Shown in pieces: positions 1 to 64,000 of a stretch of DNA of 64,000 bases. A model generated the notes under the pieces. It searched no databases, was not told where the DNA came from, and saw only the letters and a list, made by a program, of their open reading frames with translations. The position numbers were made by a program, and so were the translations under genes. Position 1 is the stretch's first letter. Each line of letters starts with the position of its first letter. Source of the stretch: Hydrolagus colliei (Eukaryota); NCBI GenBank assembly GCA_035084275.1, contig CM068757.1:16802001-16866000 (forward strand), in the 5' to 3' direction.

Positions 1-158
1 GTTGATATAAATATGAAGAAAACATTTTGTCCACAAAACAGTCACTAGACTACAGTCACACACACAGCCACTACACTGTACAGTCACACACACAATCTCT
101 ACACTGTACAGTCACACACACAGTCAACACACTGTACAGTATGTCCCTGTGAAGCGCT

Positions 159-700
159 TTGAGACGTCTCAATGATGGGATAAGGCGCTGGGTCAAACGC
201 CAGGAATACTATTATAAAAACGGGTTATACACACACACCCAGCGAGACACACACATGCACACTCACACACAGACATACACTCACACAGCTACACAGGGAG
301 AGACACAGAGAGACACCCTGACACTCACACAGCAAGAGAGGAACAAGCGCACTGACACTCACAGAGAGAGACACACACAGTCACATACACACACACTCAT
401 ACACAGCAAGAGATACAAACAGACACGCACAGAGAGAGAGACACACACAGACACACTCATAGACAGCAAGAGAGAGATGCACAAACACATACACAGTGAT
501 AGACACAGTGAGACAGAGAGACATACAGACACACACACACAGTGAGAGACACAGAGTGACAGAAACACAAACACTCACACACACACACAGACACTCACAC
601 AGCGAGAAAGACACAGACAGTAACATAAACCGAATCATGTACAGACAAACACACACAGACACATACACACAGACACATACAGAGACACGTCACAGAGCTG
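159..700. repeat. (CA)/(GA)-rich degenerate microsatellite
   Basis: acacacacag/agagagacac mosaics. Confidence 0.85.
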
Positions 701-724
701 CTCTCTTTCACTCTCTCCCCCATC

Positions 725-2080
725 TCTCTATTTCCCCCCATTATCCCTCTCCCCCCTTCCCTCCCCCCCCTCTCTCCCCCTCTCTGCCCCCTTCCCTCCC
801 CCCCTCTCTGCCCTCTTCCGTCCCCCCCTCTCTCCCCCCTTCCCTCCCCCCCTCCCCCCCCCTCTCTGCCCCCTTCCCTCCCCCCGCTCTCTGCCCTCTT
901 CCGTCCCCCCCTCTCTCCCCCCTTCCCTCCCCCCCTCTCTCCCCCCTTCCCTCCCCCCCCCTCTCTGCCCCCTTCCCTCCCCCCCTCTCTCCCCCTCTCT
1001 GCCCCCCTCTCTGCCCCCTTCCCCCCCCCCCCTCTCTGCCCCCTTCCTTCCCTCCCACTCCCTCTCTGCCCCCTTCCCTCCCCCCCTCTCTCCCCCTCTC
1101 TGCCCCCTTCCCTCCCCCCCCTCTACCCCCCTCTCTGCCCCCTTCCCTCCCCCCCCTCTCTGCCCCCTTCCCTCCCCCCCCTCTCTGCCCCCTTCCCTCC
1201 CCCCCTCTCTGTCCCCTTCCCTCCCCCCCTCTCTCCCCTTCCCCCCCCCCCTCTTCTCCCCTTCCCCCCCCCCTCTCCCCCCTTCCCCCTCCCCCCTCTC
1301 CCCCTCTCCCCCCTCTGCCCCCCTCCCTCCCCCCCTCCTCCCCCTCTCTGCCCTCCTCCCCCCCTCTCCCCCCTCTGCCCCCTTCCTCCCCCCCCTCTCT
1401 GCCCCCTTCCCTCCCCCCCCTCTCTGCCCCCTTCCTCCCCCCCTCTCTGTCCCCTTCCCTCCCCCCCTCTCTCCCCTTCCCCCCCCTCTCTGCCCCCTTC
1501 CCTCCCCCTCTCTCTGCCCCCTTCCCTCCCCCCCTCTCTGCCCCCTTCCCTCCCCCCCTCTCTCCCCTTCCCCCCCCTCTCTGCCCCCTTCCCTCCCCCA
1601 CTCTCTGCCCCCTACCCCCCCCCACCCCCCCCCCTCTCTGCCCCCTCCCCCCCCCCTCCCCCCCCTCTCTGCCCCCTTCCCTCCCCCCCTCTCCCCCCTC
1701 TCTTCCCCCCTCTCCCCCCTCTCTGCCCCCCTCTCTCCCCCCTCTCTGCCCCCTTCCCTCCCCCTCTCTCCCCCCCTCTCTGCCCCCTTCCCTCCCCCCC
1801 TCTCTCCCCCCTTCCTCCCCCCCTCTCTGCCCCCCTCTCTGCCCCCCTCTCTGCCCCCCTCTCTGCCCCCTTCCCTCCCCCCCTCTCCCCCCTCTCTGCC
1901 CCCTTCCCTCCCCCCTCTCCCCCCTCTCTGCCCCCTTCCCTCCCCCCTCTCCCCCCCTCTCTGCCCCCTTCCCTCCCCCCCTCTCTCCCCTTCCCTGCCC
2001 CCCCTCTCTCCCCCTCTCTCCCCCCCTCTCTGCCCCCTTCCCTCCCCCCCTCTCCCCCCCTCTCTGCCCCCTTCTCTCCC
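725..2080. repeat. C-rich polypyrimidine low-complexity tract
   Basis: Repeated CTCTCTGCCCCCTTCCCTCCCCCC-like units, with almost no A or G on the plus strand. Confidence 0.95.
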
Positions 2081-2084
2081 ACTC

Positions 2085-2771
2085 TCAGCGAAGTCTCGGT
2101 TGTGCCTTGCACGCTTTTGCCCCCTTGCCTGGACATGGGGTGAGACTGGAGGGGTTTCCAGTCCCTCTAGCGCAAAGACGTGGGCGTGGGAGGGGCCCAG
2201 GTTTGCGGGGCCCCACTCCCCCTCCTCTCGCCCCAACAGCTGAGCCCAGCCAAACACTGGCCAGGAAGGGGAGAACCTTGTTGAGGTGACAGCGATGGTT
2301 GGGTTGAGGAGCCAAAAGATGGGAGAACATCTCCAGGGCTGGTCTGGAGAAGCCTCGCCATTGGCTGGGGACCTGGCAGCCAGGCTCCTCGGCCATCCAT
2401 TGGCTAACGGAGAGTTGACAGGCATCCTGGGAAGTCTCCCAAGGGAAGTAACCGGTCAAGACTCCGTACAGGACAACACCAAAGGCCCAGACGTCCTCCA
2501 TGTTGGACACCTTGACCCCAACCTTCTGGGCGTCTTGTGTGGAGAGTTCTGGGGGGCTGTAGGGGGAGGAGGTGGGTGGGTGTTTGACCAACAGGCCCAC
2601 CCTCCGGACCAACCCAAAGTCACACAGTTTGACCTGGCGACAATCGCCATCAAACACCAGGACGTTTTCTAGTTTGACATCTCGATGGACCAGGTCTTTG
2701 GAGTGAAGATACTGCAAAGCCATGGACAACTGCCAGGCACAGCGCTTAGAGGCTGCTTCACCAATCCCCAC
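2085..2771 (-). CDS. SBK1-like: SBK-family kinase, coding exon 3 (HRD, DFG, C-lobe, stop)
   Basis: VGIGEAASKRC...HRDVKLENVLVFDGDCRQVKLCDFGLVRRVG...SSPYSPPE...DVWAFGVVLYGVLTGYFPW...PSQWRGFS. Acceptor ctctcAG at 2773-2772; TGA at 2087-2085. Spliced CDS is 172+203+687=1062 nt = 353 aa plus stop. Confidence 0.93.
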   Translation of the reverse strand: MGIGEAASKRCAWQLSMALQYLHSKDLVHRDVKLENVLVFDGDCRQVKLCDFGLVRRVGLLVKHPPTSSPYSPPELSTQDAQKVGVKVSNMEDVWAFGVVLYGVLTGYFPWETSQDACQLSVSQWMAEEPGCQVPSQWRGFSRPALEMFSHLLAPQPNHRCHLNKVLPFLASVWLGSAVGARGGGVGPRKPGPLPRPRLCARGTGNPSSLTPCPGKGAKACKAQPRLR

Positions 2772-3562
2772 CTGAGAGAGGGGGAGGGAGAGGGAGAGGG
2801 GGGAGGGGCGTGGGGAATAGAGAGGGAGAGAAGGAAAGAGAAGTTGAACAGGAGAGAGGGGTGGGGAAGAGAGAGAGAGAAAGAAGGAGCAAGAGAGGGG
2901 GAGGAAGGGAGAGAGGGGTGGGGGAGGGAGAGAGAGAAAGGGGTAGAGAGAGAGGGAGGGAGTGGCAGGGGGGGAGGAGAGAGGGGTGAGAGGGAAAGAG
3001 AGAGAAGGTGAGCAAGAGAGAGGGGTGGGGGAGAGAGTGAGAGAGAAAGAGGGAAGGAGATGGGGAGGGAGAGAGAGGGAGATAAACAGGGAGAGCAGTG
3101 GGTGAGAAAGGGGATGGGAGTTGGGTAGGGAAAAGGAGGGGAGAAGAGAGGGGGGGAAAGAGAGAGAAAGAGAGAGGTGAGCAGGAGAGAGGGGTGGGGG
3201 GGAGAGAGAGAAAGAGGGAGCGAGGAAGGGAGAAAAAGTGGGAGGGATAAACAGGGGGAGAGAGAGGGAGATAGGGAGGGAGAGAAATAGAGAGGGAGTG
3301 AGAAAAAGGGAGAGAGAAAGAGAGAGAGAGGGAGTGGAGAAACAGAGAGACAAATAGAGAAACCGAATAAGTGAGAGAGAGGGAGAAAGAAATAGAGAGA
3401 AAGTTCTTATCAATCTGTGATTGTCAGAGACTTTAAAATTCAACCCCAACTCAACTCAACCTCAACTTGCATGGCTAGGGCTCTAACCACTGAGCTACAG
3501 AACTGTTGCTTGCGAGCGAGGCCAGGGATCTAACTACTGAGCTCCAGGACTAAGCGATTTAC

Positions 3563-3765
3563 CTGAGGTTTGATGATGCTATATAGATCTCCGATTGGAG
3601 CAAATTCCTGTATAAAACCATAATAATCATCTGTCTGGAAAGCAATTCCAAAGATATTGACAAAGAGAGGGTTTGAGCAGAGATACAGAGACAGGCTGTA
3701 TTCACGGAGGAAACTTCTCTTGGTAGTCTTCCCTTTTCTCATCAACTTCAAAGCCATGGTTGTAC
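3563..3765 (-). CDS. SBK1-like: SBK-family kinase, coding exon 2 (catalytic Lys, alphaC, hinge)
   Basis: (G)TTMALKLMRKGKTTKRSFLREYSLSLYLCSNPLFVNIFGIAFQTDDYYGFIQEFAPIGDLYSIIKPQ. Polypyrimidine ctcAG acceptor and GTAAAT donor; 203 nt, phase 1 to 0, in frame with both neighbours. Resembles SBK1 GTKMALK...FLRE...QEYAPAGDLFDIIPPQ. Confidence 0.92.
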
Positions 3766-4696
3766 CTGAGAGAGAGAGAGAGTGTAAGACAAAGACTGTG
3801 TGAGAGGGAGAGACTGAAAGAGTACGAGACAGAGAGAGGGAGAGAGACTGAGAGGGAGATGGCGAGAGAGACTGAGAGAAAGACAGATTGAGACAGAAAT
3901 AAAGAGAGAGATTAAGACAGAGTCTGAGAGAGCTACAGTGAGACAAGGAGAGACTGAGATAGAGACAGACAGATAGAGGGACTGTGCAAGAGAGAGTCTC
4001 AATGAGACTCAGGAGAAAGGAAGACTGAGCGAGAGAGATTGAGACTAGATAGATTGAGGTGTGACAGGGATGTGGATAGATACATGAGGGAGTCAGGGGA
4101 AGGAGTAAGTATGGGAGGGAGATGGATACAGCCTTGGATGAAGACATATTGGATTGAGTTGCAAGACGGAGGTGGATAGAGATTTAGGGGTGTCAGGGGA
4201 TGGATTGAGGTGTGAGAGAGAGACTTGGATGAAGTCAGGAGATGGATTGAGGTGTGGGAGGCAGATGGATAGAGACTTGGGGGGGAGTCGGGATGGATTA
4301 AGGTGTGAGAGGGAGATGGGTAGAAAATTGGTGGCGATGGATAGAGACTTGGGGGAAATGGATATAGACTTGGGGGGAGTCAAGGGATGGAGTGAGTGTG
4401 AGAAGGAGATGGATAGAGACTTGGCTGGTGTCAGAGGATGATTGAGGTATGAGAACGAGTTCTGGTTCTGAGACGCCGTCCGGCATGGAGGGCGCTATAT
4501 AAATCAAAGTTGTTGTTCTTGTTGGTTGTAGTCAGTGGATGCATGAAGGTGTGAGAGGGAGATGGGTAGAGATTTGGGGGAGATAGATAGAAACTCGGGG
4601 GAGTTAAGGGATGGAGTGAATGTGTGAGGGAGATGGATAGAATTGCGGTGAGTCAGGGGATGGATTGGGTGTGAGAGCGAGATGGATAGAGCCTCA

Positions 4697-7040
4697 GAAT
4701 CATAGAATTTTACGGCACAAAAGGAGGCCATTCGGCCCATCTAGTCTGTGCCAGCTTTGAACAAAGCAACTCAATCCCACTGCCCAGCTTTCTGCCCATT
4801 ATCTTCCTAGATAAAGATCTAATTCCCCTTTAAAAGCTGTTATGGAATCTGCTTCCACCACCTTTTCAGGCAATGCATTCCAGATTCGACCAACTCGCTG
4901 AGTGAAAACATTTCTCCTCAGCTCCCCTCTGCTTTGTTTTGAAACTATTTTAAATCTGTGACCACGAGTCACTGATTCGCCCACCAGTGGAAACAGTCTT
5001 TCCCTATTCACCCTGTCGAAAACTCTCATAATCGTATAAACCTCTATCAGGTCTCCTCTCAATCTTCTTTGTTCAAGAGAGAATAAGCCTAGCCTATCTA
5101 GCCTTTCCTCACAGCTGAAGTCCCTCATTCCTGGTACCATCCTAGTAAATCTCCTCTGCATCCTTTCCAATGCCTTAATATCCTTCCTAAAGTGTGGTGA
5201 CCAGAATTGTACACAGTATTCCAGCTGAGGCCTCACCAAAGTCTTATAGAGGTTAGTCAGCACTTCCTGACTTTTGTACTCTATACCCCTATTTATAAAG
5301 CCTAGTATCCCATATGCCTTCTTAACGGCCTTGTCTACCTGTCCTGCCACTTTCAAAGAGTCACTCTGTTCCTTCACACCCTTTAAAATTGTACTATCTA
5401 GCCTATATTGCCTCCCCTAATTTCTTCTCCCAAAGTGTATCACCTCATACTTCTCTGCATTAAACTTCATCTGCCATGTGTCTGCCCACTTTACCATTGT
5501 ATCTATATCCTCTTGCAGATGGTTACTATCCTCCTCACTATTTACTATTCTCCCTAACTTAGTATCATCTGCGAATTTGGAAACCGTACTCCCTACACCC
5601 AAATCCAAATCATTAATATATATTAAAAAGAGCAGTGATCCCAAAACTGATCCCTGGGGGGCGCCACTGCACACTTCCCTCCAGTCTGAAAAGCAGCTGC
5701 TCACCACAGCTCTCTGCTTTCTGCCAGTTGTGGATCCACGCTGCCACTGTCCCTTTAACACTGTGAGCCTCTACTTTCCTAATAATCCTCTCATGTGGCA
5801 CTTTGTCAAATGCCTGTTGAAAGTCCATGTAAACTACACCAACTGCGCTGCCCTCGTCCACCCATTCTGTTACAGCGAAAAAATTTTCTATCAGATTTGT
5901 AAGGCAAGTCCATGCTGGTGGCCTTTATCAGGAAAGCCATATATTTTTCTGAGTGAAGATCTATCTTGTCCCTGATTATCGACTCTAGAAGTTTGCCTAC
6001 TACTGACGTTAGACTGACTGGCCTGTAGTTCCCAGGTTTGCCCTTCTGCCCCTTTTTATACAGGGGAGTAACATTAGCAACCTTTAGGTATAGTCCACCA
6101 CAGTTAAACTTGGGATCAACAAAAGTGGGAGAGCAGTTTAACAAGGGAGAAGAGCAAAGTCAAAGTATCGCTCAAGGTATAAATCAGGAGATTAGCGGAG
6201 CATGTAGTAAAGGAAAGACACTAATTGTAGGTGATTTTAACCTGCACATAGACTGGGACAACCAAATTGGGAAAGGTAAGATAGAAGAGGAGTTTATAGA
6301 ATGTATTAGAGATAATTCCTGTGCTTCCCTTCGTAACCTAGGATGTATCCCATCCGGACCGAGTGACTTATCTACCTTGAGTGCCATCAACCTTTTTAGT
6401 ACTTTCTCTCTGGTTATGCTTATCTTATCCATTTCTACTACCCTCTCCAATAATACTGTGACATTGGCTGCATCTTCTTCTCTTGTGACCTCCGGCGTGG
6501 AGGGCGCTATATAAATCTAAGTTGTTGTTGTTATTATTGTTGTTGTGAAGATAGAGGCAAAGTACTCATTCAGTACATCAGCCATGCCCTCTGCCTCCAC
6601 AATAAGATTTCCTCCTTGGTCCCTTATTGGCCCCACCCTACCCTTGACCAATCTTTTACCCGTTACCCTTTTTACCCTATTACCCTTAATATGTTTGTAA
6701 AATACCTTAGTGTTACCTGCTAATTGTTTCTCGTGCAGTCTTTTTGCCCCTCTAACTTCCTGTTTTAGTTCTCTCCTGCACTTCCTATAGTCCGATTGGT
6801 TGAATTCTGTATACTTGTCATAAGCCTCCTTTTTTGCTTTATTTTCACCCCAATTGCCCTAGTCCTCCAGGGAGGTTTGGATGCCCTACATTTTACCTTT
6901 TTTGGAATGTTTCTAACCTGTGCCCGAATTATCTCTTCCTTGAAGACTGCCCACTGCTCGTTAGCTGTTTTACCTGCCAATCTTTCACCTTGGCTAGGTC
7001 CCGCTTTAGCTCACTGAAATTAGCCTTCTTCCAGTTGAGT
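4697..7040 (-). mobile_element. CR1 LINE fragments (RT C-terminus, 3' UTR, more 5' pieces) in kinase intron 1
   Basis: SLKVAGQVDKAVKKAYGILGFINRGIEYKS...LEYCVQFWSPH...GHRFK...FTQRV..IWNALP; YMDFQQAFDKVPH; PGNYRPVSLTSVVGKLLE; (agaatcat) tail. Confidence 0.93.
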
Positions 7041-7044
7041 GTCT

Positions 7045-8305
7045 TCACCTTTGATTGGAGTCAGGGGAAGGATTAAGGTGAGAGAGGGAGATGGATAGAG
7101 ACTTGGGGGAGATTGATAGAGACTTGGGTGTGTCAGGGGATGGTTTGAGTGTGAGAGCAAGATGGATGGAGAGTTGAGGGAAGTCAGCCAATGGATTGAT
7201 TTGCGAGAGGGAGATGGATAGAGTCTTGTATGAGTCAGGGAGTGGAGTGAGTGTGAGATGGATAGAGACATGGGGATAGTCAGGGGATGGATTACTGTGT
7301 GTGAAGGAGATGGAGAGAGACTTGGTTGGAGTCATGGGATGATTGCAGTATGAGAGATGGATGGAGACTTGCTGGGAGTAGGGGATGGAATAAGTTGTGA
7401 GAGGGAGATGGTTAGAGACTTGGGGGAGATGGAAAGAGTCTTGGGCGTGTCAAGGGATGGATTGTGGTGTGAGAGGGAGATGGGTAGAGCCTTGGGGGAG
7501 TCTGGGGATGGATTGAGTGTGAGAGCAAGATGGAGAGAGAATTGGGGGAGATGCAAGGAGTCTTGGGGGAGTGGGGTGAGTGTGAGAGAGGGAAATGAAG
7601 AGAGACCTGGAGGAGATGGATAGAGATTTAGGGGAGTCAGGCGATGGTTTGATTTGCGAAAGGGAGAAGGATAATGATGTGGGGGAGTCAGCGAGTGGAG
7701 TGAGTGTGACGGGGGAGATGGAGAGACCCTTGAGGGCATAGAGTGAGTGTGAGAGAGGGAGATAGAGAGAGACTTGGGGGAGTCAGATAGTGGATTGAGT
7801 ATGAGAGAGAAATGGAGAGAGAATTGGGGGAGTCAGGGCATGGAGTGAGTGTGAGGGCAGAGATGGAGAGAGACTTGGGGGAGATGGATAGAGATTTGGT
7901 GGAAGTCAGGGGATGGATTATGGTGTGTGAAGGAGATGAATAGAGACTTGGTTGGAGTCATGGGATTGATTAAGGTGTGAGAGGAAGATGCGTGGGTGAT
8001 GGATAAAGACATGGGGGAGTCAGGGTGTGGAGTGAGTGTGAGGGCAGAGATGGAGAGAGACTTGGGGGAAATGGATAGAGACTTGGCTGGAGTCAGGGCA
8101 TAATTGAGGTATGAGAGGCAGATGAATAGAGACTTGGGGGAGATAGATAAAGACTTGGGGGGAATAGGGGGATGATTGAGGTATGAGAGGGAGATGGATA
8201 GAGACTTCATTGGAGTCAGGGGTTGGACTGAGGTGTGAGACGGAGATGGGTAGAGACTTGGGGGTGTCAGGGAGCGGAATGAGATGGAGAGAGACTTGAG
8301 GGAGT
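7045..8305. repeat. Degenerate purine-rich tandem repeat (GATGGATAGAGACTTGGGGG family); a second block lies at about 4040-4690
   Basis: The motif gagatggatagagacttgggggga recurs with variable linkers. Confidence 0.8.
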
Positions 8306-8312
8306 GAGATAC

Positions 8313-8484
8313 CACGGAATCGATGGGTGACAAGCTGGACTTTTCCGTATGTTCCAGATCCCAGATCTTTGACCACTTGGTAATGGTCAGAGATGTTGAT
8401 CGTGTCCAAGTTCTGTGATGTGAGGAGCATCAGCTCCTCAATGAAGAGATCGGGGCCAAGATTAGAACCAGGAAGGGCAGCCAT
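8313..8484 (-). CDS. SBK1-like: SBK-family Ser/Thr kinase, coding exon 1 (ATG, Gly-rich loop)
   Basis: MAALPGSNLGPDLFIEELMLLTSQNLDTINISDHYQVVKDLGSGTYGKVQLVTHRFR+G has a GxGxYG loop. Phase-1 donor GTATCT at 8312. An acceptor (ctcgcAG, 8490-8489) lies 4 nt before the ATG, so an upstream exon exists. Orthology among SBK1/2/3 is unresolved. Confidence 0.9.
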
Positions 8485-8494
8485 TATCCTGCGA

Positions 8495-10115
8495 GAGAGG
8501 GGGTGGGAGAGAGTGTGGGGGAAGGGGAGAGAGGGAAAGAGTGGGGGGTGGAGAGGGAAAGAGAGAAGCAGATGGGGATGAGACGGGTAGGGGAGAGAAT
8601 GGGAGAGATAGAGAGAGAGAGAGACATAGTGGGGCAAGAGGGAGAGAGGGCGAGACAGATGGAAGAGTGGGAGGTGAAGAGAGAGGGAGAGAAAGAGGGA
8701 GGGAGAGAGAGGGGAGGAGTGATGAGAGAGAGGTTGGGAGACAAGCAGAGAGCGGGAGAGGGGAGAGATGGTGAGAGAGAGTGGGGAAAGGGGAGAGAGG
8801 AAAAGAGTGTGAGATGAGAGACAAGCAGAGAGAGAGAGGGAGGAAGGGAATAGCGGGTAGAAATGGAGAGAGGGTGATAGTGGGATTAGAGAGGGAGAGA
8901 GGGAGGGAGAGGGAGGTTTGGAGAGAGGCAGTGAGAGGGAGAGATGGATAGGTGGAGACAGAGGGAGAAGTGGTGAGAGAGAGTGGGAGGTGAAGAGAGA
9001 AGCAGGGAGAGGGGAGAGATGGAGAGGTGGGGAGAGATGGAGTGGTGGAGACAGAGGGAGATAGGATGAAATAGAGAGTGGGAGAAGGGGAGACAGGGAA
9101 AGAGTGGGAGGTGGAGAAAGACAGAGAGAGAGTGAATGGCGAGGGAGATGGAAAGTGGGGTGAGAGGGAGAGAGAGGGGGAGAGGGGGAGGGAGAATGAG
9201 GGAGTATGTGGGAGGTAGCAAAGAGAGGGGTAGGTGGGGAGAGCGGGGGGGAGTTAGAGGGGGAGAGAGGGAGAAGGGGAGAGAGGGAGAAGGGGAGAGA
9301 GGGGGGGAGAGAGGGAGAGACGGGGAGCGAAGGAGAGGATGAAGGGGGAGGGGAGAGAGAGGGGTGGAGAGAGGGAGAGGGGGAAGAAAGACAGGGGGAG
9401 AGAGGGGAGAAGGTGGGGAGAGAGGGAGAGGGAAGAGTGGGAGAAACGGGGAGAGAAGGGGAGATTGGCAGAGAGAGGGGGGTAGGGAGATGAGGAGAGA
9501 GAGGGTAATGATGGTTGTGGGGGAGATTTGGATGTATGGAGGGAGGGGATAGAGGGGGATGAAGGTGGGGGTGAGAGAGGGTGAGAGAGACGGGGAGAGG
9601 GGGAGGAGAAGATAGAGAGGGGAGAGAGAGAGGGTGGGTGGAGATGGGGGAGAGGGGAGAGAGATGGGGAGAGAGGGAGGTGGGAGTGGGGAAGATAGAG
9701 GGGGAGAGATGGACATGGGAGGGGGAGAGAGAGGGGGGAGAGAGGGAGAGGGGCAGATAGGTGGTAGGGAGAGAAAAAGAGGTAGAGAGAGTGAGAAAGA
9801 GGGCAGTAGGAGAGAGCGAGGGTGTGGGGAGAAAAAGGGGGAAAGCGGGAGAGAGAGAATAAGAGGGGGAGAGTGAGGAGAAAAGCAGAAGGGGGGGGGG
9901 GCAAGGAGAGGGGCGTGGGGGAGAGAATGATGTACGTTGGGGAGAATGGGAGAGAGTGAGGGAAGGGGTGGGGAGAGAGAGAGATGCGGGAGAGATAGAT
10001 AGAGAGAAAGATAGGGAGAGGTGGGGTGAGGGAGAGAGGGAGGGGGTTGGGAGAGGTGGGGAGCAAGAGGTGGGAGTTGGGGGAGGGGGGAGAGAGAGAG
10101 AGAGAGAGAGAGAGG
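8495..10115. repeat. GA-rich polypurine low-complexity tract
   Basis: Almost exclusively G/A on the plus strand. Confidence 0.9.
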
Positions 10116-10354
10116 AACCGAGAGGGTTAGAGAAATAATAATAATCCTGGCATTTGAGACAATTCCTTAACATATCATTGAGACATCTCAAAGCGCTTCA
10201 CAGGACACACTGTTTAGTGTAGTAACCGTTTGTGTGGCTGTATCATGTAGTGACTGTGTGTTTGCCTGTATAATGTAGTGACTCTGTTCTGTGAGCGAAA
10301 CGTTGCAGCCAATTGCGCCCAGTGATGTCCTCACAGACAGCTGTGGAGAGGAGT

Positions 10355-11420
10355 GAGTGAGAGAGACTGTGAGTGAGGGAGAGTGTGTGAGTGAGGGAGA
10401 GTGTGAGTGAGGGAGTGAGGGAGTGTGAGTGTGAGTGAGGGAGAGAGTGTGTGAGTGAGGGAGAGTGTGAGTGAGGGAGAGAGTGTGTGAGTGAGGGAGA
10501 GTGTGAGTGAGGGAGAGAGTGTGTCAGTGAGGGAGAGTGTGAGTGAGGGAGAGTGTGAGTGAGGGAGAGTGTGAGTGAGGGAGAGAGTGTGTGAGGGAGA
10601 GAGTGTGTGAGTGAGGGAGAGTGTGAGTGAGGGAGAGTGTGAGTGAGGGAGTGTGTGAGTGAGGGAGAGTGTGAGTGAGGGAGAGTGTGAGTGAGGGAGA
10701 GAGTGTGTGAGGGAGAGAGTGTGTGAGTGAGGGAGAGTGTGAGTGAGGGAGAGTGTGAGTGAGGGAGTGTGTGAGTGAGGGAGAGAGTGTGTGAGGGAGA
10801 GAGAGTGTGAGTGAGGGAGAGTGTGTGAGTGAGGGAGAGTGTGTGAGGGAGAGTGGGAGTGAGGGAGTGAGAGTGTGTGTGAGAGAGAGTGTGTGTGAGA
10901 GGGAGAGAATGGTAGTGTGTAAGAGATTGTGTGTAATGGAGAGAATAAGAGTGTGTAATGGAGATTAAGAGAGATAGTGAGTTAATGAGCGAGTGAGGGA
11001 GAGAGAGACTTTGTGAGTTTCAGAGTGAAAGTGTTTGAGAGAGTGAGTGTGGGTGTGTGTGAGAGATTGAGTGTGAGTGAGTGAGAGTGTAAGAGAGTTT
11101 GAGAGAATGAGTGGGTGAGTGTGAGTGAGTGACTGAGTGAGGGAGAGAGAATGTGAGAGAATCAGAGTGAAAGTGTGTGAGAATCATAGTGTGAGAGATT
11201 GTGTGAGTATGTGAGTGTGAGTGTAAGAGGGCGAGTGTGTTAAAGTGAGTGTGTGAGAGTGAATGGGTGTGTGAATCAGTGAGTGAATGTGTGAGAGATT
11301 AGAATGAATGAGTGAGTGAGTGTGTAATGGAGAGAATAAGTGTGTGTGAGTGAGAGGGAGAGATTGAGAGAGTGTGTAATGGAGAGAATAAGAGAATGCT
11401 GTGAGGGAGTGTGTGAGAGA
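10355..11420. repeat. (GTGAGTGAGGGAGA)n minisatellite, decaying rightwards
   Basis: Direct tandem copies of gtgtgagtgagggaga(ga). Confidence 0.9.
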
Positions 11421-11592
11421 GACTTTCTCTCTCTCATGCAAACTTTCTCTTTGAATCGCTTTGTCTCTCTCCCTTCTCTCCCAGTATCTCTCTCAATCTC
11501 TGACACACATTCTCTCTGTCTCTCTCTCTTTCTGCCTCTCTATCCCTCAGTCTCTCACTATCTTTCCCTCCTGGACTCTATCTCTCAGTCTC

Positions 11593-12601
11593 CCCAGGCA
11601 GCAAGCCCATGTGGGCCCATGTGGCCATGTATCAGCCCATGTGCCTCCCATGTGGGGTAGTCCATGTGGGGATGTACTTGGGCTGGCCATGGGGGTATCA
11701 TGTGGGAAGCCTGGACAAGCCCACGTGGGCAGCAGGTATAGAGGCTTTCAACAGTCAATTGACCTGATTCACTTTGCAGCAGAGAGTGTGGTGGAGGTCA
11801 CAGGGTGTGTGTGAGAACTGGGACCAGTCAGTCAGTGAGTCAGGCTGTGGTTACCATGGCAATGGCTGATGATGTCAGTGGGTAGGCGGGGCTCCTGGTC
11901 CCTGCACCTTTTGGGCGGAAACCCCGCAGTTGAATCCATGCAGAGTAAAGGCACCAGAGACCTATTGTTGAGCAAGTGTCTTTTTGTGAGAGGACACGAC
12001 ATAACTTAAAGGTGTCATTGGCCATGCACAATGTACATTTGGCAAGGGAGGAAGTTCTCGGCCCATGTGAACACAAACAGCACAACGCATCCAAAACATT
12101 ACCCTGATATTAAAAACATACACATTATTCTATTGGTTTCTATCTTTCATTCTTGTGACTTTTATCCAATCAAATTGTTCATTAAATTCTCTTTTTGGGT
12201 TACTAGAAAAGGTATAAATGGTACATGGTCAAAAAGTTGATTACACTTCTCATCCAATCACAGTTGCTATATAAGCCACAAAATGCAAGAATAACGGATC
12301 TTAAGATTCTTAAATCACTGTAAACCACAGCATTTTACTGAGATTTCTCATGTGTTCCCATGTGAGTAGTCAGCATCACATTAGCAATATATAGTGATTT
12401 GTTTTCAATTTCATAGATGAACCCCATGTAATGCCCGTATGGGATAGCCCATATTTGGCCACATTTTACCCAGATTTGCCCAGATGGGCCCCAGATCTAA
12501 CCCATATGGTTATCTGGGCTGGCCCATATGGGTCCCATATGAATCTTGGGTGCAGAATCCTGTGGGACCCATATGGCCCCTACATGGGCTTGCTACCTGG
12601 G
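11593..12601. mobile_element. Non-autonomous DNA transposon with CCCAG termini (CMC/CACTA-like)
   Basis: Left end CCCAGGCAGCAAGCCCATGTGGG; right end (reverse complement) CCCAGGTAGCAAGCCCATGTAGG. Many subterminal CCCATRTGG repeats. No matching target-site duplication (TSD) seen. Confidence 0.65.
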
Positions 12602-12884
12602 TACACACACTCACTCTCTTCAGTCGTTATCTCTCTCCCTCAGTCTCCCTCTCTCAGTTACTCCCCCCTCTCTCCCTCCAACCCCCCTCTCCCCACCTCC
12701 CCTCTCTCCCCACCACCTCTCTCTCTCTCCCTCCTCTCTCTTCCCCTCTCTCTCTCTCCACCCCCCTCCCTCCCTCTCTCACTGTAACCACACACTCACA
12801 CACATGTTTTATTGATAGCCATTTTCCCAACAACATCACGTAGCTTCTGAGTATAATTAAGCTTCCAGTGATCATATTGCTAAT

Positions 12885-14190
12885 CCACAGTAACGCTCCC
12901 TCTGCACCGTGGTGTGTGTGTCTATCTATGTGTGTCTCTATCCTTGTTTGTGTGTGTCTCTGTGTGTGTGTGTGTCTCTATCTGTGTGGGTGTGGGTGTC
13001 TATGTGTCTCTATGTGTGTGTGGGTGTGTGTCTATCCTTGTTTGTGTGTGTCTCTATCTGTGTGTGTGTGTCTCTATCTGTGTGTGTGTGTCTCTATCTG
13101 TGTGTGTGTGCGTCTCTATGTGTGTGTCTCTATGTGTGAGTGTCTCTATTTGTGTGTGTGTGTGTGTATGTGTGTCTCTATGTGTGTGTGTCTCTATCTG
13201 TGTATATGACTGAGAGACAGTGAGAGAAAGAAAAAGAAAGCGAGAGGTCAGGGTTAGAGACACAGTAACGCTCCCTCTACACTGTGTGTACATACATACA
13301 TACATGTTTGTGTGTATATGTGTATGTGTTTCTATCTGTGTGTATGCGTGTGTCTCCAAGTGTGTGTGTGTGACTGAGAGGACAGAGAGATACAGTAAAG
13401 CTCCCTTACACTGTGTACGTGTGTCTCTGTCCGTGTGTGTGCCTATTTGTGTGTGGGTGCGTGTGTGTGTATATGATTGAGAGAGTGAGAGAGAGATATA
13501 GAGAGAGACAGAAAGCGAGAGGTCAGGGTTAGAGACACAGTAAAGCTCCCGCTACACTGTGTGTGTGTGTGTGTGACTGAGAGAGAGAGTGAGAGTAAGA
13601 GAGACAGAGAGAGAGAAAGGGAGAGACACGGTAAAGCTGCCTTTACTCCCCAGGCCAGGGTTAGAGACAGAGTGAGGGAGACAGGTAGAGACACAGTAAT
13701 GCTCCCTCTACCCCGGTATGTGTGTGACTGTGTGTGACTGTGAGAGAAAGTGAAAGAGATACACAGAGAGAGAGAGAGAGACAGGGAGAGACACATTAAA
13801 GTTTCCTCCACACTCCCAGGTCAGGGTTACAGACAGAGAGACACACACACACAGTAACGCTCTTCTACACTGTGTGTGTCTCTCTATCTGTGTGTATGTG
13901 TGTGTGTATATATGACTGAGAGAGTGAGAGAGAGTGAGGGAAAGAGAGACAGAGAAAGAGAGAGATTAGAGACACAGTAAAGCTCCCTCTACACTGTGTA
14001 TGTGTGTCTCTCTATACATATATCTGTGTGTGTGTGTATGTGTATGACTTGAGACAGAGAGAGACACAGTAAAGCTCCCTCTACACTGTATGTGTGTGTC
14101 TCTGTCTCTGTGTGTGTGTGACTGAGAGCGAGAGAAAGAGAGAGAGAGAAAAGGGAGAGACACAGTAAAGCTCTCTCTACCCCGTGCGTC
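12885..14190. repeat. TG/GA composite repeat with about 10 copies of CACAGTAAAGCTCCCTCTACACTGTG
   Basis: Variants near 12888, 13261, 13391, 13537, 13693, 13851, 13972, 14066 and 14161. Confidence 0.85.
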
Positions 14191-15184
14191 CACACTCCCA
14201 GGTCAAGGTTAGAGGCAGAAGATGATTTATTACCTGTTTGGAATCACAGTACTTGTCTGTCTGATGCGTGGAGACAGAGAGAGGGGGAGATAGACAGAGA
14301 GAGAGACTGAGAGAGAGACTGGGAAATAAAGAGAGAGAGAGAGAGAGACTGAGAGAGCGACTGCAAGAGTGACTGAGAAAAAGAGGCTGAGAAAGAGAGA
14401 CTGAACGAGGAGAGGAAGAGGGGGAAGAGACTGAAAGAGAGAGACCGAGAGAGAGGGAGAGAGAAAAAGAGACTGAGAGAGAGACTGATATATATATAGA
14501 GAGAGAGACTGAGAGTGTGACTGAGAGAGGGGCAGAGAAAGAGAGACTGAGAGAGAGGGACACTGAGAGAGAGTGACTGAGAGAGAGAGACTGCGAGAGC
14601 GATAGAAAGAGAAATGTAGAGACACAGAGATAAACAGGAAGACAGAGAGAGAGACTGAGAGAGAGAATGAGAGTGAGCGAGACTGAGAGGAGAGAGAGAT
14701 TAAGAGAGAGAGAGAGAGCTTGTGAAGGGCTGAAGTTTGATGTAAAACAGTTGTCATATGAGTTCACCTCAAACCAACCTCTGTGATCAGCCCCTCTCTC
14801 TCAGTCACTCTCTCTCTCTGTCTCAGTCTCTCTCTCAGTCACTCTCTCCCCCAGCCTCTGCCTCTCTCTCTCTCAGTCTCTCTCGCTCTCTCTGTTTTTC
14901 TCTCTCTCTTTCAGTCACTCTTTCTCTCTCAGTCTCTCTCTCCCCCTCTTTCTGTCTCTCTCTCAGTCTTCTTTTTCGCTCTCTCAGTCACTCTCTCTCA
15001 GTCACTTTTTTTTCGCTCTCTCCCTCCCTCAGTCTCTCTCTCTCTGTGTCACTCTCTCTCTCTCTCTCTCTCTTTCTCTGTCACTGCCTCCATTCTCTCT
15101 CAGTCACTCTCACACTTTCTCTCTATCACTGCCCTAGTCTCTCTCTCTCTCTCGGTCTCTCTGTCACTCTATGTCATGTATATC

Positions 15185-15502
15185 TAATAGTAACAATCAT
15201 TACATTTGATATCGCGCTTTTCACATCTTCTAAATGTCTCAAAGCCTTTCAAATAATGTACAGTAAATTGCCTGTGTGTATCTGGGTGGAACTGCAGCCC
15301 AGAGCAGCCAGTCACAGCAGCGACCCACTAATAATTGTGGATTGAAAATAACCCATTTTTGTTGAGGAAGAAGTAATAATTGTGTGGAGTAAGGAAACTT
15401 GCCCAAGCTTTCACCCTGCCTGGAACTGAACCAAGCTTTCCCCTGCCTGGAACTGAACCCACATTTCTTGCTTCTAAGGCACGCGCTCTAACAAATAAGC
15501 TA
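15185..15502 (-). mobile_element. tRNA-derived SINE with L2-like tail
   Basis: tRNA-like head (GTTAGAGCGCGTGCC...GGTTCAGTTCC), shared body and AAGCGCTTTGAGAC...(TAA)n tail. The family recurs across the window. Confidence 0.7.
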
Positions 15503-16107
15503 AAGAACTCAATGAAAAACAATAAATATGAATTGGCCTTTTATTCAGGCAATGGTCTGTGTGAACAAACTCACTATAATGCCAATTATCAGCCTGACTG
15601 TTGGTGCTGCCGTTCGTGTGGTAAGACTTTAAACAGAGGCGTTGTTTGTTCAAGTGGCCGTTAAAGATCTAACATCACTTTTACAAAAGGGAAGAGACTT
15701 CTCCAGGTCCTGCCGGATATTCCTCCAAAATTGTCCCCCCCCCAACGTGTGTCTCTCTCTCTCTCTGTGCCCCTGTCCCCTGTATATGTATGTGTCTCTC
15801 TCTCTCTCTGTCCCCCTGTCTGTCCCCCACCCACTGTGTGTGTCTCTCTCTCTCTGTCTCCAGCCTGTCCCCACCGTGTGGGTGTGTCTGTCCCCCCACC
15901 CCCACCGCCCCATGTGTGTGTGACTCAGTCTCTCCCGTGCCTTGTTATCCACAATCTTCAGTTGTTTTTCGGGAGTAGTTATCTACACCTTCTCACGGCT
16001 GAAATGTGGTGAATGTGGTTTCTGCCGAGGCTCTCTGTGCCCAAAGCCGGCCTCTCAACACACACGGTGTTGAACAGATGGAGAGATCAAACACACACAG
16101 CAAGAGC

Positions 16108-16146
16108 AGTTATTGTACGAGGCCATGACTGATTTCCATCACTGTG
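16108..16146 (-). other. 23-bp-spacer RSS of V1
   Basis: Minus strand CACAGTG - ATGGAAATCAGTCATGGCCTCGT (23 nt) - ACAATAACT. Confidence 0.93.
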
Positions 16147-16462
16147 AGAATGTAGGGAGAGACAGCGCAGTGATACACAGCACTGTCAGACAGCCGCAGG
16201 TCAGAGATGGACAAGCTGATGGAAGACCTGGATTTCAGCTGAACAGTGAAACGATTTTCAAATACATTTCCTTTAAGTTGATTGTCACTCCTAGAATCTC
16301 TCCGAAATATAAACTCTGGCTGCTTGCATTGGTGACTTCGGTACCAGTAGAAATAGTAATAGCGTTCAGTTGTGGAACAGGTACAATGTAAAATCACACT
16401 TTCTTCTTCTTCCTTAACCATCGTGGCAGCTTCCTGACTGACAGTGTCCCCACCACAGAGAT
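16147..16462 (-). CDS. T-cell receptor alpha/delta-type V segment 1 (TRDV-like), open frame
   Basis: LCGGDTVSQEAATMVKEEEESVILHCTCSTTERYYYFYWYRSHQCKQPEFIFRRDSRSDNQLKGNVFENRFTVQLKSRSSISLSISDLRLSDSAVYHCAVSPYI has Cys23, Trp41 and DSAVYxC104. Acceptor tattacAG; a 23-RSS follows directly. Confidence 0.9.
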
Positions 16463-16753
16463 CTGTAATAAACAAACAAAAGCACATCAGTATATTATTC
16501 CCCCTTTGCCTGAATTGTTTTTTCAGCGCCTTGAAACACCCTCCCGATGGAAATGGCCCTATACGCATGTCGTTTGCCAACAAAGAAGTAATAGTAATCA
16601 TTGTACTCAATATTTACTCGTAAAGTTTTTTCCCGCACAAGATTTAATATCAAATTTCTAGCTTGGAAAGTGAGTGCTCACTACTAAACTACACTTCCCA
16701 GCTGATAGAATAGAGCAAGCATCAGCAGCAACACTGAACTCGCTCAACGTCAC

Positions 16754-16802
16754 CTCTCATCAAGGTTCCCAGCACAAGACAGACAACAACCAACTGTCTC
16801 AT
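16754..16802 (-). CDS. Leader exon of TCR V segment 1
   Basis: ATG...MRQLVVVCLVLGTLMR+G, 49 nt, hydrophobic. Phase-1 donor GTGACG joins in frame to the V exon (..MRD-LCGG-DTVSQ). Confidence 0.75.
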
Positions 16803-18444
16803 TGTTGCTGTTGAGCCTGTGTGGTGGTGTCTGTGATATGTTTGCTGATTACACACAGTGACTGTTGTTGTTGATAGTCATTGGTGGATTGCTTTTTCGG
16901 GGGTAATACCACAACAAAAATATTATAGCACTTTTCAGATCGGGAGCGCGTGAGTAATTCCTTCAAAAACATTTTAAAATAGGGCATTGAATCCACAACT
17001 GTTTTTGGGACACTTTTTTTTCTCCCACAATATTCACTTTGCGGTACGTCCTGTAATCTGCTTTGAAACATCTTGACGATGTGCAAGATGCGTTACCAAG
17101 TAATATTATTGTTATATCAAATTAAAGGAGTATTATTCTATCAAGTTAAGTGCCCACAGTAGACAAAAAGAAACACTTTTTCTTGATCTGGACGCTTGGC
17201 TATCCATTTCCATCCTTTGCTCCGAAATAAATGTGTCAGATGGAAACCTTTTAAATTATTTTTTCAACAAAAATAAAATAGTTAATTTTTTTTTAACAGG
17301 ATCTTTAGCTTCCCATTGCAAATTTGCATCTGCACTCACTGTGAGAGATGCAATCATGGAAAATGCTTGCACTCAAATAATCAATTTCAAATCTTTGTGT
17401 ATATTTGTTCTTAAAATTTTAGCCTGTTCCTCTCAAGACTGTAAATACCACAGTGCCACACTCTCTCCTTGTCTTCCGCATAGTTTATAGTCATTGTGTC
17501 AGAGGATCTTCTGTTGTTTAATTAGCCGCTCACAGAATTAAAATGAGTCTATCAAAGTAGATTGTTGTAAAGTGAGTGAAAAACAAAACCCAACAGTTTC
17601 ATCATGTTGAGGAGTTCTGGAGAGTATTCATTAGCGCAAATGCCTCACAAGCCATGGGATCTGGTTTGATTCAGTGTGAAATGTTGGGTTTTTATATGCC
17701 TTCCCTCTCCAGCACATATTCCAATAGCTCGCAACACACTAAGCTGTCACACAGAGACACACACAAACAGAGAGCGAAAGACATTCACACACACACATAT
17801 ATATATTATATATAGAGAGAGATAAAGGGAGTTAAGACACAACTCACACAAGTTCATAGGGAGAAACAAATACAGATAGATATAGACACACACACACATC
17901 GACACAGAGAGTGATAAGCACACATAATTCCACAAAATATAGATAATGTTAGACTATTTATATTAATGTATTATTGTGGACTACTTTACAGATAGCTGTG
18001 CATTCACATAATGCAGATATTGGTATTTATCATTTGACCATTAGACCATTTATCTTATTATTATTATAAGTTTGTATGGTCATTCACCTCCACTCTGTAT
18101 TGTGTTGATCGGTGTCTGACACAACCTTTCCTCTCTATTCTTGGAGATATCACAACCTCCTTTCCGCACATTCACACCTTCAAACAATCTTTTTTTCCCT
18201 ATCAGACATACACTCTCACACAATCACAAACTCACCCTCTCGCACATGCTGTCTCACACTTTCATATTTATTCTTTCTCACTCACACTTTCACTTTCTCA
18301 CCTTTTTACTCCCCCACTTAAACATTCTCTCATGCACATATTCTGTGTCTCAGACCTTCTTTGTCAAACTACACACTCTCATTTTCGCATACAATCCATC
18401 GCACATGCTCAGGTCCCACCTCATTCACTGTGCCTTTGGTCCCA

Positions 18445-18795
18445 TAGATTGATGACACCAAGAGCTAAGCTGCCTCTAAGAACAAGTGAGAAGACCCGGG
18501 TTCTATTCCCAGGCAGTGCAAAAACTTTGGCAAATTTCCTTATAGAGAGAGGGGACAGAGAGAGACACACACACACATCTAATGGTAATCCATCCAAAAC
18601 AAACACAAGAATAAAAATTGGTCATTTCAACCCACAACTGTTTGTGAGATGCTGCTGTGTGCAATTGGCTGCTGTGTTTCACCCACAAATATACCATCAA
18701 CTCACTTTACAGTATATATTGTGAAGCGCTTTGAGACGTCTAGAAAATGTGAAAAACGCTATATCAAATGCAAGGATTATTATTATTATTATAAC
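18445..18795 (+). mobile_element. tRNA-derived SINE, same family
   Basis: Head ...gggttctattcccagg; body gcaattggctgc..cccacaaat; tail gaagcgctttgagacgtc...(TTA)n. Confidence 0.75.
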
Positions 18796-19209
18796 AACAA
18801 CAACATAAAAATGCTAGATGAATAAAGAACAGGGTCCATTAAGTTTGTGTTTCACCTCCCTGGCAGTCATGTGCTCATATGTCCCAAATTATCTATGTAT
18901 TGTATCCCATCATGGTTTTTCTTAACATGAAACTATCTGAACTGTGTTTGAAAGAATCAACATTTCTTGCTGCAACCTAGGGAGCCTATTCCACAAGTTT
19001 ATCATGCACCCACTGAAATAATGTTGGTGTAGATTCGTTCTGAATTGAACACATTCAATCCTACGCCACATCCTCATCTCCACTGGTTTTACTGTTTTGG
19101 AAAAGTTGAAATATCCTGTCATGACAGCAATCATGTCGCCATCTAATCTTCTATTTTATAGTGTGAATATGTCCAATTTATGTACTGACTTCTCATACTC
19201 CAGTCACTC

Positions 19210-20000
19210 AAAAATACAGGAGAACCAAGAAGCTAATGTTAGTGAGTAAATTAGGGAAATTAACATTTGCAAAGGATTAGAACAAGGGAAACTGTTGGGA
19301 TTGAAAAATTAAAAATTTACTGAACCTGATTGCCTGCATCCTTGGGTCTTAAAAGACTTGGCGGATGAGATAGTGGATGTTTTGTACTTGAACTTCCAAA
19401 CTTCTCTGGATTCTGGAACGGTTCCCATTAACTTGAAGATCGCAAGCATAACACCACTATTTAAGAAGAGTGGGAGAGAGAAAATGGGGAACTATAGATC
19501 AATGAGTCTGACATTGGTGGGAAGGAAAATTCTAGAACACTGTACTTAACTAAAGATGTCTTAGTGGTGTAGAAGACAATAACATGATTAGGCAGAGTCA
19601 ACATGGCTTTACTAATACATTTTTGAGGCATAACTATCAGGTTAGATAGTGGGTAACCAGTGGATGTAGTGTATCTGGATTTTCAGAAGGCATTTGATAA
19701 GGTGCCAAGTAAAAGTCTGATACACAAAATTAGGGCTCATGGAATTAAAGGCAATATATTAGCATGGATCGAAGAGTGGCTAACAGGACAAAAGTAGAGA
19801 GTAGGGATCAGTGGGTCTTTCTCAAATTCGTAGGATGTGACCAGTGGGATCAGTGCTTGGGTGTCAAATGTTTACAATCTTATCAATGATCTAGATGAGG
19901 ACATAGAACTTAAAATATCTGAATTCACGCATGATACAAAGCTAGGTTGAAGAGTAATCTCTGAGGGTGACATACAAATAATGCAATGGGATATAGATAA
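19210..20000 (+). mobile_element. Old degraded CR1 RT fragment
   Basis: LKIASITPLFKKSGREKMGNYRSMSLT; gtatctggattttcagaaggcatttgataaggtgcc (YLDFQKAFDKVP); many stops. Confidence 0.85.
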
Positions 20001-20091
20001 GCAAGATCATATAATTAGATATACATGCTGTTTTAGTTTGTCTTATTACAAGATTGCCCTCTTATGATTTAACAGCAGAACAACTTGCTAA

Positions 20092-20130
20092 AGTTTTTGT
20101 CCAGATCCTCCATACCTTGACAGCATTGTG
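20092..20130 (-). other. Near-consensus 23-RSS of the 20.1-kb V pseudogene
   Basis: Minus strand CACAATG - 23 nt (plus strand ccagatcctccataccttgacag) - ACAAAAACT. Confidence 0.88.
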
Positions 20131-20612
20131 CATGGCTTCACACAGTAAAATACACAGCACTGTTTCCTAATAATAATCCCTCCAAAAAAAACTAAATAAT
20201 AATAAAAAATGTGTCATTTCAATCCATGACTGTTTGTGGGACACTACTTTGTGTAATTCGCTGCCACGTTTCACCCACAAATACACAGTCAATTCACTTT
20301 ACAGTACATTCTGTGAAGCGCTTTGAGACGTTGATAAGATGTGAAAAGCTCCATATCAAATGAAGGATTATTATTATTATCAGGACTGTGCTAATTCTTC
20401 ATTTGAATTCATCACTCGTTTTATTGATGGTGTAGGAAGATCATGTTGGGAAGTCAGGGCTCCTGTAATCCTTCTCTGCAACACAGGAGTTCTGCTGGAA
20501 CGTGGAGATATCAGTGATTGTCTTGAATGAACAGAGAAATTTCACACCTTGTCCCTCGCGGTTTTGCTGATGTTTCAGTGATCGATTGTTTCCCGGGATC
20601 TTGCAGTGTTTC
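20131..20612 (-). pseudogene. TCR V pseudogene split by a SINE
   Basis: Minus strand reads ETIDH*NISKTA/REGQGVKFLCSFKTITDISTFQQ...DFPT*SSYTINKTSDEFK*RISTVL [SINE 20168-20380] IGNSAVY(+2 nt)YCVKP, then an RSS. Stops, frameshifts, WYRQ missing. Confidence 0.8.
20168..20380 (+). mobile_element. 5'-truncated SINE inserted into FR3 of the V pseudogene
   Basis: Family body and (TTA)n tail; the flanks rejoin to ...TVL-IGNSAVY on the minus strand. Confidence 0.8.
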
Positions 20613-20689
20613 CTGTCATCACATTTAGTTTGTTGCATGTTTGTATTATGTGAAGGGCTGGGGCATGTTGGTGAGGAGAGGGGCGTGCC

Positions 20690-22440
20690 CACCCAGAGCC
20701 CCGCCCACTCACACAGAGCCCCGCCCACACAGAGCCCCACGCACCCACACAGAGCCCCACCCACCCATGCAGAGCCCCGCCCACACAGAGCCCCGCCCAC
20801 TCACACAGAGCCCCGCCTACACAGAGCCCCACCTACCCACACAGAGCCCCGCCCACTCACACAGAGCCCCGCCTACACAGAGCCCCACCCACCCATGCAG
20901 AGCCCCGCCTACCCACACAGAGCCCCGCCCACTCACACAGAGCCCCGCCTACACAGAGCCCCGCCCACCCACACAGAGCCCCGCCCACCCACACAGAGCC
21001 CCGCCCACCCATGCAGAGCCCCGCCTACCCACACAGAGCCCTGCCCACCCATGCAGAGCCCCGCCTACCCACACAGAGCCCCGCCCACCCACACAGAGCC
21101 CCACCCACCCACACAGAACCCCACCCACCCACACAGAACCCTGCCCACCCACACAGAGCCCCGCCCACCCACACAGAGCCCCGCCCACCCACACAGAGCC
21201 CCACCCACCCATGCAGAGCCCCGCCTACCCACATAGAGCCCCGCCTACCCACACAGAGCCCCACCCACCCACACAGAGCCCCACCCACCCATGCAGAGCC
21301 CCGCCTACCCACATAGAGCCCCGCCCACCCACACAGAGCCCCACCCACCCATGCAGAGCCCCACCCACCCACACAGAGCCCCGCCCACCCATGCAGAGCC
21401 CCACCCACCCACACAGAGCCCCACCCACCCACACAGAGCCCCACCCACACAGAGCCCCGCCCACCCACACAGAGCCCCACCTACATAGAGCCCCACCCAC
21501 CCACACAGAGCCCCACCCACACAGAGCCCCGCCCACCCACACAGAGCCCCACCCACCCACACAGAGCCCCGCCCACCCACACAGAGCCCCGCCTACATAG
21601 AGCCCCACACACCCACACAGAGCCCCACCCACCCACACAGAGCCCCACCCACCCACAGCCCCGCCCACCCACACAGAGCCCCGCCTACATAGAGCCCCAC
21701 ACACCCACGCGGAGCCCCGCCTACCCACACAGAGCCCCACCCACCACAGAGCCCCGCCTACATAGAGCCCCACCCACCCACACAGAACCCCACCCACACA
21801 GAGCCCCACCCACCCACACAGAGCCCCACCCACCCACAGCCCCGCCCACCCACACAGAGCCCCGCCTACATAGAGCCCCACACACCCACGCGGAGCCCCG
21901 CCTACCCACACAGAGCCCCACCCACCACAGAGCCCCGCCTACATAGAGCCCCACCCACCCACACAGAACCCCACCCACACAGAACCCCACCCACACAGAG
22001 CCCCGCCTACATAGAGCCCCACCCACCCACACCGAGCCCCACCCACACAGAGCCCCACCCACACAGAGCCCCACCCACCCACACAGAGCCCCACCCACCC
22101 ACACAGAGCCCCACCCACCCACACAGAGCCCCACCCACACAGAGCCCCACCCACCCACACAGAGCCCCACCCACTCATGCAGAGCCCCACCCACCACAGA
22201 GCCCCGCCTACATAGAGCCCCACCCATACACACAGAGCCCCGCCCACCCAGAGCCCTGCCCACTGAGAGCCCCACCCACCCACACAGAGCCCCACCCACT
22301 CATGCAGAGCTCCACCCACCACAGAGCCCCGCCCACTGAGAGCCCCACCCATACACACAGAGCCCCGCCCACCCACACAGAGCCCCGCCCACCCAGAGCC
22401 CTGCCCACCCAGAGACACACACACACAGAGCCACGCCCAC
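20690..22440. repeat. GC-rich minisatellite, unit about CACAGAGCCCCGCCCACCCA (about 20 bp)
   Basis: About 1.75 kb of tandem variants; source of the many HRAPPT/GGALCG pseudo-ORFs. Confidence 0.95.
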
Positions 22441-22929
22441 ACAGCCGCAGCTCCGCCCACCCAATGCTCTACCCTCCTATAGACATAGCCACCCAGACAG
22501 ACATGGCGTGTGTTGGCCAATGTGTGGGACTGCAGACTCACCGACTACGTGACACCAAACTGTTCACAAATAATCTTGGAATGACAGACCTCATTTGTGA
22601 AAAATATATTGTCGGTTAAAGGCATTAACATCCCTGGAAATTGTAATCCACGCATTGATTAACAACCGGGTTCTACTTACTTACCTTTAAATCTATCTTA
22701 ATCTGAACAGAAACGTGTGTGTAGCGTAATGAAACAAGCCTAATGTATCACACTGACAAGCCTGGGTGTCGAATCCAGGTCGACTGGCTTGCAAGGCGAG
22801 TCCTGCTCTAACCACTGTGCCACATGATCCACAGCCTCTGTACACTTGCCTTCATATTATTGTTGTGTAACCACATCAGTATGTTGAAAGCACTAAGTTA
22901 AATGTATGAGAGGAAATCATGATTGCCTG

Positions 22930-22968
22930 ACTTTTTGTATGGGTAATCTGCCCTCCTGGAGCAGTGTG
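22930..22968 (-). other. 23-RSS of V2
   Basis: Minus strand CACACTG - CTCCAGGAGGGCAGATTACCCAT (23 nt) - ACAAAAAGT. Confidence 0.9.
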
Positions 22969-23263
22969 GGTTACGCACAGTAATACTCCGCGCTGTCACC
23001 CACAACAGCCTTCACCAGCAACAAATCAATCAATTTTTGTTCCTTGTTCAGCTCAGCAGTGAAACGTACTGGAAGGCCAGGAGATTTGTTTACCGTTCCC
23101 GAGCTAAATATCATGAGCAAGTAGTGAAGAGCTCCATCGGGATATTGCCTGTACCAGAAGGCAGTATTTATTGTTGAATAATTGCAGATTAGTCTGATGT
23201 TTTGTCCTTCAACTATTGTTATCTCGGGTGGATATTGGGATATTATATTTTTCCCGTTAATTT
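22969..23263 (-). CDS. TCR alpha/delta-type V segment 2 (TRAV-like), with in-frame TAA after YYCA
   Basis: INGKNIISQYPPEITIVEGQNIRLICNYSTINTAFWYRQYPDGALHYLLMIFSSGTVNKSPGLPVRFTAELNKEQKLIDLLLVKAVVGDSAEYYCA* then CC and the heptamer. Acceptor gttgcAG at 23265-23264. Confidence 0.88.
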
Positions 23264-23653
23264 CTGCAACAACAACAATAAATGTTTCTGAGCAGGACTG
23301 AATGATAACTTCCACATAGAACAATAATAATTCTTTAATTTGTTTTCGCGAATAATCACACCAATGAGACATTACAAAACACTCACAGAAAGTAATATAA
23401 AGTGAATTGACTAAATATTTTGTGGGCGAAACACGGAATCCAATTGTGCACAGCAGTGTCCCATGAAGAGTCGTAGATTGAACGCTCATATTATTACAAG
23501 TATTTTTTGGCGGGATGATTTTTTGGCAGGAAATCAATCGCGTTCCTAATTATTGCTAGACTCACAGAGGCATGAGTATGGTGTAAAGCAACTTGTCCAA
23601 CAATTAGCCCTGCCTTGAATGAAACCAGGGTGTTCGCGTTGCAATAAAATTAC

Positions 23654-23699
23654 TCTTGAACACTACACTTCCGATGTTACACAATGCAAAAAAAAACAT
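23654..23699 (-). CDS. Candidate leader exon of V2
   Basis: ATG...MFFFALCNIGSVVFK+A, 46 nt, with a phase-1 donor GTAATT compatible with the V2 exon. Only moderately hydrophobic; a competing GTGAGT donor near 23565 lacks an in-frame ATG. Confidence 0.4.
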
Positions 23700-23747
23700 G
23701 CACTGGGAGCATCTACACAAACTTACTGACTATGCTGAGGATTGCCA

Positions 23748-23763
23748 TCAGTAGCTGGCAGTG
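23748..23763 (+). promoter_or_regulatory. Candidate CTCF-binding element upstream of V2
   Basis: TCAGTAGCTGGCAGTG against consensus CCASYAGRKGGCRS (2 mismatches), about 50 nt upstream of the candidate V2 ATG. Motif match only. Confidence 0.35.
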
Positions 23764-25505
23764 GCCTGTCATGCTGGCTCCTGGAGTGCAGGCGGAGAGT
23801 GGATTCCCTACCTGTGAACATGGCTATTTAGTTGTTTCAGTTACAAGTTGTGAGGGTGTGGCCGATCTGATATGCGCAGCCAGTTATTATCTAAAATTGT
23901 AGGCGTTTCACACTAATCAAAGAATCTTGAACTTGGTGTGTTGGTGATTGATTGCAAGTTGATATGGGGTAGGATGAAGGGAATAGATGCCATTTCACCC
24001 GCACTCAAAGGTTTACTTTCTGCATTCAATGCTGCGGTGACACACTGCCTCTTTTCGTGCTAATTTCTCGTAAGAGTCAGAACGTTATTGATTCAGTACC
24101 AGGTCAGAAATTTCAGCTATGACTGGACTGAATTTCAAATTCAGGACTGCGTGAAGACTGTATTGTCAACAAAACAATTGTCGACAAAGCAGTCACTCTA
24201 TGCATGCGTGTGGGGAAGTTACTGTGTTCAAATTGTCAATCCTATTTGTCTTCAAAACATGGTGTAATTATTTTTACACAAACAAATTTTTATACAGCAC
24301 CACCAACATGAAAAGCATTCTATAAAAGGCAAGCATTAATGTAATTATTATCACTTTCCAACCTGTTTGGAAATACATGCAAGGCAGAAGGCTCAATTAA
24401 CGTAGTTCTGTAATTGCAAAATTTAACTAAACTAGGACAATTTTAGTTTTGTTCAGGGCAATTTTATTCTGTTTCCAAAAATATACTGAAGCAGTTTTCC
24501 ATATTGACGATAAGAAAAGCTACCACATTTATTATGGCAGTAAAATCCACTTAACAACAACAACATCACATTTATAGATCGCCTTTCATGTCGGGAGGAT
24601 GGCCGAAGGCACTGAAAAATATGGAACGCTTCACAAATGTCATTAAGGTTGGCTGCGTATTTGGGTGATAGACAATAAGTTAGAAAACGTCTCACAGAAA
24701 TTGAATCTTGAACAACATTATGATTGTTCATGCTTTAGACAAACAAGCCTTAATACTCTCCAGCTGCAGTGTTTATAATGTAAATGAGGAAACCGATATT
24801 AACTGTCACAGGAAGCACATGTTATAGCTGCTGAGGAAGTGAGTTACTGAATGGCACGTGGCAAGTTATGTCAGTTGCAACTCATGTTGTCTGTGTGTTT
24901 GTTATATCACTTGCTGGTGGATGGCAGCTTTAGACGGTGCACAATTGAGGACATTTCACAGCAATGTTTTTTGTAGCTGTTAACATTCCCTGGGTGAACA
25001 GAGCTATATTAATACAAGTTTCTGTTTTTTATGTATTTCCCTATGAAGATACGATACAATAACACGTACATGGGGCATGTAGCAACACCCATAATGGAAG
25101 CATTTTCAGGCTATCTTTGTGACATTATGATTGTAATTCATAAAAATATTAATAATCTTTTTTTTTTTAATTGCACCGTATCACTTATACAAAGTGCTTC
25201 ACAGGGCTTTTCAGAATGTACTGCAAATGCATCGACTGCATATTGTGTGAGAAAAAAAGCGAAAGCCTAGTTTGTGCATCGGGACCCATTAGATTTAATG
25301 ATATTAAAAATATTTTGAAGGAAATATTGCACCTTGAATCCATCAGTTGACTAATAACAACATTCCAACTTACTGCAAGACAAACAGAGGCATATATACA
25401 GAGTAAGGAAACATGCCCCACGTTTCGCTTTGCCGGGAATGGAACCCTTGTTTCTCGCTTGAGAGGTGAGTGCTTTAACCACTGAGCTACAGGACTCCAC
25501 GTGAT

Positions 25506-25536
25506 AGTTATTGTAGGGCGATAGCCCTGAACTGTG
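25506..25536 (-). other. Defective RSS (15-nt spacer)
   Basis: CACAGTT - CAGGGCTATCGCCCT (15 nt) - ACAATAACT; the nonamer is identical to that of V1. Confidence 0.75.
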
Positions 25537-25830
25537 CAGTTTGATGCTCAGTAATAAGTCTGTCACTCTCACTTGGGATATATTTAAACGGACAGTGTTC
25601 CCCACTTTATCCACAAACATTGATAAACGTCCTTTGGTAAAGTCAGCATATTGTGGGCTGTTGCTGGTGGATGTCTTTAGGATATATTCTCAAGCTGTAT
25701 TGTGATAGTGACGGTACCAGAACCATCTGTTGTACTATAATTACACTGCAGATGCACATCATCCCCTTCTTCCAACTGTCACATCATCAGATCTGCTGTA
25801 TGGTTCCTTCATTGGTTCTCCTCCAACACT
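25537..25830 (-). pseudogene. TCR V pseudogene
   Basis: Minus strand, across frameshifts: EEGDDVHLQCNYSTTD / WFWYRHYHNTA*EYILKTSTSNSPQYADFTKGRLSMFVDKVGNTVRLNISQVRVTD / YY* (TGT to TGA; the SAV codons are missing), then a degenerate RSS. 5' boundary approximate. Confidence 0.85.
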
Positions 25831-26096
25831 GACGTGTCTTTGATCAACCAGGGGCCTCACACGTGCAGCAATATCCACATTTCAATTTGTCCACAGGACA
25901 TTCACGAGTTCCACATGTGTACTACATATGGATTCCTGTATAGCATTGGTATCAACACTCGGCCACAATCGAGGTGCCTGATTCCCAGCAGGGACATATT
26001 GGATAAGTTTCCTTACTCTAAACACGCACCTTGGTTTACCTTGCAGTAAGTAGGAATTTTGTTATTAGGCAATTAACGGTTGCTTTCCAGTGTTTT

Positions 26097-26450
26097 CTTA
26101 TTAATGATAATAATAATCCTTGCATTTGATATAACCCTTTGCACATCTTATCAACGTCTCGAAGCTCTTCACAGAATATACTGTAAAGTGAATTGACTGT
26201 ATATTTGTGGGCAAAACACAGCAGCCAATTGCGCACAGCAGAGTCCTCCACAAACAGTTGTGGATTGAAATTGACCAATTTGATAATTGTGGGGTTTTTT
26301 TGACGGATTATTATCAGGCATGTCTGTGTCTGTGTGTGTGTGTGTATATGGAGTAAGGAAACTTGCCCACAGTTTTGCTCTGATTTTCCTGGATTTGAAA
26401 CACAGGTCTCATGCTCGTAACGCGAGTGCTCTAACCACTGAGCTACAGGA
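26097..26450 (-). mobile_element. tRNA-derived SINE, near full length (further copies at about 1-215, 10135-10350, 27350-27745, 28900-29070, 33985-34230, 37250-37480, 45920-46100)
   Basis: Same head (ctgtagctcagtggttagagcac...), body and (ATA)n tail. Confidence 0.75.
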
Positions 26451-27764
26451 GCTTGACATAATAATTAACTCAATCTACGTCTGCTGGTGGGACATTGTTG
26501 TGTACAATGGATGCCTCGTTTCGCCCACAACAACAACAAACAAAATTGCCTTTACAGCACCTTGCACATCGGTAGGCATCCAACAGACACAATACTTGAC
26601 ACTATGTTCTGTGAGGCGATCTGAGACACCTCAATGAAGAGATTAGGCAGATTTTCAAAATACGCCTGTTATGAAATTAACCAGGTGAATGAAGTGGAAG
26701 ACCCTGAGTGTGTGCAAAGGGCTAGACAATTCCCTAATGTGTGTTGGCTTCACATCTTCTGGAGAAGGTGGCATTTGGTAACGAGGTGAAATGAGCCAAT
26801 CAGAGGGTTCAAAACCAAAGGGGAAGAGCTGTGTCACGTCACGTTAGTGTTTACTCAGCTGTCTCTGCCCCAGTTGAAAATTAGTTGAATGTTTCCGTCC
26901 TTCCCCATTTCCACTATATGATTGGGTTACAGCAGTTTGGATACAAAACATCACCTTCCCAGCAAAATTAATTGTTGCTCGGTTTATTTCACTAAATGCC
27001 ACTTCATCTTTTCCCGTTTATTTTTTAAACCAGAAGTCTGACAAGGATGTGGAAACCAATCACTATGCTTATGAGTACACATTGAAATGTGAGTTGCAAG
27101 AATAATCCTTGCGTTTGATATAGCGTCTGATCGTGACATTGAGACGTCACTGTGTAATTCACAGAAGGTTCTGATAAATGTTGCTGCGGTGTATTTTGTA
27201 GACAACACGAGGAAACCAATTGCATACTGCGCTGTCTCACAAACATTCATACATCGAGATTTTATTAGATGGATTACTAGCCCAAATATGCAAGATCAAA
27301 TTAGTCTCTACGTACTGATATACAGATAAATACTACTACTAATATTAATGATTATAATAATCCTTGAATTTGATACAGCAGCTTATCATGTCTTTGAGAT
27401 GTTAATAAGCAATGTACAGGTTGTACTGTGAAGTGAATTGACTGTACATTGATAGACTGAATACAACAACAACAACAACAACTTTGATTTATATAGCACC
27501 CTCCACGCCGGATGGCGTCTCAGAGCGCTTACAAAAACCAATTGCGCACAGCGGTCTCCCACAAACATACATTCTTTGAAGAAGAACTTTTTTTAAAACA
27601 AATTATTATCTCCAGAAAATGAACCGATAGTGGTCTAAAAACAGATTTCCTATTCATTGCTTTCCCAACCCTTTAACCTGATGGTTATGAAACCGAGGTT
27701 CTATGATTTGTGAATCGAGCGCTTTATCCGTTGAGCTACAGTAATCCCAGAATTCTTCTGTACA

Positions 27765-27895
27765 TAAAACACAAAATACTACAGATGCTGGGAGCTGAAA
27801 CAAAAACAGAAGTTGCTGGGGAAACTCAGTAGGTCAGGCAGCATCCATGGAGAAAGCAAAATGAGTCAACGTTTCAGGTGTACAACTTCGCTCAA
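27765..27895. mobile_element. Penelope-like element terminal fragment
   Basis: aaaacacaaaatactacagatgctgg...gttgctggggaaactcag...gagtcaacgtttcagg, also present at 43473-43560. Family assignment is from recalled similarity to chondrichthyan PLE ends, not from a search. Confidence 0.5.
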
Positions 27896-28365
27896 ACTTC
27901 GCTCCCCCATTACCCCAGTCCTTGCCAGACTTCACTGTCTCCCTATCTCAGAGAGGATCGACTTCAAGATCCTCTCTCTTGTCTTCAAATCCCTCCACTC
28001 CTCTGCTCCCCCCTACCTCTCTGATCTCCTCTCTCAACCCAGCACCCGCTGCCTTCGCTCCTCTGGGTCTGGCCTCCTCCATGTCCCCCCGAATCCTCCA
28101 CTCCACCTCTGGCGGCCGTGCCTTCAGCCACTATGCCCTGAGGCTCTGGAATTCCCTTCCTCACTCGCTTCGCCTCCTCGCCCCCTCTCTTCTCAGCTTC
28201 AGGTCCCAGCGAAAGACCTTTCTCTTCAACCATGCCTTTGGTCACCTATCTCTGCCCCTGCCCCTGCCCCTGGCTCGGTCCCGGGATCCGCTATTGTGGA
28301 GCGCTCTGAGATGCCGTCCGGCGTGGAGGGCGCTATATAAAGCAAAGTTGTTGTTGTTGTTGCTG
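27892..28365 (+). mobile_element. L2 LINE 3' end with (GTT)n tail
   Basis: SPITPVLARLHCLPISERIDFKILSLVFKSLHSSAPPYLSDLL...GGRAFS..ALRLWNSLP; tail gagggcgctatataaagcaaagttgttg. Confidence 0.9.
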
Positions 28366-28705
28366 TTGAAGGAATCGAGAGGAATGTTTTATGCTGGTCT
28401 GCCCTTCGAAGTCCTTGTCATCACCAGTGAGAGCCCTGGAGCACTGCAGACTCTCCTCCATCAGAAAACAGACCAAAGACCATCGGGGCTGTTGGGCGGC
28501 AAGGGTGTTGGGGGGGTGGGGTGGGGGTTTTGGGGGGTGGGGTGGGTTGGGGGGTGGGGTGGGGTGGGGGTTTTGGGGGTTGGGGTTTTGGGGGGTGTTG
28601 GGGGGGTTTTGGGGGGTGGGGTGGGTTGGGGGTGGGGGGATGGTGAGGTGGGGTGGGGGGTGAGTTGAGGAGCTAGGAAGGATTCTTTACTAAGAACACA
28701 GTTCA

Positions 28706-28724
28706 TCGCCACCATCTGGCGGTA
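28706..28724 (-). promoter_or_regulatory. Candidate CTCF-binding element at the distal edge of the V cluster
   Basis: Minus strand TACCGCCAGATGGTGGCGA resembles the CTCF core. Motif match only. Confidence 0.3.
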
Positions 28725-30225
28725 GCAAGGCAGTACCGCATGATTTTATCGTTAATTTGAACACACAATAACTGACAGTAAACGATTATACTCCTCAAAT
28801 GCATTAACATCAGGAGAGATGTAGAAAACGGGAATTCATTTATCTGGTTGATGGCTCTCTAAAAATTGATAGTATTAAACAGACCCGAGGCGCGGAGGAA
28901 TAATAATACTCATTGCATTTGATGTAACTGTTTCCACATCTGATGAGAAGCTCACATAATTTACTGTAAAGTGAATTAACTGTACATTTATCGGTGAAAT
29001 GCATCAGAGAATTGCACACAGTAGGGTCCCACAAAGATTTGCGGATTGAAGTGACCAATTTATCATTTTATACAATTAATACAAGTAATTTAACGTAATT
29101 ACATTAAATGTAACGTAATTTACAATGGTAAATGTTTATTTACATAAACACGTGATAAGGAATAAAAATGTATTGGACATTTACAAGACACCACAAAAAA
29201 GGAAAAACTCAAAACGTGATCCGACCTAATCGGGGCTAAATAAATCCAGATTGTGTTGTTCTTGAAAAAGTAATAATATCTGGGGTCAATGAAGTTGGAG
29301 TTGTAATACTGCACACAGCCACTGGGGAGGTGTTATATTGTGATGAGGTAAAGTATAATATAATTATACATGATATAATACAGTATAATAACACATATAG
29401 TATATAATACAGTGCAGCACGGCCACCTGCTGTACATATGCTTGTCAATGCCTATCTGCCTGGACTTGGCGACCAATTAAATTCGCCCCCCACCCTATTC
29501 AGTGTGTTATCACTGTAGGATGTTGGGGAGTCAGAAAACTCGCAAGAAGATGCTCCTGGAATTTTTAATTATTTTTTTCCCTAGTTCTTGCCATCGGTGC
29601 ATATTTGTCATTCTTATCAAAGGTAAGGTTCTCGGTGATAGTCAACAATGAACAGCACAGATTAAAAGTTCAGTATTTATTATTAAGAACATCATACATA
29701 AGAAGTAGGAGCAGGAGTAGGCCATTCGATCATGGCTGATATTCCATTGTAACTCCAGCTACCTGCCCTATCCCCATACCCCCTTAATCCAACTGCATCC
29801 AACAGTATCCAACAGCACTCCAAAGCAGTATTTCAGCCATTCTGCTCCTTTGGAACTCCTTCTGGGAAACCCTCATACTCTCTCCCTTTCTCTCCGCGTT
29901 CAAGGTCTGATTCAATGTCTACCACTACCGCGCTTTTGGTCCCCTGTCTAATCCCACCTGTTCAGCCCCCTCCCCCAATTCGTCCTCCAAGCCCAGATCA
30001 GGAAGAAGGCGTGGACTGTTCCACACTTTGGGAAATCTGTGAGGTGGAATGCACTGGCTGCCACATTCCACTCAAAAATATATTTTCACTCCACTTTGTG
30101 ATGTCTGAGTCATGTGCTATGAAGTGCAAACATTATTATTACAGCTGATTGTAACTGCTGAAAACACAAACAGGTTGATGAGCGTGATTTTACAGATTGG
30201 AGAGAGTTGAGGCTCTGGCTGTTAC

Positions 30226-30493
30226 CCTGCAGAGAGATTTCGACTCGCTTGCTCTCTGGTGATGTAGACTTTCGTCTGTCTATGTGTGTGTATGTGTATT
30301 TACACCAGTAATCCCCAGCACTGATCTCGGATGGGGTGAAGTTCTTCCCTGGAGCTGGCTGTGATCTGATCCGCTCGTGTCTCTGAATAAAGAGAAGTTG
30401 CTGCCAGGATAGTTGCCAGGACACAAGATCTCAGCACTTTCCCTGTTGCAAACACCCGGGAATACAGCTTCAGGTTGGGTTTCTGGAGTGGAT
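30226..30493 (-). pseudogene. Ig-superfamily domain exon (LRC/FcR-like C2/I type) with two -1 frameshifts
   Basis: Acceptor ttccAG, donor GTAACA, 268 nt. Adding one base at each of two sites gives a 270-nt phase 1-1 exon: DPLQKPNLKLYSRVFATGESAEILCPGNYPGSNFSLFRxHERIRSQPAPGKNFTPSEISAGDYWCKYTYTHIDRRKSTSPESKRVEISLQ. Confidence 0.75.
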
Positions 30494-31134
30494 CTGGAAT
30501 TAAAACACAAAAAGATTACAGTACCTCACAAAATACTCGCCGTGTAACACAGATACGCTTCAGGTCAGAGCAAAAGTGACCATTTGCTTGTATTGCAGCC
30601 AGGAGGAAGTGTTTGGGTGAGAGCAAGGGTGAGGGATGGTGGGGTAGGTTCATGGCACACAGCAGCAAGAGTTTCTCTACACAGAGGGAGGGTCAGCGAT
30701 AACTGTGAGTGGGGTGGCCACAGAAGGTAACACACAACTCCAGCCAGGGACTGATCGACACAAGTTAAGACTGAATCTTTCATGGGATCTTCAGATGTGT
30801 TTTCAAACAACACAATAAGATCTCAACCAAAGGCTCAAACAAACAATGTTGGAGCAACAATTTCACACAGACAGGAGTAAGATGATGGACGTCACTGTCT
30901 GAAGCGGGGATGGAATCAGATAATGTAGATATATTCGAGAGGAAGCCAGATCTCCACAAGAGGTAGAGGGGGATAGAAAAGGCAATCGAGAGAACGTCAC
31001 AAACACTCCTTCTGATCTGTGTTGTGGTAGTCAACATCAGGAGCGATAGTGACCTCAGTGACCATGTGTGAGATTGTTTCTGTCTGAAGCAAAAATGTAG
31101 ACAATTATTAACTCGGGGTCAGTTTGAACTGCGG

Positions 31135-33480
31135 ATCAGTGTGAGCTGGGGGGTCAGTGTGAGCTGGGGGGGGTCAGTGTGAGCTGGGGGGGGGGTCAGT
31201 GTGAGCTGGGCGGTCAGTGTGAGCTGGGGGGGGTCAGTGTGAGCTGGGGGGGTCAGTGTGAGCTGGGGGGGTCAGTGTGAGCTGGGGGGGGGGGTCAGTG
31301 TGAGCTGGGCGGTCAGTGTGAGCTGGGGGGGGTCAGTGTGAGCTGGGGGGGGTCAGTGTGAGCTGGGGGGGTCAGTGTGAGCTGGGGGGGGTCAGTGTGA
31401 GCTGGGGGGGGTCAGTGTGAGCTGGGGGGGGTGTCAGTGTGAGCTGGGGGGTGTCAGTGTGAGCTGGGGGGGGGGGTCAGTGTGAGCTGGGGGGGGTCAG
31501 TGTGAGCTGGGGGGGTTAGTGTGAGCTGGGGGGGTCAGTGTGAGCTGGGGGGGGTGTCAGTGTGAGCTGGGGGGGGGTCAGTGTGAGCTGGGGGGGTTAG
31601 TGTGAGCTGGGGGGGTCAGTGTGAGCTGGGGGGGTCAGTGTGAGATGGGGGGTGTCAGTGTGAGCTGGGCGGTCAGTGTGAGATGGGGGGGGTCAGTGTG
31701 AGATGGGGGGGGTCAGTGTGAGCTGGGGGGGGTCAGTGTGAGCTGGGGGGTCAGTGTGAGCTGGGGGGGTCAGTATGAGCTGGGGGGGTCAGTGTGAGCT
31801 GGGGGGGGCTCAGTGTGAGCTGTGGGGGGGTCAGTATGAGCTGGGGGGGTCAGTGTGAGCTGGGGGGGGGTCAGTGTGAGCTGGGGGGGGGGTCAGTGTG
31901 AGATGGGGGGGTCAGTTTGAGCTGGGGGGTGTCAGTGTGAGATGGGGGGGTCAGTGTGAGCTGGGGAGGTGCTCAGTGTGAGCTGGGGGGGGTCAGTGTG
32001 AGATGGTGGGGGGTCAGTGTGAGCTGGGGGGGTCAGTGTGAGATGGGGGGGTCAGTGTGAGGTGGGGGGGTCAGTGTGAGCTGGGGGGGGGGTCAGTGTG
32101 AGATGGGGGGGTCAGTGTGAGGTGGGGGTCAGTGTGAGGTGGGGGGGTCAGTGTGAGATGGGGGGGTCAGTGTGAGCTGGGGTCAGTGTGAGCTGGGGGG
32201 GTCAGTGTGAGGTGGGGGTCAGTGTGAGGTGGGGGGGGTCAGTGTGAGGTGGGGGGGGTCAGTGTGAGCTGGGGTCAGTGTGAGCTGGGGGGGGGTCAGT
32301 GTGAGCTGGAGGGGGGTCAGTGTGAGCTGGGGGGGTTCAGTGTGAGCTGGGGGGGGCTAAGTATGAGCTGGGGGTGTCAGTGTGAGCTGGGGGGGTCAGT
32401 GTGAGGTGGGGGGGGTCAGTGTGAGCTGGGGGTGGTCAGTGTGAGCTGGGGGGGTCAGTGTGAGCTGGGGGGGTCAGTGTGAGCTGGTGGGGGTCAGTGT
32501 GTGCTGGGGGGGTCAGTGTGAGCTGGGGGGAGTCAGTGTGAGCTGGGGGGGTCAGTGTGAGCTGGGGGGGGTCAGTGTGAGCTGGGGGGGTCAGTGTGAG
32601 CTGGGGGGTGTCAGTGTGAGCTGGGGGGGGGGTCAGTGTGAGCTGGGGGGGGTCAGTGTGAGCTGGGGGTGGGTCAGTGTGAGCTGGGGGGGGTCAGTGT
32701 GAGCTGGGGGGGCTCAGTGTGAGCTGGGGGGGTCAGTGTGAGGTGGGGGGGGTCAGTGTGAGCTGGGGGAGGGGTCAGTGTGAGCTGGGGGTTCAGTGTG
32801 AGGTGGGATCAGTGTGAGCTGGGGGGGGTCAGTGTGAGCTGGGGTCAGTGTGAGCTGGGGGGGTCAGTGTGAGCTGGGGTCAGTGTGAGCTGGGGTCAGT
32901 GTGAGGTGGGGGGGATCAGTGTGAGCTGGGGGGGGGGTCAGTGTGAGATGTGGGGGTCAGTGTGAGCTGGGGTTCAGTGTGAGCTGGGGGGTCAGTGTGA
33001 GGTTGGGTGGGTCAGTGTGAGCTGGGGGGTCAGTGTGAGGTGGGGGGGGTCAGTGTGAGATGTGGGGGTCAGTGTGAGCTGGGGGGTCAGTGTGAGGTTG
33101 GGTGGGTCAGTGTGAGGTGGGGGGGGTCAGTGTGAGATGTGGGGGTCAGTGTGAGCTGGGGGGTCAGTGTGAGCTGGGGGGTCAGTGTGAGCTGGGGGGT
33201 CAGTGTGAGGTGGGGGGGGTCAGTGTGAGATGTGGGGGTCAGTGTGAGCTGGGGGGTCAGTGTGAGCTGGGGGGTCAGTGTGAGGTGGGGGGTCAGTGTG
33301 AGGTTGGGTGGGTCAGTGTGAGATGGGGGGGTCAGTGTGAGGTTGGGTGGGTCAGTGTGAGATGGGGGGGTCAGTGTGAGGTTGGGTGGGTCAGTGTGAG
33401 GTGGGGGGTCAGTGTGAGGTTGGGGGGGGTCAGTGTGAGCTGGGGTCAGTGTGAGATGGGGGGGGTCAGTGTGAGCTGTG
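31135..33480. repeat. G-rich minisatellite (GGTCAGTGTGAGCT-G4..10)n
   Basis: About 2.3 kb; unit about 19-25 bp, varying in G-run length; roughly 100+ copies (estimate). Confidence 0.97.
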
Positions 33481-34699
33481 TTACTGAACTTTAGGTACTC
33501 AACTAACCCTCCCTGCCTTTTCAGGTAGATTTTGGTGATTTTGCTGATCTTGTGACAAATGACAACTATTGTGGAATTTCTCGTTGTGACCTGGTCAACA
33601 ATTCTCAAAATTACACTAAAACTTCCCTTCATGCGGCTTTGTCCAGCGCTCAAATAGTCATTGTTATTATTGGTCATTCATTTAAATATCTCTTCCAGAC
33701 AGGGAACATCACAAGCTGGAGAACATCTCATCCAGTTACTTGGGACATCCTCCAGACTTGAGAGGTGCAGCAAGGTCAATAGTAAAGATACTGTGGAGAG
33801 CTCAGCCTCTCCACCTGCACACATCCACACAACCCCGTCCCCTGTGTTCAGCCCCTCCTTCTGTGATCTTTACCCCACCACCCCTCACCTCACCCAGCAC
33901 CTCTGTGATCGCCCTCCCCCCCTGTGCACACACCTGTAATCACCCCCCCTCCACCCCCCATTAACCCATGTCATCTCCCCATTCGCTTTTCACATCTTAT
34001 CGGCATCTCAATGCACTTCACAGAATAAACTGTAAAGTGAATTGACTGTATATTTGTGGGTGAAACACGGCAGCCAATTGAAATGACCAATTTTACTATT
34101 GTGTTTTAGTTAAAGGGATTATTATTAGGCGTGTGGAGCAAGGAAACTTGCCCAAGGTTTACCCTGATCTGCCTGGATTTCAACACAGGTCTCACACTTG
34201 TAAGGCGAATGCTCTAACCACTGAGCTACAAGAGTTCCACTTCCTCTATATCATATACAGTATTAACAGTCTGTTTCCTGTTTGAATTTCAGTCAGCCAG
34301 GATAATACAATATAATGTAAATGTCCAGAGCGCCTGTCACATTGGGAGGGTGTCTGGGGGTTAAACAATACAACAACAACAACAATACTGACAATAAGGT
34401 TGCCATGACTGTGGTGACATTCAGTACACGTTCCTCTCAATGTCTCTCATTAACAGTAACATTTTATTCCATTACCAGATGTACCTGAAGCACCTACATT
34501 TGCCACCAAATGATAAGGTATGGGATAACAATTCCAGTCTTACCTTAGTTTACCTTATATTATTTGATTGTACTTTACATTATATAATTATACTTCACCT
34601 TAAATTGTTATACTTTATAATTGATTATTATAACTTAGATTATGCTAATATATTTTCTGTTAGTTTATTACACTTTACATTTTGTAATTATACTTCACA

Positions 34700-35700
34700 A
34701 GAACATAAGAACATAAGAATTAGGAGCAGGAGTAGGCCATTCGGCCCCTCGAGCCTGCCCCGCCATTCAATAAGAACATGGCTGATCTTCTGACCTAACT
34801 CTGATTACCTGCCCTATCCCCATAGCCCCTAATCCCTCTATTTTTCAAAAATCTATCAGTCTCAGCTTTGAAAATGTTCAAGGACTGAGCATCTACAGCC
34901 TTCTGGGGGAGTGAATTCCATAAGGCAAGTATGTCCTTTTTTAAATAAGGAGACCAAACCTGCACACGGTACTCTCGGTGGGGTCTCACCAGTTCTGGAT
35001 CATCTGCAGCTTGTGAAGAAAAGAACCAAGAAATCTGATGAGGAGGGAGTTTCCATAGTTGAGCCTTGACATAATGAATGCACGGACAAGGGTTTCAGCA
35101 GCCTGAGGGGAGAGGCAGAGGCACAGTCTGGCGATGTTGCGAAGATGGTGGAAGACAGTACTGGTCATGGCACGAATGTGGGGGAGGAAGGACAGTTCAG
35201 GATCGAATAAGATGCCCAGTTGCCTCACTGGCTTAGAGAGTTGAAGAATAGTCTCGTCGAGAATGAGATAATTGACAGCCAGTGTCTTATTGCAGTGGGA
35301 GTGGACGTTATGGAGGCGGATGTGGAGGGCACATGTAGCAGAGGGAAGGGGAACTGGATTGGTGGGTACGGAGGGTGTAGATTTGGATGAAGGAGGAGAG
35401 ATTAGCCTTAGGTCTGGGTCCAGTGGGCTCGCGGTGGTAATGAGAAATGGGGCAGTAATGTGGCTGAAGTTGGGTGGACAACGCCATGTGTGACTGTTGT
35501 CTCGGTGGAGGATTCCCAGTCTGGAGTAGAGGGAAGCTGTGGAGTGGTCAAGTGGGGATAGGAGGCGAGAACTGCTTAGAGAGAGCATGACAGCATGCCA
35601 GAGTTGCATGGAGAGGGGCATTTTGAGGCCCAACTCAGGTCTGTGGCGGCAGCCAAAGTGTGTATGTGAAGAGGTGAGTCGGCGGATTAATGGAACATGA
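34700..35700 (-). mobile_element. CR1 3' end (34700-34990) abutting an L2 fragment (34990-35700)
   Basis: (taagaaca) tail and WNSLPQKAVDAQSLNIFK; then [43 protein letters not shown]. Confidence 0.85.
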
Positions 35701-35722
35701 ACAGCCTGCAAGAGACTGTGTT

Positions 35723-36083
35723 GGCTAGTGGTGGCACAGAGTGGGTGCTGGTGATGGGCTAGTTGTGGCACAGAGTGGGTGCTGGTGATGGGCTAGTTGT
35801 GGCACAGAGTGGGTGCTGGTGATGGGCTAGTTGTGGCACAGAGTGGGTGCTGGTGATGGGCTAGTTGTGGCACAGAGTGGGTGCTGGTGATGGGCTAGTG
35901 GTGGCACAGAGTGGGTGCTGGTGATGGGCTAGTTGTGGCACAGAGTGGGTGCTGGTGATGGGCTAGTTGTGGCACAGAGTGGGTGCTGGTGATGGGCTAG
36001 TTGTGGCACAGAGTGGGTGCTGGTGATGGGCTAGTTGTGGCACAGAGTGGGTGCTGGTGATGGGCTAGTTGTGGCACAGAGTG
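35723..36083. repeat. 34-bp tandem repeat, about 10.5 near-perfect copies
   Basis: GGCTAGTTGTGGCACAGAGTGGGTGCTGGTGATG, period 34, no spacers. Confidence 0.95.
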
Positions 36084-38726
36084 GTATGTTGGATTTTAGC
36101 AGTCTGGGGAGCCAGTGTAGTGAGTGAGAATGGGGTGAATTGGGCTTGGGAATGTAGAGGCAGTTTTGGTGAGTGGAAATGGGGTGTGGTGGGATAGACT
36201 ACTACATACGAATGTTCATATATAGTATACCCAACGTTTGCAATCCACCCAGACATGCAGAGATGGAAACAGCTGTTGCTAAAATGCCTTATCTCCAACT
36301 GATGCAAACAGGTAGTCCCTGCTGCTTCCGTACTCCCTGCACACATTCCTACATCTGTGGCGTGCTACCATCATATCACACATTTGTTTATGAAGTTCTG
36401 CCCTTTCGCATGAACACCGCCCACACCACTGTACAATCAGGCCCTTCAGCTTCTCTGTCATTGGAACTTAACCCCACAACCACTTCACCTCATCCCTTTA
36501 CTTTTCTATTTCAAGACACTTCTCAAAACCATCCTCTTTCAACACTTTGCGCTACCATTTTACAACTATCCTCCCTGTCCTCCATGCCTTTTAACCCCAA
36601 CATCACCCCCACCCTTCTCAATCCCTGACTATCCAGCACATTGAGACGTCCTCTATAAATACAATGTGTTAGTGTTGATGATGGGGTTAATAGCCTCCTT
36701 CTGTGAGATTATGTGAATCTACATTGTAGATCTATATGATTCTTTGAGTTGTGAGATGGACTGGAAGAGTTTGGTAACTGTGGAAAGCACAAATGGAAAG
36801 CGACCTGTCGGTTGTGTTTGCTTCTCTTGTGTGGGAGAGACCAGTTGAGGAGAAAACTCTGAGGCTTGGACATCTTCATTTAAGACAACAGCAACAAACA
36901 AAATTGCATTTTTTTAGCGCCTTTCATGAATTGAAGGATGATTAAAAGACATGGAGTGCAGGGAGGGCAGGCGTAGGAGTTGGCCGAAGGCATGTTGAAA
37001 TACGTTGGTTTTGAGACATGCCTTCGGGGAGCTTTCCTGGATATTGTCAGTGGTAGAAAAATGCAATTTCTAGCTGAACAAACCGCAGCAGTTACTGCAA
37101 GACACATTATGGCTCTCATAATCCCAATCACTAGGGTTTGCTAACTTGAAGTTCATCCTCCTAAGAATTTGTTTCTCTGCAGAAAGTGGTTGACAATTAA
37201 CTCCAGACAATAGAGTACAATACTTTACAACAACTTGTAATAAAAATAATAATAATCTTTGCATTTGATTTATCGCTTTTCAGGTCTTCTAGATGTCTCA
37301 AAGCGCTTCACAGAATATACTATGAAGTGAATTGACTGTATACTTGTGGACAAAACACAGCAGTGTCGCACAAACAGTCATAGATTGAAATGAACATTTT
37401 TTTTATCGGGATTATTATTAGTCTTGTGGAGTAACAAAACTTGCCCAACGTTTTGCTCTGATCTGCCAGATATAGTGTCACTCACGCAGTGTAGCATCCC
37501 AGATCACTTTCCAGTCATGCAGAACTACGTTGAGTCTCGAGCAGGGATGGTTGACCCGAGGGATGGTCGAATAGAAAGGCAATGAAGTGTGACCTGAAGC
37601 TGGAAGGTAGAGGGGTGAGGGGTGAGGGGAGAGGGGTGAAGGGTGGGGTTATTAAAGTGGACAGACCGAACAAGATTTTCCAGAGTATCGGGCACAGCTA
37701 CCGATTTTGTGGTTCAAAGCACAGCTACCGATTTTGGAGCAGAGGGCACTATGGTCATGCTGATAGAGAAGATGTGTGTGAGAGAGAAAATGGGATTGAA
37801 TGAGTGAATGCGCAGAAATTAGAGAAAGAATCAGAGATGGCAACAGAAAGTATGTGTGAAATACAGAGTGTTTGTGAGAGAGAAATTGTACATGTAAACA
37901 TCTGTGTTTACATCTGAGAGAGATAATGCATAAATGGTGGTTTATATGTTTGAGATGAATGCATGGTTGCAAATATATAGAATCATAGAATCATAGAATT
38001 TTACGGCACAAAAGGAGGCCATTCGGCCCATCTAGTCTGTGCCGGCTCTTTGAAAAGAGCGATTCAATCCCACTGCCCTGCCCGCTCCCCATAGCCTAAT
38101 AGACCCGTTCTCCCTAAATAAAGATCTAATTCCCTTTTAAAAGTTGTTATCGAATCAGCCTCCACCACCTTTTCAGGCAATGCATTCCAGATTCGAACAA
38201 CTCGCTGAGTGAAAAAAATTCTCCTCAGCTCCCCTCTACTGCGCCTTGAAACTATTTTAAATCTGTGACCACGAGTCACAGATTCACCCACGAGTGGAAA
38301 CAGTTTTTCTCTATTTGCCCTGTCGAAACCCCTCATGATCTTATAAACCTCTATTAGGTCTCCCCTCAATCTTCTCTGCTCCAGAGAGAATAACCCTAGC
38401 CTATCTAGCCTCTCCTCATAGCTGAAGTCCCTCAATCCTGGCACCATCCTAGTAAATCTTCTTTGTACCCTTTCCAATGCCTTCACATCCTTTCTGTAGT
38501 GTGGTGACCAGAATTGAACACAGTATTCCAGCTGAGGCCTCACCAAAGTCCTATAGAGGTTAGTCAGCACTTCCTGACTTTTGTACTCTATACCCCTATT
38601 TATAAAGCCTAGTATCCCATATGCCTTCTTAACAGCCTTGTCTACCTGTCCTGCCACCTTCAACGAGTCACTAACACAAATCCCCAGGTCTCTCTGTTCC
38701 TTTACACCATTTAAAATTGTACTATC

Positions 38727-40941
38727 CAGGGCCGTACGCAGGATGTTTAATGGGGGGGTGCGAATTGCTAGTGATGGGACCAACAATGGCCGGGGGCTTG
38801 GGGGCTGCCCCCGAAGCCCCCTCGAGGCTCCGACGTTTTACACAGTTTGAGGTCTTATTTAATCGGTTCAGAAGATCCAATATGAACGGTAAATGTTTCA
38901 TGCCCTTGGTGTTTAAGAGCATCATTATTTATTCAGTGTTTTTATTTTCCCCGGTAGTCCGTGTCTAATTGGGAAGGTCGAATGTGTTCGCCGATAAAAG
39001 CAAACACGATTGTTGACTCGATGATGTATGGAAAGCGAACGATAAAGTAAATTACAATCCAATTAACACAGTACAATGACGAATGCTTGATAAATGTATG
39101 CGTATAGAGAAAATGATCATAAACTACAGATTGACGTTAATTAATAAGTTGTTCTGCATTGTTATCCTAAGACTAAATTTCTTTCGGACTGTAATGAACA
39201 ATAATGGAAGAGTAAAGCATGAATTATGTGCTCAGATATTCCAGCAAAGCAAATTTTATAAAAGACAAGAAAATATACAGAAACTGAAAATCAGTGTCAA
39301 ACAGTTAATTCACACGTGTTACAAGCCTGTTATCAGCATTATCCTGAAAATATCGTTGAACTGTGAGCAATAGTGTAGTTAGTTTTTATTTATTTATTTA
39401 GAATCAAAATGAAAGGCAGTGACCCATCAAGCAATACTGACCTGACGAAAAAATACTTGAAAAAATAAGGGAGGGGAAATTAATTCTTTAATAGCGTTCC
39501 GTATTCGAGACGCCTCGGTCGCTTTGAAGCCAATACGTCAACCGCTCTACCAATATCGATTTCCATATTATAATGAATGTGCATTAACGCGAGGGCTGAA
39601 AGTCGCTCCTATACGGAGCAGAATGCTGGACACTTAGGCAAACCTTGACCAGGAGATTAGATGACTCGTGAGGTATATACCAGGCTTCTAAGAGACGCCC
39701 TGAACGTTTACTGGCGACAGCATCTGACAAATAGCTATATGGTACACTACCACACTGGTATCACTGACATTACTGCAGAGGCGTCTTAGGTTTAGCAGAC
39801 ATAGCTGGAGAAGCCGGGAGGGAACCATTGCACGGTCACAGAACACGAGGTAGACCGGCCCTAACCTACATCGATTCTCTGGAGCGCGATTGGGGTATTG
39901 GCAGGCGGGAGTTGTCAGGCTGCATGGAGAGAAGGGATCAGTGGAGAAGTGTGGTTGTCAATGCCCGAATTCGCTCGATCAGATGACGGTGAAACTATTT
40001 TTATGCCAAATTCGTGCGACATTGATGTTTTTTCACTCTGGGTACAAAACTGAATGTGAAATAAAGTCGCACTGTTTATCTTTGCGGTCATATGTTTTTT
40101 GCATGCCAGTGGACGTCTCTAAAAGCAATTTTTAATTACAGGAATACATTTTTAATAATATAAATCAAATGTGATAATCAAGACAAAACAAGAAACGTGA
40201 TATTTCAGAAACACGCCTATCAAAAGTTAAGTCATTTTTACTTACATTTATCAGATTAAAATACGATTTCAGCTTCCACAAAGTGGTGCTACCTTTTTAT
40301 GTAGTGACTGTATACGGGATGATTTCCGATTGACACACCACGTGGAATAGGCGCTAAAGCATAGGCCTACGTCCATGAGTATTTTTTTAAAAGATAGGCA
40401 TTCCCGTCCAGACACATATAACTTTTTTGTTGGGTTCTCAAAAGCTTTAATTTCTCAGAAGCTTGTAAATATGTTGTCATTGTTTGCTAGCATTACAGTC
40501 ACACCTCTCAAAACTTGAGTAATTTTTACTTACGGTGATCAGATGAAAAGATGATTTTAACTCCAGAATTGGTGCTGTCCCTTGTGGCTGTTTACGGGAT
40601 GATTTCCAAACGAGGATTTGAGTCTTGGCGCCTATGTTTATCCAATCACGAGTCACAGACTCGCCGCGTCATGGACTGGTCTATCCACGCGGTATGTTTT
40701 GGGGAGACGCCGATTCTGGTGTGCGACTCGATAATTTTATATTAATAGTAAATCATTCAAAGATGTGAGTTTATAATTTAAATATAGTTTTGAAGAACTG
40801 ATTGTTACTCAAATGTTCAATAAATTTACTTGGTATTTAAATTTGATAAAAAATGCAATTCTCTACCCCGGAAAATGTGGACCTTTTATAATTTGGGGGG
40901 GTGCGTACGCACCCGTCGCACCCCCCCTGCGTACGGCCTTG
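38727..40941. mobile_element. Non-autonomous hAT-like DNA transposon, 2.2 kb, 5-bp TSD
   Basis: Terminal inverted repeats (TIRs) CAGGGCCGTACGCAGG... and reverse complement CAAGGCCGTACGCAGG...; subterminal GGGGGTGCG motifs; TSD CTATC at 38722-38726 and 40942-40946. Confidence 0.85.
39597..39985 (+). pseudogene. RTE-clade retrotransposon ORF2 C-terminal relic inside the DNA transposon
   Basis: SLLYGAECWTLRQTLTRRLD / YTRLLRDALNVYWRQHLTN / RRLRFSRHSWRS / GRPxLTYIDSLERD..GCMERRDQWRSVV, across frameshifts. Confidence 0.7.
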
Positions 40942-41659
40942 CTATCTAGCCTATATTGCCTCCCTTTATTTCTTCTCCCAAAATGCATCACCTCACACTT
41001 CTCTGCATTAAACTTCATCTGCCATGTGTCTGCCCACTTTACCAATTTGTCTATATCCTCTTGCAGATGGCTACTATCCTCCTCACTGTTTACTATTCTC
41101 CCTAACTTAGTGTCATCTGCAAACTTGGAAACTGTACTCCGTACACCCAAGTCCAGATGTGTTCCATTTTCAATTATGGGGATCTGAAGATTATATATCA
41201 TGCTTCATGTGTTTTTCCAATGTTTGGGATTCATATCTAAACACAAAGTCAAGGCCAAACTGCACTTATATAATTGACATTAATGCAGAATTAGGAACAC
41301 TTTGCTCTCTTGCAATTGAAAATTCCTTGCCTCAGGAATATTAGGCAAGCACAATGTCTTGATTCCCATCAAGGCAAAATGTTGAGCTCGTCATGCCTCT
41401 GTTTACCTTGCAGTCATTAGAGATCGGCTTGCTGAATTATTTATGGATTACTTTTCTGTGGATAATAATTCCTTCTTTTTAAATGGACACTCAACCCAAG
41501 ACCATTCGTGGTACCCTTCTATGCTAGCTTTGCCCACAAATAGTACAGTATCAGGTGATTGATGGCTCTATCATGTCAAAGCTAGTTTCGCTGATTGTTA
41601 TATTAACATATCAATCATTGGATGGGAGGGAAGAGGAAATGGGGAATAATTTTGTGCAG

Positions 41660-42150
41660 AACATAAGAATATAAGAATTAGGAGCAGGAGTAGGCCTTTA
41701 GGCCCCTCAAGCCTGCCCCGCCTTTCGATAAGATCATGGCTAAATCTTCTGATGTAACACTAATTACCTGTCCTAGCCCCATATCACCTGATCCCTCTAG
41801 TTTTTTAAAAAATGATCAGTCTCATCCTCAGACAATGTTCAAGGACTCAGCATCTACAGCCTTTTGGGGTAGTGAATTCCATACATTCACTACCCTCTGA
41901 GTGAAGAAATGTTTCCTCAACTCTGTTCTAAAAGGCTGACCCTTAATTTTAAGACTGTGACCCCTGGTTATAGATTCTCCTACCAGGGGAAACAGTCCCT
42001 CAGTGCCTACTTTATCCAGCCCTTTAAGAATCTTATATGTTTCAATAAGATCCCCCCTAATTCTTCTGTACTCTAGGGAATACAGCCCTAGTTTATTCAA
42101 CCTATCCTCATAGGTCAGTCCCCTCATCCCAGGAACTAACCCAGTGAATC
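41660..42150 (-). mobile_element. CR1 3' end, second subfamily
   Basis: MRGLTYEDRLNKLGLYSLEYRRIRGDLIETYKILKG...TRGHSLKI...FFTQRVVNVWNSLPQKAV; (taagaa) tail. Confidence 0.9.
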
Positions 42151-43469
42151 TAGAACAATATCTAACTTAATGTTGGGTAGAAGAACACATCTATTTGGAA
42201 TGCTGGGATGCATTGCCTAAAAAGGTGGTGGAGGTCAATTCGATAACAACTTTTAAAAGAGAGGTAGACGTTTATTTGGGGAGGATGGGTTTGCACGGTT
42301 ATGGTGAGAGAGCTGGGGAGTGGGATTGAATGGTTCTTTTCAAAGAGCCAGTGCAGACTCGATGGGCCAAATGGCCCATTTTTGTGTATTTTGTAGGCAA
42401 AATACGTTAAAAAGATATTGGTTGTTTATTACTTAGTCAAAATTTGACATACAAATGATGGCTTCATTTTAGGCTTTTTATATTTTTCTACATTAAATTC
42501 TACTGAGAATAAAGGAATTCATCAATTCCCCAGTGTTGTGGATTGAGAATCATTATACACACTGTAACAAAAGAGTGAAGATCATTGCTTGATGTGTGGG
42601 TTGGTGGAGGGAGGGGCTGCATAAAGGCACATTGAACAATACATGGAATGGGAAAAGGAACAATAATGTAAATTATAATAATATGCCTTGATTTTAATAC
42701 AGTGCCTTAGCAGCACCTTGAGATGTCCTCCAGATGTTAAATGCTGCATATAAATGAAATATTGGGTTGTTGTTATCACATCTCAAAGTGCTTCACAGAA
42801 TATAGTGTAAAATGAATGGACTGTATATTTTGTGGGCAAAACATGACAACAAGTTTGTCCTTGACTCACACTTCTATTCCATCACCATTATTGTTTCCCT
42901 AAAATATACTCTGGGCTCGATTAGCTGCGAGAATATGGCTGATAGTCAGACCGTTGAGCAGCAAATTCAGAAAGAATGGGAGAGTCGGTTGTGTCATAAG
43001 ATCAAACAGGTTAAAAACTAAATTACACTTTTGGAGTCCCCCACATCAGAATAAATGCTGGCCATCCTTCATTGGCTTGTGCTATATTGACACCCTCAAT
43101 GTATGTTCCACAAAAAAATCAAAGCATCTGAGAATGTTTTGCCCAAAGAAAATCACACTCAATCCAAATAAATATTGCTTAGCAAATTTATTTTTGTGAA
43201 CTAAAGGCCTCTAATCCATCAACAAGAACACAAGTTTGTCCAACTCCTAGCTGACATTTCTATTCTTTGTCTTTGTTTCATTAGCGCATTCTTAATTACT
43301 GTTTATTACCGAAAGCAAAATCTTTCAGTACTCACTCTCACACACACTTACACCTAACCGTGCACACAAACACCCACAGAAACACACACAGCCACAACAG
43401 TGACAAACCCTCATACACCTTCAAACAGACCCTTCCCCTAACACACACACAAAGAACTATGCCCACATA

Positions 43470-43637
43470 GATAAAACACAAAATACTACAGATGCTGGGA
43501 ATCTGAAACAAAAACAAAAGTTGCTGGGGAAACTCAGGAGGTCAAACAGCATGCGTGGAGAGAGGACTCTGTTCCCTCTCTCCATGGATGCTGTTTGACC
43601 TGCTGAGTTTCCCCAGCAACTTTTGTTTTTGTTTCAG
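43470..43637. mobile_element. Palindromic Penelope-like insertion with 11-bp TSD
   Basis: Inverted arms 43501-43565 and 43575-43639; flanking direct repeat ATGCCCACATA at 43459-43469 and 43638-43648. Confidence 0.7.
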
Positions 43638-43949
43638 ATGCCCACATACATGTTGGATAAACCCACTTTTTGTCTCTTTCACTCACCCTTCACTCACATA
43701 GACCCATTTGCGCACCCACAAACACATACCTGCTGACTCACACACAATCACAGTCTTGTACACAGGCACACATATACAGACAACCAGATAAACAAAGATG
43801 CAAACCCCCACACAAATGAAAAATTACATACAAATAGACACTCACACACAAACACAATAGAGACAGAGACGTACCCACAGACCGGACAAAAGTGATCTAA
43901 AACACCACTGACAAGATTGTCAATTAAATAATCTAATAATAATAATAAT

Positions 43950-45430
43950 AAGTTGTTATGGAATCGGCCTCCACAACCTTGCCACAATCAGGCAATGCAT
44001 TCCAGATTCAAACAATCTGAGTGAAAACATTTCTCCTCACCTCCCCTCTGCTTCTTTTTGAAACTATTATAAACTGTGACCACAAGTCTCTGATGCGCCC
44101 ATGAGTGAAAACAGTTTTCCCCTCTCAACTCTGTCGAATGATCTTAAAAACCTCTATTAGGTTTTCTCGCAAATTTCTCTGTTCCTAGGATAAACCTAGC
44201 CTCTCTAACCTTTCCTCATATCTGAAGCCCATCATTCCAGGTACCATGCTAGTAAATCTCCTCTGCACCCTTTCCAATGCCTTAACATCCTTCCTAAAGT
44301 GTGGTGACCAACAACAACAACAACAACTGAAACTTATAAAGCGCCTTTCACGTCGGGAGGACGTCCCAAGGCGCTGCACAGGAGGCGTGTGACCCGAGCT
44401 GGGAGGGGAGTGTTCGGGAGGGGGTGAAACACGTAGGGGAGGTCGAAAAGTTCGGGGGGGAACAAAAGGCACGATCGAAGAGGAAAGTCTTCAAACCGGC
44501 CTTGAAAGAGGAAAGGGAAGAAACAAGGCGGAGGGATTGAGGGATGGAATTCCATAGGGTGGGAGCGGAGAAACTGAAGGCCCGGCCTCCGATGGTGGGG
44601 CAGTTCGGGCGGGGGGCTTGGAGCAGGCCAAGTCCTGCTGAACGGAGGGTAAAGGTGGGCTTATAGGGGGAAAGTAAATCGGTTAAGTAAAGCGGGGCAA
44701 GGCCGTGTAAGGCCTTGAAGGTGAGGACGAGGATCTTGAACTCGATCCTCTGGAGGATGGGGAGCCAATGGAGACGGGCGAGGGTGGGGGTTATGTGGTC
44801 GGGATAGTACACGGGCTGCAGAGTTTTGGATGACCTGCAGCCTGTGAATGGAGGAACTGGGGAGGCCGACGAGGAGAGAGTTTCCGTAGTCCAGCCGTGA
44901 GGTGATGTACGCGTGGACGAGTGTTTCGGCAGCGCGGGGGGTGAGATAGTTGCGGAACCTGGCAATGTTGCGCAGGTGGAAATAAGCAGTGCCGGTCAAG
45001 GCACGGATGTGGGGGAGGAAGGAGAGTTTATGGTCGAACGTGATGCCGAGGTTCCTGCCTGGCTTTGTGAGGTGGAGAGTACAGACCAGAATTGTACACT
45101 GTACTCTGGCTGAGGCCTAACCAAAGTTTTATAAAGTTTTGTCATAAGTTCCAGATTTTTGTAAATCTGGAATCTCCTATTTATAAAGCCTAGTGTCCTG
45201 TATGCTTTTTTGATAGCCTTGTCTCCCTGTCCTGCCACCTTCAAAGAATCACTCACTCTACTCCTTCACACCCCTTAAAATTGTACTAACAAGCCAATAT
45301 TGCCTCCCCGCATTTGTCCTTCCAAAATGCATCATCTCCCATTTCTCTGCCCATTTTACCATTCGGTCTATATCTTCTTGCAGATGACTACTATCCTCCT
45401 CACTATTTAATATTTTTTCTAACTTCTGCA
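43950..45430 (-). mobile_element. CR1 3' fragment interrupted by an L2 3' fragment (about 44308-45065)
   Basis: CR1 WSPHFRKDVKALERVQRRF on one side and QPEYSVQFWS on the other; L2 [13 protein letters not shown]...[22 protein letters not shown] between them. Confidence 0.85.
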
Positions 45431-46344
45431 AACTGCAAACCTCGAAATGGTATCTTTGATTGTTGTGGGACACTCCTGTATGCAATTAGTGGCCACGTTT
45501 TCCATACAATAATCATCTATTCATTTTACATTATACAACAACAAGAACAAAATTACACTTGTATAGATGATCCTTTCATGTCTGGAGGATGTCCCAAGTC
45601 ACTGGACAGTTGCTGCTTCAGACCTAAGCTGAGGAGAGGGCGTGGGGAGGGAGGGGTGTTTAGGAGTTCTGATGGGTCCATCAGTAGTTCTTGGTCTTGA
45701 CATTCAACTGTAGAAAGTTGTCTCTCATCCAGCACTTGATATCTGACAGACAGTCTGTCAGGACAGTGGTTGTCCTGGATTCGAGGGTTGTATCAGAGAG
45801 ATAGAGTTGATTGTTATGTGGAAGTTAACCCGCTGTTTTTGGAGGGAGAGAGGAAGGGGAGGGGAGGGAATGAATGAATGAATGAATGAATGAATCAATC
45901 AATCAATCAAAAATTACAATTATATAGTGCCTTTCATGTCAAGAGGACTTCCCAAGGTGCTGTACAGTCAGGTAGGGACAAGAGCAGGCGGGAGGGGTCG
46001 GGGAAGGTTGAAGAAGAGTAGGAAATTTGACTGTCTATTTGCGGGTGAAACGCGGCAGCCAAATTGCATGCAGCAGCGTCCCACAAACAGTCATGGAAAT
46101 GGGGCCAGGGGAGGAAAGGGCAAAAGTGGGCAAGGGGAGGGCAAGGTGGGGTAAGGTGAGGGAGGGGGTGGAGGGCAAGATCAGGGACAAAGCTGGTAAG
46201 AGGGAAGAGGAAGGGAAGGGGAAAAGAGGGAAGAGAAAGTGGGGAAAGCGAGTGAGGGAAGAAGAGGGATGGGGGGAATGGCAGGGTCAAGGGGTGGGGG
46301 GGATAAAGTCATTTATATGGTCTCTCTATATGGTCATTTATATG

Positions 46345-46670
46345 GTCAAGGGGTGGAGGGAGGACGAGGCGGGAGGGGTGGAGGGAGGACGAGGCGGGAG
46401 GGGTGGAGGGAGGACGAGGCGGGAGGGGTGGAGGGAGACAGTGTGAGGACGAGGCGGGAGGGGTGGAGGGATTGAGTGTGAGGACGAGGCGGGAGGGGTG
46501 GAGGGAGACAGTGTGAGGACGAGGCGGGAGGGGTGGAGGGAGGACGAGGTGGGAGGGGTGGAGGGAGGACGAGGCGGGAGGGGAGGAGGGAGGACGAGGC
46601 GGGAGGGGTGGAGGGAGGACGAGGCGGGAGGGGAGGAGGGAGGACGAGGCGGGAGGGGTGGAGGGAGGGG
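46345..46670. repeat. 25-bp G-rich minisatellite GAGGGAGGACGAGGCGGGAGGGGTG
   Basis: About a dozen tandem variants. Confidence 0.9.
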
Positions 46671-47075
46671 AAGGGGCTGCAGGAAGCCGTTACAAAACAT
46701 CAACAATGTGAAGAACAAAAACCACGCAATTGTGTGTGAACCTCCCTGAACAGGTCACATGGGCAGAAAGGCGCGTTTTAAACTGTGGCGCCAACACCAA
46801 CCGTCACCTGAGCGAACCCCGACCCCCCCTCCCCCCCCCCGGGCCTGAGGGTGAAAGGTCAGTCACAAACCCCACCATGTATGTGTATATATAAATATAA
46901 AACACATACAGTAAATGTCTGGGTATATAAACACCCCCCAACCCCAGGAAAAGGGATTATTTGAGGGAGGATTTCCTGAGGAAAGTGATGCACCGTCAAC
47001 TAGTAACTGGGATCTTACTGATCCAGCGTCTTGGGACGTCCTCCTGCCTTGGGAGGCGCTGGTCACAGTGGAGGC

Positions 47076-47277
47076 TGTTGTTATTGCTCAGTAAACACAG
47101 GGATGGAGAGTGTAATATTCGAGGATATTAAAGAGTTTGACTTTCATGTAAGACGGCTTTATTAACATGGCCACACCCATGTAATTCCATGTGCTCAAAC
47201 AATGGCCACCGAGAATGCTATAGCCATTACATATATAACTGTACATATAAGGGCATAGTGATGAGCATGAACCTACA
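47076..47277 (-). mobile_element. 3' LTR of a Ty3/Gypsy element
   Basis: Minus strand polypurine tract TTGGGGGGAGA directly followed by TGTAGG...; AATAAA inside; ends in ...AACA. Outer end uncertain by about 3 nt. Confidence 0.75.
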
Positions 47278-48923
47278 TCTCCCCCCAAGTATAGACAGGT
47301 GAACTTTAAGATCACTATTGCTTAAGATCACTTCTAAATGAAGGCGATCAGGAGGTTTCACTGCACGTCCAGAACGTGTTGTCATCACAGCTGGTGGTTG
47401 AACACTCGGTGTTTGTGACAGTGATGGAGACGGTGAAGACTTCTGAGGTGAAGTTGTGTCTGTTCAGTGACATCAGAAGGTGTAGTTGGTGGAGGTTCCA
47501 GTCGTGGGATTTTAGGTGGGGTGTTAACCAGGGCTTGTATGATGTAGGATCGTGGGTTGGAAGTTTGGTTGAGGACAGTTCCGTGGCGGTCCTGGTCTCG
47601 GATCCAAACAGGATGGAGCTCTGGCAAATCTCTAGCGCGGTGACGAAGGTTGAAGTTTAGTTGCTGGGATGTGCGATACACGCCTCTTCCTTCTGTCGGA
47701 TGTTCTGCTGGGGTTGAAGCTTTGGTTGAAGGTTTGATGGAAGAAAAGACAGTGTTGTTCTAGGTTTCCTGCCCATCAGCAGCTCGCTTGGTGACAGGCC
47801 ATTCTGGAGAGGTGACGCTCCATATGTCAGGAGAGCGAGATAGAGGTTTTCATTCTTTTTGAGTAGCCCTTTCATTGTACAAACCGCTCTCAGCTTCGCC
47901 GTTTGCCAGTGGATACCTTGGCGAACCGGTGGTGTGGACGAATCCGTACTTCTCAGCAAACTGGAGGAATGAGGCTGAACTAAATTGTGACCCATCGTCA
48001 GAAACCACCCAGTCTGGGATCCCGTGGACGGCAAAGATTTCTTTCAGGGCTCTGATAATGGTCGCTGGGGTTTGGCCAGATGAGAGAGATTTTATTTCTA
48101 TCCAGCGGGAGTAGTAGTGGACGACAATGAGAAAAATCTTCCCTTGATATTCAAATAAATCCATCCCCAGCCTTTCCCAAGGACGTGATGGGAATGATAC
48201 TGGCAAGAGAGGCTCGCATTGTTCTGGTCGGTGTTTGGCACAAGTTGAAAATTTAGAAATCATCTCTTCCATCGTCTTGGAGAGACCCGGCCGCCAAACA
48301 GATGTATGTGCTCTGGCTCGGCACTTGGTGATTCCCAGATGGATGCAGTCAAGCATTCATGCGGTCGTCATAAAGAAGATTGTCGAGGACAGAGAGATGA
48401 CTTTTACTTTCCTGAACTGGTGAAGTAGTGGTGTGTGTGGTGTGTAAGCAGGCCAACCAAGTAAGCAATACTCTTTGATCAGCACATACTCTTTGTCCGC
48501 CTTTTGAGCTGTGGCGATGTCAAGTAGGCGTTGTCTACTCGCCGCTAGTGTAATCATCGTATGATTCACGAAAGTTTCCATTTTTGCAATCAGCGCAGTG
48601 TCGGATTGATCGGGTGTGCCGACAGTGCATCAGGCGTGTTCCGGTGTTTGCCTGGAACGTACTGGACTGTTGGACTAAATCTCATCAGACGAAGGCGGAA
48701 TCGCAGTATGCGTGGAGGCATCTCATCGAGTTCCTTCGTCTGCAGAAGGGACACAAGTGGTTTGTGATCTGTCTCGAGGATGAAGTGTCGACCTAGTATA
48801 TAGTCAGAGAACTTCTCGCAGGCCCAGGTTGCAGCTAGTGCTTCTGTTTTTTGATTACTGCATATCGCTTCTCCGTGTCACTGAGAGAACGTGATGCTTA
48901 GTAGATTGGATGGCGTTTTCCAT

Positions 48924-49748
48924 CATAGATTCATAGATTCATAGAATTTTACGGTACAAAAGGAGGCCATTCGGCCCATCTAGTCTGTGCCGGCTCTTTG
49001 AAAAGAGCGATTCAATCCCACTGCCCTGCCCGCTCCCCATAGCCTAATAGACCTATTCTCTCTAAATAAAGATCTAATTCCCTTTTAAAAGTTGTTATCA
49101 AATCAGCCTCCACCACCTTTTCAGGCAATGCATTCCAGATTCGGACAACTCGCTGAGTGTAAAAATTTCTCCTCAGCCCCCCTCTACTTCGCCTTGAAAC
49201 TATTTTAAATCTGTGACCACGAGTCACAGATTCGCCCACGAGTGGAAATAGTTTTTCTCTATTTGCCCTGTCGAAACCCCTCATGATCTTATAAACCTCT
49301 ATTAGGTCTCCCCTCAATCTGCTCTGCTCCAGAGAGAATAACCCTAGCCTATCTAGCCTCTCCTCATAGCTGAAGTCCCTCAATCCTGGCACCATCCTAG
49401 TAAATCTTCGTTGTACCCTTTCCAAAGTCTTCACATCCTTTCTGTAGTGTGGTGACCAGAATTGAACACAGTATTCCAGCTGAAGCCTCACCAAAGTCTT
49501 ATAGAGGTTAGTCAGCACTTCCTGACCTTTGTACTCTATACCCCTATTTATAAAGCCTAGTATCCCATATACCTTCTTAACAGCCTTGTCTACCTGTCCT
49601 GCCACCTTCAACGAGTCACTAACACAGATCCCCAGGTCTCTCTGTTCCTTCACACCATTTAAAATTGTACTATCTAGTCTATATTGCCTCCCTTCATTTC
49701 TTCTCCCAAAATGCATCACCTCACACTTCTCTGCATTAAACTTCATCT
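48924..49748 (-). mobile_element. Young CR1 3' end inserted in the Gypsy element
   Basis: Open C-terminal RT frame, visibly near-identical to the 38-kb copy; (catagatt)n tail. Confidence 0.93.
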
Positions 49749-50107
49749 TGGATCTGAAGGAGAACGGCACCAATGCCGGATGCTGAAGCGTCAGTGGCAA
49801 CGAAGGTTGGACATTTTGGGTCGTAGTGAGCGAGAATTGCAGATGAAAGAAGCAAATCTTTCACGTTTTGAAATGAACTCTGCTGTGCGTTACCCCAATA
49901 CCAAGCTGTCTCTTTCTGCAGCAGCTGACGTAGTGGCTCGTTGATCTCCGCCAACCCAGGGACGAACTTCCCAAGTCGGTTGACCATTCCCATGAATCTC
50001 TGGAGCTCAGTGATGTTGGATGGGACTGGATACTCTGCAATGGCTGTTGTCTTGCGTTGGTCAGCGTGTAGGCCTGCTGCATCTACCACATGACCTAAGA
50101 ATTTGAC

Positions 50108-50505
50108 GGAGATTTGCCTTTAACAAATCCATGTTGACTGTCCTTTATTAGCCTATATCTTTCTAAGTGAAGATCTACCTTGTCCCTGATTATGGACTCT
50201 AGAAGTTTGCCCACTACCGACGTTAGACTGACTGGTCTGTAGTTACCAGGCTTGTCCTTCTGCCCCTTTTTATACAAGGGAGTAACATTAGCTATCCTCC
50301 AGTCCTCTGGCACGACCCCTGTGTCCAAGGAAGATTGAAAGATCGTGGCCAGAGTCCCTGCTATTTGCTCCCGTGCCTCACTTAGTAACCTAGGGTGCAT
50401 CCCATCCGGACCAGGTGACTTATCCACCTTGAGCGACGTCAACCTTTTTAGCACTTCCTCTCTGGTTATAATTATTCTATCCATTTCTCCAACCCTCTCC
50501 TTCTC
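50108..50505 (-). mobile_element. CR1 RT internal fragment inserted in the Gypsy element
   Basis: KSPGPDGMHPRLL..WRIANVTPLYKKGQKDKPGNYRPVSLTSVVGKLLE..SQHGFVKGKS. Confidence 0.9.
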
Positions 50506-51715
50506 CTAAGCTTGGAGAAGGTTCTACTTTTCCCAAGCTTAGCTAAGCTCTCGTCGACTGAGGACATAGGGTGAATCTCACGTTTACAGTCTTGTTGAGT
50601 TGAGTGAGGTCAACGCAGATGCGATTGGATCCGTTTGATTTGGGCACCATTTTGTTGGTGTAGTGACTGGGGAAATGACACCCTGTTGAAGCATGGACTG
50701 AATCTTCTGTTCCACTTGTGGTAGTAGTGGGTGAGGCACTTGTCTCGGTGTGTAGCGCATACTGGCTTGGCATCAGGGCACAGCTTTTTGTGTACGGTGT
50801 CTGAAGTTTTCCCAGGCCAGTGAACAATCCAGGATATTCTGCTTTGAAGTTGGGAGTTGGACTCTGCTTCACCTCGTTTACTCTTGCGATGAGGCCAAGA
50901 TCAATGTATGCTCATTTACTGAGTAGTGAACATCTCTGGTTTTGAATGATGTAGAGTCGCTCAGTTATCTCCCTCTGGAGGCACTGCAGCTTAGCAGTCA
51001 GCATTCCCGTCACTGGTAGTGGGATGCCGCCTGGACCACAGAGGGACTGATTGGTCTCTTTGAGTCGCACTCTGGCCACTGATGACTCTGTGTCACTGAT
51101 GACGGAAACGGTTGCCCCGGTGTCTAGCTTGAAGCAGGTGGGGTGTCCATCAACCGAGTCGCAAGCTCCAAAAGTCGTTATTGCCAACGATCTCACCGGG
51201 GAACGGAAGGTCATCCTCTCGTGAGTCTTGAACTTCATGCACTTTTGTGTTTCTGCGTTTGGATGCAGCTGCGGCAAACTGCCTGGAAATGACCTTTCTT
51301 TTGGTAATTGTTACACGTGGCATCTTTTGCAGGACATTGTTGACGCGAATGGCGTTGTCTGACACACCATTGACAATGATCGGCCTCGGAAACTCTTGTT
51401 TGCTGCATTCTCTGGCTCGACTTTAAGCTGTTGTCGTTGGATGGAGTTTTGCGTTTAGTGACGTGATCGATGCTAGTGGACCTGATGTCACCACGGACGA
51501 TGTCACGGCTGCCATATCTCGCCTCTGACTGACGGCATATATGGACGGCTTAGTCAAGCGTGAGGTCCAGTTGGGGCTGCAGAGAGTCTGACAATTTTTC
51601 ATCCAGCACTCCAACAACAATTCTGTCTCTGATACAGCTGTCCTTGAGCTCGCCATATTGACAGTTGTCAGCTAGTCTAAACAAATCTTGAAGCGTATTG
51701 AGACACTTGAGGGCA

Positions 51716-53790
51716 TGAAGCCTGGTATGGGAGACAACATGAACTGCAGAATTCTGAATGATCTGCAGACTGTGAAGAGAGGAGCTGGGGAGGCCGAAGA
51801 GGAGAGAGTTCCCGTAGTCGAGCCTGGAAGTTATAAAGGCATGGATGAGAGTTTTGGCGGCATGGGGGATGAGGTAGTGGCGGAGTCTGGCAATATTATG
51901 GAGGTGATGGAAGGCTGTGCCGATCATGGAGCAGATGTGGGGGAGGAAGGACAGTTCGGGGTCGAAACAGATGCCCAGATTCCTGATTGGCTTCGAGAGG
52001 TAGAGAGAGCAGCCTTGAATGCTGATGTTGTCAGCACCTGTGGTGCTGAGGTGCTGACGTGAGCCAATCAGGAGGGCTTCCGCCTTGTTGACATTGAGTT
52101 GTAGGAAATTTGCCCTCATCCAGGACTCAATGTCCGACAGACATGCAGTCTGAACGCCAGTGGTCCTGGAATCGAGGGTTGAAGCGGATAGGTAAAGTTG
52201 GGTGTCATCCGCATACATGTGGAAATTTACCTCGTGTCTGCGGATGATGTTGCCCAGGGGGAGAGTGAAGAGGGTGAAGAGCAGGGGGCTAAGGATAGAG
52301 CCCTGGGGAGCACCGCATGTGACTGTGCGGGGCTGGAGGAGAAGCCATTGGAAGAGATCATTGAGAAGGCAGTGGGAGAGATAGGACTGGAACCATTCGA
52401 ATACAGAACCTTACAGGTTGAGGAGGGAGGAGAGGCAGTGGAGGACGATAGCGTGGTCCACGGTATTGAAGGCAGCGGGTAGGTCGAGGAGGACGTGGGG
52501 GCAGAGAAAATTCTGGTCACAGATGGTCAGGATGTCGTTTGCAATCTTGACCAGGCAGTTTCCGTGCTGTGGGATGCATGGAATCCCAATTGGAGGGGTT
52601 CGAGCTGTGTGTGTTTTGTGAGGAAAGAGCGGAGCTGGGAGGCAACCACTTTTTCAAGAACCTTGGAAAGGTAGGGGAGGTTGGAGATGGGCCGGTAGCT
52701 TGATAGCTGCGACTCATCGAAGGAAGGCTTTTTTAGGATGGGGGTGATGGTGGCGGTTTTCAAGGCAGTGGGAATGGTCCCAGATGAGAGGGACAGGTTG
52801 ATCGTGTCGGTATTTATTGGGGCTAGAAGGTGGAGCTGGGTGGTGAGGAGAGGGGTGGGGATGGGATCAAGGTAGCAGGTGGTGAGCTTCATTGAGGAGA
52901 TGGTCTCAATGACGGAGGATGGGGAGATGAGGTCAAAGGTGTGGACTGGGGGGGGATGGATTGGAGATGGGGTGTGGGGGGGAGGTGGGGAGGGGGTGGA
53001 AGTTGGGACAGTGATCGCAGAGAGGATTCCCTTGATTTTGGTCACGAGGAAATCCAGCATCTACTTGCAGCAGGAGTTCGAGGAGAGGATCTGCGAGGCG
53101 AGGCGGGGTGGACGGAGGAGATGGTTGGTGGTGGCAACAGCCGAACCAACATACGTGTGGTGGTGAGCGACTGGCGAGGACATGTTTCTGCTGCTCCAGG
53201 CACGAGGACCGTCACATCAAACTCCCCTGAACAACGGCTCAGTCTGGCTGCCTGACCTCACTTCCTGACGCCCTTTTCATACTTGCCAGGGTCAGGTTAG
53301 TGTATTTACATCCTTCTGCTTGCTTGTGCTCCCTGCCCTGTCTGTCTCAGAAACCTAAGCCATATCCCTCCCAAACCCCCCTCATCCCCCCCATCCCCCA
53401 CCCTCTCCCACTATCCTGTCTCCTGTAGCCCACGGGCTGAGGCTGCCACACAGATCTCTAACTCCCGGTCTCTGCAAGTGCGTTTTGACTGTCGCCCCAA
53501 TCTGAATCGCTCCTCCAGCAAAATGTTCCTCCGATCACTCCGTGTCACCTGCCTACCTGTCCGACCTCCTGTCCGACCGTGGTTTGTGAGGAATGACAGC
53601 CAGCGCCTGGAGCCACGATGGGCCCGGTGGAGGATGCCCAGGCTGGAGCAGAGGGAAGTGATGATGGGTCCAGGAGATTGAAAAGGTGGGAGCAGTGGGA
53701 GATACAGACAGAGTGAGAGTAGAGGATAGAGGGGGGTGGGAGGAGAGACATTTAGATTGGAGGAGGCTCAGGTCGAGGCGGCAGCCAAAC
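51716..53790 (-). mobile_element. L2 LINE fragments
   Basis: [26 protein letters not shown]; CYLDPIPTPLL..ATITPILKKPS.D..SYRPISNLPYLSKVLEKVV; 5' piece 53470-53790. Confidence 0.88.
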
Positions 53791-54959
53791 GCGCACACAG
53801 ACTACTGACAGTAAGGTAACAGGCGACAGGGAGTGCACTGGTGGGATGTAGTGCTGCCCTTTATGTTACCAGTTGCCAACATCTACACTGCCCTGTAAAA
53901 CACCAACTCCCTTGGCCTTTCAGTGACTCGACCGCCTGCCCTCACTTACTGCCTCTAGGATATCCACTTTTATGACTTCTTCCACCACTGGTATCAAAGA
54001 TTCCTCGATGTTCTTAACAAAGAACAAGAACAATTTGCCATTATGAATGATTTTGTTCACATTGGACTCGGGTCTGAAAGATTTTAACATATATAATGGG
54101 AGCTCCGAGCAGCTGGTGGAATGGCAGGTTTTGAGGATGGTGACCAAAAAATAGCCAAATGATTAGTTTCTGAGTTAACTTTGAAGGCAGAAAGAGAAGG
54201 TCCGAGGCGAGAGGATTTGGTGTGCGTTTGTGGAGAGTGGGGACACAGCAAATAGTCGCCTCTTCCCTCTCGGTGTCGATGTTGACCTGGAAAAGAGACA
54301 GAAGGGAGAAGATTAGCTGCCGGCAAGGACCTGGCACCCATGTCTGTCTAAAGACATTGCAGGATTGGGCTGGAGAATGTCAAGTCTCCAAACTTGGCTG
54401 CACTGTAACTCTGTGAGTCTCTGGGTCTGACAGTCACCAGGTTGGCTTGAGGCTCCTTAGCCTCTTGTGGTATCACCATCTCCAGTTCGAGAGGGGAAGA
54501 GAGTCCATTGTCCTGAAATGCAAAGCAGCTGTCAGTGCGTGTGGAATTAGTGCCTTGATTCTAACTATCCTTAACTATCCAGAGCCTTGGGATGTCCTCT
54601 CCACTGAGGGGGAGTCAGAGGGTCACGTTTACTGTGCTGTTTCTGTGTGTAATTTGGCTGGAAATTCATTGGAGTTTGCATCCTCTTCCTGTGTGTATGG
54701 GAGGAGCCTCTCAAATAAAAGATATCTCCACACTCCCCCCAGTCATGGTCCTGGCATCTCAGTCAGGAGCTCATTGCCACTTGACACAAACTTGCCAGCT
54801 TCCCACTGACTAGGATGGTACCTGTCGGTCACACGGACACACAGCCCTCCACACCCAACAGACCACAACAGCAATAAATTACATTTGTATATCGGCTTTC
54901 ATGTCGGGAGGACTTCCAAACGCACAAAAGACCAACGTTCTTCAATGTTGGCAGTTCAA

Positions 54960-56725
54960 AACAAAGAGATTTGGGGGCATTTGCAGAGTTAATGGACATT
55001 GCAAAACCTTTACCTCCTCCTCCTCCCTATCTCCGCCCTAGCCACCGCCAAATCCGCCTTCTACTCCAGGATAATCCTGGAAACGAAGGACAACCACCGC
55101 CTCCTCTTCGCCACCACCAACCACCTCCTCCGCACCCCCCATCTCGCTTCGCAGATCCTTCCTCAAACGCAAGTTGCGAGGAGATGTTGGACTTCCTCGA
55201 GTCCAAAATAGTGAGAATCCGCACGGCGGTTTCTACCCCCCACCTCTCCTCCACCTCCGCCCCTCCATCCGTTATTTGAACCCTCACCCAACCCCCCCTT
55301 CATACTTTCATCCCCACCTCCCCGTCTTCAATCACTAAAATAATCATCTCCATGAAACCCACCACGTGTTCATTGGACCCCCTCCTCCGCACCCAGCTCC
55401 ACCTTTTGGCCCCGCTCATTTCTGACACCATCAACCTTTCCCTCTCCTCAGGCACCGTCCCTAACTCCCTTAAAACAGCCACCATCACCCCTATCCTGAA
55501 GAAACCCTCCCTTGATGCGTCGCAGCCATCAAGCTATCGACCCATCTCCAACCTCCCGTTTTTATCCAAGGTCTTGAAAGAGTGGTTGCCTCCCAGCTCC
55601 GCTCTTTCCTTTTAACTCATTCACTTTTTGAACCCCTGCAATCAGGTTTCCGCCCTGCTCACAGCACAGAAACTGCCCTGGTTAAGGTTACAAATGACAT
55701 CCTACCCACCTGTGACCAGGGCTCCCTCTGCCTCCTCATCCTCCTTGACCTGTCTGCTGCGTTTGACACAGTCGATCACACCATCCTCCTCCAATGTCTT
55801 TCCTCCCACCTCAACCTTCAAGGCATAGTCCTTGACTGGTTCCATTCCTACCTGACCCACCGTTTACACTTTGTTTCTTTCAACGGTTTTTCCTCAAACC
55901 CCCGCAGTTTCTCACGACGTCCCTCAGGGCTCTGTCCTCGGCCCCCTCCTTTTCACCATTTACACGCTCCCTCTGGGCGATGTCATCCGCAAACACGGGG
56001 TAAATTTCCACATGTATGCGGACGACACCCAACTGTACCTTTCTGCCTCATCCCTCAACACCCAGACCATCAATGTTCTGACAGCATGTCTGTACGACAT
56101 TGAGTCCTGGACGAGGGACAACTTCCTCCAATTCAACGTGAGTAAGACCGAGGCCCTCCTGATCGGCTCAAGCCAGTGCCTCCGCACATCGGGTGCTGCC
56201 AGCCTCAACATCCAAGGTTGTACTCTCCACCTCACAAAGCCAGTCAGGAACCTCAGCATCACGTTCGACCATAAACTCTCCTTCCTCCCCCACATCCGTG
56301 CCTTGACCGGCACCGCTTACTTCCACCTGCGCAACATTGCCAGGCTCCGCAACTACCTCACCCCCCACGCTGCCAAAACACTGAGGTGATGTGCATGCGT
56401 ACATCACCTCACGGCTGGATTACGGAAACTCTCTCCTCGTCGGCCTCCCCAGCTCCTCCATTCACAGGCTGCAGGTCATCCAAAACCCTGCAGCCCGTGT
56501 ATTATCCCGCACCCACCTCCACATAACCCCCACCCTCGCTCGTCTCCACTGGCTCCCCATCCTCCAGAGGATCGAGTTTAAGATCCTCGTCCTCACCTTC
56601 AAGGCCTTACATTGCCTTGCCCCGCCCTATTTAACCAATTTACTCTCCCCCTACACGCCCACCCAGGCCCTCCGTTCAGCAGGACTTGGCCTGCTCCAAG
56701 CCCCCCGCCCGAACCACCCCACTTC
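54960..56725 (+). mobile_element. L2 LINE RT region
   Basis: [72 protein letters not shown]; frameshifted. Confidence 0.92.
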
Positions 56726-56824
56726 AACTTCAATTACTTCAACTTGGGGTGGGTGGGGAGGGGTAGCGCCTTAACCCCTTCTTGACTGAAATGGAATTGT
56801 GGAAATATATTCCAAAGTACCACC

Positions 56825-59680
56825 CCATGTTAGCTAGTGTACATCCCCATGTTACCTGGCCTACCCACAGATGTTCACTTGCCTACACACACGTTAGCTA
56901 GACTACCCCCCCATTTTAGCTAGCCTACACCCCCATGTTAGCTAGCCTAACCCCCATGTTAGCTAGCTACTCCCATGTTAGCTAGCCTACCGCCGCATGT
57001 TGGCTAGCCTAACCCACATGTTAGCTAGCCTACCTCCCCATGTTAGCTAGCCTACCCCACACATGTTAACTAGCCTACCCCACCATGTTAGCTAGCGTAA
57101 ACCCCATGTTAGCTACACCTCCAGGCTGGCTAGCCAGACCCCCTGTGTTAGTTAGCCTACCCAACATGTTAGCTCACTTACACCCCATGTTAGCCAGTCT
57201 ACCAGCCCATGTTAGCTAGCCTACATCCCCATGCTATGTAGCCTATACCCCATGTTAGCTAGTCTACCCACACATGTTAGCAAGCCTACCATCCTATGTT
57301 ACCTAGCCTACACCCCATGTTAGCTACTCCCCCCATGTTCGCTACCCTACCCCCCACATGTGAGCTAGCCTACACCCCCATGTTCACTAGCCTACCCCAC
57401 CATATTAGCTAGCCTACCCCCTAGGGTCCGTCGATATGGAAAATTTTCCGATTAAATATATCGATGGGCTCATATCGAGATATACCGAAATATCGATATT
57501 TTCAGGTTTTTCGTACTGCGCATGCGCGCGCGCATTCGGAGTGCGCACGCATTCAGAGCCTACCTTCTCAGGAGGTAAATATATTTCTCTCTCTGTGTCT
57601 CTCACTCTCTCCATCTCTGTGTTTTTCTGTCTGTGTCTCTCTATGTCTCTCTCCCTCTCTCATCCCCCCCATCTCTATCTATCTGTATATATTATCACAT
57701 CCACCCCGTCTCCCCCCCCCCCCGCCGTCCCTCTCTCACACCACCCACCCCCGTCGTCTCTCTCCCCCACCACCCCCCCAACCGTCTCTCTCTCCCTCCC
57801 TCCCTGCCGTCTCTCTCCCCCACCCCCAGCCGTCTTTCTCCCCCCAGCTGTCTCTCTCCCCCTCTCCTCCCCTCTCCCAGCCATCTCTCTCCCCCTCCCC
57901 CCAGCCGTCTCTCTCCCCCTCTCCTCCCCCCCCAACCGTCTCTCTCCCCACCCCAGCCGTCTCTCTCCCCCTCCCCCCAGCCGTCTCTCTCCCGCTCTCC
58001 CCCCAGCCGTCTCTCCCCCTCCCCCCGGCCGTCTCTCTCCCCCTCTCCCCCCACCCAGCCGTCTCTCTCCCCCTCTCCCCCCTCAGCCGTATCTCTCCCC
58101 CTCCCCCCAGCCGTCTCTCTCCCCCTCTCCCCCCAGCCGTTTCTCTCCCCCTCCCCCCAGCCGTCTCTCTCCCCCTCCCCCCAGCCGTCTCTCTCCCCCT
58201 CTCCCCCCACCCAGCCGTCTCTCTCCCCCCCCCAGCCGTATCTCTCCCCTCTCCCCCCAGCCGTCTCTCTCCCCCCACCCCCAGCCGTCTCTCTCCCCCT
58301 CACCCCCCCCCCCCCAGCAGTCTCTCTCCCTCTCACCCTCCCCCCCCCCCCCCCCGCAGCCGTCTCTCTCACCCCCCACCCCTTGCATACCTGTATATTG
58401 TATTCGAGGACTATGAATACAATATGGCGGCTTTGCACCTCGGTCTGTGCATTGTGTATAGAGATGAGCATTCTGGGTCTTGTAGTTCAGTGTGCTCGCA
58501 TCCCGATTTTTTACCTCGATATACCGTTTTTTCGATATATCGATATTCTTGAAATGTCTATAATCGGTGTATCGATATGAAAATTATATCGGGTTTTAGC
58601 GATATATTGCCGGACCCTACTACCCCCCCATGTTAGCAAGCCTACGCCCCCATGTTAGCCAGTCTACCCTCCATGTTAGCTATCCTACCAACCCCTCCAT
58701 GTTAGCCAGTGTACACCCCATGTTATCTAGCCAAACCCACCATGTCAGGTAGCCTACTCCTCCATGTTAGCTAGCCTACCCACTAAAGTTAGCTAGCCTG
58801 CCCCACTATGTTAACTAGCCTACCATCCCATGTTAGCTTGCCTACACCCCATGTTAGCTAATCTAACCCCCGAAGTTAGCTAGCCTGCCTCCCTATGTTT
58901 GCTAGCCTACCGTCCTTTGTTAGCTTGGCTATACCCCATGTTTGCTAGCCTATTAGCTAGCCTAACCCCCCCATGTTAACTTGACGACCACTCCATGTTC
59001 ATAGCCTAAACCTCAGGTTAGCTAGGCTAGCCCCCCCCCATGTTAGCTAGCCTAGCCCCCATGTTAGCTAGCCTACCCCCCACCATGTTAGCCAGTCTAC
59101 CCTCCCATGTAGCAAGCCTACCCCCCCATGTTAGCTAGCCTACTCCCCCATATTATCTAGCCTACCCCCTATGTTAGCCATCCTACCTCCCCATGTTAGT
59201 CACTCTACCCCCCCATGATAGCTAACTTACTCCACCATGTTAGCTACTCCCCCCATGCTAGCTAGCCTACCCTCCCATGTTAGCCAGTCTACACCCCATG
59301 TTAATTAGCCTCTGAGACGCCGTCCGGTGTGGAGGGCACTATCTAAATCAAAGTTGTTGTTGTTGTTGTTGTAGCCTATCCCGCCATGTCAGCTAGCCTA
59401 CCCCCTATGTTAACTACTCCCCCCTTGTTAGCTAGCCTACTCCCCCATGTTAGCTAGCCTACTCCCCCATGTTAGCTAGCCTACTCCCCCATGTTAGCTA
59501 GCCTACTCCCCCATGTTAGCTAGCCTACTCCCCCATGTTAGCTAGCCTACTCCCCCATGTTAGCTAGCCTACTCCCCCATGTTAGCTAGCCTACTCCCCC
59601 ATGTTAGTTAGCCTACTCCCCCATGTTAGCTAGCCTACTCCCCCATGTTAGCTAGCCTATGCACCCATGTTAGCTAGCCT
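56825..59680. repeat. (ATGTTAGCTAGCCTACCCCC)n minisatellite, with a perfect 22-bp block at about 59427-59660
   Basis: Tandem degenerate units of about 20-22 bp; GTTAGCTAGCCTACTCCCCCAT repeats almost exactly at the right end. Confidence 0.93.
57422..58619. mobile_element. Non-autonomous hAT element with 8-bp TSD, inserted in the minisatellite
   Basis: TIRs TAGGGTCCGTCGATAT and reverse complement TAGGGTCCGGCAATAT; ATCGAT-rich subterminal repeats; TSD CTACCCCC at 57414-57421 and 58620-58627; internal CAGCCGTCTCTCTCCCCC expansion. Confidence 0.88.
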
Positions 59681-59689
59681 ACTCTCTCA

Positions 59690-60110
59690 CCCATTTTAGG
59701 CACCTTCCTCTTCCTCATCTACATGCTTCCTCTTGAGGATGTGAAGGGTACAGTTCCACATAGGGTACAGTTCCACATAGATGCGGATGACACCCAACTC
59801 TATTTCTCCACCTCACTTTGTGACCCCCCAGTCCCCTGATGTATTGTCAGCTTGCCTGTCAGACATCAGGAGCTGCTTGAGCACGAACTTCCTGCAGCTG
59901 AATGTTGACAAGACAGAAGCCATACCCTGCGGCTCTCATCAATGTCTCCATTCACATGGCTTTCACCTCCTCCACCTTCCTGGCCTGGCCCTCAAACTCT
60001 CCGAACCTGTGTGCAACCTTGGGTTCAGGTTCAACCCCCAACTGTCCTTCCTCCCCCACATCCGTTCCCTTACCAGCATCACTTTTTTCCACCTCTGATG
60101 GAACGCCCGT
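59690..60110 (+). mobile_element. Degraded L2 RT fragment
   Basis: [47 protein letters not shown]. Confidence 0.8.
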
Positions 60111-60518
60111 CTCTGGCAATATCTCGCCCCAAAAGTCAATCAGTCAATCACTCTAAGATTTTTCACCATCACTCTCTAATATTATCAAATTCTCACTCAA
60201 TCATTTTCCAGCCACCCAAGCAATGTCTCAGTCAGTCTCCCTTCCTCTCTCTTTTCTACTCTTTCTCTTGTTCCTTCTCTCTCTCCCTTTCTTTCACTCT
60301 CTGGCTCTATAAGTCTCTCTCTTGATCTCTCTGCATCAGTCTTGCACAATCACTTAACCTCACATTCTCACAGTCATCAGATCTCTCACTCATTATTTCG
60401 CAGAATCAATATGTTTCCATCACAATGAGGAAGGAAGCATTGCTGCATCTAGTTCTGGGAAACGAAGTGAGTCAAGTGGAGAAAGTATGTATAACAGTAA
60501 GAATTTGCACATACAGTA

Positions 60519-61335
60519 CAGGTAGACCCCGTTTACCAAACGCCTGGTTACCGAAACTTCACTATAACAAGGGTTTCTATTTGTACCACTTCTCCGCTTT
60601 CGCTATAACGAATGTTTACACACATTTTAAATCTTGCGGGCTTCTCGTGTGCAGCTTCTCATGTGCAGCTTCTCTCTTGTTGCCCCAGCAACGCACACAC
60701 AGTCTTTAGCGTGCCTCAGTTAAATAATGCAGCCCCTCCCATATGGGAGGAGCTTAAGCGGCAGGATGCTTCGTGCCTTCAATAATAGTAAGTCAAGATG
60801 GTGGTGGGGGGTGATAGAGAGATAGAGAGGAGGGGGGATAGAGAGGGAGGGGGGCATAGAGAGGGAGGGGAGGGAGGATAGAGAGATAAGGTGGAGGGGG
60901 GATGGAGAGATAGAGAGGAGTGGGGGTGGGTAGAGAGAAAGAAAGGAGGTGGGGTAGAGAGAAAGAGAGGGGGATGGTAGAGAGAAAGAGAGGAGGGGGA
61001 GGCAGAAAGAACTTGTCCTGAGATGCCTGGGGCCCAGTTTGCGATATTTCAGTGTAGTGACTGAAGACCTGGCAGGTAGGATTGGCATTTTTATTCCTGC
61101 AATTTTTGTCACATTCTGGATTCCGGAACTCCGGACTTTTGGCTGCTCAACCTGTACACCAAACATGTTAGCGCCAGGAACCGCCAGGAGCTAAACTGAT
61201 GTTAGCGGGGAGGCTCGGGGCGGCATTTTGGCTGCGGCCAAATACGGTAATACAGTTAAACTCTCGCTTAATTAAATTTTTGCTTAACGAATGGTTTTAA
61301 AGTCCCTAACCCCTTCGTTAAGCGGGGTCTATCTA
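60519..61335. mobile_element. Tc1/mariner (Tigger-like) non-autonomous element
   Basis: TA|CAGGTAGACCCCGTTTA at the left and TAAGCGGGGTCTATCTA|TA at the right form imperfect TIRs with TA flanks. Confidence 0.5.
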
Positions 61336-61857
61336 TATATAGCATCTCCACTTCCGATAGAGTCTCAGAGTATGTAGCATTATTGGAGGCTGACTCTGAG
61401 ATGGGGAGTGAGGAGTAAGGTGTAACGAGTAAGGTGACTATAAGCCCTGATTAAGTGGAATGTTTTCAGGTAGAACTTGAAAATGGGGAGGGAAGAGGCA
61501 ACATGGATAGAATGAGGGAGAGTATTCCTGTGGGTGAAAGATCTACCTCAGATGGTGGAACCTAGAGTGCGAGTGCAAACAGGAGACCAGTGAAACTTTC
61601 GGCCTTGAAACTAATCGCTATGGGCCATGGGTTTACTACTTATTTCATTAAAAAAATTACGACGTTGTTTGCAGTAAACCCACAGGACATAACTAACTTT
61701 GCGTTTGAGTCAAAATCCAAATTGTTACCGGTTTCTGACAAGCACTGACTTCTCAGCTAAGAAACATGGTTACACATATCAAACACACAATTTTAACAAC
61801 ACAATTTACTTTTTAGAGCGACTTTCACTTCAAGAGGTCGTCCCAAAACATTGATTT

Positions 61858-62490
61858 AACTCCTCTTCATACTCTATATGCTCCCGCTTGGTGATATCAT
61901 CCGCAGACATGGGTAAATTTCCACATGTATGCAAATGATACCCAACTCTACCTTTCTGCTTCCATCCTGAACTCCACGACTATCAGCGTCCTGCGTGTCT
62001 GACATTGAATCCTGGATGAAAAACAACTTTCTCCAGATGAATGTCTGCAAGACTGAGGCCCTCGTTATTGGCTCACATCAGTGCCTCCGCACCTTAGGCA
62101 CTGACACCATCAGCATCCAGGGCTGCACACTCCACCTCTCTAAGCCTGTCAGGAACCTTGGTGTCTTATTCAACCATGAACTGTCTTTCCTCCCTCACAT
62201 CCGTGCCATGATCAGTACTGCCTTCCACCACCTTCGCAGCATTGCCAGACTCCACCACTGCCTCACCCTCTGATGAAACCCTCACATTCATCATATCAAG
62301 GCTCGACTATGGAAATTCCTTTCTTGTCGGCCTTCCTCGTTCTTCCCTTGAAAACCTGCAGATCATCCAGAACTCTGCAGCTCGTGTCCTCACATGCATC
62401 AAGCTCTGCGACCACATCACTCGCACATTTGCCCGGCTCCACTAGCTCCCCATCCCTCAGAGGATCAAAATCAAGATCCACGTCCTCACT
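61858..62490 (+). mobile_element. L2 RT fragment
   Basis: [41 protein letters not shown]. Confidence 0.88.
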
Positions 62491-62929
62491 TCAAGTTCAT
62501 TCACGGCTGAATCTAGCGGCTGAAAGCTAAAACCAGATGGTTTTGGCCTTGAAATTACTCATTATTAGCTGCGGGTTTACTATTTTTTCACGAAATACTG
62601 TACAATGTTCATAGTAAATACTGTACAATGTTTGTTGTAAACCCACAGGACAAAACTAAAGTTGTGTTCAATTCAAAAGCCAAATTCTTGCTGGTTTCTC
62701 ACAAACAGCAACAGCTGGGAATGACACAGCAGCCTCACTCCACACTGGACAGCATTTCAGAGCATTTTATAATAACGGATCCCGGGACCGAGCCGGGGGT
62801 GGGGGGTGGTGGGGGAAGAAGGTGACTGAAAGCACGGTCGACGCTGGTTTCTCAGTTAAGAAGTGATGAGGAAAATGGCGGCGAGAGAGACACACGGGTC
62901 TAGAGCTGTCTCTGTCTCTGTGCAGTAAA

Positions 62930-64000
62930 AGCATTAAGAGCATATGGCAGAGATTGCTCAACCTGACCTGAGCAACAGCCCTGGCACCATCCCCAGCCAC
63001 AGACTTGGCTCCAGCCCCGAGACTCACAGCCCCGGCTCCGGCCACAGTCCCAGGACCCCCGGCCCCAGACCCAGACCCAGCCACAGCCACAGCCCCAGAA
63101 CCCATACCCCTGGCTCCGTGACACACTGCCCCGGTTTCAAGACCAGCCCCGCGACACACAGCCCCGGCTCCAAGACCCACAGCCACGAGACTCACGGCCC
63201 TGGTCCCGGCTCCAGCCTCGACGCGGCGACCCATAGCACGGACACACGGCGACCGGACCTAAAACCCACAACCCCAGCCTCGGCCGCAGCCCCGGTCAGG
63301 CTTCAGACCGCAGCGCCTCTGCACCCCCAGCCGTGGCCTCATATCCCTTGGGATGATGCCGCCCCATTGACCCTCGCTCCTGGTCCCCCGCGTGCGCAAT
63401 ATGGCTGCCGCCACGACCCGAGCTTCCCTCCCCCTATTCAAGCTTTTCCCCCCAACCCCCCCTCTCCGTTATTCCTTCTCTACCCTTTTTTCTCTTCGCC
63501 CTCCTCGCCTACTGTCCCTGCTCGACCCTCCCACCGCTTCCCTCTGTTCCAGTATTGGAATCCTCCGTCGGGCTCACCGTGGCACTCGGCGCTGGCTGTC
63601 CAACAGCAGCCACACCAAGTGCCCTGTCCCCCACCATCCCCGCCAGCCCCACCGGACACAAACCCGGGGGGTCAACCTCTCCTCCCTTATTCAGATCCCC
63701 ACCCTCCCCGCCGACCATCCCAGCCCCCCCTCACAACCCTCGGCCAACTGCTTTTTCCGCATCGGCCTCCAAAATGTCCGCTCTGTCTGTAACAAGGCAC
63801 TGACCATCAACGATCTCATCCTTGGTGAGAACGTTGACATCATGGCCCTGACGGAGACTTGGATCACCCCAGGCGACACTTTCCCCCTTGTTGAAGCCAC
63901 ACCACCCAACTACACATTCCACCATGCTCCTCGACCCAACCGTCGTGGCGGTGGCGTGGCCCTCATCTCAAAGACATCCCTCGCCCTATCCCCCCGGCTC
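62930..64000 (+). mobile_element. L2 LINE 5' region with start of the APE endonuclease (63755 to window end)
   Basis: FRIGLQNVRSVCNKALTINDLILGENVDIMALTETWI..PPNYTFHHAPRPNRRGGGVALISK; runs off the window. Confidence 0.88.

Follow-up and report, generated by a model that had tools for sequence, protein, structure and literature searches.

The DNA analysed here, a stretch of 64 kb that is referred to as the window throughout, forms an unbroken part of a chromosome from a cartilaginous fish, probably a chimaera-like species as judged by the nearest relatives found. It harbours an intact SBK-family kinase gene with three coding exons (8484-2085), two complete TCR alpha/delta-type V segments with two decayed V relics interspersed among them (16.1-25.8 kb), and an isolated Ig-like pseudo-exon. 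An earlier note on this DNA had proposed that an SBK kinase, TCR V segments and an LRC-type Ig exon lie together within 28 kb. The kinase and the V segments, the latter more numerous than first listed, were both recovered, while the LRC-type nature of the Ig exon could not be established. The co-orientation noted at the same time is correct, in that every feature occupies the minus strand, and it carries little weight by itself. Beyond these features, the region is dense in LINE, SINE and LTR elements as well as minisatellites. Scanning of 185 other ORFs of at least 60 aa that passed a low-complexity filter yielded transposon families only, and no other host genes were found in the 64 kb window.

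The SBK-type kinase gene

The first coding exon of the kinase gene (8313-8484, minus strand), as read from the sequence, starts with MAALPGSNLGPDLFIEELMLL, extends to THRFR and the first base of Gly58, and ends at a GT donor. The second (3563-3765, minus strand) is enclosed by an AG acceptor and a GTAAAT donor and runs from GTTMALKLMRKGK to IIKPQ, while the third (2085-2771, minus strand) leads from VGIGEAAS through HRDVKLEN and DFG to SPPE and onwards to the stop codon, and provides the match to the Pfam family Pkinase (E=5e-26). Reading of the sequence places AG/GT splice sites at the exons 8484-8313, 3765-3563 and 2771-2085. The spliced product of 353 aa retains the catalytic motifs GSGTYGKV, MALK, HRDVKLEN, DFG and SPPE, and the Pfam match together with the motif reading delineates a complete protein kinase catalytic domain. 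In tblastn searches, matching first exons were detected in six shark and ray loci and exon 2 emerged as a separate match in all six, the three-exon structure being common to these loci.

The affiliation of the kinase was addressed by a maximum-likelihood tree that included true SBK1 from both a shark and a mammal. The window kinase resides inside a cartilaginous-fish clade (support 100/99), together with a fragment of 82-84% identity (P0129) and the proteins annotated as 'SBK1-like' in Heterodontus, Scyliorhinus torazame, Mustelus, Carcharodon, Leucoraja and Mobula. With these shark and ray proteins it has in common the three coding exons, the N-terminal motif LGPDLFIEE(L/M)MLL and a DAQKVG stretch, whereas overall identity amounts to only 50-60%. 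The cartilaginous-fish clade is in turn sister to a bony-vertebrate SBK2+SBK3 clade, which holds coelacanth and bird SBK2 as well as turtle, lizard and monotreme SBK3. True SBK1 (chinchilla, whale-shark, salmon) constitutes a separate clade. The supposition that the kinase is SBK2/3-like rather than SBK1 is thus upheld by the support of the joining branch (100/97) and by the position of whale-shark SBK1, which sits with its mammalian counterpart in another part of the tree. Moreover, the database name 'SBK1-like' is misleading for the shark and ray kinases, as sharks have their true SBK1 in another gene (P0142).

Judged from its placement in the tree, the window kinase is best regarded as the cartilaginous-fish counterpart of the bony-vertebrate SBK2/SBK3 pair, a statement to be read alongside the AU test, which did not reject a tree tying the cartilaginous-fish clade to SBK1 (p=0.105). 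Since it branches before the split of SBK2 and SBK3, it would be a co-orthologue of both and a member of neither. It belongs to the same kinase family as these two proteins and carries the HRD-x-K-L-x-N variant that is also seen in SBK3 sequences, yet is only 43-48% identical to SBK2 and SBK3. In human, SBK2 and SBK3 are located at 19q13.42, and none of their neighbours there (such as SSC5D and the zinc-finger genes) was found beside the kinase within the window of 64 kb, which is short for a fair comparison. The window kinase possesses every catalytic motif and is probably a bystander at this locus rather than an immune gene; its mammalian relatives are heart-enriched kinases.

V segments and their recombination signals

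All V elements of the window are encoded on the minus strand. V1 consists of a leader exon at 16754-16802 (MRQLVVVCLVLGTLMR, phase 1, GT donor), an intact V exon at 16147-16462 (Pfam V-set, E=4e-17) with the equivalents of Cys23, Trp41 and Cys104 in the context ..ILHC..WYR..AVYHCAVSP, and a recombination signal at 16108-16146, in which the heptamer CACAGTG is followed by a 23-bp spacer and ACAATAACT. In V2, the leader exon at 23727-23772 (MTGHCQLLMAILSIV, GTAAGT donor) is similar to that of the Callorhinchus V protein P0122, the intact V exon occupies 22969-23263 (Pfam V-set, E=3e-9; ..IRLICNY..WYRQYPDG..DSAEYYCA), and the recombination signal at 22930-22968 comprises CACACTG, a 23-bp spacer and ACAAAAAGT. 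Hence, both segments feature a split leader, a V-set domain with the Cys-Trp-Cys triad, and a heptamer, 23-bp spacer and nonamer directly 3' of the V exon. The pattern CACANTG-N23-ACAANAA was observed three times in the window as opposed to 0.01 expected occurrences, and each of the three minus-strand sites marks the 3' end of a V-like sequence.

The two remaining V elements are in a state of decay. The first relic (about 20557-20092) has kept a B-strand trace, GVKFLCSFKT, and the end of framework 3, SAVYF.C, with a repeat copy inserted between the preserved parts (20092-20557). Its signal looks intact and reads CACAATG-23-ACAAAAACT (20130-20092). The second relic (about 25769-25354), recognised from ORF reading, has a framework 3 that reads ..RLSMFVDKVGNTVRLNISQVRVTD and is truncated by a tRNA-derived SINE at 25425-25496 (Rfam tRNA match); in tblastn comparisons, V2 and the Callorhinchus V proteins matched it weakly (E=2e-4 to 0.02).

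With respect to receptor class, the best single-domain matches of V1 in the PDB are V domains of TCR alpha and delta. The matches of V2 are mixed and encompass antibody scFv constructs as well as TCR alpha chains, the top score belonging to an antibody construct with two V domains and the best single-V-domain chains being TCR alpha. For both segments, TCR alpha/delta chains with a single V domain attain about 57-61 bits as compared with about 41-45 bits for single antibody V domains, an assignment that is founded on mammalian structures. V2 is about 60% identical to eight V proteins of Callorhinchus milii and its signal spacer is conserved as well, while V1 was without a close relative in a word-indexed protein search. 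The split leader, the V-set domain, the signal with 23-bp spacer and the framework-3 pattern F-T-A-x-L...DSA-x-Y-x-CA are all shared with TRAV/TRDV genes, including the C. milii family P0121-P0128. In distinction to these, the window segments are unaccompanied by J or C alpha/delta in the window. Taken by their sequence, V1 and V2 appear as genuine rearranging-type TCR alpha/delta-like V segments. They would be joined by RAG to D or J segments equipped with 12-bp-spacer signals. Neither a J motif nor a C-type exon was found anywhere in the 64 kb window, and the D or J partners would have to lie outside it.

The small number of these elements, four within 10 kb of which half are decayed, raises the question of whether they constitute an orphon cluster, i.e. 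a small translocated copy from the main TCR alpha/delta array that segmental duplication or transposon-mediated rearrangement placed beside the kinase and whose members take no part in rearrangement. Such an origin would agree with the lack of any V element over 38 kb to one side, with the absence of D, J and C from the window and with the abundance of LINE, SINE, LTR and minisatellite sequences in the region. On the other hand, V1 and V2 have kept ORFs, leaders, splice sites and canonical signals, which would be unusual for long-standing orphons, and the spacer of the V2 signal is conserved with Callorhinchus V genes. An orphon cluster is considered unlikely, though not far-fetched.

The Ig-like pseudo-exon

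The Ig-like sequence at 30226-30493 (minus strand) possesses a good acceptor and a good donor. Its length of 268 nt is not a multiple of three, and one or two frame changes are needed to obtain a single domain, as the Ig motifs are distributed over the reading frames: one frame contains 'PLQKPNLKL', another 'AEILCPGNYPGSNFSLFRD' and yet another 'AGDYWCKY...VEISLQ'. When searched separately, the pieces had no counterpart among the Pfam families or among the Ig chains of the PDB. After joining of the frames, the best result was Ig_C19orf38 (E=0.008), in addition to Ig_2 (E=0.09); their scores of 17 and 13 bits fall short of the curated cut-offs of 23.2 and 27, respectively, and again no Ig match was obtained in the PDB. 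An AlphaFold model reached a mean pLDDT of 51, which is too poor for a fold search.

Resemblance to LILR/KIR is limited to the level of motifs, namely a P-x-KP-x-L start and L-C plus F-x-L-x-R/K in the B-C region, to which a D-Y-x-C-x-Y F strand and splice sites typical of Ig-domain exons can be added. The pseudo-exon differs from these receptors in being frameshifted and in lacking both a significant sequence match and partner exons, since no other Ig-type exon or F-strand motif occurs anywhere in the window. No open frame passes through it as through a phase 1-1 C2/I-type Ig exon, and the architecture of an LRC receptor with signal, several Ig, transmembrane and tail exons is missing from the window. 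The earlier designation as an LRC-type Ig exon could thus not be substantiated for this frameshifted and isolated sequence with a best match below threshold: the pseudo-exon is an isolated, dead relic of some IgSF receptor gene.

The kinase-V neighbourhood

V1 is separated from the kinase gene by 7.6 kb and lies on the same strand. In the present assembly, V segments and an SBK2/3-type gene are genuine neighbours. Given that the kinase falls on the SBK2/3 side and that the V segments are taken as genuine, V genes of a rearranging receptor would be located 7.6 kb from a marker gene of 19q13.42. In the searchable literature, no report of V segments beside an SBK2/3-type gene was found. The spacer between kinase and V1 is mostly minisatellite and low-complexity sequence, with arrays at 9248-9453, 10345-10907, 12929-13203 and 14287-14718, and offers an opportunity for a false join of the kinase and the V cluster across repeats during assembly. 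However, the window does not contain a single N run, the arrays are short in relation to modern read lengths and the sequence bears no mark of a junction, so that an assembly artefact is highly improbable.

Unrelated genes in the vicinity of TCR segments are known from other loci, such as trypsinogen genes inside TRB and olfactory-receptor genes together with DAD1 around TRA. Here too, an unrelated intact gene is found beside V segments on the same strand. The trypsinogen/TRB and DAD1/TRA cases are conserved in many species, whereas the pairing of kinase and V segments was not seen within 10 kb in elasmobranchs. The flanks of the orthologous kinase were compared over 10 kb in both directions in Heterodontus, Scyliorhinus torazame (two contigs), Carcharodon, Leucoraja and Mustelus, and no V or Ig exon was detected at any of these six loci from five elasmobranch species. 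A local arrangement is the simpler reading. The run of V segments, the SBK2/3-counterpart kinase and the dead Ig relic probably represent a local or lineage-specific constellation, whether at the edge of a V array, inside one, or as a small satellite cluster of V segments. Since the elasmobranch comparison is short-range (10 kb), linkage of kinase and V genes could be conserved at distances of 100 kb to Mb. If J and C were positioned on the far side of the kinase, T cells that join V1 or V2 by deletion would lose the kinase gene from the chromosome concerned.

The association of SBK and IgSF genes is kept alive by the catshark S. torazame, because an Ig-domain gene model of 643 aa spans the kinase gene of this species. 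Moreover, the faint Pfam hits of this model fall on Ig_2 and Ig_C19orf38, as do those of the relic in the window, and an IgSF receptor beside this kinase may accordingly be old. LRC-type genes (LILR/KIR and relatives) were not found in sharks by Akula et al. 2014 (PMC4016189), which renders the catshark Ig-domain gene spanning the kinase noteworthy.

The catshark model also bears on the more far-reaching possibility, raised by the earlier note, of a preserved ancestral linkage, in which the jawed-vertebrate ancestor had rearranging V genes in one block with SBK2/3 and LRC-type Ig receptors, the later 19q13.4 genes, a linkage that would persist in the present species. Besides the catshark gene, the position of the window kinase on the SBK2/3 side and the presence of kinase, V segments and Ig-like relic on one strand within 28 kb would be in line with such a block, as would current models in which antigen receptors and MHC go back to a single ancestral block (PMC12227049, PMC10751288). 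Nevertheless, published reconstructions assign Ig and TCR to the precursor of the human 9/12/14 paralogue without mention of 19q13.4 or SBK, V and Ig exons are absent from the 10 kb flanks of the orthologous kinase in the five elasmobranch species, and the Ig relic is not demonstrable as LRC-type. In addition, a single window in a single species is insufficient to show ancestry. Preserved ancestral linkage is considered quite unlikely, and the local arrangement is preferred.

Significance

As read here, the locus amounts to routine annotation, contributing new germline V segments and a cartilaginous-fish counterpart of SBK2/3 that is misnamed 'SBK1-like' in databases. It is very doubtful that this single counterpart marks a block in which TCR alpha/delta-type V segments are accompanied by LRC-like IgSF receptors. 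Were such a block shared by sharks, rays and chimaeras at a scale of 100 kb to Mb, it would provide physical evidence that rearranging receptors once adjoined the future 19q13.4 complex, a link that is not part of current models of the proto-MHC and the antigen receptors, and it would overturn the report of sharks devoid of LRC-type genes. The arrangement would bear on how adaptive immunity arose only if cartilaginous fishes have this neighbourhood in common, and a 19q13.4 marker beside TCR V segments would then constitute a new piece for reconstructions of the ancestral immune block.

Gene neighbourhood of the kinase and V segments

In the window, an SBK2/3-type kinase gene adjoins rearranging-type V segments, with 7.6 kb lying between V1 and the kinase start. 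An earlier note had regarded three co-oriented features, namely an SBK kinase, TCR V segments and an LRC-type Ig exon, as a possible ancestral immune linkage. All three are indeed located on the minus strand and the kinase as well as the V segments are real, but the supposed Ig exon appears to be a broken relic. A local arrangement is the most likely reading of this neighbourhood, and is favoured here with moderate confidence.

The kinase as a member of the SBK2/3 lineage

The open reading frame at 2085-3449 is matched by Pfam Pkinase (E=5e-26). Sequence reading with standard splice sites yields three coding exons on the minus strand (8484-8313, 3765-3563 and 2771-2085), and the spliced product of 353 aa retains all catalytic motifs. 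Since six shark and ray kinase loci each give three tblastn matches of the same order and boundaries, this exon structure is conserved. In the catalytic loop (HRDVKLEN, exon 3, ~2690-2667), the window kinase carries leucine, whereas SBK1, SBK2 and the shark/ray orthologues feature proline (HRD-x-K-P-E-N). The leucine is shared with tetrapod SBK3 sequences and with P0129, a UniParc fragment of 181 aa that was recovered by exhaustive search and is 84% identical to the window kinase.

A word-indexed protein search returned relatives of only 50-60% identity, the top four being 'SBK1-like' proteins of Heterodontus, Scyliorhinus torazame, Mustelus and Carcharodon. For phylogenetic placement, cluster look-ups provided anchors for SBK1 (chinchilla, whale shark, salmon), SBK2 (coelacanth, tinamou, pigeon) and SBK3 (turtle, lizards, echidna, platypus). 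In the maximum-likelihood (ML) tree, which comprises 50 sequences, the six shark/ray proteins group with the window kinase and P0129 in a single clade (100/99), which is sister (100/97) to a clade of all SBK2 and SBK3 anchors that also takes in the gar and teleost 'dkey-8e10.3' group, while true SBK1, including that of the whale shark, branches elsewhere. This sister position, with SBK1 set apart, argues that the kinase is a cartilaginous-fish co-orthologue of SBK2 and SBK3 and bears out the guess of the earlier note that it may be SBK2/3-like, with the caveat that the one alternative submitted to an AU test, in which the cartilaginous-fish clade is held with SBK1, was not rejected (p=0.105).

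Human SBK2 and SBK3 are located at 19q13.42, where SBK2 neighbours SSC5D. In the sequence cluster of protein P0143, several bird entries named 'SBK2-like' are grouped with scavenger-receptor models named 'DMBT1'; they resemble gene models in which SBK2 has been fused to a neighbouring SRCR gene, which, together with the human SSC5D neighbour, would fit conserved synteny. For the SBK2/3-type loci of gar and tuna, 0 neighbour genes are listed within 10 kb, and these loci are thus uninformative on a bony-fish SBK-LRC linkage. The human SBK2 and SBK3 proteins are heart-enriched kinases (PMC7438927).

TCR V segments

Both V segments, V1 (V exon 16462-16147) and V2 (V exon 23263-22969), are matched by Pfam V-set. 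In each, an intron separates a leader exon, which has a GT donor, from an open V exon, and directly 3' of the V exon follow a heptamer, a 23-bp spacer and a nonamer. The pattern CACANTG-N23-ACAANAA occurs at three sites in the window as opposed to 0.01 expected, all of them on the minus strand. Among PDB structures, both antibody constructs and TCR chains appear in the match lists of V1 and V2. The highest whole-chain scores belong to multi-V-domain antibody constructs (tandem nanobodies, scFv), while the best single-V-domain chains for both segments are TCR alpha and delta chains. With eight V proteins of Callorhinchus milii, V2 shares ~60% identity and also the translated signal spacer. V1 is left without a named relative, as the word-indexed protein search retrieved none. 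The leader exon of V2 (23772-23727) features a GTAAGT donor and matches a Callorhinchus leader; its presence rules out V2 as a leaderless 'supporting' V of NAR-TcR. Judged from their sequences, V1 and V2 are predicted to be germline, rearranging-type TCR alpha/delta-like V segments, and V-set matches, leader exons and 23-bp-spacer signals uphold the earlier note in this respect.

The third 23-bp-spacer signal belongs to a decayed V at ~20.56-20.09 kb on the minus strand, whose V sequence is interrupted by a repeat copy. A fourth V, at ~25.77-25.35 kb, is more decayed and cut off by a tRNA-derived SINE. The cluster follows the birth-and-death pattern typical of V arrays. That the segments form an unused orphon cluster is considered unlikely: a motif scan of the whole window, which found no J segment, speaks for such a cluster, and the open, signal-flanked exons of V1 and V2 speak against it.

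The sole Rfam match in the window is a tRNA-like stretch of the minus strand (25425-25496) that attains the tRNA threshold (30.5 bits), while ARAGORN called no tRNA in the window, this stretch included. The stretch looks like the head of the SINE truncating the second V relic, and pieces of related repeats are present in the first V relic as well as in the leader intron of V2.

The Ig pseudo-exon

The Ig pseudo-exon (30493-30226, minus strand) possesses a good acceptor and donor and measures 268 nt, with its Ig-like motifs scattered across reading frames. This arrangement is consistent with the loss of two single bases from a phase 1-1 exon of 270 nt. Searched separately, its pieces matched no Pfam family and no PDB Ig chain. 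A frame-joined version was considered as well, with X at each junction and no stop codon crossed; its best Pfam matches were Ig_C19orf38 (E=0.008) and Ig_2 (E=0.09), both below the curated cut-offs, and no Ig match was obtained against PDB. The AlphaFold model of the frame-joined sequence has a mean pLDDT of 51, at which fold matches would be meaningless. The region is single-copy within the window, the rest of which yielded no further Ig-type exon or F-strand motif. The pseudo-exon is best described as an isolated, broken relic. The label 'LRC-type' would reflect motif resemblance only, and an LRC-type Ig exon is not borne out, given the 268-nt length, the motifs split over frames, the sub-cut-off Pfam matches and the lack of a PDB Ig match.

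A 124-nt stretch on the same strand (30525-30648), 31 nt upstream of the pseudo-exon acceptor, contains the Ig-like scraps 'PPSLTLALTQTLPPG' and 'DLKRICVTRRVFCE' in different frames and has a GT donor at its end. This may be what is left of a second Ig exon after an internal deletion, a reading to which the searches lent no support.

Orthologous kinase loci in other cartilaginous fishes

The orthologous kinase was compared with 10 kb flanks in Heterodontus, S. torazame (two contigs), Carcharodon, Leucoraja and Mustelus. Neither tblastn nor motif scan detected a V or Ig exon near the kinase in these six loci. A hint in the opposite direction comes from S. torazame locus L003 (CM105044.1, ~81.09-81.13 Mb), where a gene model of 643 aa, on the strand of the kinase and with faint matches to ig, Ig_2, Ig_3 and Ig_C19orf38, extends across the entire kinase locus. 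This model could represent a shark IgSF receptor gene harbouring the kinase inside an intron; a scan found none of its exons within the 37-kb L003 stretch, outside of which they lie. The comparison covers short-range linkage, up to 10 kb on either side of the kinase. Preservation of an ancestral linkage in the window is regarded as improbable, and a local arrangement remains the preferred reading.

Repetitive content of the window

The window is devoid of N runs, and a false assembly join as the origin of the kinase-V neighbourhood is deemed highly improbable. Among 185 further ORFs (at least 60 aa and passing a low-complexity filter), all matches were to reverse transcriptase, endonuclease, RNase H, integrase and protease families. 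Much of the remaining window consists of large minisatellites, among them arrays at 747-2080, 10345-10907, 20687-22444 and 31115-33478, with periods of 12-24, 16-84, 20-36 and 20-39 nt, respectively. These arrays reach up to ~120 copies and, on either strand, give rise to long ORFs that are spurious. The array at 747-2080 starts just 5 bp past the kinase stop codon.

The pol remains of an LTR retrotransposon at 47300-52400 (minus strand; aspartyl protease, reverse transcriptase, RNase H and integrase) are known solely by Pfam matches on separate ORFs and are broken up by nested LINE fragments. One LINE family left 3' fragments at 4800-6160 (kinase intron 1), 38067-38837, 41831-42166, 44188-45265 and 49015-49860, which carry the reverse transcriptase tail ...LEYCVQFWSPH(Y/F)RKD...RGDLIEVYKI... 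At the protein level, the best two copies of this family share 84% identity, and tblastx revealed the family in the shark/ray loci as well.

Relation to known immune receptor linkage

Recent reports place shark IgH, some IgL, TCR alpha/delta, PSMB5 and UrIg2 together in an 'antigen receptor complex', for which they propose an origin from the 9/12/14 MHC paralogue (PMC12227049; PMC10751288), and neither of these reports mentions SBK or LRC. LRC-type genes were not found in sharks in a survey (PMC4016189). Nothing in the searched literature combines SBK1 with T cell receptor, shark and synteny, and 'SBK2' and 'leukocyte receptor complex' co-occur there in a single publication, an unrelated study of cancer immunotherapy. 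The general idea of an ancestral block common to immune receptor loci is already well known; the adjacency of V segments and an SBK2/3-type kinase, as found here in a chimaera, appears to be new to the literature.
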